Virus record (IMG/VR): IMGVR_UViG_3300035701_000002 | Direction: 5' to 3' (one strand) | Origin: a virus | Length of the DNA stretch: 64,000 nt | Shown here: piece after piece, positions 1-64,000 of the stretch | Position numbering within the stretch: the stretch's first letter is position 1 | Layout: every line of letters starts with the position of its first letter | Notes under the pieces: generated by a model | Seen by the model: only the letters and a program-made list of their open reading frames with translations | What the model was told of the DNA's origin: nothing | The model's database searches: none | Translations under genes and position numbers: made by a program

Positions 1-369
1 CAGCACGCCCGTCCTCCGGGGGATGCGCATGCGCACCTCCTCGAGGACCCTCTCGAGCTCGTCGACCTTGTCGGGCCTGAGAATCTGCCGAAGCTCCTCG
101 TAGTCGAGCTTGTTCACGGCCATGGCCGTGGCCTGGAGGGCCCTCTCGATCTTTAGGATGGTCTCCGGGATCGCATGGATCATGTCGCCGGCGACCGCGT
201 AGAGGTGATCCCGCTGGTTCGAGGCGTTGACCAGGTCCAGAGCGCGGACGATGTAGTTCTTGAGCTCATCCAGGCGGAGCCGAGCGTCGCTAAGCTCCTC
301 CTGGATGTAGATCGTGGCACCGGCAGTCCTGTGGATCATGCCAAGCGCAACCATCAAAGCCCTGAAGAC

Positions 370-809
370 TCAGCCGCGGGCGGTTACATTCCAACGCTTT
401 CCGTGCTTGACGAGGTATGAAGCGGCCCCGTCAAGCACGGAAACAGAGTCCTGGAAGTACCCCAGACCTAGATTGCACTTATGGCACAGCAAACCACGTA
501 CTTTCCCGGTCTCATGGTCATGGTCCACTGACAGACGAATGCGCTCGGGAGCGACGCTGCATATGGCGCAGACTCCTCCTTGGCTCTGAAGGAGAAGCTG
601 TACTCGTCCAGAGTGATACCGTAGACACGACGAAGATCACAGTCTATCCGGGCTTCCAGGTTGTTCTTCCTATATTCCTTGAGATAGGCCAGATGCTCGT
701 CGCGATTGTCGACATGGCGTCGCTTTGCGGCAGCGCGGAGCTTCTCCCGGTTCTCCTTCCGATAAAGATCGCTCCGCGCTTTCGCAACCGCCGGGTCTTT
801 GTACGGCAT
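370..809 (-). pseudogene. HNH endonuclease with internal -1 frameshift (phage HNH family: N-terminal basic repeats, YGITLDEY, then CAIC...VDHDHETGKVRGLLCHKCNLGLGYFQD in the -1 frame)
   Basis: The listed ORF 468..809 translates to ...RVYGITLDEYSFSF... and ends CCAISAI*. Re-translating the minus strand one frame over from about nt 600 gives QLLLQSQGGVCAICSVAPERIRLSVDHDHETGKVRGLLCHKCNLGLGYFQDSVSVLDGAASYLVKHGKRWNVTARG*, which stops at 370. The two frames join exactly at DEY|QLL, so the HNH catalytic core is out of frame. Confidence 0.6.
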
Positions 810-1864
810 CAGCCGCCGAATTGACGAGGATAAGCCTTAGTAAGCGCTTTCCGCATCTGGTCCCCCTCGGCAGCATAGAGGGCTTCGAGGAAGGTCGGAG
901 TGGCGCCGTGCTCCTTGACGTTGCTGAGCCTCTCCGCGAGCTTTCCGGAGAAGGACCAGTCGGCCGGGAAGCTCGGGTCGATCCTTCGGGCCATGCGGAT
1001 CTTCGGACTGACGGAAACGTCGATCTTCTCGGCCTTGCCGGCGGGCTTCTGAACGTGGCCGTTCTGTCCGCCGTTCTTCTTCTCGTTGCGGATGTTGCTC
1101 GTGTCCCTGACCTCGATGCCCTCGGAGACGGGCTTCGTGTGGCGGACCTTGCCGACCACCGTCCCATCGTCGTCCTGGGACACCTGCGCCCTGCGGTCGA
1201 CGGATCCGACGTTCGTCCTGATCGACACGCCCTCCTTCTGGACGGTCTTGCCGTTCGGGATGAAGCCGGACCCCGTGAGGTTCTCGAGTTTCTCCTTGAG
1301 GCCGGCCTTGCCGGCGTCGTAGACGTTGCCCTTGAAGCTGGCAGCCGTCCTGACGCGCCCAACCGTGACGCCCTCCTGCTGCTCGGCCGCGCCGGACTCG
1401 ACGCGCATGCCAGCCCGGTGGTTGTTCTCCCGGGTCATGACCCGGGGCTGCGCCCGAGGGTCGGCCTTGGTGTTCGGACGACGGTCGGCTACGTCGAGGA
1501 CGGTCTCCTCGTCGAGCGAGTCCGTCTGGAGCTGCTGAACGCCGCCGCGCTGGACCTTACTGAGGTCCCGGTTGACGGAAGTGGCGTTCGCGATGTTCCG
1601 CGAAGGCGAGACGGCGGAAACGCCGCCCTCATCGTCGGCGGACGTCGTGACCCATCCCTCCTTGACCGCCCCCCTGGTCTGCGGGGACGCGATCTCGGCA
1701 CCGCCGTACTTCAGGATGCTCCCGTCGTACTCGAACTCGTCGCCGGACTGGATGTCGACGGGGTTCGAACCGCCGACGCGGATCTTCATCCGAGCATAGA
1801 ACTTGAGGAACTTGCCCCGCTGCCACTTGATGTCCATGTGAAAGACTCCCTTCGAGTCCAACAC
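809..1864 (-). CDS. hypothetical protein (351 aa)
   Basis: Long ORF with ordinary amino-acid composition. Its stop overlaps the HNH start (ATGA). An AT-rich promoter-like island lies upstream at 1865-1911. Confidence 0.5.
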   Translation of the reverse strand: MLDSKGVFHMDIKWQRGKFLKFYARMKIRVGGSNPVDIQSGDEFEYDGSILKYGGAEIASPQTRGAVKEGWVTTSADDEGGVSAVSPSRNIANATSVNRDLSKVQRGGVQQLQTDSLDEETVLDVADRRPNTKADPRAQPRVMTRENNHRAGMRVESGAAEQQEGVTVGRVRTAASFKGNVYDAGKAGLKEKLENLTGSGFIPNGKTVQKEGVSIRTNVGSVDRRAQVSQDDDGTVVGKVRHTKPVSEGIEVRDTSNIRNEKKNGGQNGHVQKPAGKAEKIDVSVSPKIRMARRIDPSFPADWSFSGKLAERLSNVKEHGATPTFLEALYAAEGDQMRKALTKAYPRQFGG

Positions 1865-1911
1865 CCTACGACAGAGTGAGCGCGGTCGTTATAAAAATTT
1901 CAAAACGAACG

Positions 1912-2322
1912 TTACTTGATGTCGCGGCGCTTCGGAGCGCTGGTGACGACATCCTCCTCGGAGGCGTCGTCGCGCTTCTGGCCTGCGCCCGGGGACTTGA
2001 TTTCGTCGATGAAGTTGTCGACATCCTTCCTGAGGCTGTTGAGGGCCGGGACGATCTTCTCGTCCTCGGTCTGCTTCTTGGCAAAGCCGAAGGCCGAGTC
2101 GACGTCCTTCCCCTCGTCGAGGTCCCACGAGGTGAGCTCGATCTCGTCCTGGGCGAGCCTGACCATGTCGGCGGCGATCCTGCGGACGCGGTCCTCGCGG
2201 GTGAGGGCGAAGAGGACCCTCCGCAGGTCGGACCTCACAGCCCCGCGGTCCGGGCTCGCGCTGGAGTCGACTCCGGCAGCGATCTGGCGCAGAGAGGCGG
2301 CTACACGTGCGGGCGTGGTCAT
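1912..2322 (-). CDS. hypothetical protein (start uncertain; first ~35 codons of listed ORF are antisense to a TM helix of the next gene)
   Basis: ORF 1912..2427 has a charged, normal-looking C-terminal two-thirds. An internal Met at 2322 avoids overlap with the divergent gene starting at 2366. Confidence 0.35.
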   Translation of the reverse strand: MTTPARVAASLRQIAAGVDSSASPDRGAVRSDLRRVLFALTREDRVRRIAADMVRLAQDEIELTSWDLDEGKDVDSAFGFAKKQTEDEKIVPALNSLRKDVDNFIDEIKSPGAGQKRDDASEEDVVTSAPKRRDIK

Positions 2323-2365
2323 GTCGAGAGCGCCCATCAAAGGCCTCGCGAATGTCTTATCCGGG

Positions 2366-4360
2366 ATGTCCAGAAGAAGGAAAGTGCTAACGGCCGTCAC
2401 AGTAGTCCTGGTACTGGCCGCCTTCACGTGGATGTCACTCCCGTATGCGGTGAGGAGGGAGGTCAGAAGGAGGGCGGAGTCCAGAGGACTGAAGGCGGAG
2501 GTCGGGGACGTGAAAGTCCGGCCGGGGAGGATCGAGCTCCGGGACGTGAGAGTGTCGTCGGACCGGCTTCCGGTGAAGCCGTTCGTGATCGGAAAAGTGA
2601 CCGTGCTGACATCGTGGCTCGAGGCTCAGGAAGTAGAGGCGGACGGGGCGTCGCTGGAGATCGACGGGGACGCGGTAGACCTGGTCAAAAAGGTCCAGGA
2701 CATGAAGGGCAAGAGGGAGGGCGGAGGATCCGTGAGGGCGTCCGTGAAGAACTTCAGGATCACGTGGGCCGGCCCATGCTCCGGGTCCGGATCGGCGAGC
2801 GCGGAGGGAGTTTCAGCCTCGTCAGGAACACTGACCGCCGACTCGGTGAGCATATCGTGCTACGGGGTTTCGACAACCGCCCAGAACGTGTCCGCGGGGA
2901 AGGGGCAGGCGAACGCGAAGAGCGTGGAAGCCAAGTATGGTGGATACGTGCTGAGGGCGAGCGGGGTGACCGCAGGTCCGGACGAGAAAGACCTTTGGTC
3001 AAAGCCGTGGGCCAGAGCCGACTCGGCGACGCTGGAAGCGCACGGGGCGACGTTGGAGGCAAAGACAGTGAGGGCGTCGGCCGACGCCATCGAGAGGAGC
3101 GCGAAGGCGGGGGCCGGGACAGCAGTCTTGAAGTACGAAGGCCTTCAGGGCGACGTGCTGGCCGAGAACGTGGAGGTGGGGGCTTCCGGAAAGAAAGAGG
3201 GAGAGCTCGAGCTATCAGTGTCGACGAAGAGCCTCAGCGGCGTGTATAAGGCCGTGACCGGGGACGGCGTAACGGCCATGTCCCTGTCCGGGGGCGGGAC
3301 CATATCGTGGGGGAAGAACTACTCGAAGCCGTGGGGCGCGAGAGGGTGGAGGTTCGCGCTCGGAAGCGCCACAGCGTACGCCAAGGCTGAGGTCAGGGAG
3401 GACGGGTTCTCTGCGGAAGCCGCCCTCGGAGATCCGGGAGGTAGCGGAGCTGCGTGCAATGACCTGCTCACGTCCATCCCGAAGGGGATGGTCCCGAAGC
3501 TCGACGGCTTCGCCGCCGAGGGGCGCGTCCAGGCGGGCGTAAAGGTCGACATGAAAAAGGAGGCGGTCGTACAGGTGACCCTGAAGAACGGATGCAAGTT
3601 CGTCTCGTGGCCAGACAGCATGTCGCCGAAGTCATTGAAGCGAAAGTTCTCGAGGACCGTATACGGGGTGAGGGGAGAGCCCGTCGAGCTGGATTCGGGC
3701 CCCGGGACGAAGGACTGGGTTCCGTACCTGAGGATGTCAAGATTCCTGACAGCGGCCGTCCAGACGACGGAGGACCCGGGGTTCTTCAGGCACAAGGGCG
3801 TGGACGTCGGGGCGGTGGAGAACTCGATCAAGCAGGACATCGAGTCCGGGAAGTTCGTACGGGGGGCGAGCACGGTGACCATGCAGCTGGCGAAGAACCT
3901 GTGGCTCACGAGGTCCAAGACGATCTCGAGGAAAGTGCAGGAAGCGTTCCTCACAACGTACCTGGAGCAGGTTCTGACGAAGGAGGAGATACTCGAGCTC
4001 TACTTCAACATAGTGGAGTTCGGACCGATGCTGTACGGAGTAGGTCCGGCCTCAAGGAAGTACTTCGGGTCGCCTCCGGACGAACTGTCTCTCGGGCAGT
4101 CGTTGTTCCTGACGTCAGTCCTTCCGAGCCCGAAGGCGCAGTGGTTCGGACCTGACGGAAAGATTCAGGAGTCGAGGATGAAGTGGCTCCACGCCATCAT
4201 GGAGACAATGAGGAAAAGGAACCTGGTGTCGGAGGGCGAGCTTCAGGACGGACTTGCGGAGTGGCTGGTGCTAGGGAAGTCCGACCCTGACATCAGGGTT
4301 CCCGAGGCGGGGCCGGTTATCGTGAATCCGGGAGGGCTGGACCCGGACTGGGGACACTGA
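2366..4360 (+). CDS. membrane-anchored AsmA-like protein fused to a C-terminal GT51 peptidoglycan glycosyltransferase (transglycosylase) domain
   Basis: N-terminal TM segment VLTAVTVVLVLAAFTW is followed by an AsmA-like stretch (LKAEVGDVKVRPGRIELRDVRVSSDRLP...). The C-terminus carries GT51 motifs: EDPGFFRHKGVD, TVTMQLAKNLWL, and RKVQEAFLTTYLEQVLTKEEILELYFNIVEFG. The upstream 1916..2365 part of the listed ORF is Ser/Arg-rich and is taken to be non-coding overlap. Confidence 0.6.
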   Translation: MSRRRKVLTAVTVVLVLAAFTWMSLPYAVRREVRRRAESRGLKAEVGDVKVRPGRIELRDVRVSSDRLPVKPFVIGKVTVLTSWLEAQEVEADGASLEIDGDAVDLVKKVQDMKGKREGGGSVRASVKNFRITWAGPCSGSGSASAEGVSASSGTLTADSVSISCYGVSTTAQNVSAGKGQANAKSVEAKYGGYVLRASGVTAGPDEKDLWSKPWARADSATLEAHGATLEAKTVRASADAIERSAKAGAGTAVLKYEGLQGDVLAENVEVGASGKKEGELELSVSTKSLSGVYKAVTGDGVTAMSLSGGGTISWGKNYSKPWGARGWRFALGSATAYAKAEVREDGFSAEAALGDPGGSGAACNDLLTSIPKGMVPKLDGFAAEGRVQAGVKVDMKKEAVVQVTLKNGCKFVSWPDSMSPKSLKRKFSRTVYGVRGEPVELDSGPGTKDWVPYLRMSRFLTAAVQTTEDPGFFRHKGVDVGAVENSIKQDIESGKFVRGASTVTMQLAKNLWLTRSKTISRKVQEAFLTTYLEQVLTKEEILELYFNIVEFGPMLYGVGPASRKYFGSPPDELSLGQSLFLTSVLPSPKAQWFGPDGKIQESRMKWLHAIMETMRKRNLVSEGELQDGLAEWLVLGKSDPDIRVPEAGPVIVNPGGLDPDWGH

Positions 4361-4572
4361 TGAGGGTGTCCGCCAGGACCGGGCATCACTGGATGGTAAG
4401 GGTCCGGTTCATCGGGGATGGGGAGGAGTGGAACGTCGTCTACTGCGCCCGGTGCGGACACGAGATGAACATGAACTATCCGCCGCCGGACGACTGGCTG
4501 GACGTCCTGACGATGACGAAGATCCCTCCGTCGTGCGACGAAAACGCGGTCCTCAGGGTGATGGAGGACTAG
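4360..4572 (+). CDS. small zinc-ribbon protein, HDW/CxxC paralog family, C-terminal tail LRVMED
   Basis: 70 aa with ...GHHW...EEWNVVYCARCG...PSC... and tail AVLRVMED*. Its ATG overlaps the stop of the GT51 gene (ATGA). Confidence 0.5.
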   Translation: MRVSARTGHHWMVRVRFIGDGEEWNVVYCARCGHEMNMNYPPPDDWLDVLTMTKIPPSCDENAVLRVMED

Positions 4573-4853
4573 CGGGAGTAGTCGAGGACCCGGGCGGACG
4601 GGTCCGTCCCGGAGGCGACCCTGCCCATGGCGTCCTTGAAGGCCTTGCGGTCCATGACGTCCACCGGCGAGGCAATGGCGGGCGACAGCCGCCGGCCCCC
4701 GCCGCCAGGGATGCGGGCGGGCATGGCGGCGTCCTTGACCTGGAGGAGGAGGCGCTTCATCTCGGCGGCCACGGCGGCAACGCTCGGACGGCCGGACTCG
4801 TCGATCCCGTCGGCGAGAAGCCTGAGTCTTCGGGAGAGCTCGTCAGGGGTCAT
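4569..4853 (-). CDS. hypothetical protein (94 aa)
   Basis: ORF with normal composition, convergent with the 4360 gene. Confidence 0.4.
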   Translation of the reverse strand: MTPDELSRRLRLLADGIDESGRPSVAAVAAEMKRLLLQVKDAAMPARIPGGGGRRLSPAIASPVDVMDRKAFKDAMGRVASGTDPSARVLDYSR

Positions 4854-4868
4854 GAAGGACCGTACCCG

Positions 4869-5672
4869 TCATGAGTCGCCGGGAGGGGTGACGGGGCCGC
4901 CGATATACTCGGAGACGTCCACGCCCAAGGCGTGGGCGCCCGTGGCGAGCCTGACGGCCTCGGTCCGGGCGTCCTCCTTGGAGAGCCCGGCCTCGAGGCG
5001 AAGCCAGGCGTAGAGGACGAGCCACGCACCATCCGCATGGCCAAAGTAGTGATGGGCATAGATGCCTGGGGAGACAGTCTTCGCAGCCCCAACCGGGCCC
5101 ATGGCGAGGACGGAGCCGCGGAGGCCCACCCAAACGCGCGGAATCTCGAGCCCGGAGTCCGGGGACGTGGCCCACAAAATCGTCTGGCAGACGGTCTCGG
5201 CCTGCTCGGGGGTAGGCACGACGTACTTCCCTCCGGCGGCCCACGGGGCGCTCTGGATGACGTCCGTCCAGGGCCCGCCGGAGGGCGCGATCTTCGGGTC
5301 GTACGGGTTCACGGTCTCGACGCCCACGGACGGGCCGTTGTGCTGAGAGGCGTGCCACAGGAGGTCGGTCGCGAGGTCCCCGTGCTGGTATAGGGTCCCG
5401 TCCGCGTCCGCAATGAAGTGAACCCCGAGGCCCCTGCCGCCGGGGTTGGAGGCGGACTTCGGCTGAAGGACCTGGACGGTGCTCTTCCAGCTCCGCGTCA
5501 CCGTCTCATGGACGACGAACTCCGTGACCGGGGAGGTCCTCTTCTGGTTCGAGAACCTGTAGACGGAGGGGTCCAGGAAGTTCTTCACGGACACGCCGTC
5601 GGGCGGGGCCACGGGCTTTCCGTCCACGATCACCATCTCGGAATCGGAAAGATACGGGTTGTCGTCGGCCAT
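4869..5672 (-). CDS. N-acetylmuramoyl-L-alanine amidase (amidase_2 / PGRP / T7-lysozyme fold), endolysin candidate
   Basis: Motifs VVHETVT and GLGVHFIADADGTLYQHGDLATDLLWHASQHNGPSVGVETVN are present. The start is placed at internal Met MADDNPY (5672), because the upstream part of the listed 351-aa ORF is Ser/Gly/Pro-rich overlap. Confidence 0.7.
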   Translation of the reverse strand: MADDNPYLSDSEMVIVDGKPVAPPDGVSVKNFLDPSVYRFSNQKRTSPVTEFVVHETVTRSWKSTVQVLQPKSASNPGGRGLGVHFIADADGTLYQHGDLATDLLWHASQHNGPSVGVETVNPYDPKIAPSGGPWTDVIQSAPWAAGGKYVVPTPEQAETVCQTILWATSPDSGLEIPRVWVGLRGSVLAMGPVGAAKTVSPGIYAHHYFGHADGAWLVLYAWLRLEAGLSKEDARTEAVRLATGAHALGVDVSEYIGGPVTPPGDS

Positions 5673-5688
5673 GTCTGACCGTACCCGG

Positions 5689-6078
5689 TCATAGGCGGGC
5701 GACGAGCCTGGCAAACCGCTTCCTGAGATTCCTACGGGTACGCACCACGGCCCTGGGCCGGAGATCGTGCTCCCAGAGGACCCAGACGGTCCATCCGAGG
5801 CAGCGGAGCTCGCGGCGCGTCCTCCGGTCGCGAAGGACGTTCTTCCGGAGTTTGTCCTTCCAGAAGGCGACGTTGGACTTGGGCTTGCTCCCATGGAGAG
5901 GACAACAGTGCCAGAAGCAACCATCGATGAACAATGCCAGTCGGAGAGAGTAGACGACGACGTCGGGGGAGCCGGGGAGCGATGGGACGTTTAGGCGAAG
6001 ACGCCGCCCGGACAGCTCCCTCACTAGCTTTCGGAAGGCCACCTCGGGCTTGGTCCCGGAGGACCTGATCCGGGACAT
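5689..6078 (-). CDS. vsr: very-short-patch-repair-type (Vsr) DNA mismatch endonuclease
   Basis: MSRIRSSGTKPEVAFRKLV...LPGSPDVVVYSLRLALFIDGCFWHCCPLHGSKPKSNVAFWKDKLRKNVLRDRRTRRELRCLGWTVWVLWEHDL matches the Vsr family pattern. Start taken at Met 6078. Confidence 0.7.
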   Translation of the reverse strand: MSRIRSSGTKPEVAFRKLVRELSGRRLRLNVPSLPGSPDVVVYSLRLALFIDGCFWHCCPLHGSKPKSNVAFWKDKLRKNVLRDRRTRRELRCLGWTVWVLWEHDLRPRAVVRTRRNLRKRFARLVARL

Positions 6079-6147
6079 GATCTTGGAGCGTTTGCGCTTG
6101 GAGAAGACGTCCGTCACGAGGGTGAGCCTTTGGTAGAGTGATCGGGC

Positions 6148-6654
6148 ATGGCGTTCCTGGGAATAAGGGTACCCGCGGCCGCGGCGGCAGAACTGTCGTC
6201 CATCGCAGTGCCGGAAGGCAGGCGGCTCGAGCCCGGGGAGATGCACATCACACTCCTCTACCTGGGGAAGGACACGCCCCTGGTGTCGGCCCTTGGGGCC
6301 GTCATGGGATCGCACACGGTGGCCAGGGCCTGGAAGCCGTTCACGGTCCACGCCGCCCTCCTCACAAGCTTCCCCAGGAACCCGGACGACGGGGTCCCGG
6401 TGATCGTCCGCGTCGTATCGGAGGAACTCATGAAGTTCCGCGAGGAGGTACGCAGGGCGATGGACCGGATGTCAGTACCGTACTCGAACAAGTACCCCGA
6501 GTACAAGCCGCACGTGACGCTGACCTACGTGGACGAGGAGGGCGTAGCCCCGTCCAGGATCAGGCCCGTGTCGTGGACCGTGGACAGGATGACGGTCTGG
6601 GCCGGCGAGGACATGGACAGCGTCGTCTCGTCGGACGTATACCTGATGGGCTAG
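6148..6654 (+). CDS. 2H phosphoesterase (LigT / 2'-5' RNA ligase / cyclic phosphodiesterase superfamily)
   Basis: Two H-x-T-x motifs (HITL and HVTL) lie about 95 residues apart in a 168-aa protein. The gene is divergent from vsr. Confidence 0.65.
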   Translation: MAFLGIRVPAAAAAELSSIAVPEGRRLEPGEMHITLLYLGKDTPLVSALGAVMGSHTVARAWKPFTVHAALLTSFPRNPDDGVPVIVRVVSEELMKFREEVRRAMDRMSVPYSNKYPEYKPHVTLTYVDEEGVAPSRIRPVSWTVDRMTVWAGEDMDSVVSSDVYLMG

Positions 6655-6935
6655 CCGAGCATGACCTCGGCAACGGAGAGGCGGTCAAGGACGTCGTGCT
6701 CAGAGAGGCCGAAAAAGCAAAGCCTGCAAGGTCCGCCCGGGCGGGGCCAGTCCACGGTGTAGACGTTCTGTCCGCCGGCTTTGTCGAGGGCGACCTCCTC
6801 GCGGCCCTTGTTGACGGAGTCCAGGGTGGAGACGTCCATGGCGAGGTCCGCGAGTCCGACGACGGAATCGGGCGGGAGGGAGTCAAGGACCGCGGAGATC
6901 CTGACGGCAGGGTCAAGTCTACCCATCCTGGACAC
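6651..6935 (-). CDS. hypothetical protein (94 aa)
   Basis: ORF with normal composition. Confidence 0.4.
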   Translation of the reverse strand: MSRMGRLDPAVRISAVLDSLPPDSVVGLADLAMDVSTLDSVNKGREEVALDKAGGQNVYTVDWPRPGGPCRLCFFGLSEHDVLDRLSVAEVMLG

Positions 6936-6958
6936 TACCCCCGGAGCCGTAAGGGGAC

Positions 6959-7261
6959 ATGAAAGGGCTGATAGACAGAGCGCTGAGGCTGCTCATGGAC
7001 GGTCTTCGCGGAATGGCAGCGGGAAGCCAGAGGCGAATGGCAGCCAAGTCGATCGTGAAGGTCGAGGCGGACGGCGGGTACCTTCTCAAGTGCGGGTGCC
7101 TCGTGCACGTCAAGCCGACGGACCTGAGGAGGATGATGGAGAACTTCGGGCCCGAGATCGTCCTCGAGGTGGAGCTCGAGGTTGCGAGCAACCACGAGCA
7201 CGCAGGCGCTCCAGCAAGGCGCTCCCGGACGAGGAAGCCCGTGGGGAAGACCGACCCCTAG
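6959..7261 (+). CDS. hypothetical protein (100 aa)
   Basis: ORF with normal composition; short plus-strand island. Confidence 0.4.
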   Translation: MKGLIDRALRLLMDGLRGMAAGSQRRMAAKSIVKVEADGGYLLKCGCLVHVKPTDLRRMMENFGPEIVLEVELEVASNHEHAGAPARRSRTRKPVGKTDP

Positions 7262-7905
7262 TCGTCCATGATGTCCGACACGAGGCGCTCCCTCCAGCTC
7301 TGAAGGAGGTCGTCCTCGGACAGGACGTCGTGGCTAAGGTTCTCGCGGACGAAGCGCTCGAGCCTCTTCATCTGGGAGACGCGCTCCTTGGCGACGAACT
7401 CGGCGACGGCCTTCTCCACTATCGGACCGGAGGACGCGCGGGCCTCGGACACGGCGGCTTCGACGGCGGCGCTGAGGGCGGCCAGGGGCTCATTTCCGAC
7501 CATCTTGTTGAGGATCTCGAAGACGGCCTTCCTGGATACGCGCAGGGAGACGGTGGGCGTGAACGACTTCTCGAGGCGCTCGACGACGTTCCCGGCGAGA
7601 TGGTTCCATCCGGACGCCAGGAGGACCTTGCCTGTGGACCACAGCAGGACGGACGCGTTGTTCGTCACGACCGTCTGCAGGCGGTTGTCGTATCCGAGGG
7701 AGACCTTCACGGCGCAGTCCGGCCCGGCCACGCGCGAGAGAAGGAGCTCGCGGGCGTGAAACACGAACGAGGACTCGTGCCTCCGGACGTACTCGAGCGA
7801 GTCCTCATCCCCGCACATGACGGGGACGATCAGTCCGAACCGGAAGGAGAGCCTGGAGGCGAGCTGCGAGTCCAGGACCGATAGGAGGGAGGCCCGGGCG
7901 TCCAA
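7258..7905 (-). CDS. hypothetical protein (215 aa)
   Basis: ORF with normal composition; ends ...LVSDIMDD*. Confidence 0.5.
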   Translation of the reverse strand: MDARASLLSVLDSQLASRLSFRFGLIVPVMCGDEDSLEYVRRHESSFVFHARELLLSRVAGPDCAVKVSLGYDNRLQTVVTNNASVLLWSTGKVLLASGWNHLAGNVVERLEKSFTPTVSLRVSRKAVFEILNKMVGNEPLAALSAAVEAAVSEARASSGPIVEKAVAEFVAKERVSQMKRLERFVRENLSHDVLSEDDLLQSWRERLVSDIMDD

Positions 7906-7907
7906 TG

Positions 7908-8090
7908 TCAGGCCTTCTTCTTGTCGGGCACCTGCTGCACGGACCTGACGGACAGGAGGACCTCGGACAGACCCCGCTCTTCGAGAATCGCCCTGGCGCT
8001 GTCGAGCATGGCGCCGGCCCGACCGGACCTCATGTCAGCCTGAAAGGACGAGACGACCCCGTCCTTGGAGACCCTGATTTCATATTTCAT
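7908..8090 (-). CDS. hypothetical small protein (60 aa)
   Basis: Short ORF directly downstream of the tRNA; 1-nt overlap with the tRNA 3' end. Confidence 0.3.
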   Translation of the reverse strand: MKYEIRVSKDGVVSSFQADMRSGRAGAMLDSARAILEERGLSEVLLSVRSVQQVPDKKKA

Positions 8091-8163
8091 GGCTGGGGAA
8101 CTAGGATTCGAACCCAGATAGCCAGATCCAGAGACTGGCGTCCTGCCGTTAGACGATTCCCCA
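8090..8163 (-). tRNA. tRNA-Gln: tRNA-Gln (anticodon CUG), bacterial type with U1-A72, G73 and encoded CCA
   Basis: Reverse complement reads TGGGGAATCGTCTAACGGCAGGACGCCAGTCTCTGGATCTGGCTATCTGGGTTCGAATCCTAGTTCCCCAGCCA. This folds with a 7-bp acceptor stem, D stem GTCT/GGAC with G18G19, and anticodon loop CUCUGGA (U33, CUG). The T arm is CTGGG-TTCGAAT-CCTAG. Overall architecture resembles E. coli tRNA-Gln. Confidence 0.8.
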
Positions 8164-8197
8164 TCTGACGGCAGGACTGTACAGCAAGCCTACCGGA

Positions 8198-10537
8198 TCA
8201 GATCTTTACTTCCTTCTCCAGAAGCTCGGACTTGAACTCGATCTTCTGACCGTCGACGTCGACGGTCATTGTGTTCTCGTCGAGGCTCTTGAACTCGGAG
8301 AACCAGACCTGGCCGACGATGAGGCTGAAGGTCGTCTTGGCGATCTCGAAGATGAGGCCGCGGACGGTCTTCTTGGAGGCCTTCGCCTCCCCCTCGAGCC
8401 ACGCCTCGAGGACCTTGTCCTTGTCGGCCGCCTTCTTGTAGATCGGGCTCGCGAGAAAGGCCTCCGTGTCGTCGTACGCGGACTTCATCAGGAGGCCGCC
8501 CGGATTGAGCTTCCCCTTCGCCACCTGCTCGCGGAGCTCCTTCAGGGACGGGAGCTTGGACAGGCCCTTCAGGGACGTCTTGAGCTCCTTGCTCATGTAG
8601 AGGTCGGTGGACTCCGCCTGGACGGACTTCGGGTTGAAGCCGCCGTCGGTGATGCCCTGCTCCTTGAGCCAGGCCGCGGCCTCATCGCCGTACTGCGAGG
8701 CGATGCCCTCCGCCTTCTTGGAGGGGAGGAGCTCCTTGACGTATGCGTTGAAGACCTTCTGCGCGGCCTGGGCCTTCGTAAGCTCGTAGTTGCGGACGAA
8801 GAAGTCCTTCGCGCTCACGTCCTTCACCATCTTCCGGTTGATCACCGGGAGGGTGTCGAGGAAGACCAGCGCGCGCCCGTCGCCGTCGATCGTCATCGCC
8901 CCCTGAGGGACCGTGCCGTCGCGGAGGAGGCCGGTGAGCTTCTGGTTCGTCTCCTTCGAGAGCTTCACGGGGAGCGTCTTGACGTTCACGAGGCCGTCCT
9001 TGACGACCGCGTAGTTGCGGAAGACGGAGGTCGGGAACTTGGCGGGGATCCTCTTCGCGACGTCGCCCGACGCGCGCGCCGAGACGTCCACGATCCCGGG
9101 CTTGCGGACGAGGACCGAGATGTTCGGACGGTCCTCGTTGTACGTGAGGTTCGCGATAGAGTACCCGTCCGGGGCCGGATCGGCCTCGAACCTGAGAGCC
9201 TCGGGCTTGGACGAGATGGCCGCGATCTTCGAGGCGAAGTCGGCGATCTTCTTCGCGTCCTTGGTCTTCCCCATCTCGGAGGTGAGCTTCTCGACCTCGG
9301 CCTGCTCCTCGTCGGTCAGGACGGACGAGGCGTCGACGCGCCCGCGCCCGATGCGCGAGTACTTGAAGCTCGGATCCTCGAGAAGGAGCCGGTTTCCGTC
9401 GTCCTCCGAGAGGATCCGGAGCATGTCGAGGACGGTGAAAGCGTCGTCGCGCGGGACCTTGTCCGGATCCCAGCCGGCGGTCCACCGGGCCTTCGGATCG
9501 AACGCGGCCGCCTTGGCGGCGTCCATGAACTCCGAGTACTTCTGCTTTCCGAAGCAACCGCCGAACTGCTCGATGAACCGAACGTCGCCGGTCGACCTGA
9601 GGAGGGGGAGGACGACGTCCGGCTTCATGCGGACGCTGAAGAGCGACACGGCGGCGTACGCGGAGTCGACGAAGGGAACGGCCTTCTGGGCCTTCGAGGC
9701 GTCGGAGACGGACTCGGGGCTCTTGTCCCCGACGGCGCTCGGCGACAGATACCAGACCTCGGCGAGGTCCTCGGGGACGTGCGCCTTCCCGCCCTCGACG
9801 GAGAAGGTGACGAGATCGCCGGCGACGAGGGCCCAGGCGAACCCGCCGACGGTGTCGGCCTTGACCTGGATCTCCGCGCGCGGGGCTCCGGAGAGGGTCT
9901 TCTGCATGGCCGCCTCGAAGAGCGGAGCGTACTTGTCGAAGTCGTCCGCGAAGATGAGGCTGCCTCCGGCCTTCTCGGCCATCGCGGTGAGGAGGGGGCG
10001 GTCAGCGTAGTAGCCGTATTCGACGAAGGTCGACGAGGAGAAGCTCCCCGCGGCCTTCTCGACGGCCTTGAGGAGGTCCTGGCGCGGCCATTGGTTGTCG
10101 CATCCGTCGCTCATGAAGAAGAGCGAGAAGGCGCTGCCGGGGAGCTTCTTGGCGACGCGGGCGACGAGGGCGGCGGCCTCCTCGATCGGCTCCTTGAAGC
10201 CGGTCATGCCGACGGTCTTGAGCCAGCGGTCTATCGCGGCGTTCACGTCCTTGAGGTCCGCGAGGGTGGCGACGGGCTCGGCCTCGAGTAGAGTGCCGAA
10301 CTGGCCCCGTCCGGAGAACCACACGATGCTGATCGTGTCCTTCTCCTTCAGCATCTTCGGGAGCTTCTTCTTGAGCTGCTCGCGGATGCGCGGGAGGTCC
10401 GAGCACATGCTCCCGGAGCAGTCGATGACCGCCACGTGGTTGACGGGGGTCTCTACCGGCTTCTTCGGGGCGCCCTTCCCGACCTCCTGACGAACGAGGT
10501 ACAGGGAGTCGGAAACCTTGTGGGACGTGGTCTTCAT
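8198..10537 (-). CDS. von Willebrand factor type A (VWA) domain protein, 779 aa
   Basis: N-terminal MIDAS elements are present (VIDCSGSM ... FFMSDGCDN). The C-terminal region is long and uncharacterised. Confidence 0.7.
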   Translation of the reverse strand: MKTTSHKVSDSLYLVRQEVGKGAPKKPVETPVNHVAVIDCSGSMCSDLPRIREQLKKKLPKMLKEKDTISIVWFSGRGQFGTLLEAEPVATLADLKDVNAAIDRWLKTVGMTGFKEPIEEAAALVARVAKKLPGSAFSLFFMSDGCDNQWPRQDLLKAVEKAAGSFSSSTFVEYGYYADRPLLTAMAEKAGGSLIFADDFDKYAPLFEAAMQKTLSGAPRAEIQVKADTVGGFAWALVAGDLVTFSVEGGKAHVPEDLAEVWYLSPSAVGDKSPESVSDASKAQKAVPFVDSAYAAVSLFSVRMKPDVVLPLLRSTGDVRFIEQFGGCFGKQKYSEFMDAAKAAAFDPKARWTAGWDPDKVPRDDAFTVLDMLRILSEDDGNRLLLEDPSFKYSRIGRGRVDASSVLTDEEQAEVEKLTSEMGKTKDAKKIADFASKIAAISSKPEALRFEADPAPDGYSIANLTYNEDRPNISVLVRKPGIVDVSARASGDVAKRIPAKFPTSVFRNYAVVKDGLVNVKTLPVKLSKETNQKLTGLLRDGTVPQGAMTIDGDGRALVFLDTLPVINRKMVKDVSAKDFFVRNYELTKAQAAQKVFNAYVKELLPSKKAEGIASQYGDEAAAWLKEQGITDGGFNPKSVQAESTDLYMSKELKTSLKGLSKLPSLKELREQVAKGKLNPGGLLMKSAYDDTEAFLASPIYKKAADKDKVLEAWLEGEAKASKKTVRGLIFEIAKTTFSLIVGQVWFSEFKSLDENTMTVDVDGQKIEFKSELLEKEVKI

Positions 10538-10642
10538 ATTCTTCTCCGTATCGGTTTCGACGCGCCCTTATGGCGAGTCGTCAAGGACGATACCGGGCGG
10601 GCGTCCGGCGTAAGTTCCGGGACGGAGGCCGTAGAGGATGTC

Positions 10643-10909
10643 ATGAGGACAGAGGTGTGGAAGAGGGCCCTCCCGGACGGGAGCGAGGCCCGCGTCGACA
10701 AGGCTTACCCCCAGGGCGGGGATCGCAAGGAGAGGGAGTACCTCGTGGTCGTGGTCAAGCCGGACGGACACAAGGTCGGGGCTTGCCTCGTCGGGGAGGA
10801 CGGCGTCCCAAAGAGGTGGTACGACATGCAGTACGACCGCGCGGCGATCGAGTCAGCGCTGAAGGACCTCCCGGAGGCGCTGCTGGCCGAGCAGATCCAC
10901 GGGACCTGA
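10643..10909 (+). CDS. hypothetical protein (88 aa)
   Basis: Internal Met of ORF 10436..10909; the upstream part is Gly/Arg-rich. Divergent from the VWA gene. Confidence 0.4.
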   Translation: MRTEVWKRALPDGSEARVDKAYPQGGDRKEREYLVVVVKPDGHKVGACLVGEDGVPKRWYDMQYDRAAIESALKDLPEALLAEQIHGT

Positions 10910-10912
10910 GCT

Positions 10913-11881
10913 TCAGCTCTTCGGGTTGACGGCCCAGCCGCCCTTGCGGAACCAGTCCATGTTTTTCTCGAGGAGCTGGGGGTATGTGCCCACGCCGCGG
11001 TTCGACTGCGCCCGGGAGAGCGCCTCGATCTCGGACATGCCGACGTCGGAGCGCTGGTTCTTGACCAGGTGCTGAAGGAGGGCCTTCGGGGAGCCGGTCG
11101 GCGTCCCGTGCCTCTTTTCCCACTCCTTGCCCTTGGCGACCGCGGGAGGGTTGGCGAGGACGTCGGCGATGATCTGCTTGAGCTCTCGCGCGATCATCGC
11201 GGAGTCGACCTGGGCCTCGACGATGTTCTCCTGGGCGTCGATGAGGAGGTCGACGTCGCCGATGTCGACGGCGCCGGAGATGGCCCCGCCGCCGGAGCCC
11301 TCGCCCTCACCCTCGTGCGTGTCGGCGCAACCGCCGCCGAGGAGCTTGTTGTAGTAGCACGCGGTGACGTAGAGCTCGACGAGGGCCCCGCCCTTCGTAT
11401 GGCCCTTCCACGGGCCGGCCGGGGTCTCCGGGACGGCAGGGGCCTTCAGGCCCCTCGGGGGGACGGGGCGCTCAGAGTCGGGCTTCTCCGACTTGAAGAC
11501 GTGGGGGTCGTAAGTGCACTGGACGAGGATGCCGCCGATGAGGAGCTCGGCGTCCCAGGACATCGGGCGGACGCCGAAGGAGACATACCCGTCGCGGAAG
11601 CCCTTGCCCCCGGGGTTGGTGTCATAGTAGTCCCCCATGCTGAACTCGCCGGGGACTGCCTTCACAATCTCGGCCATGAGGGCATCCCTCAAGGTCAGAC
11701 CGAGGGTCCTACTGGTGGCGAGGAGGAGCCTCGCGAGCGCCGACGCGACACGGCTCCGGCTCGGCGAGTCCGACGACTCGATGACGGAGGCGATGAACCT
11801 GAGGCGGAAGGACAGATCACCCGGCTGCATGCCGTGGGGAAGGGATAGAAGACCTAGGGGGTAGGCGCCGGAGGCGGACAC
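10913..11881 (-). CDS. hypothetical protein (322 aa)
   Basis: Long ORF with normal composition and a Gly-rich acidic linker. Confidence 0.5.
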
Positions 11882-12645
11882 GTACAGGAGCTCGCGGGGC
11901 CCGGGGGGCCGACCATGCCGGGGACCCCCTGGGGCCCGGGGTCGTTCTTCGGTCCAAGGTTTCCCTGAAGGCCGGGCGGTCCCTGGGGGCCGGCGGGGCC
12001 CGCGGCACCGTCCAGGCCGCGGGGGCCCGTGGGGCCCGGAGGCCCGGACGGGCCGCGGAAGCTCGAGAAGGCGACGGGGTCCCTGACGAGGGTCGCCACG
12101 ATGTCCTTACGGAGCTTTGCGTCCTGAGAGAGCTTCGTGACGACGATGAGGCGGAAGTCGTCGTTGTTCAGCATGGCGTCCACGAGCCGCGAGATGCGCT
12201 GGGCGTCGGCCGAGTTCACCTCGGCGACGGCCGCACCCTTGGCGGACTTCGCGGACTCGGCGTCGACGCGGTCCCAGAAGGCCTTGTCGTCGGTGAGCTT
12301 CTTGACGCGACCGTCGCAACGGTCGTCCACCTTGGAGAGGAACGGACCGTCCTGGAGAAGGTCGTCGGTAGCCCTCCTCCTGAACCCGGAGTTCTCCGCG
12401 TACTCGTTCCTGACGACCTCTCGAGACCAGTCCTTGACCTGAGACTGGGCCTTCAGGGTCATGGCGCCGACGGCGAGGACGCAGACGACGGAGACGTATG
12501 GGGCGCTCTTCCGGAACGCCTCCACAAACCTGTGGAGGGCGGACGGAGGAGGCTCGGGAGGGGGCTCGGAGACGCGGACGGTCGACTCAAGGTGTATATC
12601 GGCCTCGACATGGACGTCGGATCCGGAGGGAGGGGGCTCGGTCAT
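11854..12645 (-). CDS. collagen-like (Gly-X-Y repeat) protein with N-terminal TM segment
   Basis: TM segment [16 protein letters not shown]-terminal [53 protein letters not shown] (about 18 G-X-Y triplets). Confidence 0.6.
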
Positions 12646-13295
12646 TCGGCGGCCCCCGGAGGCGCGTACGCATGGACGAGCCTCTGATAGTCAGGGCTGG
12701 GGGCGCCGGCTGGGGTCTGGGAGGCTGCATGAAGGGCGATCTCGGCGGACATCCCCTTCTCCTTCACGAAGTAGCCGGCAACGAGGGCGCCCGTCCTGTC
12801 GGCTCCGAGGGAGCAGTGGGCGTAGAGGGCGATCTTCGGTCCGGCCTCAAGGAGCTCCTGGACGTAGGAGACGAGGCCAGAGAAGTTGTACCCGGGCCAC
12901 CCGACGAAGTCGGACGGGTCCTGTCCGTCGGCAAGCCCCTCGATGGGCCACCAGATAAGGCTCGCGGCGTGGCGGCCTCCGCCGGCGTTCAGGTGCGTAC
13001 CCCAAAGCTTCCGGGAGTCATATCCCGGCTGGAGGTACGGGGGCCAGTACGATACGCCCCACTGATCTGGGAGGTCGAAGGCCTGTAGCTCGCGGAGGAG
13101 CATGGGGTGCTCCCCGGTGCAGTCGATCAGGGACACGTCCAGGAAGGCGTATTCGGAGAGGTCCACGCCGAGCTTGGACCCGATCTCCGAGTACGCGAAC
13201 GATCCGTCCGGGAGGATGGGGACCGGACCGCGGATCAGGAGGCTCTGGCCGACCGTATCGACGAGGACGACTCGAGCAGGATCGAATACTCCCAT
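12642..13295 (-). CDS. protein tyrosine / dual-specificity phosphatase (CX5R P-loop)
   Basis: Active-site signature [10 protein letters not shown] (C-x5-R). Start placed at Met MGVFDPARV (13295), because the N-terminal 226 codons of the listed ORF are Arg/Pro-rich and overlap other ORFs. Confidence 0.55.
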
Positions 13296-13318
13296 GCAGA
13301 ACGAGGGCAATCGGAGGC

Positions 13319-13498
13319 TCAGGATTTCATGATCTGGCGGACGACCTCGTCCATGCAGTCCGGCCGGGGGCGGCTCGAGTCGGGCGCACGAAAGCCGCAG
13401 ACCTGGCAGACCTCCTCCCAGTACGGCTTGCTCCCATAATGGTTGCGGACCGGCACCCAGACGTGGCCCTGAGGGTCCGGTCTTCGAGAATCGGGCAT
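13319..13498 (-). CDS. small zinc-ribbon protein (59 aa), HDW/CxxC paralog, tail VVRQIMKS
   Basis: Translated here by hand: MPDSRRPDPQGHVWVPVRNHYGSKPYWEEVCQVCGFRAPDSSRPRPDCMDEVVRQIMKS*. It is below the 60-aa cutoff of the ORF track. Confidence 0.45.
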   Translation of the reverse strand: MPDSRRPDPQGHVWVPVRNHYGSKPYWEEVCQVCGFRAPDSSRPRPDCMDEVVRQIMKS

Positions 13499-13945
13499 TC
13501 AGGATTCCATGACCTGCTTGACGGCCTTCACCCTGTCTCGGTACAGGGCGTCCGGGGCGAGAGAGTACTCGATCTCGTAGCAGTCCGGGAGCTTGGCCCA
13601 GAAGCGCTGGTTGCGGGCCGGCTTCTGGCCCTTCATCACCTTCCACGAAATGCTGTCGAAGTCGCTCCCGACCTGGAGCGCAGACTTGCTGAAGGTCCGG
13701 ATGTAGACGCGGTCGCACTCCAAGACAGAGCCCTTGGGCAAGGTCATCCTGAGGGACTTCAGCCTGCCGTACTGCGAACGGCCGGCCGCGTCCTTCTCGT
13801 ATCCGTCCCTCCACGGGTCGAACTTCGCTGGGACGAGCTTGTGCTCCTGGGCGAACTTGACGTTTCGCCTCTCGAGGTAGAGGTCGAACTCCCAGGCCTT
13901 CTCGAGGGTGATGCGGTCGCCGCACGCGGGGATGAACAGCTTCAT
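13499..13945 (-). CDS. hypothetical protein (148 aa) with C-terminal tail VKQVMES
   Basis: ORF with normal composition; ends ...RVKAVKQVMES*. Its start codon overlaps the stop of the upstream ORF (ATGA). Confidence 0.5.
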   Translation of the reverse strand: MKLFIPACGDRITLEKAWEFDLYLERRNVKFAQEHKLVPAKFDPWRDGYEKDAAGRSQYGRLKSLRMTLPKGSVLECDRVYIRTFSKSALQVGSDFDSISWKVMKGQKPARNQRFWAKLPDCYEIEYSLAPDALYRDRVKAVKQVMES

Positions 13946-14178
13946 GACTCCATGACCTCCAGGATGGCCTCACGGGCCAGATCGCCGAACAAGTGTTCCC
14001 CGAGCTTGAGGCACAGGGCCGCGACGCGGCGGAGCTCGGTCTGGAGTTCGGCGTCGGCGCGGAACTTCGACCTTCCCGACCGGAGCTTCCTCAGGAGGGT
14101 ACGCTGACGGACGGCCAGGTTCCGCCGCGTCTTGCGAAGACGGACGGCCTTCTTCCATTCCTCCTGGGTCGGCATCAT
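13942..14178 (-). CDS. hypothetical basic protein (78 aa) with C-terminal tail ILEVMES
   Basis: ORF ends ...AREAILEVMES*. Confidence 0.45.
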   Translation of the reverse strand: MMPTQEEWKKAVRLRKTRRNLAVRQRTLLRKLRSGRSKFRADAELQTELRRVAALCLKLGEHLFGDLAREAILEVMES

Positions 14179-14214
14179 GCCCGGGCTACGGCCGGACGGC
14201 GAGAACTTACGGAC

Positions 14215-14529
14215 TCAGACGAGCTCGGCGACGACGGCTCCGGCGCCGTCGTCGGACATGCGCCACGTGCGGACCACGTCGGACATGGGGACGGGCTCCC
14301 GGGACTTCCAGTATCCGTCCGTGTCCAGGTAGAACGTTGGGCCCCTCCTGACCTCGACGAGGTAGGTCGGGCGTCCGGTCTTGCGCGGATCGTCGCGCCC
14401 ATAGTTGACGTAGCTCTCGGCGGTCGGGGCGTCCTCGCTGAAGGAGGTCCCCTCGCTCTCATGGCTGTAGGAGAGGTTGCTCTTGACCGAGCCCGAGGAG
14501 GAGTGCGAGAGGTACTCGGACTCGGTCAT
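14215..14529 (-). CDS. hypothetical protein (start uncertain)
   Basis: The C-terminal part of ORF 14215..14754 has normal composition. The N-terminus overlaps ORF 14676..15119. Confidence 0.3.
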   Translation of the reverse strand: MTESEYLSHSSSGSVKSNLSYSHESEGTSFSEDAPTAESYVNYGRDDPRKTGRPTYLVEVRRGPTFYLDTDGYWKSREPVPMSDVVRTWRMSDDGAGAVVAELV

Positions 14530-14675
14530 GCCCCTGTAGGCGTGGCCGGGGCGCGTCCATCCGGAGGGGACGTCATTGGCGGCGTCCCACTCCTCCGGAC
14601 GTATGACCTCAGGCCCTGAGGCAACGCGGGCGGCTATCTTGAGGAGGTCCACGACGGTAGCGGCGCATCGGAGGA

Positions 14676-15119
14676 CTACCGATACTTCTCGCAGTAGCGC
14701 TCGAGGGACACCCTCTGGTACTCGCCGTCGGAGTAGTCCCGGAGTACCTGCCATGCCGCGCGGCCATCGTCCTTGTCCACGGCCTCCCTCACGCGCTTCC
14801 AGCCCTCGACGTCCGAGTACCAGGCCCGGAGGGCAGACGTATGGGCGGCGACCCGCTTCTCCGCGTCGGCCTTGATCGGGCCGTCCGGGAGCGCCGCGAC
14901 CTGCTCCTTCGTCATCCCCGGACCCTTCGGGGCGTCGTTGGAGGGGTCGTAGTACCAGTGGCCGTCCTTGAGGCGGCCCTTCACGACAAGGAGGGCAGCG
15001 CGGAGGAGGGACTCCTCGTCCGGGACGTGGAAGTAGACCTCGCCATGCTTCTCGTGAAGGACGAGGACGGACGGCTCGGCGACGAGCGGTCTGGGCGGCC
15101 GGGCCTTGGGCTGGGGCAT
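14676..15119 (-). CDS. hypothetical protein (147 aa)
   Basis: ORF with normal composition. Confidence 0.5.
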   Translation of the reverse strand: MPQPKARPPRPLVAEPSVLVLHEKHGEVYFHVPDEESLLRAALLVVKGRLKDGHWYYDPSNDAPKGPGMTKEQVAALPDGPIKADAEKRVAAHTSALRAWYSDVEGWKRVREAVDKDDGRAAWQVLRDYSDGEYQRVSLERYCEKYR

Positions 15120-15156
15120 GCCGTCAGGTACCCCGGCCCAGGCCGGACTTACGCGA

Positions 15157-15435
15157 TCAGACGTCCTCGAGGTCCTCGTCCTCCTCGACGATGTCCTCGT
15201 CCACTTCCTCGTCAGGGTCCTTCAGGTCCTCCGGATCCTCTCCGGAGAACTCCACCCACGCTTCCTTGAGGGCGATCTGGGCCTCGTGGCAGGCCCCCTT
15301 CCTGGAGAGGTGGGCGGAGTAGGTGAAGTACGTCCCGTCCTTCGGGAAGTCGCGGTCGGAGGAGGCGTCCCCGGCCAGGTCGGCGACCGGGTCCCCGCGG
15401 TCCTTCTGCTCGGAGAGCCACTCCGAGAAGCTCAC
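15157..15435 (-). CDS. hypothetical acidic protein (92 aa)
   Basis: Acidic C-terminus (DEEVDEDIVEEDEDLEDV). Confidence 0.45.
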   Translation of the reverse strand: MSFSEWLSEQKDRGDPVADLAGDASSDRDFPKDGTYFTYSAHLSRKGACHEAQIALKEAWVEFSGEDPEDLKDPDEEVDEDIVEEDEDLEDV

Positions 15436-15734
15436 GGCGAGGACTCCTCGAACGGGGGCCCGCTCCCCTCCAGCCTGCGGATGACCTCGTCGATCCGGGG
15501 GAAGGCCCTGCGCCGGCAGGACTCGACCTGCTCCTCGCAGAGCGCCTTCACGAACTCACGCGTCTTCGGTCCGAGGTCCAGGCCGGCCTCCGCCGCCCTC
15601 TTCTGGATCTGCTTGTCGGGGTCCTGGCCTCCCCAGTCCGTGCGGACGAGGGACTTCGACGTCTTGAGGACCTTCTGGCTCGACTCGTCCGAGAGGTCGG
15701 TCTTGCGGCGTCCCGGCTTCCTTGCTTGGATCAT
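15432..15734 (-). CDS. hypothetical protein (100 aa)
   Basis: Internal Met MIQARKPG of ORF 15432..15908; the upstream part is Ser/Thr/Arg-rich overlap. Confidence 0.4.
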   Translation of the reverse strand: MIQARKPGRRKTDLSDESSQKVLKTSKSLVRTDWGGQDPDKQIQKRAAEAGLDLGPKTREFVKALCEEQVESCRRRAFPRIDEVIRRLEGSGPPFEESSP

Positions 15735-15804
15735 GGCGTTCTCCTGTCCGGAACGAGCTCCGATAGCGAACACAGTACAGCGAGATGTGCTCGCTGTAAC
15801 AGGG

Positions 15805-16098
15805 TCATGTCTCCATGACCTGGCGAACACGCCCTTCGTCGCAGTCGTGCCGGTCGAGCTGCTCGGTCGGGTCCGGAACGATGACCTCGTCGTGGACGAA
15901 GTGGTCATATAGGACGGGCTCCGCGGTGCCGCACTCGGAGCACACCCAGAAGAGCTTCCCCTGGTTCCAAGGATGGTCCGGAGAGAACTGGGAGGCGGAC
16001 CGGGCGTGGAGCCGCTCCCGCTGGACGAAGTCCCACCGGCGCCCCCTCGAGTCCTCGTGGAAGCGCTCGTGGAAGCCCTTTCCGTTGACTTCTTTCAC
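15805..16098 (-). CDS. small zinc-ribbon protein (97 aa), HDW/CxxC paralog, tail RVRQVMET
   Basis: ...SPDHPWNQGKLFWVCSECG...HDC...RVRQVMET*. Confidence 0.5.
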   Translation of the reverse strand: MKEVNGKGFHERFHEDSRGRRWDFVQRERLHARSASQFSPDHPWNQGKLFWVCSECGTAEPVLYDHFVHDEVIVPDPTEQLDRHDCDEGRVRQVMET

Positions 16099-16153
16099 GG
16101 GCGCCGGATACGACTGAGCCCCGCAGACTTACGCCGGCGGGGCTCAGAAGGAC

Positions 16154-16618
16154 CTAAGGAGACTTCATGGCCGTTCGGATCCAGTCCGAGAACGCATCCG
16201 GGTCTTGAGTGTTGACTCCAGCCGATTTGACTGCTGAGTAGAGCTTCTGAGGGTCGACCGGATCGACAATCTTGACCGTCCCGTCCGCGAGCTTCCTTCG
16301 GCGTTGACCCAGGATGTTGTTCGGAAGGACCGATGGTTGAGCCTTGTGATGATCATGAGCACGACCCATGATGACCCCAGCCGGAATGAGAGTCTCCGAC
16401 GCGGAGGAGAGGACGCCCCTCATGACCTCGATGTTGTCGAGCTCCACCTTGGACGACTCCGTCGTCTGGTTGTTCCGAGTCTCTACCTCGTTGGGGGCCA
16501 TGAGGTCGTGGTACTGGCGAATCTTGACATTCGCTTCGTCCACCGCTCGCCTGGCGGCGGAACCCGCTTCAGCGATCTTCCCTCTAAGGATCCCGTCACC
16601 GGGAACTGCTTCAGACAT
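16154..16618 (-). CDS. hypothetical protein (154 aa), first gene after the capsid-gene terminator region
   Basis: ORF with normal composition. Confidence 0.5.
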   Translation of the reverse strand: MSEAVPGDGILRGKIAEAGSAARRAVDEANVKIRQYHDLMAPNEVETRNNQTTESSKVELDNIEVMRGVLSSASETLIPAGVIMGRAHDHHKAQPSVLPNNILGQRRRKLADGTVKIVDPVDPQKLYSAVKSAGVNTQDPDAFSDWIRTAMKSP

Positions 16619-16805
16619 GGTGTATCTCCTTTAGTTGGTCCGACACGCCCAAGAGAGCGCCGTGACGAAAGAGTCTACACTCACATGGAGCCCGAACGAC
16701 ACCCCGAAGGTTCAGGGAACTCTCGAACGAACGGACGGATGTCCGGCAGGGCCCAGCCAAGCCCGAATACTTTTCGACCCCGGCCACCGCGAGGGCGACC
16801 AGGGT

Positions 16806-16831
16806 CGAAAGGAACTAGCCGGAGCTAGTTC
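16806..16831 (-). terminator. stem-loop immediately after the major capsid gene stop (GAACUAGC-UCCG-GCUAGUUC, then CUUUCG)
   Basis: Perfect 8-bp inverted repeat gaactagc/gctagttc at 16812-16831, overlapping the MCP stop codon. A second 9-bp inverted repeat tttcgaccc/gggtcgaaa lies at 16772-16810. Confidence 0.45.
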
Positions 16832-17720
16832 AGCGCGTCACGATGAGACGGACGAGACCGCGCGGGTTGTACGCGCCGATCCCGAGGTTCTCGAACATGC
16901 TGAATCCGATCGTCCTCTCCTCGGGGTTGTCCGCCGAGAGGACCGTGAGCTCCGTACGGACCGGGATCCGGCCGAAGTGCTCGGGCTCGCAGCAGACGTA
17001 GACGACGCCGGCGGGGACGAGGCGGCTGACGATGAACTGGGCGTTCCAGCCCGTCGCCATCATGCCCGTCTTCCAGAGGGTCGCCTGCGACTCGATGTCC
17101 AGCACGTCGCGGCCGAACTTGCGGATGTCCGCGTAGTCCGTCGCGTTCATGTAGACCCGAGCCACGCGGAGGTCGTGGCGCTCGATCTCGGCGAACGCGT
17201 CCGCGAGGACGGCCGCGGAGATCGGGGCGACGACCGGGATGTCCGGGTTCGTCCCGCCCGGAAGCGAGTCGAAGCCGTTCACCGCGATTGCGTCCATGAT
17301 GCTGAAGACGCGGTCGTCCTCGGCAGCCTGGATCTGGGCCTTGCCCAGGTCCTGCATGCGCTTCAGGAGGTCGTAGCGACGCTCCTTGATCTGCGTGAGG
17401 GGCGCCTTGGGCAGGGCGGCGATCTCGAAGAGGGGGAAGATCACGCGCCGCGGCTTCATGACCGCGGTGATGCTCTCGCCTTCCTCGCCGATCACGTACG
17501 CCGTGACGTCGGGGTCCTTGTCGTAGATCGGGAGCGCGCCGTCCGGGAGCTGCTCGACGAGGAAGGTCTTGCGACCGACCGACGAGTAGTCCCTGCGCTC
17601 ACGAAGCGGCTGGATCATCGAGGCGGCGAGGCGCTTGCGGCCCGCCGAGGTCCCGATGAACTTGTCGACCATCTGCTCTTTGATCGTGTTGTCCACGACC
17701 TGTACGCCGAAGGGATTCAT
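16830..17720 (-). CDS. major capsid protein, HK97 fold
   Basis: 296 aa with the typical phage major-capsid layout. Sits in the head module and is followed by a long structured non-coding region. Confidence 0.75.
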   Translation of the reverse strand: MNPFGVQVVDNTIKEQMVDKFIGTSAGRKRLAASMIQPLRERRDYSSVGRKTFLVEQLPDGALPIYDKDPDVTAYVIGEEGESITAVMKPRRVIFPLFEIAALPKAPLTQIKERRYDLLKRMQDLGKAQIQAAEDDRVFSIMDAIAVNGFDSLPGGTNPDIPVVAPISAAVLADAFAEIERHDLRVARVYMNATDYADIRKFGRDVLDIESQATLWKTGMMATGWNAQFIVSRLVPAGVVYVCCEPEHFGRIPVRTELTVLSADNPEERTIGFSMFENLGIGAYNPRGLVRLIVTR

Positions 17721-17734
17721 TTTCGTGTATCCTT

Positions 17735-18415
17735 TCAGGCGTTCGCCGAGAGTTCGATGAACATCTCGGAAGAGGTTGCGTCGGGGGGAGAGAGGACCAC
17801 GCCCATGCGGGTGCAGTCGGACTCGAGGGCGATCCCGGCCGCGCCGGCCGGGTTGGTGCCGGCGCCACCGCTACCGGTGAGGGCGACGTCGATCCACTGC
17901 TTCTCGTACGAGTCCTGCCACCGGTTGGTGAGGTACCCGTTGACGGAGGCGTAGAGGAAGTCGCCGACCGAGTAGGCGAGGGCCGTGTTGGCGCCGATCT
18001 GGATGTTCGTCTCGTACAGCTTGACGCCGCACGCTCCGCCGCGCAGGAAGGGAGCCTTGCCCGAGGCCACCGCGGGGGTGTTCTCGAACGCGTTTCCGGC
18101 CGCGTCGTTGATGAAGAGGCCCAGGGGGCGCGTCTTCGCGACGTAGGCCGCGGCAACGAGGACCGCTCCGCCGACCGTGTTCGGCCCCGCATCGGGACGC
18201 ACGAATGCGACCGAGCCGCCCAGAACGCCCTTCTTGACGTTCACGGGAAGGGTGGTTGAGTTGTGCCCGCCGCCGCTGACGACGTTCGGGTTGCTCTGCG
18301 TGAATCCGTCCGCCGCCAACACCGGGATGGTGTCCTTGATCAGCGAATAGAGGATACGCAGGGCGCTGGTGCTCAAGCGAAAGTCGCCTGAAGCCTGTCC
18401 GCCAATTGATCCCAT
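17735..18415 (-). CDS. hypothetical virion structural protein (226 aa), Gly/Ala/Asn-rich beta-type
   Basis: Immediately upstream of the MCP gene and co-oriented with it. Preceded by a 220-nt non-coding leader. Confidence 0.5.
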   Translation of the reverse strand: MGSIGGQASGDFRLSTSALRILYSLIKDTIPVLAADGFTQSNPNVVSGGGHNSTTLPVNVKKGVLGGSVAFVRPDAGPNTVGGAVLVAAAYVAKTRPLGLFINDAAGNAFENTPAVASGKAPFLRGGACGVKLYETNIQIGANTALAYSVGDFLYASVNGYLTNRWQDSYEKQWIDVALTGSGGAGTNPAGAAGIALESDCTRMGVVLSPPDATSSEMFIELSANA

Positions 18416-18636
18416 TGTGTTCTCCAGTCCCGAAAGTCCGCCGAGTGAGCTCAGCCGCCAGAGTCCCGAAAACGGTGGCTTCAGTCCGGTTGCCCGCGAC
18501 GCCGTCCCGCCTCCTTCGCCCTGCCGTCAGTCCCCTTCGATCAAACCTCCGTGATTGTTGCCTGTCTGCGTATCGTCTATCGGTATCTTTGCCGGACAGC
18601 CCGCCCGTCTAGGGTGCGGGCCGTACGGGAAGCTTT

Positions 18637-20004
18637 TCAGGGACGGTCCCAGAGAGTCTCGAGGGCCTGATCCACGCTCGCCGGCTGGGCCTTGCGGACC
18701 TGGCCGATCTTCTTTGCGCCCTTGGAAGACGCGGTGCGGCCGACCGAGTAGCCGCCGGCTCGCGCCGACTGCTCCTGCTCCGCCGCCTTGATCTGTCGCT
18801 GCGCCTGGACCTCGGGATCGTCGGCGAAGAGGGCGTCGAGCTCGTCACCGCTCGAGGCGGTGCGGGCGTCGGGCTCGTCGTCGTCGAACGAGATCCCCGT
18901 GTCGCCGGCGATGCCGGGGATCATCGGGACGGGGGCCGCGGGGGCCGGTGCGGCCTGGAACAGAGCGGAGAGGTCGTCACCGCCGCCGTGCTCGGCCATC
19001 TCCTGGTGGAGCATCTGGTCGAGAAGAGCCATGTCGGAAGCGGGCATGCAGCCCTCGGCCGAGGTAGCTTCCTGCTCCTCTTCCTCTTCCTCTTCCTCCT
19101 GCTCCTCCTGCTGGCCCTGCTGCTGCTGCTGGCCCTGCTGCTGCTGCTGCTGCTGACCCTGCTGCTGCTGGGACTGCTGCTGCTGGGACTGCTGCTCCTG
19201 CTGGGACTGCTGCTGCTGACCCTGCTGGCCCTGCTGCTCTTCCTCCTGCTCCTCTTCCTGCTGCTGGCCCTGCTGGCCCTGCTGCTCTTCCTCTTCCTCC
19301 TCCTGCTGCTCCTGCTGCTGAGCAACATGGACGGAGGCGACGACCTTGAGCATGCCCTTGAGGGTCGGATCGTCGACGGTCATGAAGAGAGTCGCGAGCT
19401 TCTCGACGTGCTGCTCCGTGGCAGAGTCGCCGAGCAGGCGCGAGGAGAGCTTGGTGCAGGCCATCGCGCGGCGGAGCCGCGCTTCCCGGGGCATCGACTC
19501 GGTCGAGACCTTGTCGATGCTGCGGAGGGCTGCGGCCATGGCGCGATCGGGGAGGGCCATGAGCTCGAGAGCGACGTCCTCGACGACCTTGTCGTTCGAC
19601 GTGCGGAGCATGGCCCGGGCAAGGCGCTCGGCGCCGTGCGCCTTGCGCTCGGCGGCGACCTTGGCGTTGTCGTACTTGCCGGGGCCGTCCCACTTGTCCG
19701 AGTCCTTGTGCTTCCACGTGTCGTCACGGAACTCGCCCATGCCGATCTCGTTGCGCTTGACGTGGTCGCCGTCGTACTCGGCGTTGACGGTCATCTTGTC
19801 GCCGGGAACCGGCGTCTCCGCCCACGAGTCCGGACTTCCGTTCTCGTAGTCCACCGGACTCGGCTGCGGATGTTCCTGATTCATGGTGTAGATGTCGGCC
19901 TGACGCGAGGTGGCCGCCTGACGCGGAGTCTCGTTGCCGTTCTTCTGCCAGGTGGTGCGTTCGCGCATGATAGCAAGGCCTCCTACTTGAGCTGTCTTCA
20001 TCAA
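18637..20004 (-). CDS. Q/E-rich helical protein (455 aa), scaffold-like; paralog family with 22269 and 24538
   Basis: Central poly-Q/E tract spanning 19080-19320. Shares a helical segment (LKGMLKVVASVHVAQQQ) with 24538 (AVEIVRNMRSLVAQQQ). Confidence 0.55.
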   Translation of the reverse strand: MMKTAQVGGLAIMRERTTWQKNGNETPRQAATSRQADIYTMNQEHPQPSPVDYENGSPDSWAETPVPGDKMTVNAEYDGDHVKRNEIGMGEFRDDTWKHKDSDKWDGPGKYDNAKVAAERKAHGAERLARAMLRTSNDKVVEDVALELMALPDRAMAAALRSIDKVSTESMPREARLRRAMACTKLSSRLLGDSATEQHVEKLATLFMTVDDPTLKGMLKVVASVHVAQQQEQQEEEEEEQQGQQGQQQEEEQEEEQQGQQGQQQQSQQEQQSQQQQSQQQQGQQQQQQQGQQQQQGQQEEQEEEEEEEEQEATSAEGCMPASDMALLDQMLHQEMAEHGGGDDLSALFQAAPAPAAPVPMIPGIAGDTGISFDDDEPDARTASSGDELDALFADDPEVQAQRQIKAAEQEQSARAGGYSVGRTASSKGAKKIGQVRKAQPASVDQALETLWDRP

Positions 20005-20008
20005 GGTC

Positions 20009-21628
20009 TTAACAATTGGAGATCGAGGAAATCCGGCCCTTCCAGGTCAGAAATCCTCTTTCTGAGGCGGAGAGATCCCTTCCGAGTCTCGACCTGCACG
20101 CGGCAAGGTACGAGGTCTCGCTCGGGAAGTTCTTCATGGCGCCGACGTTCATTGCGACCTTGTAGAGGGCGGAATTGTACTCCCGTCCCCTGCAGCGGTC
20201 CTCGATCCATGAAAGGACTATCAAGTCCCTCGGGGTCATGCCGGCCTTCCTCACGCCTGCGGCGCCGTGCTGGTGCACGACCTTCCACGCGGAGGTGGCC
20301 CAGCGGATCAGTCTCTCGTTCCCGGGGAACTTCGACCTGAGCCTGCGCCCGAACTCCTCGGAGGAGCGGACGATACTGTCGTTCGCGGACTCGAGGTTAA
20401 CAGGCGACGAGACCGTCCCGACGTCCTCGGGCTTCGGAGCGAGCTTCTCGCCGAGCTTCTCGACCATGATGGTCATGAGCTGCTCTTGGGCCTTCTCGAG
20501 GAGCTCGTCGAGCTTGTCGGACTTGGGCTTCGATCCGGCGTCGGACTGTCCGCCCTGATCCTGTCCGCCCTGATCCTGTCCGCCCTGGTCGCCGCCCTGA
20601 TCAGATTGATCTTGACTCTGACCCGCGCCTTGATCCTGTCCGAAGAGATCTTCCTGGCCCTGGCCCTGGCCCTGGCCCCCAGCCTGATCCTGGCCCCCAG
20701 CCTGATCCTGCCCCTGGTCGGCTTGAGCCTTGCGCGTGGATGCGGCCTTCTTGACGCCGTCCATCTCGGGAATGGAGCTACGGAGGATCTGGACCGAGCG
20801 CGACCTGTCCATCTGTGCCGCGTACTGACTGGAGTCGGGGTTCAGAATGTTCCTACGGACGGCCCCGCGGAATGCCGGATTCCTGACCCAGCTGGCCTCG
20901 ATGAACTGGTTGGAGTTAGGGACGGAGACGTGCCCGATGACCTCGGACAGCGGATGCTCCACGCCGTCCTCGTCGGAGAACTTCGAACCCTTACCGTCGT
21001 ACTGGACGCACGGGCAGAGCTGGGAGTCGTCGGACGCGACGTTCCCGCACTTGGTGCAGATGGTGAAGAGGCTGATGCACCCCATGGACAGGCCGGTGAT
21101 CGCGCCCGTGAGGATGTCCGACACGAGCTGATTGTGCTTGCGGTCGGTGGCGACGAGGATGTCGATGTAGCAGCTCTTGCCGAGATCGCGGGCGATAGCG
21201 TCGACGATGAAGCCCTTGGAGAGCTCCGGGAGCTGGATGTGCTCGAGGTAGTTGTGAGCGCCGATGAAGGTGCGGTAGCTCGAGAGGAGCAGAGAGCGCT
21301 CCCATGCGTCGCCGTTGTTGTTGATGATGTCGTGGCAGTCGGGGACGATGCGGAAGTCCGGCCAGCGTGCGTCGATCTGGACGCCCCGGTTCATCGTCCT
21401 GCCGGTCTTCGACCCCTTCGGGGCGTAGCAGTCGACGGACGCGACGATCGTAGCGTGCGAGAGAAGGTACTGCTTCGGATCGCACTTGCGGAGGATCGTC
21501 TTCGCGGTACGGGCGACGAAGTCCTTGGGGACCGCGCCCTCGTTCTGGCCGCGGAGCTCCTCCATCCATTCGTCGAACGCAATGTTGGTGCGCTCAACGA
21601 TGGCGCTGGCATACCGCTTTGTGGCCAT
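20009..21628 (-). CDS. hypothetical head-module protein (539 aa) with GQDQ repeats
   Basis: Long ORF with normal composition and an internal (GQDQ)n low-complexity tract. Confidence 0.55.
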   Translation of the reverse strand: MATKRYASAIVERTNIAFDEWMEELRGQNEGAVPKDFVARTAKTILRKCDPKQYLLSHATIVASVDCYAPKGSKTGRTMNRGVQIDARWPDFRIVPDCHDIINNNGDAWERSLLLSSYRTFIGAHNYLEHIQLPELSKGFIVDAIARDLGKSCYIDILVATDRKHNQLVSDILTGAITGLSMGCISLFTICTKCGNVASDDSQLCPCVQYDGKGSKFSDEDGVEHPLSEVIGHVSVPNSNQFIEASWVRNPAFRGAVRRNILNPDSSQYAAQMDRSRSVQILRSSIPEMDGVKKAASTRKAQADQGQDQAGGQDQAGGQGQGQGQEDLFGQDQGAGQSQDQSDQGGDQGGQDQGGQDQGGQSDAGSKPKSDKLDELLEKAQEQLMTIMVEKLGEKLAPKPEDVGTVSSPVNLESANDSIVRSSEEFGRRLRSKFPGNERLIRWATSAWKVVHQHGAAGVRKAGMTPRDLIVLSWIEDRCRGREYNSALYKVAMNVGAMKNFPSETSYLAACRSRLGRDLSASERGFLTWKGRISSISNC

Positions 21629-21707
21629 GAATCCTCTGATGGATAAGGAGCATAGAAACTCTGAAGCTCCGGCCGTAAGTCACGGGAGGACGGACGTATG
21701 CCGGGGC

Positions 21708-22262
21708 ATGGCGGACAAGATAACTGAGGCCATCGGACGTGTCAGGGTGAAGAAGGTCGAGGTCGTCCTTTCGGAGGGGAAGGTCCTGCCGAGAGTCCCG
21801 ACGTCAGGCCTCTGGCCGAGGGTCACCCTGGAGCTGGACGGGACGGAGCGGACGGTTCCGCTCACATGGTGGGCTGACGAAAAGAAGGCGGCCAGCGACC
21901 CGCTCAAGGCCATCATGGAAGGGATCGGGGGCGACATCCTCAGAATGGCCGGCGGAAGGACTACAGCCTCGATGCCGAGGGGCCGGAGGCCGGCGCTCGA
22001 GTACGCGGTGTCGGAGGCGAACTCGAAGATCCGAAGAGCGGTCGACCGCGCCTCCCAGACAAAGGGAGGGGTCGGGGAGAGGCACAGGAAGGCGCAGAAG
22101 AGGGCCCTGAAGAAGAGAGTGCTGGAGAAGCTGCGCGGACAGTTCGAGAGCCTGATCCGGATGGAGAGGCTCGAACTCGAGGATCTGGGCGGGGCGGACG
22201 TGGGCCGCGCGTGGGACGACATCCTGAAGATGAAGGCCGTCCGCCACGTGATGGAGACCTAA
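21708..22262 (+). CDS. hypothetical protein (184 aa) with C-terminal tail AVRHVMET
   Basis: Internal Met MADKITEAIG of ORF 21486..22262. Single plus-strand gene inside the head module. Confidence 0.45.
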   Translation: MADKITEAIGRVRVKKVEVVLSEGKVLPRVPTSGLWPRVTLELDGTERTVPLTWWADEKKAASDPLKAIMEGIGGDILRMAGGRTTASMPRGRRPALEYAVSEANSKIRRAVDRASQTKGGVGERHRKAQKRALKKRVLEKLRGQFESLIRMERLELEDLGGADVGRAWDDILKMKAVRHVMET

Positions 22263-22268
22263 CAGGCC

Positions 22269-23234
22269 TCAGGCGATTCCTGCAGACCTCTTGATGACCG
22301 GAATGAGCGCGGGCCTGAGCTCCGGGTTCGCGTGGGCGATCCTTGTGAGGACGGACGCGAAGGCCCTACGGGAGGCGAGCGACGCGCGATCCTCCTTGAT
22401 GGAGGGCTCCACGGCGCTAAACAGCTCCTTGAGGAGGCTGATCGTCTTCTTCTCGTCGCCGGCGGCGTCGAGGAGCGACTGGCCGTAGTTCGTGACGGTC
22501 ATGGAGAGCTCGTCCGGGGAGATCTTCTTCTTGGCCGGCTTCTTCTCGCCGAGACCCTCCTCGGTGATCTCGACCTTGGCGGCCGGCTCAAGGAGGTGCT
22601 TGCGGATCCCCTTCACGAGGTTCTCGCCGTGGCGGATCAGCTTCGACACCTCCTTGAGGATGCCGTTCACGAGGCCCTTGGAGGGCTCCGTACGGGCCTT
22701 GTCCATGTCCTTGAGCACCTTCTTCACGCCGTCCGTGAACTCCTTGTGCTCGGCAGCCTCCTGCTCGACATAGTGGCCCGGGTCTGCCCAGCTGCGCTTG
22801 CCCTCGACGAACTCGTCCATCGTGGACTCATCCATCTGGTAGGAAGGCTCCATCCCGGCGGGACCGTCGTCCTCGGCAGGCTTCTCCTTCGGCTTCTTCT
22901 TCTTGAAGAGGCCCTTGAAGAAGTCCTTCACGCCGGCCGTGGAGGAGACCTTCTTGAGCATCCGCTTGAGCTCTTCGGACTCCGCCTCGGTGGCGTCGTC
23001 GAAGAACTTCGCGAACTCCTCGGCGTCGGACGAGTCCAGCTCCTTGAGGGCATTCTCGAGCTCCTCCTTGAGGGACTTGAGGACGGAGACCGTGTTCTCG
23101 AGGTTCTGCTCGAAGCTCCTGGCCTCAGGGTTGATGACGGCCACGGCGTAGCGCTCGAGCTCGTATGCGAGGAGCGGGTTGCTCGAGGCGATCCTGCGGG
23201 CGACCTTGACCATCTTCCAGATCTGGGAGCTCAT
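22269..23234 (-). CDS. K/E-rich helical scaffold-like protein (321 aa); paralog of 24538 (shared R-I-A-x-x-N-P-E...P-V-I motif)
   Basis: Internal Met MSSQIWKM. N-terminal ARRIASSNP and C-terminal RIAHANPELRPALIPVIKRS match 24538's VRLAASNPEARAFLMPVLIAAKKK. Confidence 0.5.
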   Translation of the reverse strand: MSSQIWKMVKVARRIASSNPLLAYELERYAVAVINPEARSFEQNLENTVSVLKSLKEELENALKELDSSDAEEFAKFFDDATEAESEELKRMLKKVSSTAGVKDFFKGLFKKKKPKEKPAEDDGPAGMEPSYQMDESTMDEFVEGKRSWADPGHYVEQEAAEHKEFTDGVKKVLKDMDKARTEPSKGLVNGILKEVSKLIRHGENLVKGIRKHLLEPAAKVEITEEGLGEKKPAKKKISPDELSMTVTNYGQSLLDAAGDEKKTISLLKELFSAVEPSIKEDRASLASRRAFASVLTRIAHANPELRPALIPVIKRSAGIA

Positions 23235-23923
23235 CGGACGACGTCCTTCGGGTGAATCGTGAAGCCGCAGGTCTTGCAGAGGAGGACGCGGAGGCCCTGC
23301 CTGTAAGTCCTGGGCTTCATAGTCCCCTTGCACCGGGGACACTTGAGATCGCCGGAGGATTTCTCCTGCTGCGTGACCTTGTACCGGCGCTTCTGGTCCT
23401 TCCAGTAGAGGGCGGTCCTACGGCCGAGCTCGTAGAGGTTCGCGACGGTCAGCCTGACCGCGTCGTCCCCGTAGGCATCTCCGAAAACGGAGCCCATGCG
23501 AAGGTAGGCATCGACTTCGCCCATCCCGCAGTGCCAGGCCTCGCAGGCGGCCCTCCAGAGGGGCTTCGTCGCATCCTCGTACTTCGAGACGATGCGGGAG
23601 GCGAGGGATGCGCGCCACTTCTCGTCGGACTTCACCGTCTCGGGAGAGTTTTCGTTCCTCGACTGTTCCCAGGTCGAATAGCTCTGATCGAGCGACAGGG
23701 CGGGGTAATAGTTGGAGGCGTCCCGAATGAGCTCGGACGCGGTCTCGATCTCCGCGCCCCACGGCCATTGGACCTCGACCTTCCCGGTGTCGGGGTTCGA
23801 GTACAGGACGCGGCCCACGTACGGAGTAAGGACGAAGTCGCGAAGCCCCGCCTTCCGGACAACATCGCCCGTGTTGAAGTCACGGGCTACGAGCTGATCG
23901 TCTACGAACGCAATCCTGTGCAT
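23231..23923 (-). CDS. hypothetical protein (230 aa) with C-terminal zinc ribbon (CPRCKG...CKTCG)
   Basis: ORF with normal composition. Confidence 0.5.
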   Translation of the reverse strand: MHRIAFVDDQLVARDFNTGDVVRKAGLRDFVLTPYVGRVLYSNPDTGKVEVQWPWGAEIETASELIRDASNYYPALSLDQSYSTWEQSRNENSPETVKSDEKWRASLASRIVSKYEDATKPLWRAACEAWHCGMGEVDAYLRMGSVFGDAYGDDAVRLTVANLYELGRRTALYWKDQKRRYKVTQQEKSSGDLKCPRCKGTMKPRTYRQGLRVLLCKTCGFTIHPKDVVR

Positions 23924-23976
23924 GGGCTAACCTTTCAGACACTGCGCCCCGGCCCGGAGAGGCAGGGCGGGCGGCC

Positions 23977-24495
23977 TCAGGGAGCCCAGGTCTTCTGACC
24001 GCGCGGAGCGACCGAGGCCTGACGGGTGGAGCCCTGCTTGGTGCTCTTTCCCGCGGGACCCCTGGCCCACGAAGGCTGCTTCTTGGTGCCGTCGGCCCAC
24101 TCGCTCACGTCGCGGACGGCGTACTCGTCGCGCTCGCTCACGGTCGAGGAGCGGTCGACGTCGTACGTCCCGATGCCCTTCGCGTTGAAGGACGGGCCGA
24201 CCTTGTGCATGAACTCCTCGTCGGGGTCCGTCTTCAGCGGCTTGTTGACGTTCTCGAACGTCTCCATGTACTTCTCGTCGGGATCGCGCTTCAGGACCTT
24301 CGCCATCCGGCGCTGAAGGTTTCCCTTCCCGAAGGCGGCGACCTCGAAGCGGTCGGCGAAGCCGTCGATGTCCCTGATGAGGCTCGAGGCCAGGCGGGGG
24401 TCGATCTTGCCGGACTTGGCAAGGCCCTCGAGGCGCTGAGCTGCGGTGTCGAGGTTCGACAGGATCCTGTTGGCGGTGGTCTTCTCGATGGTCAT
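23977..24495 (-). CDS. hypothetical protein (172 aa)
   Basis: ORF with normal composition. Confidence 0.5.
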   Translation of the reverse strand: MTIEKTTANRILSNLDTAAQRLEGLAKSGKIDPRLASSLIRDIDGFADRFEVAAFGKGNLQRRMAKVLKRDPDEKYMETFENVNKPLKTDPDEEFMHKVGPSFNAKGIGTYDVDRSSTVSERDEYAVRDVSEWADGTKKQPSWARGPAGKSTKQGSTRQASVAPRGQKTWAP

Positions 24496-24537
24496 GTGAA
24501 TCTCCGGGCTTCCCTGCAGGGGGTCATGAAAGACGTA

Positions 24538-26103
24538 TCACCAGTTGAGATCGCTGGAATCGATCCCGACAGAGGCCTTCTTCTTCTTTCCCTTACCGAA
24601 GGGAGGGGCCTTCTTGCCGCCGAAGGGCGGCGCGCCTTTGCCCTTGGCAAAGGGGTTCTCTTTCTTGGCCTTGGGCTTGTCCTTCTTGGACTGCTTCTCC
24701 TGCTGGCCCTTCTTCTCCTGCTGGGAAGTCTTCTTGCCCTTCTTCTTCGCCTTCTCGACCTTCTTCTTGGCGGCGATGAGGACGGGCATGAGGAAGGCGC
24801 GTGCCTCGGGGTTCGAGGCGGCGAGCCGGACGAGGGAAGAGATGTTCACTCGGACCGAGCTCGTCTTGATGTGCTTGGCAGCCTCGCCGACGTCCTTGAA
24901 GAGCTCGTCGAGACCCTTCATGAAGGCCTCGAGATCGTCCTCGCTGAGGTGCTTCTCGAGCTCCTTGGCGCCCTTCTTCTGCTCGTCGAGGAACTTCTTG
25001 ACGTCCTCATCGCTCATGTCCTCGAGACCAGAGAGGTCCGGGAGGTCCGAAGCGATGCGGCGGCCGGCGGTCTTCTTCACCGTGTCGGCGAGGTCCTTGA
25101 GGCTCTCGATGAAGTCCTCGATGTCCTTGGCGTCGAAGAGCTTCTTCGTCTCTTCCTTGAGAGCCTTGACGTCCGTCTCTTTGCCGGCGCCCTGCTGCTC
25201 CTGCTGACCCTGCTGCTGCTGGCCGTAGCCCTGCTGCTGCTGGCCGTAGCCCTGCTGCTGGCCCTGCTGCTCCTGCTGGGACTGCTGCTGCTGACCCTGC
25301 TGCTGCTGGGACTGCTGCTGCTGACCGACGGGCGCCGGGTGCATACCCTGCTCCTCGCCCTGCTGCTGAGCAACCAGGCTCCGCATGTTGCGGACGATCT
25401 CGACGGCCGCCTTCGGATCCGTCTGCCTGAGCTCACTGGCGATTCGAAGAAGGTTCTTGTATGCGTTGCTCATGGCTGAGGCACTCCTCTTGGGCGCGTC
25501 CGTGTTGGGGAGAAAGGTCTCCGAAAATTGGTCCGTTTTGTCGCCCTGAACACGGGCGAGAAGCATGTTGTAGGTCTCGACGTCGATCTTCGACTGGTAC
25601 AGACAGTCGTCCGCGGTGTGGATCGCGAGATCGAGGGCGGCCCTGAAGGGCGCGTCGGGGGCCCCGCCGGTCCACTCGTTGCTCAGCCAGTCTTCCTTGA
25701 GGAGGGACTTGGCTGAGGCGACGATAGACTCGTACTGATCCTTGCCGAAGTACCTGCTGTCGTAAGACCGATACCCGGGGTAAGGACCGTCCGGGTGGCC
25801 CTGCTTCACGACTCCGTGGTACGTGGCGGTCTTGACACTCATTTCCCTACCGGCTTGAACCCCATAAGAAGACTGAAATGTCTCGGCGACCCTGAGGGCG
25901 ATTGATCCGACGACCTTGTGGTTCAGGGACATGTCCTTGTCGTCGCTTTTGACGTCCGAGTCGTCCTCGCTCATGCGACGCCGACGATTGTCGTGCTTCG
26001 GGCCGCGCCTCGGGGCCTTCTTCCTGGAGGGGGCGGGCTTCCTGCCTATCAGGCGCTCTACCTCCTTCTCCTCCTTCTCCGACGGCTTCAGGTCGCTGGG
26101 CAT
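24538..26103 (-). CDS. Q-rich helical protein (521 aa) with Lys-rich C-terminal tail; scaffold/internal-head paralog
   Basis: Poly-Q tract at 25195-25330. C-terminal motif ASNPEARAFLMPVLIAAKKK, then a KKGKK/GKGKKKK tail. Confidence 0.55.
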   Translation of the reverse strand: MPSDLKPSEKEEKEVERLIGRKPAPSRKKAPRRGPKHDNRRRRMSEDDSDVKSDDKDMSLNHKVVGSIALRVAETFQSSYGVQAGREMSVKTATYHGVVKQGHPDGPYPGYRSYDSRYFGKDQYESIVASAKSLLKEDWLSNEWTGGAPDAPFRAALDLAIHTADDCLYQSKIDVETYNMLLARVQGDKTDQFSETFLPNTDAPKRSASAMSNAYKNLLRIASELRQTDPKAAVEIVRNMRSLVAQQQGEEQGMHPAPVGQQQQSQQQQGQQQQSQQEQQGQQQGYGQQQQGYGQQQQGQQEQQGAGKETDVKALKEETKKLFDAKDIEDFIESLKDLADTVKKTAGRRIASDLPDLSGLEDMSDEDVKKFLDEQKKGAKELEKHLSEDDLEAFMKGLDELFKDVGEAAKHIKTSSVRVNISSLVRLAASNPEARAFLMPVLIAAKKKVEKAKKKGKKTSQQEKKGQQEKQSKKDKPKAKKENPFAKGKGAPPFGGKKAPPFGKGKKKKASVGIDSSDLNW

Positions 26104-26146
26104 GTTCCATGGCCCAGGCCCACTGAAAGCTTAGGTATCGTGGAGA

Positions 26147-26368
26147 GTGTTCGGAAGACGAAAAGAGAGTCCGGGTCAGAAGGCCCGGAGGAAATCGAAG
26201 GCCTTTGAGAGGGCTCTCGGAATGAGGCCGCACGACTGGACACCAGTCGTCAAGGACGGGACTACGTGGGTCTGGCGGTGTACACGGTGCGCAGCACGGT
26301 GTGGAAAGCCATCAGAGACGCCGGGGACGTGCGGAGAAGAAGTAGTCCGGTACGTGACGGAGGTCTAG
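26147..26368 (+). CDS. small zinc-ribbon protein (73 aa; possible start at 26222), HDW/CxxC paralog
   Basis: ...RPHDWTPVVKDGTTWVWRCTRCAARCG...GTCGEEVVRYVTEV*. Very similar to 29077. Confidence 0.45.
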   Translation: MFGRRKESPGQKARRKSKAFERALGMRPHDWTPVVKDGTTWVWRCTRCAARCGKPSETPGTCGEEVVRYVTEV

Positions 26369-26565
26369 GACTCCTGGACGTCAAGGACGGCATGAAGGTC
26401 GTCCTCCATGGACTCGACATGAGCCTGGAGGTCCTGGTAAACGGTCTTACAGACAGGACAGAGCGAGTCGAGCCTACGCCGGCCTCTCTTGACGTCCGAG
26501 AGCCTGATCGTCGGATTCGCCGCCAGTTCGAACATCGGGACTTCGACCCTGCGGCCCTGGATCAT
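26365..26565 (-). CDS. small CxxC protein (66 aa), tail LDVQES
   Basis: ...LCPVCKTVYQDLQAHVESMEDDLHAVLDVQES*. Confidence 0.35.
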   Translation of the reverse strand: MIQGRRVEVPMFELAANPTIRLSDVKRGRRRLDSLCPVCKTVYQDLQAHVESMEDDLHAVLDVQES

Positions 26566-28364
26566 TCCTCGTCCTTGTCGAACCGGTCGTCTTCCTTTTC
26601 GGTCATCTTCAGGCCTGCGGACTCGGCGATGCGCTTCAGGACGTCCGTCTTCTCGACCGCCTCGTCCCCGGCCTTCGCCAGGACGGTCTTGAGGAACTCG
26701 TTGAACGTCGAGTCGTTCGGCGTGAACATGTCCTTCTTGAGCTGGGAAAGGGCGTCGTCCGAGTCGATGTTCAGAAGATCGAGGATGAAGGAGATCGGCA
26801 GGGATCCCTTCTGGTACAGGTTGAACATGAAGTCCTGCAGCTCAGTGTTGTCGCGGAGCGCGAGGCGCGTAAACTGGAGCTTCGGATACAGAAGGACACG
26901 GTTGCCGAATTCGTCCTCCTCCCAGAATCCCTTCTTCTCCGCCACCGGGGCGAAGAGCTGATCCTCGACGAACTGGGCGATGCTCTCCCGGTAGAGGAGG
27001 TACATCGTGTTCATGACGTCGAGATGAATGCGCTCGCCGGAGTAGGAGGACTCGCCCGTGAGCATTGACTCCGTAATCCGGAGGCCGATGAACAAGAGCT
27101 TGTTGGTGATGTCGTATTCTGTCGAGAGGTCGAGGAGACGGTCACGCGAGCCGATCTCGTCCCAGTGGACCTCGAAGTTCGTGACGATGGAGAAGTCCGG
27201 ATCGATGAGCGCCTGGTCGATCTGATCCCGAAGGTTGTCGGTGTCCGGCTCGGACATCTTGTCCGCCCAGACAATGCGCTTCGGGGTCATCGCGCGGGAG
27301 GCGATGGACGTCTGGGCTTGACGGAGCTTGTCCTGATAGAGGAGAGTCCTCAGGCAGCGTTCGAGAAGAGAAATCCCGCGGTCGTCGTACGCCGACTTCT
27401 TGTGCGAAAGATGGTAGCAGAAGGACGAGCAGAGGAAGTCGTCGTACGGGTTCGTGTTGAGCGGAATCGGCTGGCCGTTCAGGAGCTGCTCACGGATCTG
27501 CTCCGGGATGTCCTCGGCGATGCGGGCGGCCTCCTGATCCCCCTGCTCCTGCGCCTTCATGACGACGATCCTGTCCTTCTCGGACGGGATGAGCTCCATC
27601 TTGACGCGGTTCGTGTACTGGAAGACCTCGAGCTTCACCTGCTCCGGAGGGAGGATCTGGAGGCGCTCCCATCCGCGGTAGTGGGAGGCAACGTACTCGC
27701 GGATCGCCTTGGCCTGCTCGCTCTCGGGCTTCGGCTCCCTCTTGCGCTCCACGCGCTTCCGGGCACGGCCGGCATAGTCCACCTCGGCGATCTCTTCCTC
27801 CTTGACGTCGGAAAGCATGTCCTCGTCGATGTCGGACGTGAGGTCATGATCCTCGCAGAAGATGAAGCAATTCCCGTGGAGCCAGTACTCATGCGTCGCG
27901 TCGTAGAGAGTCTGGAAGAGGCGGACCCTCTTGCACATCTGCTCATAGAAGTGCAAGATCTGCTTGTTCCGCCTCAGGTCCTTCCCCTTGGGGAGGGACA
28001 GACGGATCTTCGACATCGGCACGTCGGTGTGGAAGTCGATGGCCGCGCCGACGATCGGGTGCGTCGTGTACCAGAACCGGAAGAGCTCGCGCTTCTCGCG
28101 CTCGGACTGGGGGAGCTCGAGGAAGTCTGTGGAGAGCTGGGGGCTGTAGAAGGCGGAGTCGGCGTTGGCCGTGGCGCCGCCGCCGGCGTTCCCGAAGTTG
28201 CCGCCGAAGGCCGCAACGCGTATGGACTGGGCTTGCTCTCTGCGGGCAAGCTTCTCCAGCTTCGTCATGCGGTTCTTCGGACGAGCCTGTTCATCAACGC
28301 GGACGACAGGCAGGTCGTTCTTGACCTGCATAACCGGGCGTACGCCGACCTTCTTCTTAGTCAT
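26562..28364 (-). CDS. portal protein (600 aa)
   Basis: Size, acidic C-terminus, and position between the large terminase and the head genes. Confidence 0.6.
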   Translation of the reverse strand: MTKKKVGVRPVMQVKNDLPVVRVDEQARPKNRMTKLEKLARREQAQSIRVAAFGGNFGNAGGGATANADSAFYSPQLSTDFLELPQSEREKRELFRFWYTTHPIVGAAIDFHTDVPMSKIRLSLPKGKDLRRNKQILHFYEQMCKRVRLFQTLYDATHEYWLHGNCFIFCEDHDLTSDIDEDMLSDVKEEEIAEVDYAGRARKRVERKREPKPESEQAKAIREYVASHYRGWERLQILPPEQVKLEVFQYTNRVKMELIPSEKDRIVVMKAQEQGDQEAARIAEDIPEQIREQLLNGQPIPLNTNPYDDFLCSSFCYHLSHKKSAYDDRGISLLERCLRTLLYQDKLRQAQTSIASRAMTPKRIVWADKMSEPDTDNLRDQIDQALIDPDFSIVTNFEVHWDEIGSRDRLLDLSTEYDITNKLLFIGLRITESMLTGESSYSGERIHLDVMNTMYLLYRESIAQFVEDQLFAPVAEKKGFWEEDEFGNRVLLYPKLQFTRLALRDNTELQDFMFNLYQKGSLPISFILDLLNIDSDDALSQLKKDMFTPNDSTFNEFLKTVLAKAGDEAVEKTDVLKRIAESAGLKMTEKEDDRFDKDEE

Positions 28365-28395
28365 GGCTGCTCACGCTGCTCCGTCAAAAGCCGAA

Positions 28396-28764
28396 TCACC
28401 GGAGTAGGCCCGGATCGGCGATGAGGACTTCGGCCTCCCCGAGGCCCTGAGAGGCGACCCTCCTGGACGAGGCGGACGACCTGACGGAGTCGACGGCCCT
28501 GGAGATGGAGGCCTGAAGAATCGGGACGCCGAGGCGCCTCGAAAGGCGTACGGCCCTGTTGGAGGGGACGGACTCGGAGACGCGGCTAAGCCGATCCACG
28601 AGCTTCTGGGCCTCGAGGAGCGCCGGGAGGGCGGACTCGAGAGCCTCGAGGGCAGCCCGATGGAGGCCCATGGCCTCCTCAAGGCTCTCCCGGCGCTCCC
28701 GGAGCTCGGACTCGGAGAGCTTCGGGATGGGCACGACGGCGGGGGCCTGACCGACTATGGGCAT
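28396..28764 (-). CDS. hypothetical protein (122 aa)
   Basis: Helical ORF with normal composition. Confidence 0.4.
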   Translation of the reverse strand: MPIVGQAPAVVPIPKLSESELRERRESLEEAMGLHRAALEALESALPALLEAQKLVDRLSRVSESVPSNRAVRLSRRLGVPILQASISRAVDSVRSSASSRRVASQGLGEAEVLIADPGLLR

Positions 28765-28772
28765 GCGGTACC

Positions 28773-29042
28773 CTACTCTCCAGGAGGTCCAAAGGCTACC
28801 CTGAAGGCGATCTTCTTGAGCCTCCGGGCTTGGACGAAATCCTCGAGGACATCCTCGAGGACCTTGACTGAGGCCATGTCGCCGGCCATCAGGCTCTCCC
28901 AGGAGCCGCCGCCCTCCCGGAAGCTCCGGTATACGGAGACAAAGTCTTTCCCGGACGTCTTCTCGTCAGGCCCATAGATATGATCCATGACCTGGCGAAC
29001 AATCCGGTAGGCAGTCGTGTCCTTTACGCCGGCGCCTTCCAT
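28773..29042 (-). CDS. hypothetical protein (89 aa; alternative start at MDHIY) containing internal RIVRQVMDH motif
   Basis: ORF with normal composition. The DNA motif cgccaggtcATGgat carries a candidate start codon. Confidence 0.4.
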   Translation of the reverse strand: MEGAGVKDTTAYRIVRQVMDHIYGPDEKTSGKDFVSVYRSFREGGGSWESLMAGDMASVKVLEDVLEDFVQARRLKKIAFRVAFGPPGE

Positions 29043-29076
29043 CAGGACGAACGCGGGATAGCAGGCCTAGCGGCCG

Positions 29077-29310
29077 TCAGGACTCTTGAACGTGCTGGAC
29101 GTAAACGTCGGCGCACGTCAGGCCTTTCTCCCCGGGGGCGGGACCGCTAACCCCTCGCTTCTGGGAGAAGGGCTTGGGGAGAACCACGAGCATGTGGGCG
29201 GGAGGCTGAACCTTGCTGATGCGGACGCACTGGCAGCGAGAGCACACCCAGGTCGTGTCCTTGGTCGGAAAGGGCCTAGTCCAATCGTGATCCGCGGGCC
29301 GGAGACTCAA
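29077..29310 (-). CDS. small zinc-ribbon protein (77 aa), HDW/CxxC paralog, tail VQHVQES
   Basis: ...ADHDWTRPFPTKDTTWVCSRCQC...LTC...VYVQHVQES*. Confidence 0.5.
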   Translation of the reverse strand: MSLRPADHDWTRPFPTKDTTWVCSRCQCVRISKVQPPAHMLVVLPKPFSQKRGVSGPAPGEKGLTCADVYVQHVQES

Positions 29311-31253
29311 CGACCCCTCCCGCGGGGGGCGGACCTTATCGACGTGCCGCCGATACCGGCGTGAAGCCTGTTCCGCATCCTGTGGAACTGGTTATATCCG
29401 TAGCGCGGGGAGTGCGTGGAGGACTGGGCGACGTGTCCGCGGGAGGAAGCCTCAAGAATCCCCGGGTTCTCTCGTATGTACTCGCTGGCCAGTAGGACGG
29501 ACCGAGCGAGCGCGTCCGACTGGTCGTCGTGCTTCCCGACGACCTTCGGGGCCTCGACGATGACTATGTTCTTGCCCGCAGAGGTCGCCTGGAGCTCCAG
29601 AAGCTCGGCAATGAGAGGGGAGTGGCGAGTCCCGGCCCCGTCCTGCGAACCGGCGGGTATCGGCCAGTCGTATATGGCCAGCTGGCGGTTGAACATCATC
29701 ATCTTCAGCGTCTGGTACATCTGAGACGAGTCCGAGGCGAAGAAGTTCCGCATCTCGAACTGGCGAAGCTGGCGCTTATGGAGGACCTGCTCGAACACAG
29801 GACCGGCCCACTGGTCGAAGACGCCCTTGTGTATGTAGAAGAGCTTGGAGAGGGCGAGGAACCACCCGGCCATCTCGTCAATGTCGAGCCTCTGGGTGTC
29901 CTGAAGGTTCAGGGCGTAGGGGACGAGCGGTGCGGAAAGGTGCGGATTCGACTCCTTCCAGCTCCTCTTCGGATACCAGACCTCGTGGTACGCCAGCTTT
30001 ATCTTCCCGTCACTGAGGTGGGTCAGGGCGATCGAGGTTCCGTCGTTCGAAAGACCAAAGTCGACCCCGGCCCAGTGCGGGTCCCTCGGAAGACCGCGGA
30101 CGGCGGGACGCATCTCCGGGACAATGCAGTCGGACAGGTCCTTCCAGTCCTCGATCCAGCCACGGACGCGGTCCGAAAACTCGGCTCCATGCTCCGTCAT
30201 GAAGGACTTCGGATCTTTGGCGTACTCGGTCTCGTAGTACTCACTAGAGAGAGTCGGGTTGACCTCCCAAGTCGGGGCTTGGATGACCAACATGGACTCG
30301 GAGGCCTTGTCCATGGACATGGCCATCTGGTACATGCGGTACAAAAAACCCTCCCGGGCATCCGGGGAAGAGATCAGGATCATGCGGCCCTCGGACGGGC
30401 CGACGGGCTTATGCTTGTTCTTCGGGTCCTTCGGGGAGAACTGGGCGAGGGACGGAAATATGGCCTTATAGACGCGCTCGGCCGAGCTCTTCCCGTCGTC
30501 CACGAAGAACGCGATCTCGTCGAGGATGGCGCAGATGATGCCGCGCCCGCGCAGGCCCTTGGCGATGGAGCTCTTGAACGTGGCCGTTACCGAGGCCTTC
30601 CCGTTGTCCCCGAACTTCTTCCGGTCGCCCTCGGTGCGAAAGCGGACGTACGTCTGAGTCGTGTTGGCGATGCTGTTCTTGAAATAGTCGACGGCCTCGA
30701 CGTGCGACTGCATGTCGCCGTAGACGATGGACGCCTGCTCTTTGTCGTTCGCGATGCAGAGAACGCGGATTTCGGAGCCCGGTATAAGGCCGTAGAACGA
30801 CTGGGGGGAGCCACGACGAAGAAGCTTGTAGAGCTCGTACGAGGCGAAGATGGCGGACAGGGCGCTCTTCCCGGACCTGCGTCCAAGGACCAGGATGAGC
30901 TCCCGGCGATGCTTCCCGTCCTGCTCCCTGACGTTGCAGCGTCCATGGTCGTACAGATACCTGAGGTACTCGGCCTCCGTGAACTCATGGAGGACTTTCT
31001 CGCCGAACCTGTCAGTGATCCGGATGGACTTGTCGACGTCGTCGAGCAGTATGTTATAGTATAGCTTGACGATGAAGCGCTGTACGGGGTAAAGACCGTA
31101 CGGGAGGAGCTTGAACTTATCGATGAACTCGATGATCGTCAGGAACTCGGTGTCCCCGTCGGAACCGCCGCTCTTCGCCTGGCGCTTCTCGTCTATGAAA
31201 GAGGTTATCTCGCTGACGAGAGTCGGTCTGAACACGGGCTCGCGTATGGGCAT
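29307..31253 (-). CDS. terminase large subunit
   Basis: Walker A LVLGRRSGKS and Walker B ICAILDEIAFF. 648 aa with a C-terminal nuclease-sized domain. Confidence 0.85.
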   Translation of the reverse strand: MPIREPVFRPTLVSEITSFIDEKRQAKSGGSDGDTEFLTIIEFIDKFKLLPYGLYPVQRFIVKLYYNILLDDVDKSIRITDRFGEKVLHEFTEAEYLRYLYDHGRCNVREQDGKHRRELILVLGRRSGKSALSAIFASYELYKLLRRGSPQSFYGLIPGSEIRVLCIANDKEQASIVYGDMQSHVEAVDYFKNSIANTTQTYVRFRTEGDRKKFGDNGKASVTATFKSSIAKGLRGRGIICAILDEIAFFVDDGKSSAERVYKAIFPSLAQFSPKDPKNKHKPVGPSEGRMILISSPDAREGFLYRMYQMAMSMDKASESMLVIQAPTWEVNPTLSSEYYETEYAKDPKSFMTEHGAEFSDRVRGWIEDWKDLSDCIVPEMRPAVRGLPRDPHWAGVDFGLSNDGTSIALTHLSDGKIKLAYHEVWYPKRSWKESNPHLSAPLVPYALNLQDTQRLDIDEMAGWFLALSKLFYIHKGVFDQWAGPVFEQVLHKRQLRQFEMRNFFASDSSQMYQTLKMMMFNRQLAIYDWPIPAGSQDGAGTRHSPLIAELLELQATSAGKNIVIVEAPKVVGKHDDQSDALARSVLLASEYIRENPGILEASSRGHVAQSSTHSPRYGYNQFHRMRNRLHAGIGGTSIRSAPRGRGR

Positions 31254-31257
31254 GATG

Positions 31258-31842
31258 CTAACCGATGTCCACGAGCTTCTTCTCCCAGTCGGCCATATCG
31301 GCCTCCATCTGCTTGAAGATCGTGTCGATGGTGCTGTCGTCGATGGACACCTTGGTCATGGACTCGTAGAGGAACTCCATCCAGAGCCTCAGGACCTTCT
31401 TGAACTCGGGCCCCTTGAGGTCAAGCCTCTCCGCCCGAGCATTCTCCTGGCGCTTCAGGAGGACGTCCGCCAGCTGCCTGAGGGAGGCGATCCTCGAGAT
31501 CGTGTAGTTCGCGGTGTTCTTTCCGTCGAGCGTGGCCTTCCGGCGCTCATACTTCAGGTGCGCGAGCTCCTCCGTGATCTCCTTGAGGACGAGATCCACG
31601 ACCTCTGAGGCCGGGGCTTTCTGGTCGATGGCCTGGACGAGCTCCTGCCTCTTGACATAGGCCTCTCGATCCCTGACATCCTTGTCTATGTCCTTGGGGT
31701 CGATGACCTCCGGAGTCGGAACTTGGCCGCTCTGACCGACGACGTACGGAACTCCGAGCTCGTCGGACGTCATGGACTTACCTCCCGGGAAGGTCAGAAC
31801 GACACCGTTCTTCTTGTCGTCTGTAGGAGGAGACTCGTCCAT
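31258..31842 (-). CDS. putative terminase small subunit (positional), 194 aa
   Basis: Helical protein immediately upstream of the large terminase and co-oriented with it. Confidence 0.4.
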   Translation of the reverse strand: MDESPPTDDKKNGVVLTFPGGKSMTSDELGVPYVVGQSGQVPTPEVIDPKDIDKDVRDREAYVKRQELVQAIDQKAPASEVVDLVLKEITEELAHLKYERRKATLDGKNTANYTISRIASLRQLADVLLKRQENARAERLDLKGPEFKKVLRLWMEFLYESMTKVSIDDSTIDTIFKQMEADMADWEKKLVDIG

Positions 31843-31939
31843 GGAGGACCGTACCCGGGCCGGACTCGCGTGCCTTCTGCGTCCTCGTTGACCCAGGACG
31901 TCAGGACCGTAGGAGGTTCTTCAGGGAAGCCCCTGAGGT

Positions 31940-33922
31940 TTATTCGTCCAGGGAGGGTCCCGAGATCTCCACAGAGATTGCCCTGGACTTCGAGCCGGAC
32001 AAGTCGACGGAGATCTCCCCCGCCAGCTCGTACTTTTCGACGGGGTTCTCGAACGGACCCTGGACCACGGGGAGGACTCTCCGGGCGGAGGCAACCCTGT
32101 CACGGACCTGGGTCGGGACCTGCCGGATCATGCCCTTGGCGAACTTCGAGCACCACCCCGGATGGGTCTGGAGGACGCACCCGGTGCACCCGGACGAGGC
32201 GAGGACGTACTGGGCGCCCCTCTTCCGGAAGTGCTTCGCGCCGTCGTCGCACCCGCGGCCGTAGTCCCGGTACGCGGTCGGATCGACGAAGTAGTGGCCT
32301 TGGACGCCGTCGTCCGCGGACGCGCGCCTGCCGACCTCGGGGACCTGCATCAGGTCCTCCCTCGAGTACCTCTGGAGAATCGCAGCCTGGAGAGACTTCC
32401 CCGACAGGCCCGTGTTCATGAGGTGGGAGATCGTCTTGCGAACCTCCTCCGGGTCCATCTCGGCCTTGGTAAGCTCCGATCCGGAAGCGCCGTTGAAGGC
32501 GGTCTGCTTGTGGCCGGTGTACGGGCTCTGCTGGACCTTCTGAGGCTGGTACAGGTTCACCTGGGCCACGATGTACTGCCAGTTCGTGGAGAGGTTCGAG
32601 GACACCTTCTCGAAAGCCGACTTCGCCTGATCAGGCTTGATCCTCTTCTGGAGGACGGCCCTCTGGAGGGCCGTCGCGAGCTCGGAACGGCCGACTGTCG
32701 GGACGTCGCGGACGAGCTTGGAGGCAGAACGGAGCTCGGAGCAAGCGCCGTCCGAGACGTCCTTGCACGAGGGGCACGAGGAGGCCCTTCGGACGACGAA
32801 GTCCGGTCCGGAGGAAGAGGATCCGCCGGAGGACGCCATGGAGCGAACGAGCTCGAGGGTGTTCCGGCAACCGCCGAGAGCGTCGGAGTCGAGGTACGTA
32901 TGGCCGATGATTCCGCACTGGGAGGCGAGACGGACGAGCTCCGGGGATCCGGACGCCGCAAGGATGTGAGAGTCGTCGTGCCCCTGCATCATGCGCCGGG
33001 CATACTTCATGTATGCGACGGACGGCATTCCGGCGACGGCCGGAGTGGCGAAGCGGCGCTCCCAGAAAGACTCGACCTCGGACGCGGTGACGGACGGCTT
33101 CGCGGCCTGGCGCTGGGTCCTTGCGACCTTTACGCCGTCCGGGTCCCTGGAGGCCGGGGACTTCAGGAAGGCGGCACGAATGCGCTCCTTCCATGACTCG
33201 GGGCTGTTCGACGAAGCCTCGGTGGCGAGAGGAAACTTGAGCGGGCGCTTCTCCGCGGCGAGGCGCGGGGCGTACGAGGCGGCGAGCTGGGCCGTGTAAG
33301 GGACATCGTCCACGACTCGCTTGTTGCCGAACGTGGAGCACATCCCGGTCTCATGGCAGCTGCATCCGTTCTTGCCGCCGCAACCGCCGATGACGAAGGT
33401 CGCGCCCTTGGCGAAGGCGGCGACGAACTTCTTCTCCTTCGGATCGCGGTGGGCGTTCGGAAAGTGGTCGGCATCGACGTACACGTTCCCGATAAGGCCG
33501 CGCTCGGAGAGGACCTCACGGATGGCGTCCCCGGCAATCCTGATGTCGCCGGGGGCGAACTCGAGGCGGATCCTCTTCTCGATGTCCGATGCGGGGAGGC
33601 CGGCCATGACCATGGCGGCGACCCTGTTGCGGATCGGGGCCGTCATGTCGACGGCCGAGGTCTGGCCGCTGTTCTCGAGAGGGTTCCGGTTGACGATCGT
33701 GTGGGGCCTCATCGGGATGATGTGCGGAATTCCGTCATCCTCGCGGAGAGCGTTCACGAGCTCCGGGATGATGTCGAGGTTCTGCTTCGGGAGGGCCTCG
33801 GCCGCGCGGTAGTCATCCTCGTCCACGGACAGCCACGACAGGTCCATGACGTTCTGGTTGTGGAGCAAGTTCGTGATGTCGCCGAGCCCCTCGTGGGCCA
33901 GGTCGGGAAGCTTCTTACTCAT
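31940..33922 (-). CDS. large Cys-repeat protein (about 660 aa) with three C-x2-C...G-x-C-S-x-[FL] units
   Basis: Repeat units GGCGGKNGCSCHETGMCSTF, SSCPSCKDVSDGACSEL and SGCTGCVLQTHPGWCSKF. Start placed at Met MSKKLPDL. Confidence 0.55.
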   Translation of the reverse strand: MSKKLPDLAHEGLGDITNLLHNQNVMDLSWLSVDEDDYRAAEALPKQNLDIIPELVNALREDDGIPHIIPMRPHTIVNRNPLENSGQTSAVDMTAPIRNRVAAMVMAGLPASDIEKRIRLEFAPGDIRIAGDAIREVLSERGLIGNVYVDADHFPNAHRDPKEKKFVAAFAKGATFVIGGCGGKNGCSCHETGMCSTFGNKRVVDDVPYTAQLAASYAPRLAAEKRPLKFPLATEASSNSPESWKERIRAAFLKSPASRDPDGVKVARTQRQAAKPSVTASEVESFWERRFATPAVAGMPSVAYMKYARRMMQGHDDSHILAASGSPELVRLASQCGIIGHTYLDSDALGGCRNTLELVRSMASSGGSSSSGPDFVVRRASSCPSCKDVSDGACSELRSASKLVRDVPTVGRSELATALQRAVLQKRIKPDQAKSAFEKVSSNLSTNWQYIVAQVNLYQPQKVQQSPYTGHKQTAFNGASGSELTKAEMDPEEVRKTISHLMNTGLSGKSLQAAILQRYSREDLMQVPEVGRRASADDGVQGHYFVDPTAYRDYGRGCDDGAKHFRKRGAQYVLASSGCTGCVLQTHPGWCSKFAKGMIRQVPTQVRDRVASARRVLPVVQGPFENPVEKYELAGEISVDLSGSKSRAISVEISGPSLDE

Positions 33923-34995
33923 TTGCGAGCCTCGATCCTCTCCAGGTCGGCCATGACCCTGGCCAGATCCGCCGCGCACCGCCTGTACACGGACGATACC
34001 CCGGGGTTCGTGATGTGGTCGATCTCGAGCTGGATGAGCCGGTCGCGGACGGAGGCGAGACGGGGGGCCCCGGATGCCTTCTTGGCGACGGGAAACTCGT
34101 CGAGGACGTCCTTGACGTAAACCTCATGACTGAGCTTGAGGCACCGGATGATGTCCGACGACAGGAACTGCGGCTCTCCCTTCTTCTGGAGAAAGGATAG
34201 GACGTGACGCTTCGTCAGCCCCTTCTTCCCGAACTCCTTGAGGAAGTCGGAGGTGAGGCCGTTGACGAGGTTGATGTTCGTGGCGGTGCGCTTCATATCG
34301 TTACCCCTGGACGCGATGACCCTTCCGCCGTCCTGAAGATCGCTTCTATCAAAGTCTACGTTCTCGGAGAAGTCCGTAGTCGGGAACCCCTGGCGGCCGG
34401 ATATGTCCTCGACCTCGTACCCGGACTGCCAGTTCCCGAGGGACTGAAGCCCGTTGTCCAGAACTTCCTCGTTCTTCATCACACCCGGAAGGGACGTCTC
34501 CGAGGTGATCTCCTGGCTGACGTAGGCCCCGGAGTCCTCCTTCGGCCAGGTGTCGCCAGTCCCGCCGGTGACCGTCTTGTCGTAGTAGTCAGAGCGGGCG
34601 GAGGGGTTCCCGGAGTCCGACGGGAGCTCCGACAGGGCGGACTTGTCCGCACGGCCGCCCTTAGAGACGGATCTGACGCGAGAGTCAAGAGAGGACATGT
34701 CGGGGTGAGCGTGGGTGACGTCGCGATCGGACTCTCCCGGAAGGTCCGCCGCCGCGAACACGCCGGTCCACCAGGAGCCTGTCCTCATGTCGGGATCGTC
34801 CGGATAGCTCAGGAGCCTGTCGGGGCTGAAGACGTCCGGAGGGCCGCCGTCGGGCAGGTTCTTCCCTGCGGGCTCCTTGACGTTGGAGTCCTCCCCGTGG
34901 TTCCCGGAGGCGTCGCTCTGGGAGTCGTACGTGCCGATGCCGAAGGTGTCCACGGCCTTGTCGACGGCGTTGTCCGTAGGGAGGGCGGCGGGCAT
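33919..34995 (-). CDS. hypothetical protein (358 aa)
   Basis: Internal Met MPAALPTDN of ORF 33919..35334; the N-terminal Arg-rich stretch is rejected. Confidence 0.5.
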   Translation of the reverse strand: MPAALPTDNAVDKAVDTFGIGTYDSQSDASGNHGEDSNVKEPAGKNLPDGGPPDVFSPDRLLSYPDDPDMRTGSWWTGVFAAADLPGESDRDVTHAHPDMSSLDSRVRSVSKGGRADKSALSELPSDSGNPSARSDYYDKTVTGGTGDTWPKEDSGAYVSQEITSETSLPGVMKNEEVLDNGLQSLGNWQSGYEVEDISGRQGFPTTDFSENVDFDRSDLQDGGRVIASRGNDMKRTATNINLVNGLTSDFLKEFGKKGLTKRHVLSFLQKKGEPQFLSSDIIRCLKLSHEVYVKDVLDEFPVAKKASGAPRLASVRDRLIQLEIDHITNPGVSSVYRRCAADLARVMADLERIEARK

Positions 34996-36281
34996 CAGAA
35001 GTCGGCGTCCCAGAGAAATGTCGTGTCGCGCTTGGCCTGCTGCGGACCGAGGCCGGGAGGGGGCTCGGGGGCGGCATGAGCCTTCATCCAGTCGACGTCC
35101 TCTGCGGTGAGCCCGCGGGCATAGTAGTCGAGGTTCTTGTCGTTGGAGCACCCGGGGAGCCATGAATAGGTCTGCCCGGCGGCGACTCTCGAGGAGATCT
35201 TCAGGACGCTCGAGTCCCCGTCGGTCGGGTTGTCGTATCCCGTCACGCCGTCCACGGTCCAGTCCTCGAGGAGCTGCTTGGACTCGTTCGTACCGCTCGA
35301 AAGGCCCTCCCCGGTCGGATCGTCCGACGGCCACACGTTCTCGTCATTGAAGTGCCCGGCTTCGTTCCCCTCGGCCGGACCGATGTGGTCGACCCTGGGG
35401 GTGAGCCCGCCGGTCGGAAGGGACGCGTCGGCGGTCCGAGACCTGGCCTTGTGCCTGCGAAGGATACGGCCGACGGCGGAGGCGTAGTTTCCTCCCGCAG
35501 GGGTCGTCGTGTTCATGACCATCTCGGGGACGGTCTTCCCCTGCTCTTGATCCCCGGTCCCGCCCGGGAGCTGAGACCCGACGTCGCCGCCCGCAGGTTC
35601 CTTTTCCTTACGCCGGCGGATCTTCTCTTCGACGATCGCGGTGTCGGTGTAGGAGGCGAATTGGTGTTGGGCCTCTTCGTTTTCGTCTTCGGACTCGTCG
35701 TCCTCGGACTCGTCGTCCTCGGACTCGTCGTCCTCGACGAGAGGGTTGAAGTCCTCCGGATCGGGGTTCTGGACGGGCTCGTTGAAGCCGTCCTCGCCGC
35801 TATCCGCGCGGAATTCGCTCTCCACGAAGGCTTCCGGGTTCTGCTTGACGTCCTCAGCGCCGTCGACGATGTCGGAGACCTGATCCTCGGCGCCGCTCGC
35901 AGACCAGTGGTCCGCGTTCACTTCATCGTGGACCGTGTCGGTGAACGACGAGAGAGTCTCGACGATGGATCCGAGACCGTTCCGCATCTCCTTGACGGAC
36001 TGAATGTATCCGCGACCGCCCAAGAGACCGTCCGGACTGAACTGGGAGGACGGCATCTTGGAGAAGAGCCTGTAGGCCGCGAGCGCATAGCTGTGCGACC
36101 TCTGGGCGGCCCAGAGGATCTTGGCAAGGTTCCGTGCGGAGTCCGGAGTCCACTCGAAGCCCTTGACGCGTATGTCGCGCCGTATCGGGCCGGTGTCCTT
36201 GACGAACTCGATCTTGCCGGCAGTCCTCAGGCGTCCGGAGGCGACGCGGGCGGCGATCTTGTCGAGGTCCCTGTCGTCCAT
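34995..36281 (-). CDS. hypothetical acidic protein (428 aa) with (DDESE)n tract
   Basis: ORF with normal composition containing DDESEDDESEDDESEDENEE. Confidence 0.55.
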   Translation of the reverse strand: MDDRDLDKIAARVASGRLRTAGKIEFVKDTGPIRRDIRVKGFEWTPDSARNLAKILWAAQRSHSYALAAYRLFSKMPSSQFSPDGLLGGRGYIQSVKEMRNGLGSIVETLSSFTDTVHDEVNADHWSASGAEDQVSDIVDGAEDVKQNPEAFVESEFRADSGEDGFNEPVQNPDPEDFNPLVEDDESEDDESEDDESEDENEEAQHQFASYTDTAIVEEKIRRRKEKEPAGGDVGSQLPGGTGDQEQGKTVPEMVMNTTTPAGGNYASAVGRILRRHKARSRTADASLPTGGLTPRVDHIGPAEGNEAGHFNDENVWPSDDPTGEGLSSGTNESKQLLEDWTVDGVTGYDNPTDGDSSVLKISSRVAAGQTYSWLPGCSNDKNLDYYARGLTAEDVDWMKAHAAPEPPPGLGPQQAKRDTTFLWDADF

Positions 36282-36283
36282 GT

Positions 36284-36547
36284 TCAGCCCTTCACAGGTC
36301 CACTGTCGTCGTCGACCAGGCGTTCGATGAAGAACCCTTCGTCGTCCTGGCCGAGCTTCCAGAAGTCCTTCTGGGAGAGATGGACGAGCCGGTCCTCCGC
36401 CAAAAGCTGGAAGCCTGCAAGCTGGTGGAGGCTCGCGACGCGGACACGTCCGGTCGTGGCAACAGCCTGCCTGAACTTCCCTTCCTGGAAGAAGTCGTCG
36501 ACGGAGCTCGACGAAAACCGAATATCTTCAATCTTGGGTCCAGGCAT
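36284..36547 (-). CDS. hypothetical protein (87 aa)
   Basis: ORF with normal composition. Confidence 0.4.
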   Translation of the reverse strand: MPGPKIEDIRFSSSSVDDFFQEGKFRQAVATTGRVRVASLHQLAGFQLLAEDRLVHLSQKDFWKLGQDDEGFFIERLVDDDSGPVKG

Positions 36548-36581
36548 GTCTCACCCTTTGCCACGGGACCCGATAGAGAGC

Positions 36582-37493
36582 CTATGGGTTTACGGTCAGG
36601 GTCACCGGGATGGACACCGGACCGTTGGATGCGTTCGGGGAGGAGATCATGACGATCTCGGAGTAGACGCCGGGTATGAGGGGGACGCCCGCCGGAACGA
36701 CGGAGAAGGTCAGTATGGCGCTCCCGGCCGGCGCTAGAGGGCCTCCGCCGACGGGGACGAACGAAAGCCACGGACTGTTGTTGTTGACCTTCGAGGCCGA
36801 GAAGGAAAGGCTCGAGTTCGGAGGGCCCGAGTTCGAGACGGTGATGGCGACGGCGCCGCCCGGAATAGCCCCGGTGATCGTGTACGACAGGGGGACCGTG
36901 GACGGGGAAACGGCGATCGAAGGCCTCGGGAGGACGACGACGTTCACGGTGATCGGGATGACCGTAGGGGGAGTCCGGTTGTCCTGAAGGTTCACATGGC
37001 CGGAGTAAGGAGATCCGGAAGCCAGAAGAAGAGCCGGGTTTATCTGGACGGTAACCTGGCCCTGATCGTTCTTGTTCAGGCCGGCTACGGTCGACGGGCT
37101 GGCCGAAAGCCACGGTGAGTCGGGGGTCGAAACGACCGTCAGGAAGGATCCGAAAGCCCCGACGTTCTGGAACGGGACGGCCGCGACGAGCGAGGACGGG
37201 TCGCCCTCAGTGAGAGTGACGCTGTAGACGGTCGGAGTCGCGCCAACCAGGGCGAGGAGCGGGGCGAGCTGCTGCTGGAGCTGAGATATGCAGCTCGCCA
37301 TCTCGAGCACGATGTCCCCGGGGATCGGGACGTCGACGGCCCCGAGCTTGCCAAACGGGGATATGATGTCGGCCACCTGGTAGACCTGGGACGAGCTCTG
37401 GACGTTCGTCGCGCGCACAGTCCAGTACCAAGTTCCGCCGACGGAAATCTTGTCGAACGTAAAACCGCCTGCGGCTACATGGCTGCCCATCAC
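36582..37493 (-). CDS. Ig-like/BACON-type all-beta repeat protein (303 aa), virion surface or decoration candidate
   Basis: Pro/Ser/Thr/Val-rich beta repeats (PVSIPVTLTVNP, PTVIPITVNVVVLP) typical of Ig-like domains. Confidence 0.5.
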   Translation of the reverse strand: MMGSHVAAGGFTFDKISVGGTWYWTVRATNVQSSSQVYQVADIISPFGKLGAVDVPIPGDIVLEMASCISQLQQQLAPLLALVGATPTVYSVTLTEGDPSSLVAAVPFQNVGAFGSFLTVVSTPDSPWLSASPSTVAGLNKNDQGQVTVQINPALLLASGSPYSGHVNLQDNRTPPTVIPITVNVVVLPRPSIAVSPSTVPLSYTITGAIPGGAVAITVSNSGPPNSSLSFSASKVNNNSPWLSFVPVGGGPLAPAGSAILTFSVVPAGVPLIPGVYSEIVMISSPNASNGPVSIPVTLTVNP

Positions 37494-37544
37494 GGACGGG
37501 CGGCGAAAAGAAGCCCAACCTAGGACGGAAGTGTACCCTGGACC

Positions 37545-38066
37545 ATGGCGCTATGGGATTGGGAGGGCGGGGATCCGAAGTGGTCGTTCGTGGTGGACAC
37601 GGACTCGTACGCCGGAAACTTCGAGCGGGAGATGAGCAGCTACATAGTCGGGCAGTGCGACGAGTACGGGGACCACCGCGGAGGCCCGTACAAGAAGATG
37701 TACATGAAGGACTTCAAGGGCAAGGACCCCTTCGAGAACCTGGTTGAGGAACGGGTCAGCGACCCGGGGGACGACGGCATTATGCGCGCCCCGATGGACC
37801 TAGCCCCGACGCCCGGATATGAGAGCAACGGCGCGGGGGGCACCCTCTATTTTGCGTCGTCATGTCCAAAACATCCGGCCTACAACTCGGTGGCGATCTT
37901 CCTTAGCAGAAGGCCGACGGCGAAGGAGCTCACGATGCTGGCCGACAGGGCCAGGAGGTTCGCCGGGGCGACGAAGATTTTCGGGGAGACGCTGAAGGTC
38001 ATCGGATGCAGGCTGGTCAAGGAGACGGTCCTGCTGGAGTCCGAGGACGTTGTTGCCCCGGAGTAG
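37545..38066 (+). CDS. hypothetical protein (173 aa)
   Basis: ORF with normal composition; plus-strand island. Confidence 0.5.
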   Translation: MALWDWEGGDPKWSFVVDTDSYAGNFEREMSSYIVGQCDEYGDHRGGPYKKMYMKDFKGKDPFENLVEERVSDPGDDGIMRAPMDLAPTPGYESNGAGGTLYFASSCPKHPAYNSVAIFLSRRPTAKELTMLADRARRFAGATKIFGETLKVIGCRLVKETVLLESEDVVAPE

Positions 38067-38322
38067 GACCGCCGGCCCCAGGAGAGAGGCCCACGACTGG
38101 GAGCACGGATGGAAGGACGTGCCGTCCGGGAAGATATACCCGTATGACCACGGACTTCCGTTCGAGGTGGCCCAAGACAGGCTCGTGAGATCCTGGAGGT
38201 GCAGGAGGTGCGGCGCATCGGAGAGTTCGAGCCGCAGGCCGTCCGTGTACAAAAAGGTCTACGCCGGAATGAAGAACCTTCTGTGCGACGAGTACGTGAC
38301 CTGGCAGGTCATGGAGTCATAG
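38050..38322 (+). CDS. small zinc-ribbon protein (90 aa), HDW/CxxC paralog, tail VTWQVMES
   Basis: ...EAHDWEHGW...SWRCRRCG...LLC...VTWQVMES*. Confidence 0.5.
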   Translation: MLPRSRTAGPRREAHDWEHGWKDVPSGKIYPYDHGLPFEVAQDRLVRSWRCRRCGASESSSRRPSVYKKVYAGMKNLLCDEYVTWQVMES

Positions 38323-38325
38323 AGG

Positions 38326-39102
38326 TCACTCGATCGGGAGTATCTGAGCGTCCCCGCGGTCCCGGAACTGAGGGAGCGAGACTTCGTGAAGGATGTTGAA
38401 GTGCTTGTCCGAGATGGCGAAGAACACGGTGTAGTACTTTCCGTACCTCGAATTCTCGATCGAATCCTCGAGGTCCTTCTCCGCCCTCTCGACCTCCTGG
38501 GAGTCCCTGCCCTGCTTCCGGAGCATATGAGCTCGGACCAGGAGCTCCTTCGCCTCCTCGGCGATGAGGTCCTTCACCTTCTGGAGCGCCCGGAAGAACC
38601 TGTGGCGGACGCGTCCCTGCGTCAGGTTCATCTGCTTGGCTATCTCCGACTGACAGGTGGTCTCATACATCCTCCACAGGATCTCACGGTCTTGATCCGA
38701 GAACTTCGGGCCGAGCTCCAGGTCGAACTGCTCCTGGTCGAGCTCCGGGATTGTCCTCAGAAACTGGATGCGCTTGATGCCGCGGTGCAGCCTGTACGAG
38801 ACGGCCGCCTGCGTGATGCGGAACAGCTTGGCTATCTGCTCCTGCTTCATTTTGTCGTGGTGGTAGAGGCGTATGAGGTCAGCCTCGCGTGGCGGGATGC
38901 GATCCAGATAGTGCTCGATGGACCCGAAGTCGAGGGACTGGCCGTCGGCGTTCAGCTCCTCTTCGGCGTCCGGAGCGAGACGGTTCTCGATCAGGTCCTC
39001 CAGGTCCTGTTCGGAATCCGGGTCATAGCCGAGACGATTCTCGTTGCTGAACCTGGACGAAAGTGACGACGGATCCTGAATGAGGATGTGAGATATAGAC
39101 AT
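38326..39102 (-). CDS. transcription factor with two tandem sigma-70 region-4-like HTH domains (no region 2)
   Basis: ADLIRLYHHDKMKQEQIAKLFRITQAAVSYRLHRGIKRI and REILWRMYETTCQSEIAKQMNLTQGRVRHRFFRALQKVKDL both match the sigma-70 r4 / ECF r4 pattern. Confidence 0.55.
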   Translation of the reverse strand: MSISHILIQDPSSLSSRFSNENRLGYDPDSEQDLEDLIENRLAPDAEEELNADGQSLDFGSIEHYLDRIPPREADLIRLYHHDKMKQEQIAKLFRITQAAVSYRLHRGIKRIQFLRTIPELDQEQFDLELGPKFSDQDREILWRMYETTCQSEIAKQMNLTQGRVRHRFFRALQKVKDLIAEEAKELLVRAHMLRKQGRDSQEVERAEKDLEDSIENSRYGKYYTVFFAISDKHFNILHEVSLPQFRDRGDAQILPIE

Positions 39103-39105
39103 CTG

Positions 39106-39130
39106 CCTCCGGCCAGCGCGTTCCCGCGCG
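39106..39130 (-). promoter_or_regulatory. 5'-leader hairpin GCGCG-GGAA-CGCGC immediately upstream of the GGAGG Shine-Dalgarno of the sigma-like gene
   Basis: Inverted repeat gcgcg ttcc cgcgc at 39115-39128. GGAGG sits 7 nt before the ATG. Confidence 0.35.
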
Positions 39131-39245
39131 AAAGTGTTCCGTATGCGTATACGTATGGGCTCAGAGCCGGGTGCGTATCCGTTTCGGTATCGGTCTCTAC
39201 GGAGGACTCAGTATGGCCGGAGGTCCGTCGAGTTAACACTACCAG

Positions 39246-40253
39246 TCAGATGTCGAGGAGCCAACTTTCTACCGGGACGGGGGTGGCGGAGCGGGGTCCG
39301 ATTTTGAAGCCCGAGAAGTCAATCGACTTCATTCCGAGGTCCTCCCGGCACAGGTCCTTGGCCGCAGAGACGTCCTCGGAGCCGGGCCTCCTGCAGGCCT
39401 CGACGTCCAGACTCGAGTCGAGGCCGACGAGGTCGAAGTTCAAGGCAACCCGGTCCCTCAGGGACACAGTGGCCTCCCGCTCGGCCTTCGAGAGACCAGG
39501 GAGGCCGGAGGCGTACAAGGATGAGACGTCCGGGTGGGAGCAAAGGGCTGCGGCAAGCTTCTTCCGGATCCGGGGGACGCCCGGGATAGAATCGGACGAG
39601 TCGCCGGTCAGGCTCTTGAACATGCGTATCTGGGACGGGAGAACGCGGACCTTGTAGAGCTTCTCCATGTGGTCACCGACGCGCTCAGCGTCAAAGAAGC
39701 CGTCGTGGCCGGGCCTGTAGAGGACGACGCGATCGTCGACGAGCTGGAAGAAATCCTTGTCGGAGGAGACGATGATGTGGACCTCCCCGGGCCTGGAGTG
39801 GACAAAGCTGGCTATCAGGTCGTCGGCCTCCTCCCGCGGATCGTGGTAGACGTCGAACCCGAGCATGCGGATGATGTGGGAGAGCAGGTCCATCTCGCCG
39901 CGAACGGTCCTCCCGTCCCTGAGGGTCATGAGCGGCATGTCGTCGGACGGGGACATCTTGATTCCATGAGCGTCCCTGCCGGCCTTATACCCGGGGTCCA
40001 TGGCTAGCCGCCGCGCCGGGGTCCCGTCGAAGAAGACCGAGACGGACGTGGGGGACTGGATGTCGTAGAGCCAGGACGAGAGCATGGAAAGGAACCCGTA
40101 GGCTATCCCCGTCGGAAATCCGGACGGGCTGCACAGGATCGGCTTCCCCTCCTTGAGCCTATTCTCCACGAAGACATAGTAAGCCCTGTGGAGAAGGTTG
40201 TTCCCGTCCACGAGGACGTTCCTGCGGATCTCCGACCCTCCGACGGACCTCAT
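39246..40253 (-). CDS. 5'-3' exonuclease / flap endonuclease (Pol I 5'-nuclease family)
   Basis: Motifs LVDGNNLLHRAYY, FFDGTPARR, SSDKDFFQLV, and H3TH LTGDSSDSIPGVPRIRKK. Confidence 0.8.
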   Translation of the reverse strand: MRSVGGSEIRRNVLVDGNNLLHRAYYVFVENRLKEGKPILCSPSGFPTGIAYGFLSMLSSWLYDIQSPTSVSVFFDGTPARRLAMDPGYKAGRDAHGIKMSPSDDMPLMTLRDGRTVRGEMDLLSHIIRMLGFDVYHDPREEADDLIASFVHSRPGEVHIIVSSDKDFFQLVDDRVVLYRPGHDGFFDAERVGDHMEKLYKVRVLPSQIRMFKSLTGDSSDSIPGVPRIRKKLAAALCSHPDVSSLYASGLPGLSKAEREATVSLRDRVALNFDLVGLDSSLDVEACRRPGSEDVSAAKDLCREDLGMKSIDFSGFKIGPRSATPVPVESWLLDI

Positions 40254-40450
40254 GTCCAGCCGTGCCTTCTAAGGAGCTCTTGATACTCGGGTCCGTCCTC
40301 GAGCATCCACTTCCCGCCGTGCATATAGAGCCTGCGCCCCTGCTCGTCATAGGTGCACCCGCCGCACCGCATGGGGGCGACCATGCTGGCCGCAAGCTCA
40401 TTGCGCTGTTCTGGAGTGAGCTTCAAGATCTGCTCGGCGGTCATCTTCAC
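40250..40450 (-). CDS. small CxxC protein (66 aa)
   Basis: ...APMRCGGCTYDEQ... Confidence 0.4.
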   Translation of the reverse strand: MKMTAEQILKLTPEQRNELAASMVAPMRCGGCTYDEQGRRLYMHGGKWMLEDGPEYQELLRRHGWT

Positions 40451-41052
40451 AGGTCCACCTTCTCGAGATACGACGCGGGAAAGTCCATGAACATGGGCTT
40501 CGACCTGAGGCTAAGGCAGACCTGGACGACCTCGCCGCCATCGTACACGCACGAGATCTTCCCGGTCAGGTTCTTGTAGCTCCCCTTCACGACCTTCACC
40601 CGGTTGTCCTCGGAGAAGCCGCCGATCTTCATGACCTTCATGCCCACACGCATTGGATCAAGGTCTTTGTCGTCGAGGAGAGAGTATATGGTCTTCCTGG
40701 CGCCGTCCACGAACGCGGACTTTGAAAGAACTGTGGAGAAGTAGGTTGTCTCCTGAAGAGAGTTGTAGACAATCCCGTCGGAGAACCTGACGAACACGTA
40801 TCCGTCCGAGTACCACGTGGTGAGCGAGTCGTCCAAGCCCTTCTGGGATATGGCCGGGACGAAGACCTCGAGCTCGCGCCGCTTCAGTATCTGATGGACG
40901 GCCCGGACGATCAGGCTGATATTCTTCTCCCTCTCACCCAGCTGCGTAAGCTGGACTACGACCCACTTTGTGGAAAGAACGAGGACCGGAGGGGGAGCGC
41001 CCTTGGCGGCCTTAGTGCGCTTTTTTGAACCTTTGGACAAAGCCACGAGCAA
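40447..41052 (-). CDS. NusG/Spt5-like transcription elongation/antitermination factor (NGN + KOW)
   Basis: NGN-type N-terminus KWVVVQLTQLGEREKN. KOW-type GMKVMKIGGFSEDNRVKVVKGSYKNLTGKISCV. Confidence 0.6.
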   Translation of the reverse strand: MLVALSKGSKKRTKAAKGAPPPVLVLSTKWVVVQLTQLGEREKNISLIVRAVHQILKRRELEVFVPAISQKGLDDSLTTWYSDGYVFVRFSDGIVYNSLQETTYFSTVLSKSAFVDGARKTIYSLLDDKDLDPMRVGMKVMKIGGFSEDNRVKVVKGSYKNLTGKISCVYDGGEVVQVCLSLRSKPMFMDFPASYLEKVDL

Positions 41053-42433
41053 ACTCCTTATCCGGGATCGGAATCCTCGACGAGTCCAACTCTACCTCTG
41101 CAGACGGACCCTGGGCAGACGAAGGAGGCTGTGTTCGCGGCGTCATCTCAATTCTTGAGTCAAGCGTCGTAAGACTCTCTTCTCTAGTGAACTTGATCCC
41201 GTCGACCTCGAGCGGGGGAGCGTGTACCTGCGGGGAGGGGATCCTGGCGACGGGAGTGGTGACGGCGGGAGTGATCGGGGTTATGGTGGAAACCGGGATG
41301 ACAACGGAAGCCGGAATGATGGTGGAAGCCGGAATGATGGTGGAAGCTGCCGCCGGGGCTGCCGCCGGGGCTGCCGCCGGGGCTGCCGCCAGGGTTGGGG
41401 CGAAGGACGGAAAGACATTCGCCGACGGGTGATCAGCAATCAGGGCAGCCTCAATGGAGGAAGCCATGGGCTTGTCCATCGATCCGAGAATTCTGGCCAG
41501 ATCCGCCCATCTCCTGCCGCGAGACTGATAGAAAGCGCTTCCGAAGGGGAAGGTAGCCCGGGCTCCGACGCTCGTCCTCAAAGCGCTAGATATGGCCAGA
41601 ACTATATTGTCACGCACCCATACCGGACCTTCTGAACCCATCAGGGCATCGAGGTCATCGAGTGCCAGGGACGGGTCAGAGTCGATTCGAGAGAGAATCG
41701 AGGCCAGAGTCTCGAGGCTCGCATACCTGAAATGGGCCTTTACGGCGTCGAGGGTAATCGACGGCGCGAGGAGCTCGAGAGTGGTGAGGCAGTTCCTCGG
41801 ACACATCTCGAGAGAGCGAGCGATGAAGCCAAGAGCCTCAGGATCGCACTGGACGCCCTCCAACCGGCACACGTAGTCCATCCTCGCGACGATCTCAGCC
41901 TCGGACGGGGCAACCACAGGGAACTCCGTGACCCTGGACCTGATGGCACCCTGGATCTTGCTTGGCTCCGTAGTACAGAGAATGACGACCAGACGCCTGT
42001 CTTCGACGGACTTCAGAAGGGCGTCCTGGGCCTGCTTGGAGAGACGGTGGGCCTCGTCCATAACGAAAACAAATGGCTTGCCGCTCAGATTCCCGTATTC
42101 AAGACCGTCCACTATCGACCGCATGTGGTCGACCGTCCCCTGGGTTGCGGCGTCGAACTCTTCGAACGAGTCAGACGACTCGTGCGTCACGGACGTGCAT
42201 GAGGCGCATTCCCCGCACGGCTCGCCGTCCCTGAGGTCGTCACAGACCACAGCTCTGGCGACTATCCTGGCGAGTGACGTCTTCCCGCACCCCTTCGGAC
42301 CACCGAACATGATAGAGCGGTCCGCAAGGCGCCCCCCGGAGGCGAGCTTCAGAAGCAAGCGCACCACCGCCTGGTTACCGACTATGTCGGAAAGACGGCG
42401 CGGACGGTACTTCAGATCGAAGTTCGGCATCAC
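41012..42433 (-). CDS. dnaX: DnaX-like clamp-loader AAA+ ATPase (gamma/tau homolog) with zinc module
   Basis: Walker A GPKGCGKTS, zinc module CGECASC, Walker B FVMDEAH, sensor SRVTEF. Confidence 0.7.
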   Translation of the reverse strand: MMPNFDLKYRPRRLSDIVGNQAVVRLLLKLASGGRLADRSIMFGGPKGCGKTSLARIVARAVVCDDLRDGEPCGECASCTSVTHESSDSFEEFDAATQGTVDHMRSIVDGLEYGNLSGKPFVFVMDEAHRLSKQAQDALLKSVEDRRLVVILCTTEPSKIQGAIRSRVTEFPVVAPSEAEIVARMDYVCRLEGVQCDPEALGFIARSLEMCPRNCLTTLELLAPSITLDAVKAHFRYASLETLASILSRIDSDPSLALDDLDALMGSEGPVWVRDNIVLAISSALRTSVGARATFPFGSAFYQSRGRRWADLARILGSMDKPMASSIEAALIADHPSANVFPSFAPTLAAAPAAAPAAAPAAASTIIPASTIIPASVVIPVSTITPITPAVTTPVARIPSPQVHAPPLEVDGIKFTREESLTTLDSRIEMTPRTQPPSSAQGPSAEVELDSSRIPIPDKEFARGFVQRFKKAH

Positions 42434-42454
42434 AGGATGTTACAGCCGAGAGGT

Positions 42455-42982
42455 CTACTTGCCTTTCAGGCAGTCCCCGAGCTCGGCGAGCCCGTCGTTC
42501 CACCTACCATTGCGCTCAGCGACTTCGGCGAACTCCTGGACTTGCGGAGGACGAATGCTGTACTTCATCTCACCGGACTTCTCGTCTTCCTCCCCAGTAC
42601 ACCTGGTGAGAAGATGGTCCACGAGGGCGGTCCGCTGGGTGGGCTGGAGCTCGTTCCACACGTCCAGGGCGACGGTCATGATGAAATCGGGCTCGTCGTC
42701 TTCCCCGTCGAAGTAGTGACCGCCAAGATGGCGCTCGAGAGGGGAAGCCTTCTTCACAGTCCCGGGGACGGGAATCCCGCCCTGCTTCTGAGACTTGTTG
42801 CGACAGAGATAGACGATATTGGCGGAGGCGATCTCGGAATGGTGCTTCGGAATGAGCTTCTCGGCGATGGTCTTGGCAGTGTCGAAGTCCGCGATGATGA
42901 GCGGGTCGGGCTCCGCCCGCTGCTTCTTGTCCGCGACCGCGTCGTTGATCTTCTTGCCATTGCTAATGTGAACAGTCGTCAT
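42455..42982 (-). CDS. hypothetical protein (175 aa)
   Basis: ORF with normal composition. Confidence 0.45.
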   Translation of the reverse strand: MTTVHISNGKKINDAVADKKQRAEPDPLIIADFDTAKTIAEKLIPKHHSEIASANIVYLCRNKSQKQGGIPVPGTVKKASPLERHLGGHYFDGEDDEPDFIMTVALDVWNELQPTQRTALVDHLLTRCTGEEDEKSGEMKYSIRPPQVQEFAEVAERNGRWNDGLAELGDCLKGK

Positions 42983-43776
42983 GCGTTCCTCCGCTCGAGA
43001 GCCTTGTTGAAGTATCGGGTGAAGGCCTCGTCCCCGACCCTCTTCCAGTAGTCGCCAGGATCTTTGTCCTTAGGCCCGATGCGAGGATATCTTACGTCGA
43101 CGACATCGAACCCGGATCCGTTCCTCTCCAAGAACGACTTCACTCCCCTCCTCCCGGCCTCATCCATGTCCAAACACATGATGACCCTACGGGCGAAGCG
43201 GCGCACAAACTGCATCTGGGACTTGCTCAGGCCGGACGTAGTGAGGGCGAGAACATTCGGCGTAGCGAGGCGCTCCATGATCAGGTGATCGCCAGGTCCC
43301 TCCACGAGGACGACCTCCTTGGAGGCCCATATCTCGCGGAAGTTCATCTGCGATCCGAAGAAATAACCCTCAGGGCGGCGCTGAAGGACGAAGGTATCGT
43401 AGGACTTCTCGGCTATGGACCTGACCTGGAACCCGACAACAGATCCGGAGTACGAGGTCAGGGGGAACACAACGCAGCCGAGAATCTTTCGGCCCACAAC
43501 ACGGTCTCTGCCGACGCCCTCAATCTCCTCCCAAACGGAGGACCACTGCCTATAACGGCACGCGTCACACCAGAAAGCCCTCTTCTCTTTGTCAGAGCAG
43601 TCGTCGGAATGGCCGGGATGCGACTGCGGGTCGACGTCGAAGTCCCCGGCCACATAACCGAGACGATGCCGGGCCCACTGGTCCTTGGACACGCCCCTCC
43701 CCGAGAGGTACGCCTGAGCTTCTTCGCTCTCCAGGAGACCGGCGTGCGCCCAGTCAAGAAACTGCTCTACGAACAT
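42979..43776 (-). CDS. DnaG-type primase core (TOPRIM domain)
   Basis: VVLVEGPGDHLIMERL and IMCLDMDEAGRRG match the TOPRIM E...DxD pattern. A Cys pair CDAC lies upstream. Confidence 0.6.
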   Translation of the reverse strand: MFVEQFLDWAHAGLLESEEAQAYLSGRGVSKDQWARHRLGYVAGDFDVDPQSHPGHSDDCSDKEKRAFWCDACRYRQWSSVWEEIEGVGRDRVVGRKILGCVVFPLTSYSGSVVGFQVRSIAEKSYDTFVLQRRPEGYFFGSQMNFREIWASKEVVLVEGPGDHLIMERLATPNVLALTTSGLSKSQMQFVRRFARRVIMCLDMDEAGRRGVKSFLERNGSGFDVVDVRYPRIGPKDKDPGDYWKRVGDEAFTRYFNKALERRNA

Positions 43777-44369
43777 CAGCCCCCGGCGGGCGGGCAGAAC
43801 GCAAACCCGTTCTTCACGTTATGAAGAACGATGCTGGACCTGCCGCCGACGAACTGAGTGTACATCCCGACGAAGTCCGGCCTCGAGAGGAATACCGGGA
43901 AGGAGACCTTGCACGGATAGACCCTACAGATCTTCCTGTACACGCCGGAGTCGGTGTCCCCGCCCATGGACTTGGACAGGGCCTCAGGGGTCCATGAGTC
44001 AGGGACGAGGCATGCGTGCGGCTGGGAGCTGACGCCGGCGGCACTCTGCACGTAGGCAAAGGCCTTGGTCGCCGCCGTCTTCCCGGAGAAGACGTTCGGC
44101 CACTTCTCTGTCAGGGAGAGAGCGTAGGCCGCGGATGCCATATCGCCGATAACGTCGTCAATCCTGTCGGAGTCGTGGGTGAAGACTCCGGAACGGATCC
44201 TGTCGTCCTTCGTCAGCTTCCTGGAGACGAGAAACTTGTTGCTGCGACTCGAGCTCACCACGGCAGGAAGGAAGCCCTTCTTCGCGGGGGTCTCCATCCA
44301 GAGGGGGACGGCGTCCAGACCCTTCTTAGACCTGTGGAGGTCGTGGTCGAGGATCTTCAGGAGAATCAC
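43776..44369 (-). CDS. hypothetical protein (197 aa)
   Basis: ORF with normal composition. Confidence 0.45.
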   Translation of the reverse strand: MILLKILDHDLHRSKKGLDAVPLWMETPAKKGFLPAVVSSSRSNKFLVSRKLTKDDRIRSGVFTHDSDRIDDVIGDMASAAYALSLTEKWPNVFSGKTAATKAFAYVQSAAGVSSQPHACLVPDSWTPEALSKSMGGDTDSGVYRKICRVYPCKVSFPVFLSRPDFVGMYTQFVGGRSSIVLHNVKNGFAFCPPAGG

Positions 44370-44977
44370 GGTTCACCGTCCTGCCCGGTCTCAGGCGGAG
44401 TGTTGGGTGACGGACTACCCCACAGGTCCTTCGAAAGAGACTCGGGCGGGAGGAGGTGCGTCGGCTTTGAGGGTCTAAAGAGCTTGGCCCGAATCCAGAA
44501 GCCAAACCGCTCGAGGAGGGTGAGAGGCAGCTCATGCACGCGCTCGCCGAGAACCCACTGGAGGGTTGCCACGTCCCTGTAGTTGTTGAAGACGTACTCG
44601 TCGTCCGCCATGAGCTCAAGGAAGTCCTGCTTGGCCTGATCGAGGTCGACCGACGGGGTGAAAACCTTGCAGGCCCTCGCCACTTCATCGCTGTCACATA
44701 TGTCGCCGTTCCAGCCGGACGGGTCTCCGGACCCGTACATGCAAAGGCATATCGGCTTGTCCTCGTTGAGGACGACGAGTGAGACCCGGCGGCTGGGGAC
44801 CATCTTGCCCTCGGCCCGCACTTTGGGCACGGGGGCGGTAGGAACGGGGGACGGCATGTGCTCATAGTTGTGAACGCAGTTCACGTGGATCCTCTGCTGG
44901 GAGGCCTCCACATACTTGCGAGCATACCTTTCCCTGAGCTTCCGAAGGCGCTTCTCTATGTCTTCCCTGGTCTTCAC
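44366..44977 (-). CDS. hypothetical protein (203 aa)
   Basis: ORF with normal composition. Confidence 0.45.
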   Translation of the reverse strand: MKTREDIEKRLRKLRERYARKYVEASQQRIHVNCVHNYEHMPSPVPTAPVPKVRAEGKMVPSRRVSLVVLNEDKPICLCMYGSGDPSGWNGDICDSDEVARACKVFTPSVDLDQAKQDFLELMADDEYVFNNYRDVATLQWVLGERVHELPLTLLERFGFWIRAKLFRPSKPTHLLPPESLSKDLWGSPSPNTPPETGQDGEP

Positions 44978-44995
44978 GAGGATCCTGGTTCTGCG

Positions 44996-45643
44996 TCAGG
45001 ACTGGTCGTCGCTGTGGCTCACTCTGAGCCTCTTCAGCTTCAAGCTCCCGTCCTTATGGCCCTCGTACGCTACGTGAGCGTGGTTCAGGAACTCAGGGTT
45101 GTGCGTGACCATGAGTATGTTCACGCCCGTCTGTTCGGACAGCTGGCGCATGAAGGAAGCGGCGAGGGGGACGTACGCGTTGGCGAGAGCCACCATTGAC
45201 TCGTCGAGGAGAAGAAGGTTCGCCATCTTCATCCTCGCCATCACGGCGATGCGAAGGACGAGGGAGATTATCACGGCCGTACCTCCACCGTAAGAAGAGA
45301 GAGGATCGCCCTCGTTGCCGTCCTCTTCGAGGACGAATCGCATGGAGAGACGGTTGTACTTGGGTTCCTGCTTGATCTTGAAGGTCAGCTCCTGATCGTA
45401 GACCACGTGCCGGAGGCCGGTGGTGGCCAGCTCGGCCATCGAGTCAACGTTCTTCTTCATCGAGTCCTCAAGCCAGGTCTTGAAGACCTCAGAGCACTTT
45501 TGGTGAAGGTCGGACCTGTAGCGGAGCTTCTTTTCGTCGGACTCGAGAGAGTCGATCTGTGCCTGCAGGACGCTCCTGTACGAGGTGAGGTGCTGGACCC
45601 CGTCGCGAACGTCGGACAGCCTTTTCTCAAGGAGGGTGTTCAC
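44996..45643 (-). CDS. SMC/RecF/SbcC-like ABC ATPase, C-terminal half only (signature, Walker B, H-loop; no Walker A)
   Basis: Coiled-coil N-terminal part, then SSYGGGTAVIISLVLRIA (signature-like), LLLLDESM (Walker B) and MVTHN (H-loop). No GxxxxGK[ST] anywhere in the 215 aa. Confidence 0.5.
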   Translation of the reverse strand: MNTLLEKRLSDVRDGVQHLTSYRSVLQAQIDSLESDEKKLRYRSDLHQKCSEVFKTWLEDSMKKNVDSMAELATTGLRHVVYDQELTFKIKQEPKYNRLSMRFVLEEDGNEGDPLSSYGGGTAVIISLVLRIAVMARMKMANLLLLDESMVALANAYVPLAASFMRQLSEQTGVNILMVTHNPEFLNHAHVAYEGHKDGSLKLKRLRVSHSDDQS

Positions 45644-46758
45644 TTGCGCTCCTTCATGCTGCTGACGAAATGCCGGGCGCGCACGGAGCCGTCGGCGGAC
45701 TCCTCGGCGATTTCCAGGACGTCCGGGAACTTCGGGTTCCCGTACTTCAGGAGAGCGCGGCCGTCACCGAGGTACTTAACTATCCCGCCCAGGGTCTTCA
45801 CAGGAAAGTCGGCGGACAGTTCAGCGCCGGCAACGAAGGACACGGGAAGGCTCGACACCTCCTGGGAGCCGTTCAGAAGGTCCATCTTTTCACCGGACGC
45901 ACGGAAGGAGATTCTCTGGGTCCCCTCCACGGCCATCGCACACCAGGTGAGGCTCTTGACGAATTGGTCCCTGTCGACGGACATGATGACCTGATACCCG
46001 GCCTCCGGGGCAAGGTGCAGAGGAGGCTTGACGGAGGAAACCCTGCTAAAGGAGACGCACGATCCGGTCGCCGGATCGGAGATGAACAGGTGCGATTTGT
46101 CCCTTCCGACCACGACGTCCGAGTCGCCCAGCCGGGCGCAGAAAGACCGGATGAGCGGGAGGTCCGCACTGACCACGGAGAGATCGAGAGAGAGCCCAGG
46201 CATCGTGGCCACAGAGGCATAAAACCGGGCGTTGGCGACAGCGCAAGACTCGTCAGGATAAAAGTGAACCTGGTTCACCCTCATGTCCTCGTCCGTCTTC
46301 GTCTCCTTTACGAGCGCGGAGCACGAGACCTGCCTGATGAGCTCTTCGAACCCGGAAGCCCGGAGAGTGGACCCGGAGATATGAGGGCGTGAGGGCATAG
46401 GGGGCCTCCTGGAGAGGTCCGCGCGCTTCCTGACGGAGGCCTGCCTTGACTGGCCGGACCCCTCGGTCCTGACCGTCAGGCCCTTCTCTCCAGTCACGAG
46501 GGAGACTGAGTCCAGGTTCGAGTCGAAGAAGGCCTGACGGTCGGCCGGAAGGAAGTATTCGTCGGAAGAAAAGCCGTCCGGGGCGTCGGAGGAAGCGGGT
46601 ACGACCTCAGCCCGCGCAAACCGGCGCCTGTCGGAGGACAGGATGGAGAGCGAACCGTCGGATATCTTCAGGACGAAGTCCCCGGTCATGGGCTTCACGA
46701 TCTTGGCGACAGCAAAGCCCTTCCTGAGGGCGTCCGGGGAGAAAGAAAAAGTCGGCAT
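45640..46758 (-). CDS. putative sliding clamp (DnaN-like, 372 aa)
   Basis: Size and the three-domain beta-rich pattern. Sits among clamp-loader and primase genes. Confidence 0.4.
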   Translation of the reverse strand: MPTFSFSPDALRKGFAVAKIVKPMTGDFVLKISDGSLSILSSDRRRFARAEVVPASSDAPDGFSSDEYFLPADRQAFFDSNLDSVSLVTGEKGLTVRTEGSGQSRQASVRKRADLSRRPPMPSRPHISGSTLRASGFEELIRQVSCSALVKETKTDEDMRVNQVHFYPDESCAVANARFYASVATMPGLSLDLSVVSADLPLIRSFCARLGDSDVVVGRDKSHLFISDPATGSCVSFSRVSSVKPPLHLAPEAGYQVIMSVDRDQFVKSLTWCAMAVEGTQRISFRASGEKMDLLNGSQEVSSLPVSFVAGAELSADFPVKTLGGIVKYLGDGRALLKYGNPKFPDVLEIAEESADGSVRARHFVSSMKERK

Positions 46759-46991
46759 TACTCGGGCCTCGGCGATTCAATGAGCTCTATCGAGAAGCCA
46801 GGAGGCGGGTCCCACGGCTCCGCCATCCTCCTGTCATGCTCCTGGGCGGCTCGGACGAGCTCGGGGGACACGTCGCGGGGAGGACGACAGTGGCCGGTAC
46901 GGCCGAGCTCAGATCGCCGGGCAAGGCAGTCAGCGCACAGGATGGGGCTACCCGCCTTGACACGGCACTCGTCGCACTCCAGGAAGTCCAA
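46758..46991 (-). CDS. small zinc-finger protein (77 aa)
   Basis: ECDECRVKAGSPILCADCLARR. Confidence 0.4.
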   Translation of the reverse strand: MDFLECDECRVKAGSPILCADCLARRSELGRTGHCRPPRDVSPELVRAAQEHDRRMAEPWDPPPGFSIELIESPRPE

Positions 46992-46993
46992 GA

Positions 46994-47287
46994 TCAGCCG
47001 ATCTCCTTGAGCATCGGACGCATCGCGGCCTCGGCGGCGTCTATGTCTGCCGAGAAGTTGTCGAGCTTTATCGCGAGGACCTCCTTGGCCCGGGAGATCT
47101 CGTCCTGAAGGTTGTCCGGGTCGTACCCGGCCTTCTTGCAGGCCTCCATCGCTTCCTTCAACGCCCTCTTTCGAGCCGACAGCTCGGCCTCCACCTGGAC
47201 CTTGCTCTGCTGGACCGTCTCTTTGCGCTTCAGAAGGGTCTTGAACCGAACATCGACGTCCTCGATCCCCTTGTCGTCTGCCACCAT
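46994..47287 (-). CDS. small coiled-coil protein (97 aa)
   Basis: Charged helical ORF. Confidence 0.4.
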   Translation of the reverse strand: MVADDKGIEDVDVRFKTLLKRKETVQQSKVQVEAELSARKRALKEAMEACKKAGYDPDNLQDEISRAKEVLAIKLDNFSADIDAAEAAMRPMLKEIG

Positions 47288-47316
47288 GGTCGTCCTCCTC
47301 TCAGGGCCAGCTTACA

Positions 47317-48165
47317 TCAGAATCCTTCAAGGTCGAACATCGAGTTCTCGATATATCCGCCCCCAGTCTCCTTGCGACGGTGGGCTATGTGCTTCCGGCC
47401 TTCCTCGCACTTGTCCTTGTAGCTGCAACGGTGGCACTCGCCGGAAGGGGTGGCGTCGAAAGACTTCAGCTGGATCTTCTTGGCTACGTCGAAGGTCTGG
47501 TCGACGGAGGCCCGCATCGCCTGGCTGTCGTATGCGACCCACTTGATCGGGTCGTCAGGGAATGACCAGAAGAGAAACCCGATCTTGGTCGGGGCCACCC
47601 GGTATTTGATGTAGTGCTGTACGGCGTACCAGATAAGCTGTTCGGCGTCGACATACTTCTCCCTGTGTTTGCTCGCCTTCCCGTCGACGATGGAGACGTC
47701 CCGCATGTCCGGACTATGGATGAAGTCGGCGCGGCCCCCAAGTTTTATGGACATCCCATACTTGTCGTTCCCGTACAGGACGGTCAGGTCAACCTCGGCG
47801 CGGCTGTTGACCGTGAGGAGCCCGAGCTTCCTGATGGTTTCGACGCCCGGCGGGATGTAAAGGAGCATGTCCTGGCGGGTCATCATGCGGAACCCCGGAT
47901 CTGTCGAAGGATCGAGCTTCTCCTCACGAAGGACGGAGTCCAGTGCGTCGTCAACGACTGCGAGGCAGGCGGCGACCGGGTCAGGCTCCGCCCACAGCTT
48001 CCTGTCGTAGAACCATTGGAACACGCGTCCGATGGCGGACCCGAAGATGGACCCGCGCGGGTCTCCGCGGCTCTTGTCCTTGAGGATGTACCTATACTTG
48101 TACTGGAGGGGGCACACCAGGTAGGACTTACGTCCGGAGTAGCTCAGGTAGATATCGTAGGACAT
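47317..48165 (-). CDS. PD-(D/E)XK nuclease of the RecB/Cas4 type with Cys cluster
   Basis: N-terminal LVCPLQYKYRYI (Cas4/RecB-type). C-terminal ECHRCSYKDKCEE Cys triad. 282 aa. Confidence 0.55.
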   Translation of the reverse strand: MSYDIYLSYSGRKSYLVCPLQYKYRYILKDKSRGDPRGSIFGSAIGRVFQWFYDRKLWAEPDPVAACLAVVDDALDSVLREEKLDPSTDPGFRMMTRQDMLLYIPPGVETIRKLGLLTVNSRAEVDLTVLYGNDKYGMSIKLGGRADFIHSPDMRDVSIVDGKASKHREKYVDAEQLIWYAVQHYIKYRVAPTKIGFLFWSFPDDPIKWVAYDSQAMRASVDQTFDVAKKIQLKSFDATPSGECHRCSYKDKCEEGRKHIAHRRKETGGGYIENSMFDLEGF

Positions 48166-48176
48166 CAGGTCGGACT

Positions 48177-49166
48177 CTACTCGTCGAGGACTCCGGCCTC
48201 GGCGGCCTCGAGGGTGGACAGGGCTAGCTTTCTGAGATCGTCAGGATATCCGTCGAGCTCCTTCTTGCGAGCCTCCATGGAGGACTCGGACGCCATGTCG
48301 GCATTGCTCCGGAGCTGAGATATGAAGTCGTCCAAGGACCTTCGTTCCTCGTCCAGGCGCTTCTTCCTGTCCAGGTCAAAAACCTGGGAGGCGTCCTCGT
48401 GAGGGACGACATGCTCTTCGACGTAGATGCCCGTAGAGTCGGCCTTGATCAGAGAGACCTTGGGCTTACGGTCCATATTCTCGAACGTAAGGGCCCCCCT
48501 GGATATGGCTCCGAGGTTCACGAACTTGACGCCTAGGTGCTCGACGACCCCCTGATCCTTGTGATAGTGGCCGAACACATAGACGTCGGGGCATCCGTCG
48601 AACACGAGGTCACGGTAGTCGAAGACGCGCTCGTTGAAGAACGATTGGATGCGCTCCTCCGGGGCCATGGCTGCGAGGGCGTGAACGAACGCGACCGTGT
48701 ACGTCTCGTCCTTCTTCCTGACGAGGTCGTGTATGCCGTCCACGTCGATGTCGGTCGTGTACGGGACGCCGACGACGCGGAGCTTCATGCTCCCGGAGAC
48801 GAACGTTTCGTCGCGCATGGGCTTGAACACGCCGGACTCGAACATGACGCCAAGGGGCTGCCCGGGGACTGAGTCGGGGTCGTTGTTCGACATGTCGTGG
48901 TTCCCGGGCATGGCGAACGTCGGACAGGGGTACTTGCGGTGGATGCGGGCGGCCATCGCCATGGTCCGCATGGTCGTCTTGTTCGCGGCCTTCACGTGGA
49001 AGAAGTCGCCGCCGCGGAGGACGGCGTCGGCCTTGAACCGCCTGGCCATGTCGCCCTGCCACTCGATCTTCTGGAGAATCGAGGCCCGGTAGTCGTCCTT
49101 CCTGAAGCCCGGGGCGAGATCTGCGAGGTGCTCGTCGGAGGAGGTCAAGAGGCGAATTTCGGACAT
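48177..49166 (-). CDS. sbcD: SbcD/Mre11-family nuclease (calcineurin-like phosphoesterase)
   Basis: Phosphoesterase motifs LLTSSDEHL, GGDFFH, GNHD, GHYH. Confidence 0.75.
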   Translation of the reverse strand: MSEIRLLTSSDEHLADLAPGFRKDDYRASILQKIEWQGDMARRFKADAVLRGGDFFHVKAANKTTMRTMAMAARIHRKYPCPTFAMPGNHDMSNNDPDSVPGQPLGVMFESGVFKPMRDETFVSGSMKLRVVGVPYTTDIDVDGIHDLVRKKDETYTVAFVHALAAMAPEERIQSFFNERVFDYRDLVFDGCPDVYVFGHYHKDQGVVEHLGVKFVNLGAISRGALTFENMDRKPKVSLIKADSTGIYVEEHVVPHEDASQVFDLDRKKRLDEERRSLDDFISQLRSNADMASESSMEARKKELDGYPDDLRKLALSTLEAAEAGVLDE

Positions 49167-49175
49167 GCGGGCATT

Positions 49176-49841
49176 TTACACCGCGGGCTCGCCCTTGAGC
49201 GCGTACTGGAACGAGACAGTCAGGCCGAAGGACGCCTTTCCCGGCTCCATGCTGACGCCGGACAGGGCCTGATGAGAGTTCGAGGCCGAGAGAGTCTTTC
49301 CGCTGACCTGGCGCTCTTCGTCGATATCCCAGGAGACGACCTCGTACGAGTCGGCGGACAGGCCGGCGGAGGCGCACTGGTTGGAGAACATCTTCTTGGC
49401 CTTGTCGAAGGCGTCGGAGAAGGCCTTGTGGTGGACCTCGATGCTCTCATCCACGTTGAAAACGGGCGTGGGGCTCTCGACGCCGACGATGCTCGTGATC
49501 GCGTCGTGGAGCGCGGTGGCCTCGGAGACGTTCTTGGCCGTAAAGGACATCGTGTACATAGCCTTGTATCCGACGAACTTGTACTCGGAGCCGGTGTGCT
49601 GATGGTCGGCGTCGACGGAGAAGGTCGTCCTGATATGGTCCTTGTCGACGCCAGCGCGCTCGGAGAAATCGCGGACGACGCCCCATATGAGGTCGACGCG
49701 CTCCTTGGCCTTGTCCTTGGCCTCCGGACCGGTGGCGCCCTTGGTGTTCACACTGGCCCTGAAGGACGTCGAGCGGAACACGGTGTCCGCGATCCCGGCA
49801 GCCCTGACTTCGATGGTCCTCGGTTCGTGGAAGTGTCGCAT
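49176..49841 (-). CDS. hypothetical protein (221 aa)
   Basis: ORF with normal composition. Confidence 0.5.
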   Translation of the reverse strand: MRHFHEPRTIEVRAAGIADTVFRSTSFRASVNTKGATGPEAKDKAKERVDLIWGVVRDFSERAGVDKDHIRTTFSVDADHQHTGSEYKFVGYKAMYTMSFTAKNVSEATALHDAITSIVGVESPTPVFNVDESIEVHHKAFSDAFDKAKKMFSNQCASAGLSADSYEVVSWDIDEERQVSGKTLSASNSHQALSGVSMEPGKASFGLTVSFQYALKGEPAV

Positions 49842-49865
49842 GCCGGAGGGTACACCGGCCGGGCC

Positions 49866-50312
49866 TCAGTCGTCGAAGCAGCCTCCGCAGTCGAGGCTGG
49901 CACGGACCTTCGGGCCCGGGATGGGAACGTCCTTCCTGACGTACCAGTTCCCATCGTCTCCCTTGGACACGAACTTTGCGCACGTGTGGCAGAGGCCGCC
50001 GTCAGGACTGTCGATGCTGCCGACGGGCCCGATGACGGGCTCCACGCCGCAGAATCCGAAGCGATTCTCGCTCCAGGGGCCGTTCTTCTTCTTGACGACC
50101 GCATGGCAGGGGGAATGGCCACCGCTGTCGTAAATGAAGGCCGCCTGGACGCCGGCGACGGGCGACGAGTCCTCGACCGTCACCTTCCTCACCAAGATTT
50201 TGCGGCGGGTAGAGGAATGGCCAACGCGCTCTTTCACGCGCATCATCATCTGCGCGTCCGTGACGTCGTCGGGCGCCTCCACCTCGACAGTCATGCGGAA
50301 CTTTCGACTCAT
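49866..50312 (-). CDS. hypothetical Cys-rich protein (148 aa)
   Basis: Cys/His-rich segments SPCHAVV, CHTCAKF, CGGCFDD. Confidence 0.45.
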   Translation of the reverse strand: MSRKFRMTVEVEAPDDVTDAQMMMRVKERVGHSSTRRKILVRKVTVEDSSPVAGVQAAFIYDSGGHSPCHAVVKKKNGPWSENRFGFCGVEPVIGPVGSIDSPDGGLCHTCAKFVSKGDDGNWYVRKDVPIPGPKVRASLDCGGCFDD

Positions 50313-50334
50313 GGGGAGAGCTTACGCTCGAGCC

Positions 50335-52623
50335 TCATGCCACATCCTCAGTCACCTCGTCGGGCAGATCAGATACGTCCGGGGAAGCGAGGACCCCGGA
50401 GTCGGCCGGATGGACGAACTCGTGGACGAGCTCCTTCAGGCGGGAGTTCCGGACGGTCTCACGGTCGTTCATGATTGCGAACGAAAACGCCCGCGGGTCT
50501 CCGAAGACGAACACCTTCTTCTTGGCGCGCGTGAGGGCCGTGTATATGAGGTTCCGGTAGAGCATGATGCCGTACTGCATGGTCATCGGAAGAAGGACAT
50601 AGTCGAACTCCTGACCCTGAACCTTATGGGCGGTGCAGGCGTAGGCGACCTTGAGGACGTTCCGAGCCTCCTCGACCTTGAAGGTGAAAACCTTGTCCAC
50701 ATACCTCGGGACCGGGGACTCGTTGTCGAACCAGTCGAAGATCTTCACCTCGACCTCGTCCTGCTTCACCGAGATCCGCTGAATCTTCCCGACCTCCCCG
50801 TTGAAGATCATGCGGTCATAGTCGTTCCGGATTACCATGACCCGGTCGCCCTCGTAGAGGTCGACGCTCCCGCTCTTCAGCTTCCCGGACTTCCCGGACG
50901 AATAGTCCGGGTTCAGGACGTCCCTGAGAGTCCTATTCAGGTTGTTCACGCCAAGGTCGCCGTCGTACATGGGGGCGATGACCTGGAAGATCTTCTCCTT
51001 GGACTTGAGCATCGAGGCCATCTTGGAGATCTCCTCGACGACCTGATCCTTCGGGTAGGAGAGAAAGATGAACTCGGAGTCCTTGTTGAAGCGGGTGTCG
51101 ACGGCGTCCCCGCGAAGGATGGAGTGAGCCACGGAGACGATGTCCGAGGTCTTCTCCTGCCGGTAGATGCGGGTGAGGGCCACATGGGGGACGTCGGGGC
51201 ACCTCATCAGGTTGTTCAGAACATACCCGGCGCCGACCGACGGGAGCTGCGCGGAGTCCCCAACCATGATGACGATGGTCGTCGGAGGCAGGGACGAGAC
51301 AAGATGGAAGAAGGTAGAGCCGTCCACCATCGACATCTCGTCCACGATGACCGCATCGCAGAAGAACTTGTTGCCAGCGTTGTTGGTCCAAGAGCCGTCA
51401 CGGCCATATCCGAGGGATCTGTGGATCGTGGAAGCAGGGCGCCCGGTCACCTGCGAAAGACGCTTTGAGGCGATGCCGGTCGGGGACATCAGCACGTAGT
51501 GCAGGTTGAACTTCTCGAACAGATGGACGAAGGCCGATATGAGGAGCGTCTTCCCGGTCCCGGGGAAGCCCGACACGACGCATACCCTGGACTTCCCCAT
51601 CATGAAGAATGACTGACGCTGTTCGTCGGACAGGGCCAAACCGTGCTTCTTCTCGAACTCCTCGAGGACGGCCTCAAGGTCGCCGAACTCCCTGGGCTCC
51701 TGGGAGACGAACTTGGAAAGGCAGTCAGCCGACTGCGACTCGTTCCACCAGTTGCGATGAAGGTATATGTGCGTCCCGTCGGAGACTACGGCGTCGGACT
51801 TCTGAAGCTCAGAAAGTGCAGTGAAGAAGTGCGAGTCCGACATGTACTCGCCGTGGGTGAACGGATCGAGAGAGTGAACCCTGAACATCCGCTTCGAGAC
51901 GTAGTCCAGAATCTGGCGGGAGGTGCAGTACATATGGCCCTCCGAAGCGGAGAGCTCGGACATGGCGAACTCGACCATAGCCCTTACGCGCCTCGGATCG
52001 TCCACCCCTATCCCGAGCTTCCTGGAGGCGGAGTCGGCGGTAGGGAAGCCGACGCCTTCGCACCTGTGAAGGCAGTAAGGATCGGCCCGGATGGCGTCCC
52101 TGGCCTCCTTCACACCGAGCTTCGTGATGACGCTCTTCACCTGGAAGGAACTCAGGCCCAGGTCGGTCAGGAATATCGCGGTGGTCCGGTTCTCGGACGC
52201 CTGGGCCCACTCGTTGATGATGGCGTCAGCCTGGCGCTCCTGAAGGAAGCTGAGCTCCCGTATCTTCTCCGGCTCCTTATCCAGGACCTCGACGAGCTGG
52301 TCCCCGAGGGCCTCATAGAGGCGGGAGGCGGTGATGGGTCCGATGGACGGAACATTGGCCTGAAGGTAGGCGATGATGCCGTTCCTGCCCTTCTCAGGAA
52401 GGATCTCGCAGCTGGCGGCCGCCAGCTGCCGGCCGTAGGTCGGGTGCTCCTCGAACTTCCCGACGAACTTCGCCTTCAGGCCGATGTTCACGGCCACACC
52501 AGGGAAGCTCCCGCGCACGGTCAGACTGCCAGAAGAGCCGTCCTGCACGGCACGCAGCACATAGAAGCCCGTGCTCCGGTTAGAGAAAACGATCCCGGAA
52601 ATTTTAGCGGTAATTTCGTCCAT
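50335..52623 (-). CDS. recD: RecD-like (RecD2/Dda-type) superfamily-1 DNA helicase
   Basis: Motif I GFPGTGKT, motif II VIVDEMSMVD, and VGDSAQLPSVGAG. C-terminal YACTAHKVQGQEFDYV. Confidence 0.8.
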   Translation of the reverse strand: MDEITAKISGIVFSNRSTGFYVLRAVQDGSSGSLTVRGSFPGVAVNIGLKAKFVGKFEEHPTYGRQLAAASCEILPEKGRNGIIAYLQANVPSIGPITASRLYEALGDQLVEVLDKEPEKIRELSFLQERQADAIINEWAQASENRTTAIFLTDLGLSSFQVKSVITKLGVKEARDAIRADPYCLHRCEGVGFPTADSASRKLGIGVDDPRRVRAMVEFAMSELSASEGHMYCTSRQILDYVSKRMFRVHSLDPFTHGEYMSDSHFFTALSELQKSDAVVSDGTHIYLHRNWWNESQSADCLSKFVSQEPREFGDLEAVLEEFEKKHGLALSDEQRQSFFMMGKSRVCVVSGFPGTGKTLLISAFVHLFEKFNLHYVLMSPTGIASKRLSQVTGRPASTIHRSLGYGRDGSWTNNAGNKFFCDAVIVDEMSMVDGSTFFHLVSSLPPTTIVIMVGDSAQLPSVGAGYVLNNLMRCPDVPHVALTRIYRQEKTSDIVSVAHSILRGDAVDTRFNKDSEFIFLSYPKDQVVEEISKMASMLKSKEKIFQVIAPMYDGDLGVNNLNRTLRDVLNPDYSSGKSGKLKSGSVDLYEGDRVMVIRNDYDRMIFNGEVGKIQRISVKQDEVEVKIFDWFDNESPVPRYVDKVFTFKVEEARNVLKVAYACTAHKVQGQEFDYVLLPMTMQYGIMLYRNLIYTALTRAKKKVFVFGDPRAFSFAIMNDRETVRNSRLKELVHEFVHPADSGVLASPDVSDLPDEVTEDVA

Positions 52624-52644
52624 AGTCCGCAGGGGCCTAGTTGA

Positions 52645-53463
52645 TTAGGGGTCGCTCCTCGGAGCGCCAAGGTCCATCATACGGTAGAGGTCCGCCTCGG
52701 ATATTACATCGACACCGTGCTTCTTGGCGCTCTTCATCTTCGAAGAGCCGGTGTCCGGATCGTTCGTAACGAGGAAGCTGGTGCCGGCTCCGACGGACCC
52801 CTTCGAAACTCCGCCGGAGTCCATTATCATCTTCTCGATGGCCTTCCTCGGCCTTGAGGTCGACCCGGTGATACAGAAGGACTTTCCGGACATCGGCCCG
52901 AGGGCCGGCCCTTTGACGTCAAGGACAGCGGCCAGGTCCAGGATCGACTGCCTGCGTGACTCGAGGCCCTCAAGGACCTGGCGTGCGGTCACTTCCCCGA
53001 CGTTCGGGACCTTCAGAAGGTCGTCGTTCGTCATGGAAAGGACCTTATCGACTGTGTCGAAACCGGCCTGGACGATGTCGGTGGCGGTCGCGACGGCGAG
53101 GTTCGGGATGTTGAGGGACGCTATCAGGAGCTCGAGGGTCACTGACTTGCTGGCATGGAGAACGTCGTGGCATTTCTGGGCGAACTTCGTCCCAGAAGAA
53201 CACGCGGCTATGTCCTCCACGGAGAGCCTGTAGAGGTCGGCTACGGAGGCGACCCTAGGGTCGTCAGGATCGGTAAGCCGGTCCACGAGGGCGTCACCCC
53301 AGTGAAGAAGGCCGAGCCTCTTAATCCAGACACGGACGGAGCCGGAGAGCTGGACGGGGCACGACCGGCTGCGGCAGTATAGAAAGTCTCCCTCCTCGGA
53401 GGCGGGGCCTCCGCAGACGGGGCAGCAGTCGGGGACGGGAAAGAGCTCCTGAAGGCCTTCCAT
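52645..53463 (-). CDS. ligA: NAD-dependent DNA ligase, C-terminal fragment (Zn finger + HhH + BRCT) encoded as separate gene
   Basis: Zn module CCPVCGGPASEEGDFLYCRSRSCP, helix-hairpin-helix segment, and BRCT GKSFCITGSTSRPRKAIEKMIMDSGGVSKGSVGAGTSFLVTND. No adenylation domain. Confidence 0.7.
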   Translation of the reverse strand: MEGLQELFPVPDCCPVCGGPASEEGDFLYCRSRSCPVQLSGSVRVWIKRLGLLHWGDALVDRLTDPDDPRVASVADLYRLSVEDIAACSSGTKFAQKCHDVLHASKSVTLELLIASLNIPNLAVATATDIVQAGFDTVDKVLSMTNDDLLKVPNVGEVTARQVLEGLESRRQSILDLAAVLDVKGPALGPMSGKSFCITGSTSRPRKAIEKMIMDSGGVSKGSVGAGTSFLVTNDPDTGSSKMKSAKKHGVDVISEADLYRMMDLGAPRSDP

Positions 53464-53499
53464 GGTCCGAGTTTACACGGACCGGACGAAGACTTTCGG

Positions 53500-54015
53500 T
53501 TACTCCTCTTCCTTCTCCCCGACCTCTTCCTCTTCCTCGCCTGCCTCTTCCTCTTCCTCGCCGGCACCCTCTTCGAGCTCTCCGGCCTCTTCTTCGCCCG
53601 CGGGCCCGGGGAACTCGGGGGTGGAGGGGAGCATCTCTTCTCCCTGTCCTCCCCCGCCGCCCTCATCTCCGTAGGTGAACGTCCTGTCCTGCATGTCGTA
53701 CTTGCCCTCGTAGAAGGCCTTCGAGAAGGCAGAGAGCTCCTCACCGATGGTCAGGACGGCCTCGGAGATACGCTCGAGGTTCGAGGACTCCTCGCCGGCG
53801 AAGTCACCCTCGAGCCTGGCGAGCTTGGCGTACAGGACGTGCGCATCCTTCAGGACGTCGGCGATGTAGGAGTGGACCCTCTGCCATTCCGCGTCCTTGT
53901 CGGACGCGGAGACCCTCGAGGCCATGAACTGCTGGACCTCGGCGGCGACGCGCGAGAACCTCGTCCTCCTTCCGGAGGAGGGAACTACGTCTGACGAGAG
54001 GGGATTGCTAGACAT
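53500..54015 (-). CDS. hypothetical protein with poly-Glu C-terminus (171 aa)
   Basis: ORF ends EEEEAGEEEEEVGEKEEE. Confidence 0.45.
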   Translation of the reverse strand: MSSNPLSSDVVPSSGRRTRFSRVAAEVQQFMASRVSASDKDAEWQRVHSYIADVLKDAHVLYAKLARLEGDFAGEESSNLERISEAVLTIGEELSAFSKAFYEGKYDMQDRTFTYGDEGGGGGQGEEMLPSTPEFPGPAGEEEAGELEEGAGEEEEEAGEEEEEVGEKEEE

Positions 54016-54064
54016 GATGGCTCCTGGACCTCTACCGGGCCGGTGACAAAGGGCCTATGAGGGA

Positions 54065-55201
54065 TTGAAGAGCTCAAGCGTACGTTACGGGATGAGCGTA
54101 GAGAGGATCTTAGAGCTGCGTGAGAGGCTCAGGGCAGCCCGAGAGGGGTACTATAACCTAGCGCCGGCGATCTCGGACCAAGAGTATGACGCCCTGAAGG
54201 ACGAGCTCTCCAAGCTCGCCCCCGACGACGACGAGGTGGTGGCCGTCGGGGCGCCGGCGCCACAGTTCTCCGTCTGGGAGAAGGTCCGGCACGAGATCCC
54301 GATGGGGTCGCTCTCCAAGGCGAACACGGAGGCCGAGTTCGACGAGTGGTCGGCCAGGGCCGCCGGAGCGGGGGCCGAGACTCTGTACATCACGCACAAG
54401 ATCGACGGGTCGTCGATGGAGCTCGTCTACAAGGCCGGGAAGCTTACGAGGTGCGTGACGCGAGGGGACGGGAAGGTAGGGGAGGACGTCACGGCGAACG
54501 TGTCGAAGGTACCGTCGGTCCCGAAGAGGCTATCCGTCCCGGTCGACCTGACCGTCCGCGGGGAGATCGTCATGTTGAAGTCCGTCTTCGCCGAGAAGTA
54601 CGCGGCGGAGTATGCGAACCCGAGGAACACGGCCGCGGCCAAGGTCCGGGAGAAGAAGGGCGGCGGGGAGGCCTGCAGGGACCTCGAGTTCCTGGCGTAC
54701 TGGATGAGCGTCCCGGAGGACCTGCCGAAGACGTTGTTCTTCGCGATGAAATGGCTGTCCAACCACGGCTTCAGGGTCCCGGAGGGGACAGCGTGCGGGG
54801 ACGCCGGGGACGTGAAGAAGGTCTTCGCCAGCACCACGGCGTCGAGGGACGCCGTCCCGTACGAGATAGACGGGATGGTGGTCACGGTCAACAACCTCAA
54901 GGTCCTCGAGGAGATGGGGGATCTAAACATGCGGCCGCGCGGGCAGATTGCGTGGAAGTTCGACGCCGCGATGGGCGAGTCCAGGGTCGTTGACGTGAGG
55001 TGGCAGGTCGGACCTTCGGGCCGCATCACCCCGGTGGCTTCCATCGAGCCCGTGGACATCGGCGGGGTGACCGTCACGAGCGTATCCCTGCACAACATCT
55101 CCCTGTTCCGAGAGCTCGCCCTCACCAGAGGGTGCAGGGTCCTGGTCTCGAGGAGGAACGACGTCATCCCGTACATCGAGAAGAACCTGGACGCTGCCTA
55201 G
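54065..55201 (+). CDS. ligA: NAD-dependent DNA ligase, N-terminal fragment (Ia + adenylation + OB domains) encoded as separate plus-strand gene
   Basis: Motif I ITHKIDGSSMEL (KxDG), motif IV EIDGMVVTVN, motif V IAWKF. Ends after the OB fold, with no Zn/HhH/BRCT. Confidence 0.75.
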   Translation: MKSSSVRYGMSVERILELRERLRAAREGYYNLAPAISDQEYDALKDELSKLAPDDDEVVAVGAPAPQFSVWEKVRHEIPMGSLSKANTEAEFDEWSARAAGAGAETLYITHKIDGSSMELVYKAGKLTRCVTRGDGKVGEDVTANVSKVPSVPKRLSVPVDLTVRGEIVMLKSVFAEKYAAEYANPRNTAAAKVREKKGGGEACRDLEFLAYWMSVPEDLPKTLFFAMKWLSNHGFRVPEGTACGDAGDVKKVFASTTASRDAVPYEIDGMVVTVNNLKVLEEMGDLNMRPRGQIAWKFDAAMGESRVVDVRWQVGPSGRITPVASIEPVDIGGVTVTSVSLHNISLFRELALTRGCRVLVSRRNDVIPYIEKNLDAA

Positions 55202-55437
55202 CCCTCGGTCTTCACGACCATCTTCTCGATGGCCTCGATCGCGTCGAACGAGATACACGTGAGGCGCACCTTCTTGCCGGCCAGGGACTTGAGGAGCTCC
55301 TGCGTGGAGAAGGCCTTCCCGTCGTCGTCCACGACCACATACTCGCCGGTGGCCCCGTCCAGCACAACCTCGCCGTCGATGATGTTCCCGGCGTCGTACC
55401 CATAGAGGTTCCTATCCCGGGCGTTGTCGTAGTCCAT
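55198..55437 (-). CDS. hypothetical small protein (79 aa)
   Basis: Internal Met MDYDNARDR of ORF 55198..55710; the N-terminal Arg/Gly/Pro stretch is rejected. Confidence 0.35.
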   Translation of the reverse strand: MDYDNARDRNLYGYDAGNIIDGEVVLDGATGEYVVVDDDGKAFSTQELLKSLAGKKVRLTCISFDAIEAIEKMVVKTEG

Positions 55438-55454
55438 GGCCGGACAGTACGGGG

Positions 55455-55781
55455 TCAGCTCGCCATGACGAGCTCGGCCTCGAGGTCCCTGGCCTTGTCG
55501 CAGTCGTCGGCCAGAACCCCGTGGTAGCCCTTGTCGAAGCCGTGCCCCGTCCCGGGGGCGCCGGCGGGGATGGTCCTGTCGGCTAGCTCCTCCTTGCTGA
55601 ACTCGCTGACGTCGTCCATCCATGCCATGGCCACGGTGAGGCGCTTCTGGAAGTCGGACCACCCGTCCGGGAAGAAGACGCGCTTCCGGCACCCGGAGCA
55701 GCGGTGCCACTCCCCGGGCTTACCGGAGCTGCTCCTGGGGTCGGTGCCGCGCTCCTCGAACTTCCAGTCGTGCTCCGTCAT
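55455..55781 (-). CDS. small zinc-ribbon protein (108 aa), HDW/CxxC paralog, tail ELVMAS
   Basis: MTEHDWKFEERGTDPRSSSGKPGEWHRCSGC...DDC...EAELVMAS*. Confidence 0.5.
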   Translation of the reverse strand: MTEHDWKFEERGTDPRSSSGKPGEWHRCSGCRKRVFFPDGWSDFQKRLTVAMAWMDDVSEFSKEELADRTIPAGAPGTGHGFDKGYHGVLADDCDKARDLEAELVMAS

Positions 55782-55797
55782 CCCTGACGGTACACCG

Positions 55798-58713
55798 TCA
55801 GCTGCAGCCGGTCGTGTTCCCGCAGGACGTGCAGAGATAGCACGACCCGTTCCGCTGGGTGATGGAGCCGCACCGGCTGCACGGCGGGGCGTCGAGGCTC
55901 TTCACCCTGACGGACGTGTGGATCTCCACCTCCGTGTCGGACATATGGGAGAACTCTGGGCCGACCGGAGGAGCCGAAGACTGAGGACCGGAGTCCGCGT
56001 CCTTCGTGATGCCTTCCTGGATGTCCTTCTGGGCGTCAAGCTGCTTGAACCTGTCCGCGAGGCCGGAGTGCTCTCCCCCGTAATACCGGTCGTCGAGAAC
56101 CTTGAAAAGATAGTCGAAGATACTCTTGGCGAACCGGATGCGCGGGTTGTTCGTCATCCCGGCGGGCTCGAAGCGCGTGTCGATGAAGCTCGCAATCAGC
56201 TTCGGGAGCGGAATCCCGTACTGAAGGCCGATCGACATCATCTGCGTGAACGCGTCCACGAGGCCGGATATGGTGCTTCCGGGCTTTCCGAGCTTGAGGA
56301 AGACCTCGCCCGGGCGGCCGTCGGGGTACTCGTTGACGACGATGTAGCCCTTGTAGCCGTCGATCAGGAACTTGTGGCGCCAACCGGTGACGTCGGCGGG
56401 AAGCTTCTCCCGCCTCGAGAAAGCGACGGGCTTGGACTTTGACTTGGACTCAGCGTGGCCGATGGAGACAGTCTCATCCTGGAAGAGGGGGACGATGGCC
56501 GGAGGGACGGGCGTGGCGGAGGACGCCTTCGTGGAGAGCGGCTGCGAGGCCTTACAGCCGTCGCGGTAGAGGGCGACGCACTTCAGGCCGAGACGCCAGC
56601 TCTCCTGGTATATGTCGGCGATCTCCTCATGGGTGACGGTCTTCGGGAGGTTGACAGTCTTGCTCTGGGCGCACGTGATGAGGGGCTGGATTGCCGCCAT
56701 CATCTTGATGTGGGCCATCGGGGTGAGGTACCGGTTCGACGTCCCGGACGGCATCGCGCAGTCGAAGACCGGGAGGTGCTCGGACTTGAGGCCGGGAGCC
56801 CCGTCGATAGAGTCGGTGTCCTCGACGTGCTTGCAGATGGAGTCCATGGCGTCTTCGGCGTACCCGAGGCCGCGAAGGGCGTCCCGGACGCTCGAGTTCA
56901 CGAGCTTCATGGATCCGCCGCCGACGAGCGACTTGTACGAGACGAGGGAGAATGCTGGCTCGATGCCGGTCGTGTTCATCCCCATGAGGAACGAGATGGT
57001 GCCGAGCGGGGCCTGCAGAGTGGCCTGAGAGATGCTGTACCCGTACTTCTCGCCGAGAGCGATGACCTCGCTCCAGACATCCGCGGAACGCGAGGCGACG
57101 TCGTCGTCGACAGGGTCCTTCGACTGGTTCCAACGCTGGTTGATGGAGGAGTCGGCCTCCTTGTGCATCCGCATGACGCGGAGCATGTCGTCGCGGTTCT
57201 TGTCGTAGTCCGCGAACGCGCCGACCCTGGCGGCGAGCTTGGCGGACGTCACGTAGACGATCCCGGTCATGAGCGAGGCCATGCGGGCGGCGACGGCGCG
57301 ACCCTCGTCCGAGTCGTAGCCGTACCCGAGCTTCATCAGGAGAGCGCCGAGGTCCCCGTAGTTCGTCCCTATGGGGCGAAGCCTGGTGGAGTTCTCGGAG
57401 ATCTCCTTGGTCGGATAGTCGGCCTTTCCGACTATCGCCATCTGGGCCGTACTGAAGATGCGGGTCGCCTGATGGAACCTGTCGTACGAGAACTTGCGGC
57501 CGTCGAAGAACTTCGTCAGGTTGATCGCGCAGAGATTGCAGGCGGTGTTGTCGACGTGGAGGAACTCGGAGCACGGGTTCGACGCACGGATCTTCCCGTT
57601 CTTGGGCGTCGTGTGCCACTTGTTCATGGTGTCGTTGAACTGGACACCAGGATCGCCGCACGACCAGGCAGCTCGGGCGATCTCCGTCCATAGCTCGCGA
57701 GCCTTGTAGTTGTGCACGACCTTCCCGCTGACGCGCTCCTTGGTCTGCCAGGTTCCGTCGTCGATCACGGCCTGCATGAAAGCGTCGGGGATTGAGACCG
57801 AGTGGTTGGCGTTCTGGTACGCAACGCGCTTGTAAGCGCCGTTCGGGTCGTCGTAGTTCGCGCTATACCCGACAGCAACGAGATCGTGAGCGAGTTTCTC
57901 CTCGGAGGCCTTGCACCGGACGAAGCCAGGGCGGCCGTCCCTGGTCTCGAGGACGTCGGGATGGTCCATGTCCATGACGACCATCTTTGCCGCGTTGCGG
58001 GTCGCACCGCCGGACTTCATGGCGCCGGCGAACTGATCGTTCCCCTTCATGAAGGAAAGAGGGCCGGACGTATAGGATCCGGCCGAGAGCTTCTCGTAGG
58101 AGGAGCGGAGGTTCGAGAGGTTCGCACCGGAGCCGGATCCTCCGCGGAAGATCGTGAGCTCCGACCTCTGGTAGTTCATGATGTCGTCGAGCGAGTCGTC
58201 GACGGACGAAATGAAGCACGCGGAGGCTGCCTGGGCGCGCCCCGGTATCCCGAGGTTGAACCAGACGGGCGAGTTGAAGGCCCCGTACTGGTGGACGAGA
58301 GCGTACAGGAGCTCCTCCTCGTAGGTCCTGGCGTCCTTGTCCGTGTTGAAGTAGTTCTGCTCGACGGCCCAAGCGCAGATCGTGCGGGAGACTCGGAGGA
58401 AGATCTGCCTGACGGAGCTCTCCCGGACGCCGCCGATGACGCGGAAGTACTTGTCGGCGACGACGTTGACGGCGTTCTGGCTCCACCAGGCCGGGACCTC
58501 GACGCTCTTCTGCTCGAAGACAACGTCGCCCTTGGGGCTGCGGATTTCGGCATCCACGATCTTCCACTCGACCTGGTCGAAGGGGTGGACGCCCTCGGTG
58601 GTAAAGACCCTGGGCCAGTGGCCCGCGTCGCGCGACACTTCCTTACCGGCCTGATGTGCCCTCGGCAGATCATATACAGAAGCCGGTGAAACCGCGCTAG
58701 CGACGCTTGACAT
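55798..58713 (-). CDS. nrdJ: class II (adenosylcobalamin-dependent) ribonucleotide reductase with C-terminal zinc ribbon
   Basis: Active-site NPCSEF. C-terminal CSRCGS...CYLCTSCG. About 970 aa. Start placed at Met MSSVASAV to limit overlap with the upstream gene. Confidence 0.85.
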   Translation of the reverse strand: MSSVASAVSPASVYDLPRAHQAGKEVSRDAGHWPRVFTTEGVHPFDQVEWKIVDAEIRSPKGDVVFEQKSVEVPAWWSQNAVNVVADKYFRVIGGVRESSVRQIFLRVSRTICAWAVEQNYFNTDKDARTYEEELLYALVHQYGAFNSPVWFNLGIPGRAQAASACFISSVDDSLDDIMNYQRSELTIFRGGSGSGANLSNLRSSYEKLSAGSYTSGPLSFMKGNDQFAGAMKSGGATRNAAKMVVMDMDHPDVLETRDGRPGFVRCKASEEKLAHDLVAVGYSANYDDPNGAYKRVAYQNANHSVSIPDAFMQAVIDDGTWQTKERVSGKVVHNYKARELWTEIARAAWSCGDPGVQFNDTMNKWHTTPKNGKIRASNPCSEFLHVDNTACNLCAINLTKFFDGRKFSYDRFHQATRIFSTAQMAIVGKADYPTKEISENSTRLRPIGTNYGDLGALLMKLGYGYDSDEGRAVAARMASLMTGIVYVTSAKLAARVGAFADYDKNRDDMLRVMRMHKEADSSINQRWNQSKDPVDDDVASRSADVWSEVIALGEKYGYSISQATLQAPLGTISFLMGMNTTGIEPAFSLVSYKSLVGGGSMKLVNSSVRDALRGLGYAEDAMDSICKHVEDTDSIDGAPGLKSEHLPVFDCAMPSGTSNRYLTPMAHIKMMAAIQPLITCAQSKTVNLPKTVTHEEIADIYQESWRLGLKCVALYRDGCKASQPLSTKASSATPVPPAIVPLFQDETVSIGHAESKSKSKPVAFSRREKLPADVTGWRHKFLIDGYKGYIVVNEYPDGRPGEVFLKLGKPGSTISGLVDAFTQMMSIGLQYGIPLPKLIASFIDTRFEPAGMTNNPRIRFAKSIFDYLFKVLDDRYYGGEHSGLADRFKQLDAQKDIQEGITKDADSGPQSSAPPVGPEFSHMSDTEVEIHTSVRVKSLDAPPCSRCGSITQRNGSCYLCTSCGNTTGCS

Positions 58714-59665
58714 CCTTTGCCTCCTCAGACAGACGAACAATCTCAGATTCAAGGCCAAAGCGGACGAACGAGTCGCCGCGCTTGTGGGCGACATCGAGGT
58801 CGCAGAGAGCTTCGAGACCCGCCTTCAGCGAAGGCCGCGACCAGAGCCCCCCTCTGGCGATACGGATCTTACGGAACACGAAAACGGGAACGCCGAGAGC
58901 AGCCGAGGAAACGTCATCAGACGCCTTCTGGCCGAGAAGCAGCTCGAGCTTGAGCTGCTGAATGACGTGACGCTGCATGTATGCTATGACCCACCCGGTC
59001 TCGTCGCCGCCGTCCTGAAGCTTGTCGTAGAAGGCGAGCGCCCGCGCCGTGTGTCCTTCGCATACCGAATCCACTACTTCTTTCGGTGTGAGCTCCGTGG
59101 AAAAGCACATGAGAGGGCGGGCGTCCTCTGGAGAGACGACCGTCCCCCCGGGGACTGCCATGGAAATCTTTTCGATCTCAGAAGACAGCTTCCGGAGACT
59201 GCCTCCCGAGTTCACAAAAAGAGCACCCGCTATCCTGCTTAGATCTATGTTGAAGCGCTCGCCCTCTTTTGTGATCCAGCGCACCACGTCATTGTTGTCC
59301 GAGTAGGACTTAAGCTTCGGGAACTGAACGGAGCGGGCGGCCTTCGGGTCCTTCAGGACCTTCTTCCCGGAGACGACGATGAAAAGGTCGTCCCCGACGG
59401 CGGGGACGGGAGGAACATCCTTGGCGCCCCAGAGGATGAACGCCCGCTTGCACGGGTCGAGAGGGAAGGTCTGAGACTCGAACAGAAACCTGTCCAGGTG
59501 GCCCGGAAGATCGTATTCGAGCACCTCAGAGGAGAGGGACAGGACAGCCTCCTCTCTGGCCGCCCTCTCAACAAGGAATTCTTCTTCTCCGGATATCAGG
59601 ACGAGGGTCGACACGGGAGACGACCTTACAGCGAGACAGACATGCGGGCGGCGGCTCGCACCCAA
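58697..59665 (-). CDS. putative clamp-loader delta-like subunit (HolA-like)
   Basis: Size and position next to the delta'-like gene. Motif support is weak. Confidence 0.35.
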   Translation of the reverse strand: MGASRRPHVCLAVRSSPVSTLVLISGEEEFLVERAAREEAVLSLSSEVLEYDLPGHLDRFLFESQTFPLDPCKRAFILWGAKDVPPVPAVGDDLFIVVSGKKVLKDPKAARSVQFPKLKSYSDNNDVVRWITKEGERFNIDLSRIAGALFVNSGGSLRKLSSEIEKISMAVPGGTVVSPEDARPLMCFSTELTPKEVVDSVCEGHTARALAFYDKLQDGGDETGWVIAYMQRHVIQQLKLELLLGQKASDDVSSAALGVPVFVFRKIRIARGGLWSRPSLKAGLEALCDLDVAHKRGDSFVRFGLESEIVRLSEEAKDVKRR

Positions 59666-60417
59666 TGCGTGGAAGGGCTCACGGAGACGGAAGACGACAG
59701 CGTTGAGCAGAATGACAAGACGGCCTTCACGGACTCAGGTCGGCCCGCGGATGAGAGGGCCGCAAACCTGCACAGGTGGGAGACTACCGAACGGTCGTCC
59801 GGGTTCGAGATCTTCTCTATCGCGTCCGGGACGGGGGACTGGAACGGATCAACAGAACCTGATATGGACGCCACGACAAAGGCGAAAAGGTCCTTGTAGT
59901 AAGACTTGGAGTGAGTAAGGCTGTAGAGGCCCGGACGGCCTCGGACGATGCGGGCGAGATCATGGTCGGGAGGTTCTATCGTGGAGACGAACAGGTCCAT
60001 GTCCGGGACAGACAGCGGTGACCACCGGATGACACGGCTGAGCCGGGACCGCATGGCCGGATGAAGAAGGCCGTCGTCGGACGTTGTCACGACAATCCTC
60101 AAGGACGGAGGAGGTTCTTCAAGAAGCTTCAGATAAGCGTCCTGGGCTGGTTCCGATAGCGAGGACGCATCCTCGACGGCCAGAATCCTAAAGTCGCCAT
60201 GGACGGGCTCGACGAACGCAAAGTCTCGAGCCTCGCGGGCGCCGTTCGGGCCGGAGGAGGCGAACATCAGGTCCTGGTCGGAGGCCATGGACGGGAGCTC
60301 CTCCCTCAGGAACGAGGACTTCCCTATGTGCGGATCACCGGACAGGCACAGGACCTGAGTCCCTGATCTCAGTAGGTCCAGAAAGAGGCTCTGCTGCCGG
60401 GAGTTGCCGTATATCAT
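59626..60417 (-). CDS. clamp-loader delta'-like AAA+ protein (degenerate Walker A, SRxxR sensor)
   Basis: GDPHIGKSSF, LAVEDASSL, MRSRLSRVIRW. Confidence 0.5.
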   Translation of the reverse strand: MIYGNSRQQSLFLDLLRSGTQVLCLSGDPHIGKSSFLREELPSMASDQDLMFASSGPNGAREARDFAFVEPVHGDFRILAVEDASSLSEPAQDAYLKLLEEPPPSLRIVVTTSDDGLLHPAMRSRLSRVIRWSPLSVPDMDLFVSTIEPPDHDLARIVRGRPGLYSLTHSKSYYKDLFAFVVASISGSVDPFQSPVPDAIEKISNPDDRSVVSHLCRFAALSSAGRPESVKAVLSFCSTLSSSVSVSPSTHWVRAAARMSVSL

Positions 60418-60556
60418 AGGATGAGGGCAGGGGGCCGCCGATCTGGCGAATCTCCACGTGCACCTCGAAGATACAGCGGCAAGGCACGCACACCATCCGG
60501 TTGGCCCCTCCGACCTGAGTGAGGGAGGCCGAGCAAGTCGGACAGAAGAAGGTCAA
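60335..60556 (-). CDS. small zinc-ribbon protein (73 aa), overlaps the start of the delta'-like gene
   Basis: CPTCSAS...CVPCRC. Confidence 0.3.
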   Translation of the reverse strand: MTFFCPTCSASLTQVGGANRMVCVPCRCIFEVHVEIRQIGGPLPSSYDIRQLPAAEPLSGPTEIRDSGPVPVR

Positions 60557-60568
60557 GCGGCGTCCCCG

Positions 60569-60760
60569 TTATACCCCTACGAAGGAACCGCCCAGTGGGA
60601 CGTTCCAGGAGAAGCCGCACTTCTTGCACTTGAACGAGGCGACGGAGGAACCGGGCTGGCTGAGCTGGTAGGCCAGCTTGCTGTCGCAAGACTCGCCCTC
60701 CGTGAGCCGGTCAGTTCCGCGCTTGCACTTCACCATCACCTCGGGCTTTTCGTCGGACAT
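60569..60760 (-). CDS. small C-terminal zinc-ribbon protein (63 aa), TFIIS/RpoM-like ribbon
   Basis: VKCKRG...CDS...FKCKKCGFSW. Confidence 0.4.
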   Translation of the reverse strand: MSDEKPEVMVKCKRGTDRLTEGESCDSKLAYQLSQPGSSVASFKCKKCGFSWNVPLGGSFVGV

Positions 60761-60778
60761 GTGTTACACTACCGGGCT

Positions 60779-61120
60779 CTAGAACGAGCTCCTGTCCGAA
60801 AATGCTTCCCGCAGGCTGGCCGCAATGCGGCCGAGGACGTCGGAGTCCGGCTCGGACGGGAAAGCGCGGGGCTGAGGCGCGAACTTCTCCGCGACAGCAC
60901 GGATGCGGTCGAAGTCCTGGGACAGGACCGTCATCCTCTCGCCGTCCGGCATCGTCATGTGGACCAGCCATATGCCGTCCGGAGTGAGAGGAGCGTCCAC
61001 GCGGAGGACACCGAGCGCGAGCCGGAATACGTACCTAGGGAAGACCTCAGTGGCGCGCGAGACGGAGGCAAGCCCTATCCTCTGACCACCGAAGACGAAG
61101 TCCCTTACGGCCCCGTCCAT
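60779..61120 (-). CDS. hypothetical protein (113 aa)
   Basis: ORF with normal composition. Confidence 0.45.
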   Translation of the reverse strand: MDGAVRDFVFGGQRIGLASVSRATEVFPRYVFRLALGVLRVDAPLTPDGIWLVHMTMPDGERMTVLSQDFDRIRAVAEKFAPQPRAFPSEPDSDVLGRIAASLREAFSDRSSF

Positions 61121-61124
61121 GGGT

Positions 61125-62378
61125 TCACCTCGCGGCGATAGAGAGCCACCTCGCGGCGACCCTCGAGGCTACCTGAGACTGAGACTCCTCCCCCTCGGGC
61201 TGAGCCTTGCCCTTCTTCTCCTTCTCGGTCGGCTCCACGGGGGCGATCGCGCTGACGTCGACGCCCTCCTTCTTGAGCTTGTCCTCGAGGTTCTGGAAGG
61301 ACTTCTTGGCCTTGGGGTCGAGGAGGCCCTGCTGGTCCTTCCACTTCTCGCGGCCGTACTTGCGCTCGTCGAGGCCGCGCTGGTACTCGCCCTTCTCCTT
61401 CTCCTTCTTCTCGCGGAAGGACTTGACGTCCTTCGGGGACGTCTCGGAGAAGAAGGTGTCCCGAAGAACCTCGTAGTCACCCGGGGTCATGTGCTTGTCG
61501 ATGAAGTCCCAGATCTCGTTGAGGAGCTTCTTCCGCGTGTCTCCGACGAAGCCGGCCCACCTCTTGGCGTTCGCCTCATAGATCTTGACGCCCTCGGGCG
61601 TAGACATGAGCTTGTCCTTCAGGGCGGAAGCCTGGCCCATGTTCTCCTTGATGTCGGAGCCGAAGGTCCCGACATTCTCGTCGAAGACGAGCTGAAACAG
61701 GGCGCGGGAGGCCGGGGTCAGCGAGGACTTGAGCTCCGGGATGTAGCTGTCGATGAGGTCGATGAACTCCTTGATCGCGACCTTGTCGTCGAGAGCCTTT
61801 CCGAGGGGAGTGTCCGTAGGGGTCGGCATGCGGGCCTCGCCGCCCTCCGGAGCGCCGCCGCCCTCCGGGCGAGTCCCGAACGCCTTGTCGATGTCCTTCG
61901 TACGCTTCTGGGCCTTCGAATACCCCATCGACTGGGACATTCCGCGGAGGCGGATGTTCGAGTAGATGGCGCTGAGGGCCTCCTCCCACGTTGAGAAGTC
62001 CTTCTTGAAGTTCCACGGCGCGGGCGTCCTGCGGGGGACGCGAGCGGGCTTCCCGGACTCGGGATCCTCCTCATAGAGGTACTTCCCGGTCTCCGGATCC
62101 TTCTCGTACTCCGACCCGGTGGTGATGTACGTCAGGAAGTCCTGAAGAGCGTCCATCGACCTCTGCGGGTCGCTCTGGTTCTGCTTGCGCGAGATGGCCA
62201 TCATCTTGTGGCCGACCTGCGCGGGGTTCGCCGTGACGTCCTGGTCAGGATACTGCTTCTTCAGGATGTCGACGACAGCCTGCCCGAAGCCGGTCTCGAT
62301 GTCGGCGGAGAGACGGAACATGGCGAGGATCAGACGAACGGATGCGGCGATCCTGACGTCGGGCGTATGGGTGTCCAT
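61125..62378 (-). CDS. hypothetical protein (417 aa), KEKEK-rich C-terminus
   Basis: ORF with normal composition. Confidence 0.5.
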   Translation of the reverse strand: MDTHTPDVRIAASVRLILAMFRLSADIETGFGQAVVDILKKQYPDQDVTANPAQVGHKMMAISRKQNQSDPQRSMDALQDFLTYITTGSEYEKDPETGKYLYEEDPESGKPARVPRRTPAPWNFKKDFSTWEEALSAIYSNIRLRGMSQSMGYSKAQKRTKDIDKAFGTRPEGGGAPEGGEARMPTPTDTPLGKALDDKVAIKEFIDLIDSYIPELKSSLTPASRALFQLVFDENVGTFGSDIKENMGQASALKDKLMSTPEGVKIYEANAKRWAGFVGDTRKKLLNEIWDFIDKHMTPGDYEVLRDTFFSETSPKDVKSFREKKEKEKGEYQRGLDERKYGREKWKDQQGLLDPKAKKSFQNLEDKLKKEGVDVSAIAPVEPTEKEKKGKAQPEGEESQSQVASRVAARWLSIAAR

Positions 62379-62402
62379 CGCCTGAGAGGGACCAACAAAG
62401 GC

Positions 62403-63806
62403 CTAGGCCTCGGAGTCGCTCGACTCGCGAAGCTTGTTCATGGCGGAAGTGCGGACTCGATGGACCCGCGGGACCGGCTTCCCGACCATGTTCGCGTACT
62501 GGCGGACGGTCATGTCGCCAAGATCGACGTGGAGGAGAGCATGGGACTCCTCCTCGGTCAGGTCCGACTCCTCGAGGAGCCTGGCCAGGTCGTGGGCGTT
62601 CTCGAACTCGGAGAACTTGGACAGAGCCCGCACGTCCCGGATGACGCGATCGCCGCGCGACTCCTCGCCGTCGCCACCCTCCCAGGCGACGGACTCAGAG
62701 TCCGAGAACTCGGGGGAGACCGACTTGTTGAGGACAGAGCATGAAAGGTCGTCCGACCTGGCCATGCGCTTGAAGTCGTTGTACACCTCATGGTCAATGA
62801 CCATCTCAGCGTACTTGAGGAGCCCGGCGGTTATGCCGGGCTTCGGGCTTGTACGCATGATGTACTGGGGGCTAGCGAAGACAGTGTTCGTCTTCCTCCA
62901 GTCGCGGAGGAACCCCGCGAGCTGGGAGTCGTTCCAGCGGAGCTTGGCGGCCAGCACGGACGCCGACGGACCCGACCAGTCGTCGGCCAAGGACAGACCC
63001 CTGGAGCGCAGGAGTCCTATGCCGTGCTCGCAGCCGGGGCACGCGCTCGGGGGAGCGCCGATGACACCCTTACGCTTGCAAGCGTGCTCGGTAAGCTCGG
63101 CGGGGAGGAGGCGACCCTGCCGCTGCATGGACTGAAGGACCGAATAACGGCCGGGCTCGCAGCCCATGAGGCGAAGAACCTTGTCCGAGTCGATCGTGTG
63201 GTTCTGGATCGAATAGTAGTACCGCTCATAGTCGAAGCGGGCGAAGTCGAGCAGATCGCCGACCCGCCACATGGAGCTGTCGCAGGAGCGGACGCACCCG
63301 TGGCCCTTGACGAAGTTCTTGACGCAGCGATCCTCGTGGATGCGACGGACACCGTCATCGCCGATCCGGGCGAGGTGCGGCGCGCTCTTGGCGGGTCCTC
63401 CGCCGGCGATGTGGGCGCAAACGTCCGAGATCTCGGCTTCGGAGAACTGGAGGCGGTCGAGCTTCGTGCGGAGGCACGACCAGTTCACGACGTCCGCCGG
63501 ATGGAGGGACCCGACGAATACGATAGGGACGCGGCCTCCGAGGATGGACTCGGCCTGAGCCTTGTCCACGAGGTCCTCGCGCAGGTGCTTGAAGAACCAC
63601 CGGCCGATGAAGTCCTTCGAGATGAGCCTCAGACGGACGTTCTGGGCCGTGTCAAGGATCCGCTCCTTGTCCCTCTTGAAGTGCCTCGCAACCTTTCCGT
63701 GAATCCAGGGATGCCACTGGGTCAGGAACGTCTGGTTCGAGGGGACGGGGACAGGTACGAACGCGGAAAGACCTTGGTTCATCTTCATCCTCCATGCGGC
63801 AATCAC
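62403..63806 (-). CDS. sigma-70 region-4-containing protein (467 aa) with N-terminal Cys clusters; candidate phage sigma/transcription factor
   Basis: C-terminal LLHVDLGDMTVRQYANMVGKPVPRVHRVRTSAMNKLRE (r4 HTH). Cys clusters CVKNFVKGHGCVRSC and CPGCEHG. Confidence 0.5.
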   Translation of the reverse strand: MIAAWRMKMNQGLSAFVPVPVPSNQTFLTQWHPWIHGKVARHFKRDKERILDTAQNVRLRLISKDFIGRWFFKHLREDLVDKAQAESILGGRVPIVFVGSLHPADVVNWSCLRTKLDRLQFSEAEISDVCAHIAGGGPAKSAPHLARIGDDGVRRIHEDRCVKNFVKGHGCVRSCDSSMWRVGDLLDFARFDYERYYYSIQNHTIDSDKVLRLMGCEPGRYSVLQSMQRQGRLLPAELTEHACKRKGVIGAPPSACPGCEHGIGLLRSRGLSLADDWSGPSASVLAAKLRWNDSQLAGFLRDWRKTNTVFASPQYIMRTSPKPGITAGLLKYAEMVIDHEVYNDFKRMARSDDLSCSVLNKSVSPEFSDSESVAWEGGDGEESRGDRVIRDVRALSKFSEFENAHDLARLLEESDLTEEESHALLHVDLGDMTVRQYANMVGKPVPRVHRVRTSAMNKLRESSDSEA

Positions 63807-63912
63807 TTTGCCGACTGAGCGGAGTTACGCGGCGGTCTGAAAGATTTTCAGATCATTCGCGGGAAAAGCCACATTAGCACGCCGTGCATGACTTGACAAT
63901 ACCCTGCGGGGG

Positions 63913-63960
63913 CCGTCCACGGAGAGGCCTGTGGACGGCCTGTGGACGGCCTGTGGACGG
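63913..63960. repeat. three perfect tandem 11-mers cctgtggacgg preceded by an inverted partial copy (ccgtccacgg)
   Basis: Tandem copies at 63928-63938, 63939-63949 and 63950-63960. Inverted copy at 63913-63922. Lies in the non-coding region upstream of the 62403..63806 gene. Confidence 0.7.
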
Positions 63961-64000
63961 ACCTACGGGTTCAGGGCGACAGTCGACGACTGGGCCGGAG

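Follow-up and report, generated by a model that had tools for sequence, protein, structure and literature searches.

Why a single phage genome should carry many scattered copies of one tiny cysteine-containing protein, and what such proteins would do in the infected cell, is the question raised by the window analyzed here, a 64,000-nucleotide stretch of viral DNA (IMGVR_UViG_3300035701_000002). It is part of the genome of a metagenomic huge phage and includes terminase, portal, protease, RNR, and helicase genes. In huge phages, the majority of genes are small ones to which no function has been assigned. The seven ORFs in question exist and form a family. We estimate a probability of roughly 55% that they encode single-metal (His plus three Cys) knuckle-plus-helix mini-proteins that are part of a clade-wide set of proteins with a modular C-terminal recognition tag.

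Seven small ORFs form a dispersed family

The initial annotation had described seven small ORFs as dispersed paralogs. All seven were found at the following positions, with lengths of 70, 59, 97, 73, 77, 90, and 108 aa:

4360..4572, + strand: m1, 70 aa, zinc-knuckle member, tail SCDENAVLRVMED then stop
13319..13498, - strand: m2, 59 aa, tail DCMDEVVRQIMKS then stop
15805..16098, - strand: m3, 97 aa, tail HDCDEGRVRQVMET then stop
26147..26368, + strand: m4, 73 aa as listed, degenerate tail VTEV then stop
29077..29310, - strand: m5, 77 aa, tail TCADVYVQHVQES then stop
38050..38322, + strand: m6, about 89-90 aa, tail LCDEYVTWQVMES then stop
55455..55781, - strand: m7, 108 aa, long insert, degenerate tail AELVMAS then stop

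The translations contain HHW, HVW, HPW, and, in four cases, HDW, followed by W-x(0-4)-C-x-x-C and a later Cys. When the seven proteins were aligned with MAFFT, the H, W, W, C, C, and C positions were invariant, and an HMM built from them recovered exactly these seven from the 1,069 stop-to-stop ORFs of the window (members E ≤ 1e-13, next-best ORF E = 0.19). In leave-one-out HMMs, every omitted member scored above all non-family ORFs, with E values from 2e-5 to 0.017. After removal of the last 12 residues only m4 and m5 were individually significant (E about 1e-5; 5e-5 and 5e-6 with the core-only HMM), the other five being marginal (E 0.03-0.5), and six of the seven still scored above all non-family ORFs. 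Much of the signal for the family comes from the conserved C-terminal tail. The core architecture is independently validated by external matches, as an HMM trained on the window sequences only and stripped of the tail returned 43 ORFs from related phages, with E values down to 4e-10. Met1, His, Trp, Cys, Cys, and Cys were invariant in an alignment of 26 sequences from several phages. The spacings originally proposed (10-20 and 15-30 residues) proved too narrow: 6-32 residues separate HxW from the knuckle, and about 14 to more than 60 separate CxxC from the last Cys.

The dispersal over both strands and several modules is real. The ATG of m1 overlaps the stop codon of an upstream 814-aa gene with a transglycosylase domain, and m2 comes last among three tail-bearing genes arranged in tandem. 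m4 and m5 lie on either side of the portal gene, beside terminase; the TTG with which m5 starts overlaps the stop codon of the gene for the large terminase subunit, the stop codon of m4 overlaps that of a convergent tail-bearing gene (26365..26565), and a promoter and terminator scan around these two members gave nothing above shuffle expectation. m6 is convergent with a gene for a protein with two sigma-70 region 4 domains (38326..39102, - strand). m7 immediately follows the class II RNR gene and has a syntenic ortholog beside the RNR gene of a related phage (L001), with a dN/dS of about 0.40.

The members lie in the high-GC3 frame, with GC3 values of 0.78-0.95 (0.90 for m1), except for m4, at only 0.66. 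From its start context, the start of m4 is probably the internal ATG at 26222, which would give a 48-aa protein beginning MRPHDWTPVV; m4 was not found among the called proteins of the database. In that database m1 is identical to protein P0002, m2 corresponds to P0005, m5 has an ortholog with 60% identity (P0031), and m6 has an ortholog, P0033.

The proteins represent a previously undescribed family of mini-proteins of about 48-108 aa. Their predicted order is Met-x(1-20)-His-x-Trp, then a short β-hairpin that holds the rubredoxin-like knuckle [W/F]-x-Cys-x-x-Cys-Gly, then, about 10 residues on, a Pro that is nearly invariant, and finally a variable linker leading to the third Cys, where a C-terminal α-helix would begin.

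The candidate metal site has no counterpart in domain libraries

The earlier statement that the proteins match no named domain was borne out: nothing significant was found with Pfam, PHROG, NCBIfam, PADLOC, or PDB-sequence profiles or in fold searches. The best Pfam matches, PF14803 and PF09297, came from a single member and scored about 15 bits, where the cut-offs are about 25. Weak profile matches to zinc ribbon and rubredoxin knuckles had E values of 0.04-1, the best match to a PDB profile being E = 0.04. The searched libraries of domains and structures contain no counterpart of the His plus three Cys knuckle-plus-helix module.

The term zinc ribbon, applied in the initial annotation, is too specific because there is only one CxxC knuckle; the remaining candidate ligands are the N-terminal His and one further Cys where the C-terminal helix begins. 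In the AF2 model of m5 (pLDDT 82.5), strands 20-23 and 29-31 form a predicted hairpin around Cys23 and Cys26, and the tail is a helix (66-76) that begins at Cys66. The invariant His and three Cys across the 26 sequences suggest that the seven-member family binds metal. These four residues would most likely hold one Zn ion, which would pin the N-terminus, knuckle, and helix together.

m3 has an extra conserved N-terminal segment, FHERFHxDSxGRxWxF, and its full-length orthologs, at 57-78% identity, have 31 invariant columns. As a counterpoint to the metal site, the His of the HxW motif is replaced in several of these orthologs. The AF2 model of m3 has a pLDDT of 74.6.

Two functional classes were also considered. 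Known anti-defense and defense proteins (PADLOC and the Acr families in Pfam) gave no profile match. Homing endonucleases (HNH, GIY-YIG) were rejected, as no Pfam nuclease matched and m7 is syntenic by the RNR gene.

Relatives of the window

No close relative was found when 20 kb of the window was compared with sequenced phages by megablast. The nearest terminase relative, at 43% identity, is that of the 485 kb phage LR745208. A scan of this entire genome found no Cys family, no tail, and no member of the 148-aa protein family described below, and LR745208 was therefore taken as the negative control.

A deep profile search of 1.84 billion representatives gave only 18 matches, three of which were discarded as unrelated, being generic C2H2 or zinc-ribbon repeat arrays matched through the knuckle only. 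Word-indexed database searches with family alignments returned 17 and 6 matches and were therefore judged too insensitive for sizing the family. With the alignment of m3 orthologs, a scan of metagenome contigs confirmed no locus and a scan of viral contigs gave only two. Literature searches yielded no relevant work on the motif or on C-terminal motifs shared within jumbo phages, and this set of tailed small proteins, which belongs to a single group of huge phages, is apparently undescribed.

A C-terminal tail is shared with unrelated proteins

The strongest common feature of the seven proteins, a C-terminal V-M-E-S tail, had been overlooked in the initial annotation. The 12-residue consensus is [C/L]-[DE]-E-x-[ILV]-V-x-x-V-M-E-S-stop. 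Scores with the tail HMM were E = 1e-4 for m1, 0.012 for m2, and 3e-5 for m6; m4 (E = 0.95) and m7 keep the core and have degenerate tails. VME[ST] occurs six times in the 109,775 six-frame residues of the window, and five of the six are at a C-terminus.

Enrichment was calculated with the expression [VI][MHLQ][ED][STAG]$, observed against expected, in the window (9 vs 0.68) and in the related loci L019 (19 vs 0.49), L020 (24 vs 0.56), L021 (21 vs 0.50), and L022 (10 vs 0.21). This is an enrichment of 13- to 48-fold, the related huge phages having 10-24 tail-ending ORFs per 20 kb where 0.2-0.6 are expected; there was none in the control, with 3 observed and 5.1 expected. L019-L022 were each centered on one tail-bearing gene and are unbiased with respect to the DNA pattern; the other loci were retrieved through that pattern, so tail counts in them are biased upward. 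Position -7, which was not used in selecting tails, is Val in 97 of 144 external tails. A tail HMM trained on external sequences found 10 window ORFs at E ≤ 0.024, the best match in the control having E = 4.

At least four window ORFs without the Cys core share the tail, and the last ORF listed here is a candidate for one more:

13499..13945, - strand: 148 aa, ending LYRDRVKAVKQVMES, from a widespread huge-phage family
13942..14178, - strand: 78 aa, no CxxC knuckle, ending AREAILEVMES (tail HMM E = 0.014)
21486..22262, + strand: in the head module, ending KMKAVRHVMET (tail HMM E = 9e-4)
26365..26565, - strand: 66 aa, one CxxC and no HxW, LCPVCKTVYQ...LHAVLDVQES (tail HMM E = 0.022)
7258..7905, - strand: candidate, ending RERLVSDIMDD (external tail HMM E = 0.024)

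As the 5' part of 21486..22262 overlaps the protease gene, the true start of this ORF probably lies further downstream, at Met 21627 or Met 21708. 26365..26565 lies directly downstream of the portal gene. The candidate at 7258..7905 has a GC3 of 0.85 in its coding frame and no Pfam domain. The tail-only proteins had no significant match in Pfam, PHROGs, NCBIfam, PADLOC, or PDB profiles. In the 148-aa family, which has more than 166 homolog clusters, the tail is conserved down to about 50% identity; XaC1_167, a homolog from a cultured phage, is without it.

The seven ORFs form a real family, but a "family of seven" describes one subclass of a much larger tagged set, because the tail is also found on the non-Cys proteins of the window and, in related huge phages, on small proteins numbering from dozens to more than 80 per genome. 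In one genome of 436 kb, 109 kb contained at least 80 tail ORFs. The tail is a modular element and occurs in one clade only: it is carried by Zn-knuckle, Cys-free helical, 148-aa-domain, and TM-containing proteins that are otherwise unrelated, and by bodies of 200-276 aa. In proteins with TM-like segments it usually follows a basic stretch.

Codon usage shows that selection acts on the tail peptide. The Val and Glu codons of the tail vary, Ser is encoded by both TCN and AGY, all three stop codons follow it, and the downstream DNA is not conserved.

Proposed role of the tail

A role as a recognition tag is the most likely one because the tail is selected as a peptide, is almost always at the extreme C-terminus, and is attached to unrelated bodies. 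This modular element on many small proteins of one huge-phage clade would be read in the cytoplasm of the infected cell by one common partner that would serve docking, sorting, or timed turnover, and each protein's own activity would come from its variable N-terminal body. Among the approximately 40 window proteins scanned with Pfam there was no obvious candidate for such a partner (TPR, PDZ, or AAA+ protease). In L022 all ten tails read V-L-[ED]-S, a concerted change that is compatible with co-evolution with one partner; the switch from M to L could instead reflect GC pressure, from ATG to CTN in a genome with 69% GC.

A more ambitious proposal, put forward tentatively since the odds lean against it, is that ...E-E-x-[ILV]-V-x-x-V-M-E-S-COOH is a virus-encoded sorting or turnover code for a single receptor, marking a large part of the small proteins in a clade of 190-445 kb phages. 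The receptor would either carry them to one shared destination or have them degraded at set times, and the seven His plus three Cys proteins would be one cargo class built onto the tag helix. A 12-residue C-terminal signature on dozens of proteins per genome is an organizing principle for the dark matter of these genomes, and the tail is an experimental handle towards its putative reader, which might be a receptor, a protease, or a compartment. If sorting or timed degradation is its function, it would be the first proteome-scale address code in a bacterial virus and a portable tag for engineering.

Alternative explanations for the tail

The tail could be purely structural in the Zn subclass, because in the m5 model it is a helix that packs well and starts with a putative metal ligand. 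Extended to all tail proteins, this becomes one fast-diverging superfamily from a single small ancestor, with the tail helix as its best-conserved structural element, packed on the knuckle or core, and with no common external partner. The confident helix anchored at Cys66 in m5, the tandem arrays of 60-80 aa genes in which tail genes often occur (typical of paralog expansion), and the CxxC plus tail-Cys arrangement in 28% of external tails are all in keeping with it. We nevertheless regard it as unlikely, since the bodies are clearly different (the 148-aa family with its tail-less homolog, TM proteins, Cys-free helical proteins, and those of 200-276 aa), the tail of the m3 model has low confidence (pLDDT 49), and packing hardly explains the polar terminal E-S or the strict terminal position.

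The initial annotation had suggested that the proteins may be regulators, host-takeover proteins, or injected proteins. For the last of these candidate roles, the tail might send small proteins into the prohead for packaging and ejection into the host. The head module of the window has four tail genes interspersed among the protease, portal, and terminase genes, and encapsulin cargo peptides are likewise C-terminal. Terminal peptides also have precedents in phages: T4 has a cleavable capsid targeting sequence at the N-terminus, and the signals of HK97 and SPN3US (for the latter a proposed propeptide) are placed in the C-terminal regions of their proteases (PMC7411985). The T4 propeptide is removed by the prohead protease, whereas the element described here is C-terminal and the N-termini of the Zn subclass share only Met-x(n)-His-x-Trp; and, unlike in HK97 and SPN3US, the protease of the window has no tail, nor do the candidate capsid genes. 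TM-like segments occur in some tail proteins, where the tail is predicted to face the cytoplasm, and such membrane proteins argue against injection as a general explanation. The set of at least 80 in a quarter of one genome far exceeds known capsid cargo sets, and in the related phages most tail genes are in long arrays of small genes outside recognizable structural modules. Capsid targeting is thus quite improbable.

There is a slim chance that the tail acts in translation, the last 12 or so residues being a nascent peptide in the exit tunnel that would modulate termination and coupling to the next cistron. Its length is that of the tunnel segment nearest the peptidyl-transferase center, about half of the tail genes end in TCA-TGA, giving an ATGA overlap with the next start, even at 69% GC, and two tail genes of the window are directly coupled in this way. 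However, 4 of the 11 clear tail genes in the window (ending at 4572, 22262, 26368, and 38322, all on the + strand) stop at convergent junctions with no downstream cistron, no one stop codon is preferred to the exclusion of the others, and AF2 predicts a folded role for the helix. The genome-wide change from M to L would also be unexpected if a conserved ribosome were the reader.

A DNA or RNA motif read as VMES by chance (a recombination cassette boundary, Shine-Dalgarno sequence, or promoter) is very improbable and largely refuted by the codon analysis: ATG-GAG does contain GGAG and the motif is at gene ends in tightly packed arrays, but third codon positions are free to vary, Val (GTN) and Ile (ATH) alternate at the same position, hydrophobic residues are kept at -7 and -8 with helical spacing, and the motif persists across genomes of 47-69% GC.

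Comparison with known systems

Extreme C-terminal peptides on many unrelated proteins include PTS1 (-SKL), KDEL, ssrA (-LAA), the EEVD of Hsp70/90, and encapsulin cargo-loading peptides. The tail resembles tags such as PTS1, KDEL, and ssrA in its extreme C-terminal position on many unrelated proteins, which is consistent with one receptor. V-M-E-S after an amphipathic acidic/hydrophobic helix matches none of these peptides, and the tail is encoded by a phage clade rather than by cells; a tag role is suggested by analogy. Capsid-targeting peptides of T4, HK97, and SPN3US are similarly terminal, and some tail genes of the window are in the head module; the tail set differs from them in its membrane proteins and in its size.

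One of the closest parallels is Bacillus phage G, in which Iyer et al. (2021, PMC7824862) described a lineage-specific zinc ribbon expansion of about 35 copies and suggested that the proteins act as transcription factors or bind DNA. Both cases are large paralog expansions of a tiny Cys-based module (metal-binding by prediction in the window) in a jumbo phage. The window family has one CxxC with a His and a lone Cys rather than two knuckles, and its tail is common to non-Zn proteins, the phage G side having been compared by tblastn only. In that search, m5 and one external member were compared with 50,697 phage records, and the best E value was 0.7, with no match to phage G.

The central W-x-C-x-x-C-G of the window family, in a predicted β-hairpin, resembles the rubredoxin-type knuckle of classical zinc ribbons (L37ae, S27ae, RpoP/Rpb12, TFIIE). 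A classical zinc ribbon has two CxxC/CxxH knuckles and four ligands, whereas the window family is without the second knuckle, and all its matches were below threshold. With its N-terminal His and its Cys at the N-terminus of a helix, the predicted site of the window family may come nearer to a treble-clef or C1-like arrangement.

Seven small cysteine ORFs and their family

The window has a GC content of 63%, and because spurious ORFs are common at this composition, coding status and family membership were tested formally. The initial annotation had described seven short ORFs (m1 to m7) that share a core made up of an HxW motif, a W-x-CxxC knuckle and a late Cys. All seven were found exactly at the coordinates and lengths claimed, and the motifs quoted for them were present in the translations:

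4360..4572 (+), m1
13319..13498 (-), m2
15805..16098 (-), m3
26147..26368 (+), m4
29077..29310 (-), m5
38050..38322 (+), m6
55455..55781 (-), m7

GC3 was 0.78-0.95 in six of the seven, all in the high-GC3 frame typical of genes; the exception was m4 (GC3 0.66), for which the start is probably an internal ATG at 26222, giving a protein of 48 aa. Among 1,069 stop-to-stop ORFs (≥ 30 aa), an HMM built from the seven matched exactly these seven at E ≤ 1e-13, with the next best ORF at 0.19. When each member was left out of the HMM in turn, it scored above every non-family ORF each time (E 2e-5 to 0.017). In the MAFFT alignment six columns were invariant (His, Trp, Trp, Cys, Cys, Cys). The spacings first proposed were too narrow: HxW and the knuckle are 6-32 residues apart, and CxxC and the last Cys about 14 to more than 60.

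Six of the seven were present as called proteins in public assemblies. Full-length orthologs of m3 had 57-78% identity and 31 invariant columns, and orthologs were also found for m5, m6 and m7. The position of m7 downstream of the RNR gene was kept in a related phage, and its dN/dS was approximately 0.40. On one IMG/VR contig (L008, 4428..4870(+)), the m3 ortholog was spread over two overlapping reading frames, a pattern that suggests a frameshift or a pseudogene, or else a sequencing error.

In searches of Pfam, PHROG, NCBIfam and PADLOC the seven matched no family at its threshold, in agreement with the earlier statement that they resemble no named domain. The label of zinc ribbon did not hold, as the proteins are not classical zinc ribbons; a PDB profile search gave only sub-significant matches (E ≥ 0.04) of W-x-C-x-x-C-G to generic zinc ribbons and rubredoxins. 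A deep search of 1.84 billion representatives returned only 18 proteins, three of which were unrelated zinc-finger or zinc-ribbon repeat arrays and the others orthologs. The closest described phenomenon is the zinc-ribbon expansion of about 35 copies in Bacillus phage G (PMC7824862). When 50,697 phage records were searched with tblastn, no relationship to phage G or to any other record was found. The seven-member observation is confirmed, and the family is new.

A C-terminal tail in the window

All seven proteins share a similar ending, C-[DE]-E-x-V-x-x-V-M-E-[STD]-stop, overlooked in the initial annotation; this peptide of about 12 residues is referred to here as the tail. It is degenerate in m4 and m7. 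The gene preceding m2 likewise ends ...KAVKQVMES, as read in the 30 nt before m2. When the window was searched with the tail by itself, four more ORFs were identified that have the tail and lack the HxW, W-x-CxxC and late-Cys core:

13499..13945 (-), tail ORF without core
13942..14178 (-), tail ORF without core
21486..22262 (+), tail ORF without core
26365..26565 (-), tail ORF without core

The sequence VME[ST] occurred six times in the 109,775 residues of the window's six-frame ORFs, five times exactly at the C-terminus. When the last 12 residues were removed, only m4 and m5 remained individually significant (E ~1e-5) and the others became marginal, with six of the seven still above all non-family ORFs. 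This weaker similarity indicates that much of the family signal sits in the tail. A tail profile made solely from external sequences reached E ≤ 0.024 for ten window ORFs, among them one at 7258..7905(-) that is a new candidate; the profile's best match among the 9,748 ORF ends of the uncultured phage LR745208 (485 kb), used as a negative control, had E = 4.

The possibility that the tail is a DNA-level motif is largely refuted by its codons. In the window these vary synonymously (Val as GTC, GTG or GTT, Ile as ATC, Glu as GAG or GAA, and the last residue as TCC, TCA, ACA, ACC or AGC), each of the three stop codons occurs, and the DNA downstream is unrelated, which together indicate that conservation acts on the peptide.

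The genes of the 78-aa, 148-aa and m2 (59 aa) proteins are consecutive at 13319..14178(-), all with a VMES-type tail, and are joined by overlapping or abutting stops and starts (TCATGA; TGA directly followed by ATG). Elsewhere, m4 (+) and the 66-aa tail gene at 26365..26565(-) overlap by 4 nt in their stop codons (26365..26368), so that the tail ends face each other; the degenerate tail of m4 (VTEV) is perhaps due to this constraint. The ORF at 6651..6935(-), which ends ...GGPCRLCFFGLSEHDVLDRLSVAEVMLG before its stop, contains a single CxxC and a terminus resembling a degenerate tail (tail HMM E = 0.46) and may be a decayed or divergent member.

The tail across related huge phages

Homologs of the 148-aa tail-only protein encoded at 13499..13945(-) form more than 166 clusters, and contigs that carry them reach 445 kb. 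Its terminus (...YRDRVK-x-[VIL]-[KR]-x-V-[MHQL]-E-[SGAT]) was kept down to about 50% identity. In the 20 kb around four of these homologs, from different phages of 47-69% GC (loci L019-L022), 19, 24, 21 and 10 ORFs ended in [VI][MHLQ][ED][STAG], whereas the overall frequency of the motif within ORFs predicts 0.2-0.6. By the same measure the window had 9 versus 0.68 expected, and the 485 kb control phage 3 versus 5.1. TCN as well as AGY codons served for the final Ser in the four loci. Of 144 external tails, 97 had Val at position -7, a position that played no part in their selection, and the consensus of the external tails was [C/L]-[DE]-[E/L]-x-[ILV]-V-[RKA]-x-V-M-E-S.

Scanning IMG/VR for the pattern gave several matches in each of four genomes, of 436 kb (IMGVR_UViG_3300032782_000001), 427 kb (3300028920_000001), 393 kb (3300012980_000004) and 193 kb. 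In 109 kb of the 436 kb genome there were 80 tail-ending ORFs, 24 of the Zn-knuckle type, and 50 of the 80 lay within one contiguous 41 kb block (31374..72596). The median length of external tail proteins was 80 aa. Long same-strand arrays of 60-80 aa genes were found in this block and in the four loci, and about half of the array genes end TCA-TGA, the stop overlapping the next ATG; in L022 (69% GC), TCA was used for the final Ser in 5 of 10 tails. The tag pattern is strong and limited to one clade, and no description of it was found in the searchable literature.

The Zn-knuckle proteins are one subclass of the tail-bearing proteins. With the tail stripped, an HMM of the window's seven alone detected 43 ORFs (lowest E 4e-10) in related phages; 30 of these ORFs end in the strict tail and most of the remainder in near-variants. 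In an alignment of 26 sequences from several phages, Met1, His, Trp and three Cys were invariant, a Pro about 10 residues past CxxC was nearly so, and His-x-Trp usually lay inside the first eight residues. One His and three Cys would plausibly form a single Zn site; in several m3 orthologs the His of HxW is replaced, and other conserved His residues are present there (HDEV, H-D-C). In the AF2 model of m5 (pLDDT 82.5, pTM 0.69), strands 20-23 and 29-31 surround the knuckle, and a helix at 66-76 starts at the third Cys. The m3 model had a pLDDT of 74.6, with its last residues low (49).

The tail on unrelated bodies

The tail is modular. XaC1_167 of the cultured Xanthomonas phage XaC1 (L140 6001..6327), a distant homolog, has the body of the 148-aa family and stops right after it, without the tail. 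A homolog in the uncultured phage LR745206 (635 kb, 29% GC; L141 9968..10627) has a long extension ending ...YLRDYKIQKIME at the stop, with no other tail genes nearby. In a related phage (L001), a 70-aa ORF with 13 Cys at 2223..2435(+) ends ...SVIEHVMES, whereas the window lacks a gene at the corresponding syntenic position; this ORF lies between the ligase gene and an 85-aa gene after the m7 ortholog, and was uncalled in the source assembly. Under a rival explanation, all tail proteins would belong to one superfamily, with the tail as its conserved helix. The tail is also found on Cys-free helical proteins and on proteins as long as 276 aa. Seven tail proteins have TM-like segments, most with a basic stretch before the tail, which by the positive-inside rule places the tail in the cytoplasm. 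In L022, a Logan contig (SRR21677119), all ten tails read V-L-[ED]-S rather than V-M-E-S, with Leu encoded by CTG, CTC and CTT; this concerted, genome-wide change from Met to Leu may have arisen by co-evolution with a partner or under GC pressure.

Possible function of the tail

The evidence best supports a role for the tail as a modular C-terminal recognition element, which a single shared partner would read in the cytoplasm of infected cells. The seven would be a class of cargo in which the tag helix is built into a putative His and three-Cys metal site. No receptor candidate was found among the approximately 40 window proteins scanned with Pfam. A capsid-targeting peptide is a second rival, but two observations speak against this as a general role: some tail proteins are membrane proteins, and tail proteins are very numerous. 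Alternatively, the nascent peptide could act on termination or translational coupling; against coupling, four of the 11 clear tail genes of the window end at convergent junctions, with no cistron downstream. The interpretation in the initial annotation was right only in part, as the defining feature is a C-terminal tag common to far more than the seven. The function of the tail is directly testable.

Genome context of the window

The window is part of a metagenomic huge phage and encodes:

16830..17720 (-), HK97-type capsid protein, weak match
20009..21628 (-), head protease
26562..28364 (-), portal
29307..31253 (-), terminase large subunit
8090..8163 (-), tRNA-Gln, anticodon CTG, the sole tRNA of the window
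elsewhere in the window: clamp loader, NAD-dependent ligase, amidase, collagen-repeat protein, 5'-3' exonuclease, DnaG-type primase, RecD2-like helicase, class II RNR and VWA protein

Megablast found no match to the window among sequenced phages. The nearest terminases were those of LR745208 (43% identity) and of a 309 kb Acidobacteria phage (27%), and identical proteins were found on assemblies of up to 203 kb.

The stop codon of the gene for an 814-aa protein at 1916..4360(+) is the start site of m1. A family-51 peptidoglycan glycosyltransferase ('Transgly') domain, of a kind not known to be common in phages, was detected in this protein (E = 7e-45), and an Amidase_2 gene is located close by at 4869..5924(-). 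Convergent with m6 is the gene for a 258-aa protein (38326..39102(-)) with two sigma-70 region 4 domains, in which no other sigma regions were detected. For a 168-aa protein (6148..6654(+)), matches were obtained to the 2'-5' RNA ligase/LigT (2H phosphoesterase) superfamily and, at E = 2.7e-6, just above the Pfam cut-off, to the anti-CBASS Acb1 family; it is possibly a counter-defence protein that degrades cyclic nucleotides.

What the first reader, a model, noticed from the sequence alone, without database searches (positions are those of the whole stretch)
4360..38322. Conserved C-terminal tail V-[RK]-[QH]-V-M-E-[ST]-stop shared by at least 9 otherwise unrelated small ORFs
The tail appears as RVRQVMET* (15805), AVRHVMET* (21708..22262), VVRQIMKS* (13319), VKQVMES* (13499), ILEVMES* (13942), TWQVMES* (38050) and LRVMED* (4360). 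Looser versions are ELVMAS* (55455), VQHVQES* (29077) and LDVQES* (26365). The motif RIVRQVMDH occurs internally, or around an alternative start, in 28773..29042. Wobble positions vary (gtc/gtg/atc, gag/gaa, tca/tcc/aca/acc) and so do the stop codons, which argues for selection on the peptide rather than on a fixed DNA site. A common C-terminal short linear motif on many small phage proteins suggests a shared docking partner. Candidates include a capsid/portal packaging receptor, a protease or unfoldase adaptor, the phage clamp, or RNAP. I am not aware of a described system using this tail.
Basis: seen in the sequence. Interest (0 to 1): 0.75.

Follow-up and report, generated by a model that had tools for sequence, protein, structure and literature searches.

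The report
Shared C-terminal tag on phage proteins
Thirteen small proteins of this large phage, and about a third of the small proteins in sampled regions of related huge phages, end in the same eight-residue tail (V-x-x-V-M/H/Q-E-S-stop) on unrelated protein bodies, which looks like an undescribed address tag read by one common partner.

Summary
In the window, 13 ORFs end in hydrophobic(-7)-x-x-[V/I](-4)-[M/Q/T](-3)-E/D-small-stop. [VI]M sits at exactly -4/-3 in 9 of 79 called genes, against 0.2 expected.

"Otherwise unrelated" is half wrong. Six, perhaps seven, carriers are paralogs of one small, unannotated zinc-finger-like family (HxW...W.CxxC...C-D-E-x2-V-x2-V-M-E-S). The others are truly unrelated: an SH3-like barrel, a helical protein, a 184-aa protein and more. 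Profile comparison aligns only the last 7 residues.

The window is a large phage with portal, large terminase and prohead protease. The same tail ends 90 of 242 genes of 300 aa or less, and 0 of 30 larger ones, in the window plus four related huge-phage loci. There it also sits on ankyrin, DnaJ-type and a second zinc-finger family. Distant relatives whose homolog lacks the tail have no tails nearby.

Synonymous codons vary freely, and many tails lie at convergent gene ends or before long gaps, so this is not a Shine-Dalgarno site or a DNA element.

Best reading: a C-terminus-anchored sorting or docking tag. My favoured receptor, at about 30%, is the prohead, by analogy with the T4 capsid-targeting sequence. 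No receptor was tested. I found no prior description.

The parts
4360..4572 (+). Zn-finger-like family (FAM) member, 70 aa, ends CDENAVLRVMED*. The tail codons are 4546-4569 and the stop is 4570-4572. It lies at a convergent gene end.
   Evidence: The identical protein P0001 is in the database. The tail-less outside HMM gives E=1.4e-4.
6651..6926 (-). 91-aa protein with no family signature, ends LSVAEVMLG*. It lies at a convergent gene end.
   Evidence: Coding score 35.
7258..7905 (-). 215-aa protein with no family signature, ends RLVSDIMDD*. It lies at a convergent gene end.
13319..13498 (-). FAM member, 59 aa, ends CMDEVVRQIMKS*.
   Evidence: It is P0003. HMM E=6.4e-5.
13499..13945 (-). Family D, 148 aa: an SH3-like beta-barrel body (PHROG 22676) followed by a tail helix, ending YRDRVKAVKQVMES*.
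13942..14178 (-). Family C, a 78-aa basic protein that looks helical from its sequence (not modelled), ends LAREAILEVMES*. Its ortholog in L017 ends ...EIARGIHES*.
15805..16098 (-). FAM member, 97 aa, with CxxC...HxC then tail, ends HDCDEGRVRQVMET*.
   Evidence: AF2 pLDDT 73, tail is helix 86-96. HMM E=1.9e-4.
21708..22262 (+). Family F, 184 aa, ends LKMKAVRHVMET*. It is convergent with 22269-23234(-), and its start faces the start of the prohead protease gene (divergent).
   Evidence: The identical protein is called on a 203-kb contig. Orthologs at 71, 55 and 41% identity end AVRYVMET, AVRYVMET and VVSEVMET.
26147..26368 (+). Probable FAM member, 73 aa, with a variant tail CGEEVVRYVTEV*. It is convergent with the next part and shares CTAG with it as stop codon.
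   Evidence: HMM E=1.8e-3.
26365..26565 (-). 66-aa CPVC zinc-finger protein just downstream of the portal gene, ends LHAVLDVQES* (Q variant).
   Evidence: (phrog_9929, E=1.3e-4).
29077..29310 (-). FAM member, 77 aa, just downstream of the large terminase gene, ends CADVYVQHVQES* (Q variant).
   Evidence: P0005. HMM E=8e-16. The outside relatives P0024 and P0034 end VMES and VHES.
38050..38322 (+). FAM member, about 89 aa, ends CDEYVTWQVMES*. It is convergent with the sigma region-4 protein gene.
   Evidence: P0002. HMM E=1.8e-9.
55455..55781 (-). 108-aa protein with the FAM pattern (HDW...W.CxxC...C). Family membership is marginal. It ends CDKARDLEAELVMAS*.
   Evidence: orthologs end VMTT, VMLM and VMMS. 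HMM E=0.15.
28773..29042 (-). Internal near-perfect tail YRIVRQVMDH at residues 12-21, not followed by a stop. It is not counted as a functional tail and may be a relic or chance.
   Evidence: Internal matches overall occur at the chance rate.
20009..21628 (-). Prohead (head maturation) protease homolog. It is a candidate reader of the V-x-E-small end of the tail. This is inference only.
   Evidence: phrog_18299 E=1e-7, phrog_2774 E=8.5e-19. No Pfam or PDB relative.

Best explanation
The tail is a modular peptide tag anchored at the C-terminus. Its consensus is [D/E](-11)-E(-10)-x-x-V(-7)-x-x-[V/I](-4)-[M/H/Q](-3)-[E/D](-2)-[S/A/T/G](-1)-COOH. It forms one short amphipathic helix that always stops two residues after the M/H/Q.

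In a clade of large and huge phages it has been attached to many unrelated small bodies that are mostly binding modules rather than enzymes. These include two zinc-finger families, an SH3-like barrel, ankyrin repeats, a DnaJ-type finger and small basic proteins with helical-looking sequences. The tail is kept by selection on the protein.

The simplest way this works is that one clade-specific receptor or machine recognises the helix face together with the free C-terminus, so that every tagged protein is handled in the same way.

Shown here: the motif, its strict position, its peptide-level conservation, its presence on unrelated folds, and its all-or-none distribution among genomes.

Inferred: that a common receptor exists.

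My single most likely guess for the receptor, at about 30%, is the prohead interior (core or protease). The tail would then be a C-terminal counterpart of the T4 capsid-targeting sequence, loading an arsenal of small binder or inhibitor proteins into the head for co-injection. The [V/I]-x-E-small ending would be the prohead-protease-type site.
For: Position-specific enrichment of about 85- to 250-fold at -4, with none internally.

90 of 242 genes of 300 aa or less carry the tail, against 0 of 30 larger genes, in the window plus L017-L020. Fisher P=4e-6, median carrier length 88 aa.

ORFs of at least 40 aa ending in the tail, counted in all frames, per locus: 19 (L022), 25 (L023) and 20 (L019), against about 0.04-0.2 expected.

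Bodies are unrelated. hhalign of FAM against D aligns only the last 7 columns, and family B against FAM or D aligns nothing. 163 carriers fall into 126 BLAST clusters once tails are trimmed. Pfam finds only ankyrin, DnaJ_CXXCXGXG, DUF4116, a Gp23 fragment and three weak single-member hits.

Conservation is at peptide level. Wobble positions vary, Ser uses TCN and AGC, and all three stops occur. Synonymous divergence is 0.50 in the tail against 0.40 and 0.63 in core blocks.

Orthologs keep the tail and end at exactly the same position: 119 of 120 for family D, FAM and F.

The tail is an add-on. The homolog in Xanthomonas phage XaC1 stops before it, and the homologs in LR745206, L028 and L029 lack it. 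Those loci hold zero tail-ending ORFs.

The residue at -3 shows a genome-level preference across families (chi2=53.9, P=3e-7).

For the capsid guess: the phage has a prohead protease homolog. T4, phiKZ and SPN3US proteases all cut after Glu in short motifs, and T4 uses a 10-residue terminal tag on unrelated internal proteins (PMC9026906, PMC5694885). Window carriers 26365 and 29077 sit just downstream of the portal and large-terminase genes, and 21708 sits beside the protease gene.
Against: No receptor was identified or tested.

The tag is C-terminal, whereas the T4 tag is N-terminal.

Cutting after E(-2) would remove only one residue. E(-2) is not invariant (about 61% E, 11% D).

If density elsewhere in these genomes is as high as in the sampled regions, tens to perhaps more than a hundred tagged proteins per genome is many for head cargo.

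The protease homolog has no Pfam S77 match, so its specificity is unknown.

No portal, capsid or protease candidate in the window carries the tail.

The loci L017-L023 were chosen around one tail-bearing gene in regions rich in small genes, so the one-third figure is not a genome-wide estimate.

The genome bias at -3 is partly confounded by recent paralogy, and mixed genomes exist (L014, L018).

The AF2 tool gave no contact map, so I cannot exclude that the helix packs on its own body.
Confidence: 0.6

Rival explanations
1. The tail is a degron, or the hub-docking end of adaptor proteins. It binds a host or phage AAA+ protease or unfoldase (or another hub). Tagged proteins would then either be cleared on schedule or deliver the targets bound by their variable bodies.
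For: The invariant distance to the free C-terminus is typical of C-terminal degrons and of the SspB tail that binds ClpX (own knowledge). The bodies are binding modules such as ankyrin, SH3-like and zinc fingers. Fast-diversifying paralog arrays suggest an arms race. The architecture parallels poxvirus ankyrin/PRANC adaptors (own knowledge).
Against: The tail ends in an acidic and a small polar residue, unlike the known bacterial C-degrons LAA or LRVVK. No protease or unfoldase with a known C-terminal peptide-binding domain was found in the window. It is conserved across phages of 47-63% GC, which argues against dependence on one host factor.
Confidence: 0.2
2. The tail is a self-contained structural element, either a capping helix or a homo-/hetero-oligomerisation helix of common origin. 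It spread by domain shuffling and has no common external receptor.
For: AF2 predicts a helix of reasonable confidence in both models (pLDDT about 82 in family D, about 64 in FAM). The hydrophobic pattern i, i+3, i+4 is amphipathic.
Against: There is no reason for the same eight residues and the same exact end to be kept on SH3-like, zinc-finger, ankyrin and helical-looking bodies. About 12 residues is short for a stable coiled coil. The all-or-none distribution among genomes points to a genome-level factor.
Confidence: 0.1
3. The tail docks small regulators onto the transcription machinery, for example the phage protein with two sigma region-4 domains, or host RNA polymerase.
For: A protein with two region-4 domains is encoded at 38326-39102 next to a family member. 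Sigma region 4 is known to bind amphipathic helices (own knowledge). Expansions of zinc ribbons in phage G were suggested to be transcription factors (PMC7824862).
Against: Ankyrin, SH3-like and 250-aa bodies are not typical transcription factors. Dozens of tagged proteins in 20 kb is a lot for one docking site. No test was possible.
Confidence: 0.07
4. The tail is a by-product of a nucleic-acid signal at gene ends. Candidates are a Shine-Dalgarno or translational-coupling site for the next gene (ATGGAG, CAGGAG and GAGG all contain SD cores), or a stoperator-like protein-binding DNA site.
For: VME, VQE and VHEG codons do contain GGAG, AGGAG or GAGG. Some tails overlap the next start as ATGA.
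Against: Seven of 13 window tails are at convergent gene ends. Many others are followed by gaps of 50-685 nt. GAA, CAC/CAT and all Val and Ser codons are used freely, and synonymous divergence equals that of the gene cores. The DNA motif shows little or no excess outside the tails: 4 scattered non-tail hits against 2.0 expected, three of them antisense to called genes. Positions -7, -10 and -11 are also conserved.
Confidence: 0.02
5. The tail is a nascent-peptide signal that pauses the ribosome at the stop codon, which would explain the fixed distance to the stop.
For: The spacing to the stop codon is strict. The conserved stretch of about 8-12 residues would lie in the exit tunnel (inference).
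Against: Known arrest peptides sit in short leader ORFs and usually end in Pro (own knowledge). Here the carriers are folded domain proteins, a third of the small genes, and many have no downstream gene to regulate.
Confidence: 0.03

Closest known systems
T4 capsid-targeting sequence (CTS) of internal proteins IPI-III and other head proteins
   Same: A short terminal peptide of about 10 residues is shared by otherwise unrelated small phage proteins encoded in variable loci. It is helix-like with spaced hydrophobic residues and ends in a hydrophobic-x-Glu motif of the kind cut by prohead proteases (PMC9026906, PMC5694885).
   Different: The T4 tag is N-terminal and is removed as a propeptide. 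This tail is at the extreme C-terminus, and a cut after Glu would release one residue. There is no sequence homology, and packaging was not tested.
C-terminal hub-docking tails: SspB tail and ssrA tag for ClpX, clamp-binding tails of T4 gp43/gp33/gp55, PIP boxes
   Same: Many proteins share one short motif at or near the free C-terminus, and a single hub reads it.
   Different: The consensus sequences do not match (LAA, LRVVK, QL[SD]LF, Qxx[LIM]xx[FY][FY]). Here the carriers are small accessory proteins, not replication or transcription enzymes.
Poxvirus ankyrin/PRANC (F-box-like) and similar viral adaptor expansions
   Same: Large, fast-evolving paralog sets with variable binding bodies (including ankyrin repeats) and a constant C-terminal docking element.
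   Different: PRANC is a folded domain of about 40-50 residues that binds host Skp1. Here the element has 8-12 residues, occurs in bacteriophages, and has no known hub.
Lineage-specific expansions of zinc ribbons in jumbo phages, for example about 35 copies in Bacillus phage G (PMC7824862)
   Same: Multiple small zinc-binding paralogs in one large phage genome.
   Different: No shared terminal tail across unrelated families was described. The FAM and B families here match no Pfam or PHROG model.
Mycobacteriophage stoperators and start-associated sequences
   Same: Conserved sequence recurring near gene boundaries in one orientation relative to transcription.
   Different: Those are DNA sites independent of reading frame. 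Here conservation is in the peptide, with free synonymous change.

Membership tests
T4-type capsid-targeting sequence | Short terminal peptide shared by unrelated small phage proteins | tested here: met
T4-type capsid-targeting sequence | Located at the N-terminus and removed as a propeptide | tested here: not met
   The tail is at the extreme C-terminus.
T4-type capsid-targeting sequence | Ends in a prohead-protease site (hydrophobic-x-Glu, cut after Glu) | tested here: inconclusive
   The sequence pattern [VI]-x-[E/D]-small is present. Cleavage is not testable here, and the protease homolog is of unknown specificity.
T4-type capsid-targeting sequence | Tagged proteins are found inside virions | not testable with these tools
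   Needs virion proteomics.
Sliding-clamp binding motifs (bacterial QL[SD]LF, PIP box, T4 gp45-binding tails) | Match to the consensus, and presence on polymerase, ligase or transcription factors | tested here: not met
   The consensus lacks the aromatic or Leu end, and Q(-5) is not conserved. The ligase, helicase and clamp-loader genes lack the tail.
ssrA-type C-degron / SspB ClpX-binding tail | Non-polar or basic C-terminal consensus (LAA, LRVVK) | tested here: not met
   The tail ends [E/D]-[S/A/T/G].
Shine-Dalgarno / translational coupling by-product | A co-directional start codon within about 15 nt downstream, and conserved GGAG at DNA level | tested here: not met
Frame-independent DNA repeat (stoperator-like) | The same DNA word in other frames, intergenic positions or both orientations | tested here: not met
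   little or no excess outside the tails (4 scattered non-tail hits against 2.0 expected).
One paralogous protein family (the tail is simply the family's end) | Carriers are detectably homologous outside the tail | tested here: not met
   True for six window ORFs. False between FAM, D and B and for most of 163 carriers.
Any Pfam / PHROG family covering the tail or the FAM zinc finger | Significant profile match | tested here: not met
   Only the body of family D matches PHROG 22676, and that match does not include the tail.

The most novel reading that the evidence does not exclude
The tail is a proteome-wide sorting code of a huge-phage clade. A third or more of the small proteins would be marked for one dedicated phage machine through recognition of the exact C-terminus. 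The single residue after the conserved Glu may act as a leaving group for a Glu-specific protease or transpeptidase. Processing would then switch binding off, or covalently attach the protein, in the way sortases, asparaginyl ligases or ubiquitin-like precursors use short C-terminal leaving groups.
Probability: 0.12. Interest if true: 0.92.

Novelty: new variant of a known kind. Interest (0 to 1): 0.8.

Why it matters
Most genes of huge phages are small ORFs of unknown function. A shared, strictly positioned tail on a large share of them in the sampled regions would divide this dark matter into tagged and untagged classes. It gives one experimental handle (a peptide bait or a GFP-tail fusion) for finding the machine that reads it. 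It may also reveal how these phages deliver or control large arsenals of small host-directed binders. If the receptor is the prohead, the tail would also be a ready-made tag for loading foreign proteins into large capsids.

Tried and rejected
Shine-Dalgarno artefact. This was my first idea, because VME, VQE and VHEG codons contain SD cores. I rejected it because of the convergent gene ends, the long downstream gaps and the free synonymous variation.

Fixed DNA element or recombination scar. Rejected. Sequence after the stops is not conserved.

Strict concerted M-to-H switch per genome. L003 and L005 suggested it, but L014 and L018 are mixed. Only a statistical genome bias remains.

Searches that found nothing:
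- megablast of 20 kb against INPHARED phages;
- both metagenome-contig scans;
- Pfam and PHROG on the carriers;
- PDB sequence search with the protease;
- three literature searches for a described shared C-terminal motif in jumbo or huge phages.

Technical failures:
- My own gene caller fails in the high-GC loci, so I switched to a census of stop-to-stop ORFs in all frames with an internal-offset null.

The clamp-binding motif, the ClpX tags and a metal-site idea for M/H/Q with E and the carboxylate were considered from memory only. The first two do not fit the consensus. The third could not be tested.


Full report
**What the window is**

The 64-kb window has 60-67% GC. Most of its genes lie on the minus strand.

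It is part of a large tailed phage. It encodes:
- a portal protein (26562-28364), a large terminase subunit (29307-31253) and a head maturation protease homolog (20009-21628);
- a weak HK97-type capsid match (16830-17720);
- a replication and nucleotide-metabolism block with clamp loader, RecD2 helicase, class II ribonucleotide reductase, NAD-dependent ligase, flap endonuclease, primase and PD-(D/E)XK nuclease.

Identical proteins sit on metagenome contigs of up to 160-203 kb. No near-identical DNA exists in the INPHARED phage collection.

**Checking the observation**

I found three more: 6651-6926(-) VAEVMLG*, 7258-7905(-) VSDIMDD* and 26147-26368(+) VRYVTEV*.

- Among 79 called genes, [VI]M lies at exactly -4/-3 in nine, against 0.21 expected (P about 2e-12). 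It occurs at no other offset within the last 11 residues.
- [VI][MHQ][ED] occurs internally at the chance rate (24 observed, 26 expected). At position -4 it occurs 9 times against 0.11 expected.

**Peptide or nucleic acid?**

My first suspicion was a Shine-Dalgarno site for the next gene, because ATG-GAG, CAG-GAG and GAG-G all contain SD cores. The data reject it.

- Seven of the 13 window tails lie at convergent gene ends with no co-directional downstream gene: 4572, 6651, 7258, 22262, 26368/26365 and 38322.
- In related loci many tails are followed by gaps of 50-685 nt.
- Val is coded by GTC, GTG, GTT, GTA and ATH. Glu is GAG or GAA, His is CAC or CAT, Ser is TCN or AGC, and all three stop codons occur.
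- In ten orthologs of the 148-aa protein, identical amino acids use different codons in 50% of pairs within the last 14 codons. The figures for two conserved core blocks of the same gene are 40% and 63%.
- The DNA word GTSATGGAR occurs ten times against 2.0 expected. Six are the tails. The other four are scattered, three of them antisense to called genes.

**"Otherwise unrelated" is half wrong**

Six of the carriers share invariant H-x-W, W, C-x-x-C and a Cys at about -12. These are 4360, 13319, 15805, 26147, 29077 and 38050.

A profile built only from ten outside sequences, with their tails removed, finds these six among 1,069 window ORFs. The E-values are 8e-16, 1.8e-9, 6.4e-5, 1.4e-4, 1.9e-4 and 1.8e-3. 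ORF 55455 is marginal at 0.15.

This small zinc-finger-like family, here called FAM, matches no Pfam or PHROG model. A full profile search of 1.84 billion representatives returned only 29 hits. The 18 small new ones I read all look like genuine members, and nearly all end C-[DE]-x3-[VI]-x2-[VI]-[MH]-E-S.

**The motif does cross family boundaries**

The protein at 13499-13945 (family D):
- matches PHROG 22676 over residues 1-128;
- gives an AF2 model with pLDDT 87, a beta-rich body followed by a terminal helix at 135-147;

Profile-profile comparison of FAM with family D aligns only the last seven columns, V~qVMes against vk~Vmes.

Of 120 listed homolog clusters of family D, 119 end Y-R-D-R-V-K-x-[VIF]-[KR]-x-[VI]-[M/H/Q/L]-E-[S/A/G] at exactly the same position. 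They come from contigs of up to 445 kb.

More distant homologs lack the tail. These are in Xanthomonas phage XaC1, an uncultured 635-kb phage, and loci L028 and L029.

The 184-aa protein at 21708-22262 is a real gene. Its orthologs at 41-71% identity all end ...VMET. The basic 78-aa protein at 13942-14178 has an ortholog in L017 that ends ...GIHES.

**Scale in related phages**

I fetched 20-kb regions around family D genes from several huge-phage contigs.

| Locus | Contig size | Called genes ending in the tail |
|---|---|---|
| L017 | 93 kb | 15 of 49 |
| L018 | 377 kb | 19 of 45 |
| L019 | 116 kb | 27 of 55 |
| L020 | contigs up to 445 kb | 17 of 42 |

Pooled with the window, 90 of 242 genes of 300 aa or less carry the tail, and 0 of 30 larger genes do. 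Fisher P=4e-6, median carrier length 88 aa.

A census of all stop-to-stop ORFs, free of gene calling, gives 19 tail-ending ORFs in L022 (393-kb contig) and 25 in L023 (436-kb contig). An internal-offset null gives about 0.1-0.2 for these two loci.

Carriers include:
- an ankyrin-repeat paralog set;
- a DnaJ-type CxxCxGxG protein;
- a DUF4116 repeat protein;
- a second small CCCH zinc-finger family (family B), present as a tandem array of ten or more genes;
- many proteins with no recognisable feature.

Family B shows no profile similarity to FAM or D. With tails trimmed, 163 distinct carriers fall into 126 BLAST clusters. This overestimates the true number of families, because small zinc fingers diverge beyond the reach of BLAST.

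Loci where the family D homolog has no tail contain no tail-ending ORFs at all. These are L028, L029, XaC1 and LR745206. The same holds for L013.

These loci were chosen around one tagged gene in regions rich in small genes. The one-third figure is therefore not a genome-wide estimate.

**Anatomy of the tag**

From 103 tails:

| Position | Residues |
|---|---|
| -11 | D/E/N |
| -10 | E (or L) |
| -7 | V (less often A, L, I) |
| -4 | V or I |
| -3 | M, H or Q |
| -2 | E (61%) or D (11%) |
| -1 | S, then A, T, G |

Family B adds an [S/T]-x-x-E-[F/W/Y] helix cap. The hydrophobic positions follow an i, i+3, i+4 pattern, which makes one face of a short helix.

The residue at -3 differs between genomes and across families. 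The window, L008 and L020 are mostly M. L019 and L003/L005 are mostly H or Q. L018 is mixed (chi2=53.9, P=3e-7). Mixed genomes, and paralogs that share a residue by descent, mean this is a tendency and not a clean concerted switch.

**How it most likely works**

Four features point to a recognition tag read by one clade-specific receptor or machine that also senses the free C-terminus:
- the same eight residues on unrelated folds;
- the invariant end two residues after M/H/Q;
- peptide-level selection;
- the all-or-none distribution among genomes.

The large number of carriers favours a transient signal read by a machine (packaging, proteolysis or translocation) over a stable one-to-one partner.

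The recognisable bodies are binding modules, not enzymes. No replication, nucleotide-metabolism or structural protein carries the tail. This argues against an import signal for a replication compartment.

My favoured receptor, at about 30%, is the prohead.
- T4 uses a 10-residue terminal capsid-targeting sequence on unrelated internal proteins from variable loci (PMC9026906).
- The prohead proteases of T4, phiKZ, 201phi2-1 and SPN3US all cut after Glu within short motifs (PMC9026906 and PMC5694885).
- The tail ends [V/I]-x-E-small, and this phage has a prohead protease homolog.

Against this guess:
- the tag is at the other terminus;
- a cut would free only one residue;
- E(-2) is not invariant;
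- the number of carriers is high for head cargo.

A degron or adaptor-docking role (about 20%), a self-contained structural or oligomerisation helix (about 10%) and docking to transcription machinery (about 7%) remain open.

**Novelty**

No Pfam or PHROG model covers the tail or the FAM family. Three full-text searches found no description of a shared C-terminal motif in jumbo or huge phages.

Shared terminal tags are a known kind of device. This one is new in sequence, in position and in scale. I therefore rate it a new variant of a known kind, with a small chance of being something categorically new.

Noticed in passing
window 38326-39102 (-): A 258-aa protein with two sigma-70 region-4 domains and no detectable region 2 (Pfam Sigma70_r4 8e-17, two stretches). 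It is convergent with zinc-finger family member 38050-38322.
   Followed up: no
window 54092-55201 (+) and 52645-53463 (-): The NAD-dependent DNA ligase appears split. The adenylation and OB domains are in one gene, and the HhH and BRCT domains are in a separate gene on the opposite strand. The same arrangement is seen in the related locus L001.
   Followed up: partly
window 1916-4360 (+) and 4869-5672 (-): A large protein (814 aa from the longest start) carries a penicillin-binding-protein-type GT51 transglycosylase domain (E=7e-45). An Amidase_2 protein is encoded nearby. A GT51 domain is an unusual cell-wall enzyme for a phage.
   Followed up: no
window 28773-29042 (-): An internal YRIVRQVMDH at residues 12-21 is a near-perfect copy of the tail, not followed by a stop. 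It may be a relic of a tagged ORF fused to the next gene, or chance.
   Followed up: partly
window 26365-26368: Two convergent tail-bearing genes (26147-26368 + and 26365-26565 -) overlap by four bases. The palindrome CTAG serves as the stop codon for both.
   Followed up: no
L019 10893-13444, and further copies elsewhere in L019 and L018: A tandem array of ten or more paralogs of a second small zinc-finger family (MKC...C..AT.FF...C..H). All end in [ST]xxE[FWY]...V..V[HQ]E-x. There is no Pfam match and no profile similarity to the first family.
   Followed up: partly
L003 4793-5110 and L005 9694-10011: A 105-aa protein contains the conserved T4 gp23 'GIQPM' capsid-protein segment (Pfam Gp23, E=1.5e-6), followed by a Cys cluster and a VHES tail. 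This is a capsid-protein fragment carrying the tag.
   Followed up: no
window 12642-13295 (-), 11854-12645 (-), 8198-10537 (-), 42455-42982 (-): Weak match to a dual-specificity phosphatase domain, a collagen-repeat protein, a 779-aa VWA-domain protein and a 'putative phage metallopeptidase' (PF18894).
   Followed up: no
L008 15534-18020; L003 13084-14253: The related phage contigs carry a response regulator and a histidine kinase pair (judged by eye from the translated ORFs), and an EF-Tu homolog (Pfam GTP_EFTU domains).
   Followed up: no

Follow-up and report, generated by a model that had tools for sequence, protein, structure and literature searches.

In the Legionella Dot/Icm system, large repertoires of small, fast-evolving and unrelated effectors have only an acidic and hydrophobic C-terminal signal (the E-block) in common, a loose compositional bias over 20-35 residues that a bacterial coupling complex reads. 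Encapsulin cargo-loading peptides, which are rich in Gly, Ser, Leu and Ile, form the very C-terminus of proteins that have nothing else in common, and one or a few cargo species are loaded. Degrons of the ssrA type, which are added co-translationally, are recognized by a single machine, can in principle be transferred to other proteins and need the C-terminus to be free. In phages, the capsid-targeting sequence of T4 IPIII and the signal of P1 DarB are common to proteins, including anti-restriction proteins, that are packed in the head and co-injected with the DNA (PMC9024508, PMC12373910). These phage signals are N-terminal and serve a handful of proteins, and those of T4 are removed by the prohead protease.

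We analyzed a 64-kb stretch of DNA from an uncultivated huge phage (64,000 nucleotides; hereafter, the window), in which three adjacent genes end in a similar short peptide (hereafter, the tail). Like the encapsulin peptides, the tail is a short conserved peptide at the very end of proteins that are otherwise unrelated, and the phage also has an HK97-type capsid protein that is unusually conserved in its clade. In contrast to them, it is carried by roughly a third of the small proteins and has a different sequence, and an outgroup with a 78% identical capsid protein is tail-less. It differs from the T4 and P1 signals in being C-terminal and far more widespread. The likeness to ssrA lies in the free C-terminus, the transferability in principle and the single reading machine, whereas the tail is genome-encoded on a hundred or more genes and ends in -E-S. 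The Dot/Icm repertoires resemble the set of tail carriers, but the tail is a sharp viral motif of 8-12 residues. Searches of the literature for the motif, for C-terminal tails common to several proteins of huge or jumbo phages and for C-terminal packaging tags found no description, and the tail is apparently undescribed.

Three adjacent genes with a common ending

The features of the locus are as follows, with each protein ending given up to the stop codon.

13942..14178, minus strand: 78-aa gene, first of the trio, ending ..REAILEVMES; GC3 0.86 vs GC2 0.44
13499..13945, minus strand: 148-aa gene, ending ..YRDRVKAVKQVMES; its start overlaps the upstream stop via ATGA
13319..13498, minus strand: 59-aa gene, ending ..PDCMDEVVRQIMKS; its ATG comes immediately after the upstream TGA
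13499..13537, minus strand: stop of the 148-aa gene and the 12 codons before it, which encode the tail
13942..13980 and 13319..13357, minus strand: matching tail-coding segments of the 78-aa and 59-aa genes
12642..13295, minus strand: Cys-based dual-specificity/tyrosine-phosphatase-like gene, next downstream of the trio, without a tail

Translation confirmed the three tail-bearing ORFs of the initial annotation, all on the minus strand, with tails ..AILEVMES (78 aa), ..AVKQVMES (148 aa) and ..VVRQIMKS (59 aa). All three genes have the codon-position GC bias of coding DNA in this genome, which is 63% GC (GC3 0.83-0.93 vs GC2 0.40-0.49). Their stop and start codons overlap or abut as had been described, with ATGA at 13945..13942 between the 78-aa and 148-aa genes, and TGA at 13501..13499 followed by ATG at 13498..13496 between the 148-aa and 59-aa genes. 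Such a layout is typical of coupled phage gene arrays, and from the overlaps we infer that the ATGA and TGAATG junctions represent ordinary translational coupling, in agreement with the earlier proposal. The last tail codon plus stop (TCA-TGA) often supplies the ATG of the next gene, an ending found in 33 of 79 tails. On the minus strand, the order of transcription is 78-aa gene, 148-aa gene, 59-aa gene and phosphatase-like gene, which places the array upstream of the phosphatase-like gene and not, as was first thought, downstream. A promoter and terminator scan around the trio was uninformative.

The initial annotation also explained the trio by tandem duplication and divergence, that is, a local duplication in which everything but the tail has diverged. 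The genes are indeed adjacent, in the same orientation and alike in their tail, but pairwise BLASTP of the three proteins found nothing significant beyond the last ~9 residues, and their sizes and predicted folds differ. They belong to separate families with different distributions (166 homologues for the 148-aa, 3 for the 78-aa and about 49 for the 59-aa protein), and their adjacency is lost in relatives. DNA identity among the three genes is limited to the last 21 coding bases (13-16 of 21), with both flanks at chance level, which also excludes a recent recombination artefact with identical flanking DNA, the condition named at the outset as one that would undermine the tail. We thus consider duplication hardly credible. 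The trio does not stand as a special local array either, given that its neighborhood is unconserved even in relatives with 70-82% identical 148-aa proteins. As judged from these comparisons, the genes encode three unrelated small accessory proteins with only the tail in common, and the notion of the tail as a real, selected, module-like element was borne out.

The 78-aa protein is basic and, by inspection of its sequence, probably helical. Only three homologues were found, all with the tail (VMES, VMAS and VMES), and in the two relatives examined (three contigs) the homologue is directly upstream of a GDxHG metallophosphatase gene. The 148-aa protein is predicted to be an SH3-like beta-barrel with a C-terminal helix, and the tail is kept in 118 of 120 of its homologues, down to 47% identity. 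Out-of-clade homologues of the barrel are without the tail helix, and those in isolated phages are only distant and tail-less (XaC1, Nican01, LR745206). Its sole Pfam/PHROGs match is phrog_22676 (function unknown); apart from this, Pfam and PHROGs gave nothing informative for the trio and nine other tail genes.

The 59-aa protein is predicted to be an H-C-C-C mini zinc finger with a beta-hairpin, CxxC and helix. Across 46 sequences of its family (hereafter, HCCC family), H12 is nearly invariant and C31, C34 and C48 are invariant, which makes four conserved, presumed metal ligands with a CxxC knuckle, and a Cys is found at tail position -12 in 46 of 46 small family matches. With its conserved H..CxxC..C and the modeled hairpin, knuckle and helix, it resembles small zinc fingers (treble-clef or zinc-ribbon-like), a likeness that applies to this protein only, and the model matched solved structures (C1-type domains) only weakly. 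Within the window, the family has 6-7 paralogues of the 59-aa protein. Of nine near-identical public contigs, seven have the 59-aa ORF annotated as a gene, and it is intact in 6 of 6 contigs where it was located, but with 99-100% identity these contigs all represent a single phage population, so intactness is no evidence of conservation; it is the HCCC family that supports the ORF as a real gene. The neighboring phosphatase-like gene shows the C-x5-R of the P-loop HCx5R(S/T) in its translation, with a Pfam DSPc match (E 1.5e-4) whose 22.1 bits are below the curated cut-off of 33.5, and PDB matches to DUSP23 (E 3e-4) and YVH1 (E 2e-3) over the P-loop region only.

Sequence, carriers and distribution of the tail

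At least 12 tail-bearing genes were detected within the window, on both strands. Those beyond the trio, and the capsid gene for context, are listed below.

4360..4572, plus strand: 70-aa HCCC-family paralogue, ending ..CDENAVLRVMED
7258..7905, minus strand: 215-aa protein, variant tail ..RLVSDIMDD
15805..16098, minus strand: 97-aa HCCC-family paralogue, ending ..CDEGRVRQVMET
16154..16618, minus strand: 154-aa gene directly after the capsid gene, variant tail ..DWIRTAMKSP
16830..17720, minus strand: major capsid protein gene (phrog_2522, E 5e-47)
21486..22262, plus strand: head-module gene beside a prohead-protease-like gene, tail ..KAVRHVMET; true start probably further downstream
26222..26368, plus strand: 48-aa HCCC-family member (hmmsearch with the family profile, E 2.5e-5), degenerate tail ..CGEEVVRYVTEV
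26365..26565, minus strand: 66-aa CxxC protein directly after the portal gene, ending ..LHAVLDVQES
29077..29310, minus strand: 77-aa HCCC-family paralogue directly after the large terminase gene, ending ..CADVYVQHVQES
38050..38322, plus strand: 90-aa HCCC-family paralogue, ending ..CDEYVTWQVMES; convergent with a sigma-factor-like gene, no downstream gene
55455..55781, minus strand: 108-aa HCCC-family paralogue, variant tail ..LEAELVMAS

The gene at 21486..22262 has tail-bearing positional orthologues in four other clade genomes (VMDS, VMES, IMES and VHES). At the position of 29077..29310, the outgroup LR745208 has the terminase directly followed by a homologue of the next window gene. For a crude set of 69 genes in the window, from which three further tail genes were missing, the pattern [VI][MQ][EK][ST] ends 5 genes and occurs internally twice at 18,306 positions (binomial P about 2e-13).

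From related huge-phage contigs of 38-70% GC we collected 197 distinct tail-bearing ORFs, which formed 165 BLASTP clusters when compared with the last 14 aa removed. Tails were counted on all ORFs, and the false-positive rate of this count was negligible. The consensus is [C/L]-[D/R]-[E/L]-x-[IVL]-[VIA]-[RK]-[EQ]-[VI]-[MHQ]-[ED]-[STA]-COOH, and the profile of the 197 tails has C at -12, E/L at -10, I/V/L at -8, V/I/A at -7, R/K at -6, E/Q at -5, V/I at -4, M/H/Q at -3, E/D at -2 and S/T/A at -1. The tail, in the trio of the form ..V-x-x-V-M-E-S, is predicted to be an amphipathic helix of 8-12 residues with a free acidic terminus, and AF2 placed a helix at the tail of both carriers modeled (148-aa and 59-aa).

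In 93 kb of one 436-kb genome, the extended motif occurred 69 times at C-termini and three times internally. The tail was present there on 36-38% of the genes of 40-200 aa, 14% of those of 200-400 aa and none of the seven of at least 400 aa; the carriers are small ORFans, and enzymes or structural proteins of that size are without the tail. Only about five of 150 tail-bearing proteins had any Pfam domain (ankyrin, DHHA1 and others).

Synonymous codons vary freely: in 79 tails, Glu is encoded by GAG 32 and GAA 30 times, Val by all four codons and Ser by TCA, TCC, TCT, TCG, AGC and AGT, and the stop codons are TGA (59), TAA (11) and TAG (9). Selection therefore acts on the peptide, which is kept across genomes from 38% to 70% GC. 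The tail is thus selected as a peptide and strictly terminal, and it recurs in at least 165 protein groups that show no sequence relation to one another, as terminal targeting or docking peptides do on unrelated carriers. At position -3, the tails of a genome drift together (M-type vs H/Q-type; chi2 = 24.3, df 8, P = 0.002, restricted to homology-retrieved loci), and the residue of the 148-aa orthologue matches the type of its own genome. Part of this concerted drift could come from the common ancestry of orthologous tail genes.

The tail is not local to the trio but genome- and clade-wide, and a single clade of huge phages has it. Across all of IMG/VR, the codon pattern for EVMES plus stop clusters in a few huge genomes, with 15 matches in one 436-kb genome. 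The complete 485-kb outgroup genome LR745208 has zero tails despite a syntenic head module, and as a whole no HCCC family, no 148-aa family and no MoxR/DUF2201. No tails were found in the LR745206 region, and in the 40 kb examined of the closest isolate, Xanthomonas phage XaC1, there was neither a tail nor a recurrent C-terminal motif. The capsid protein of the window and those of 10 clade genomes (38-66% GC) are 88-97% identical in amino acids, with 24-60% of the identical residues differently encoded, and identity to that of tail-less LR745208 is 77-78%. In GTDB genomes, the only matches were two probably mis-binned MAG contigs (Methylobacter, Lentisphaeria), and for this reason no host was assigned.

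Candidate receptors and destinations

The reading we favor, and consider somewhat probable, is that the tail is a lineage-specific short linear docking or sorting signal, by which many different accessory (effector-like) proteins would be read by one common receptor. Each of the many unrelated carriers would dock onto this putative receptor, which is probably phage-encoded, because host GC ranges widely. The concerted drift at position -3 is indirect support for such a receptor. Running against a docking tag, the tail helix in the HCCC family begins at a conserved, presumed zinc-ligand Cys, and for this reason the tail of that family looks integral to the fold rather than appended. A more far-reaching form, which we regard as rather unlikely, would be a C-terminal address tag acting across the proteome, with at least 100 distinct small effector-like proteins of each genome sent to a single place; the most interesting such place would be the capsid, from which they would be injected together with the DNA.

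Among destinations, the procapsid is preferred, tentatively and with a minority of the total probability. The tag may load a cocktail of small proteins into the procapsid for co-injection with the DNA, much as encapsulin cargo-loading peptides or the capsid-targeting sequences of T4 and P1 do. Encapsulin peptides act on HK97-fold shells (PMC8346489, PMC11866011), the T4 IPIII and P1 DarB sequences are a precedent for capsid loading (PMC9024508), and the jumbo phage SPN3US has about 50 different head proteins (PMC7411985). Consistent with the capsid, tail genes in the window immediately follow the terminase, portal and capsid genes, a clade-conserved tail-bearing gene lies beside the protease gene, and the high identity of the capsid protein despite heavy synonymous divergence is as expected of an interaction hub. 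Against it, the densest arrays (21 tails in 11 kb, L047) are far from the head module, as is the array of the 436-kb genome (37-57 kb, with the head module at 343-357 kb), about a third of all small proteins would be a very large cargo set, and known phage capsid-targeting sequences are N-terminal (PMC9024508). The distant arrays resemble early or accessory regions and adjoin ligase and anti-CBASS-like genes. A T4-type prohead-protease site (hydrophobic-x-Glu|) at the tail was considered and rejected, as cleavage would take off the last Ser only.

A second candidate reader is the pair of a MoxR AAA+ ATPase and a zincin-VWA protein (DUF2201), in which the terminal carboxylate and the conserved Glu at -2 could be ligands of the MIDAS site of the VWA. 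In group 2.2 jumbo phages, Iyer et al. associated the AAA+/metallopeptidase-VWA pair with processing by peptidolysis (PMC7824862). The pair is found inside the tail arrays of two loci (L010 and L017) with invariant HExxH and DxSxS motifs, and tails lie within 8 kb in 7 of the 9 IMG/VR contigs in which this subfamily occurs. A MoxR pattern scan of IMG/VR, with patterns that were too narrow, returned only one locus, and the pair was found neither in the window nor in the examined pieces of the most tail-rich genome. Its co-occurrence with tails is confounded by phylogeny.

Competing explanations and significance

The same pair enters an explanation that we rate unlikely, in which the tail is a C-terminal degron or processing signal for scheduled turnover or clipping by host ClpXP, Lon, FtsH or Tsp, or by the phage MoxR AAA+ and zincin-VWA. 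The strictly C-terminal position with a free carboxylate recalls ssrA-type degrons, and the carriers are mainly small accessory ORFans in early-looking arrays, in which the AAA+ ATPase and the metallopeptidase-VWA, tied to peptidolysis as mentioned, are embedded with intact catalytic and MIDAS motifs while missing from the tail-less outgroup. However, the terminus is polar and acidic (-E-S-COOH), with [ED]-[STA] ending 197 of 197 tails, whereas known bacterial C-terminal degrons are non-polar and LAA-like (ClpX/Tsp). MoxR ATPases are remodeling chaperones rather than unfoldases, which also counts against a degron, as do the phylogenetic confounding of the MoxR/DUF2201 co-occurrence and the lack of any ClpP or Lon in the clade loci examined. 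Polar or charged C-termini protect from tail-specific proteolysis and thereby count for intrinsic structure without an external receptor, either a stabilizing C-terminal helix cap for mini-proteins of marginal stability or a homotypic association helix that co-assembles the carriers. Both modeled carriers have the AF2 helix, that of the HCCC family starts at the invariant Cys at -12 as part of the zinc-finger fold, and tail-tail association would also give concerted drift. Yet a generic cap needs no near-identical residues on both helix faces (-8 to -1 are all constrained) in 165 unrelated scaffolds and would not be limited to one clade, and the 148-aa barrel has homologues without the helix; we hold intrinsic structure to be quite unlikely.

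Docking on a conserved host hub (RNA polymerase, ribosome, chaperone or sliding clamp), like that of the SSB tail, clamp-binding motifs or EEVD-TPR, would be in line with the formal likeness of the tail to other short terminal docking motifs, and the carriers look like host-takeover or anti-defense proteins, with Pfam matches to anti-CBASS-like Acb1 and Acb5 in the same arrays. It is nevertheless improbable: the tail fits none of the known hub-binding consensuses compared (QLxLF, DDDIPF, EEVD), the related phages LR745208 and XaC1 manage without a tail, and genome-specific drift is better explained by a phage partner that co-evolves with the tail than by a host protein conserved everywhere. 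An element at the nucleic-acid level, with the peptide as a by-product, seems very improbable. The ATG-GAG of the tail contains GGAG, most tail genes are in overlapping arrays and TCA-TGA often creates the next ATG, as expected of a signal for translational coupling or of Shine-Dalgarno type (AUGGAG), of an RNA processing site or of a recombination linker that shuffles gene cassettes. By codon analysis this is already largely refuted, since synonymous positions vary freely, GAA is as common as GAG, and H/Q at -3 is common yet destroys AUGGAG. Moreover, tails occur with all three stop codons and at convergent gene ends without a downstream gene (21486..22262 and 38050..38322, plus strand), the amino-acid motif persists over the whole GC range, and the three trio tails have only 13-16 of 21 bases of DNA in common, between random flanks.

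Even without a known function, the tail is a sharp gene-calling marker that validates many ORFs of 40-80 aa, including the 59-aa gene, and it delimits a clade of huge phages. The peptide of about 12 residues is a simple handle for receptor identification, and if it loads a very large capsid or controls turnover, such a portable tag would be useful for phage engineering. As an address tag, it would sort about one third of the small ORFan "dark matter" of huge phages into a functional class with a common destination or handler. If true, the far-reaching form, with an address tag across the proteome, would give viruses an equivalent of the translocation signals of effectors and of the cargo-loading peptides of encapsulins, and phages, like bacterial secretion systems, would be able to organize large effector repertoires around one short signal.

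The three adjacent tail-bearing genes and their neighbours

The window (63% GC) carries a head module and a replication module (clamp loader, primase, RecD2-like helicase, ribonucleotide reductase, NAD ligase and a sigma-70 region-4 protein). Its capsid gene DNA is 72% identical to that of the uncultured phage LR745208.1 (485 kb), so the source of the window is an uncultivated huge phage.

Head module genes and the trio
29307..31253, large terminase
26562..28364, portal
20009..21628, protease-like gene
16830..17720, minus strand, major capsid protein
13942..14178, minus strand, trio gene 1, 78 aa, ending ..AILEVMES*
13499..13945, minus strand, trio gene 2, 148 aa, ending ..AVKQVMES*
13319..13498, minus strand, trio gene 3, 59 aa, ending ..VVRQIMKS*

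The three ORFs are real at the coordinates and with the tails that the initial annotation had reported, all on the minus strand, and their codon-position GC (GC3 0.83-0.93, GC2 0.40-0.49) is typical of genuine genes here. The proposed stop/start contacts also hold, with an ATGA overlap at the first junction and a TGA followed directly by ATG at the second. Transcription runs from the 78-aa gene through the 148-aa and 59-aa genes to a phosphatase-like gene (12642..13295), so the array lies upstream of the latter and not downstream, as had been stated. The phosphatase-like translation contains a P-loop, and its matches to DSPc, DUSP23 and YVH1 are all weak. The initial annotation had also read the array as a tandem duplication with divergence, and had named recent recombination with identical flanks as a scenario that would refute it. 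Pairwise BLASTP similarity is limited to the last ~9 residues; in the DNA, the genes agree over no more than their final 21 coding bases (13-16/21), and the flank on either side is at chance level. Recent recombination of this kind is therefore excluded, and a local tandem duplication is excluded with near certainty.

The 78-aa protein is basic and, as judged from sequence alone, helical; the tail is kept in all three homologues found. In relatives, the gene next downstream of the homologue encodes a GDxHG calcineurin-like metallophosphatase (L136:551-1561; L137:1402-2080; L138), and in the window the gene is two genes upstream of the Cys-based phosphatase; the two enzymes may be non-orthologous phosphatase partners. 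Among GTDB genomes, the 148-aa family occurs on just two contigs, L018 (Methylobacter sp. MAG) and L019 (Lentisphaeria MAG), both of which look like mis-binned phage DNA and give a weak hint of hosts. A collagen-like (G-P-x repeat) gene (11854..12645, minus strand) overlaps the phosphatase stop with its start via ATGA, and a 779-aa VWA protein gene (8198..10537) belongs to the same co-directional run.

The 59-aa product is one of a family of mini zinc-finger proteins (HCCC family; H-x-W..CxxC..C, 48-108 aa) with no Pfam or PHROG match. Seven copies are scattered over the window, at 4360..4572, 26222..26368 and 38050..38322 on the plus strand and 13319..13498, 15805..16098, 29077..29310 and 55455..55781 on the minus strand, several of them inserted between conserved head genes. 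In the 102-aa database protein P0144, one complete tail (..SCDEARVLLVMES) continues in frame into another HCCC unit with a tail of its own; either two adjacent genes have fused or this is read-through in the annotation.

The tail in the window and in related genomes

A scan of every ORF end on both strands showed that the tail recurs outside the trio, on both strands.

Other tail-bearing genes of the window
4360..4572, plus strand, ending LRVMED
15805..16098, minus strand, ending RQVMET
21486..22262, plus strand, ending RHVMET, beside the protease gene
26365..26565, minus strand, ending LDVQES
29077..29310, minus strand, 77 aa, after the terminase, ending QHVQES
38050..38322, plus strand, ending WQVMES
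7258..7905, minus strand, variant tail SDIMDD
16154..16618, minus strand, 154 aa, variant tail TAMKSP
55455..55781, minus strand, variant tail ELVMAS

The four-residue core ends 5 of the 69 genes in a crude gene set, versus 2 occurrences among 18,306 internal positions of the window (P ~2e-13). Stops of these genes vary among TGA, TAG and TAA, and two of the genes face a convergent neighbour, so that no gene lies downstream of them; therefore the motif is not simply a coupling signal.

In related loci fetched via homologues of the 148-aa protein (GC 47-70%), the tail ends 30-65% of called small genes. An IMG/VR-wide scan for the codon pattern E-V-M-E-S-stop returned 68 stretches, overall about the chance expectation, but a single 436-kb genome accounted for 15 matches and further huge genomes for several more. 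In that 436-kb genome, a piece of 11 kb holds 21 tail-bearing ORFs. Across 93 kb of the genome, a sample biased to tail-rich regions, the share of genes with the tail was 36-38% at 40-200 aa, 14% at 200-400 aa and 0/7 at 400 aa or more, and the extended motif was terminal 69 times versus 3 internal occurrences.

The pooled loci gave 197 distinct tail-bearing products (median 96 aa), which without their last 14 residues fell into 165 BLASTP clusters, 147 of them singletons; any Pfam domain, such as ankyrin repeats, was present in only ~5/150. Their tail profile reaches ~12 residues back: C (45/197) or L at -12, E/L at -10, I/V/L at -8, V (117/197), I or A at -7, R/K at -6, E/Q at -5, V/I at -4, M/H/Q at -3, E/D at -2 and S/T/A at -1, the last residue.

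Selection on the tail acts at the peptide level. Tail Glu codons are divided between GAG (32) and GAA (30), all four Val and six Ser codons are in use, and stops are TGA (59), TAA (11) or TAG (9). At the nucleotide level, the one regular feature is that TCA-TGA occurs in excess, supplying the next gene's ATG as at the 78/148 junction. Given these free synonymous codons, and the H and Q variants common at -3, which abolish the AUGGAG string, explanations at the nucleic-acid level are essentially excluded.

Several other features of the window were observed. GC-rich hairpins on the minus strand follow the stops of the capsid gene (16790..16830; AACTAGC..GCTAGTT, then TCGACCC..GGGTCGA) and the 154-aa gene (16105..16150; CTGAGCCCCGC..GCGGGGCTCAG). 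These hairpins resemble terminators or attenuators but have no T-runs, and a consensus terminator scan therefore missed both sites. The NAD-dependent DNA ligase is apparently split between opposite strands (54065..55201, plus; 52645..53463, minus), with the adenylation and OB domains in one gene and HhH and BRCT in the other. The gene at 6148..6654 (plus strand) encodes a 2H phosphoesterase whose Acb1 Pfam match is weak, and an Acb5 Pfam match adjoins the 78-aa homologue in a relative (L136:300-521); such anti-CBASS-like matches among small accessory genes suggest that the arrays hold anti-defence genes.

Clade limits, concerted drift and capsid conservation

From the complete LR745208 genome, the tail, the HCCC family and the 148-aa family are all absent. 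Its head module is syntenic with that of the window despite the missing tails, with identities of 77-78% (capsid protein), 46% (scaffold-like protein, protease and portal, each) and 43% (terminase). LR745208 has nothing that corresponds to the 77-aa tail gene which follows the terminase in the window, and the closest isolate found, Xanthomonas phage XaC1, showed no tail in the 40 kb examined. Four other genomes keep the tail gene that lies beside the protease gene, each time with its tail. Capsid proteins of the tail-bearing clade, from genomes spanning 38-66% GC (L118-L134), share 88-97% identity with that of the window, against only 50-84% for neighbouring head proteins. Because this identity persists despite 24-60% of identical residues using different codons, the capsid protein is almost frozen, under unusually strong purifying selection.

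Among loci retrieved by protein homology only, the residue at -3 differs between genomes (chi2 24.3, df 8, P 0.002), and the three genomes whose 148-aa orthologue ends VQE[SA] are those rich in H/Q tails. This concerted drift fits co-evolution with one partner per genome; shared ancestry contributes.

Possible roles of the tail

The tail motif is sharp, with every face of a short helix under constraint, and is fixed at the free C-terminus; its carriers are many unrelated small ORFan proteins of a single clade, and tails drift in concert per genome. These are the properties of a docking or sorting signal, and we infer, with slightly more confidence than doubt, that the tail is a short linear signal of this kind for one common receptor. 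A degron is an improbable reading, an intrinsic or homotypic helix marginally more so, and a host-hub motif would be quite surprising.

As for the destination of a docking signal, our preference, a tentative one, is that the tail would load its carriers into the procapsid. In the window, tail genes lie among the genes for terminase, portal, protease and capsid protein, and the latter shows hub-like conservation. Support also comes from the C-terminal cargo-loading peptides of HK97-fold encapsulin shells (PMC8346489, PMC11866011), from jumbo-phage heads, which can contain about 50 protein species (PMC7411985), and from injected anti-defence proteins known in phages (PMC9024508, PMC12373910). 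However, the densest tail arrays are far from the head module and adjoin ligase and anti-CBASS-like genes, and capsid-targeting sequences known from phages are N-terminal.

A second lead is a MoxR AAA+ / zincin-VWA (DUF2201) pair, which could possibly read the tail. The pair lies inside tail arrays (L010:240-1367, 3657-5147; L017:1126-3893; L108-L116) with invariant, intact HExxH and MIDAS (DxSxS) motifs; it occurs in 9 IMG/VR contigs, with tails within 8 kb in 7/9, and is absent from the tail-less LR745208. For group 2.2 jumbo phages, Iyer et al. proposed that this pair works in virion assembly and in peptidolytic processing (PMC7824862). In our own chemically plausible suggestion, the VWA MIDAS site would bind the tail's conserved Glu and terminal carboxylate. 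The MoxR-like ATPase in tail arrays itself ends ..VRKAMKD/G.

No description of such a tail in phages was found in the full-text literature searched, including PMC7824862. A terminal targeting peptide common to diverse proteins is a known kind of element; what is new here is that a virus has one, together with where it sits, its sequence and how widely it is used, on about a third of small proteins.
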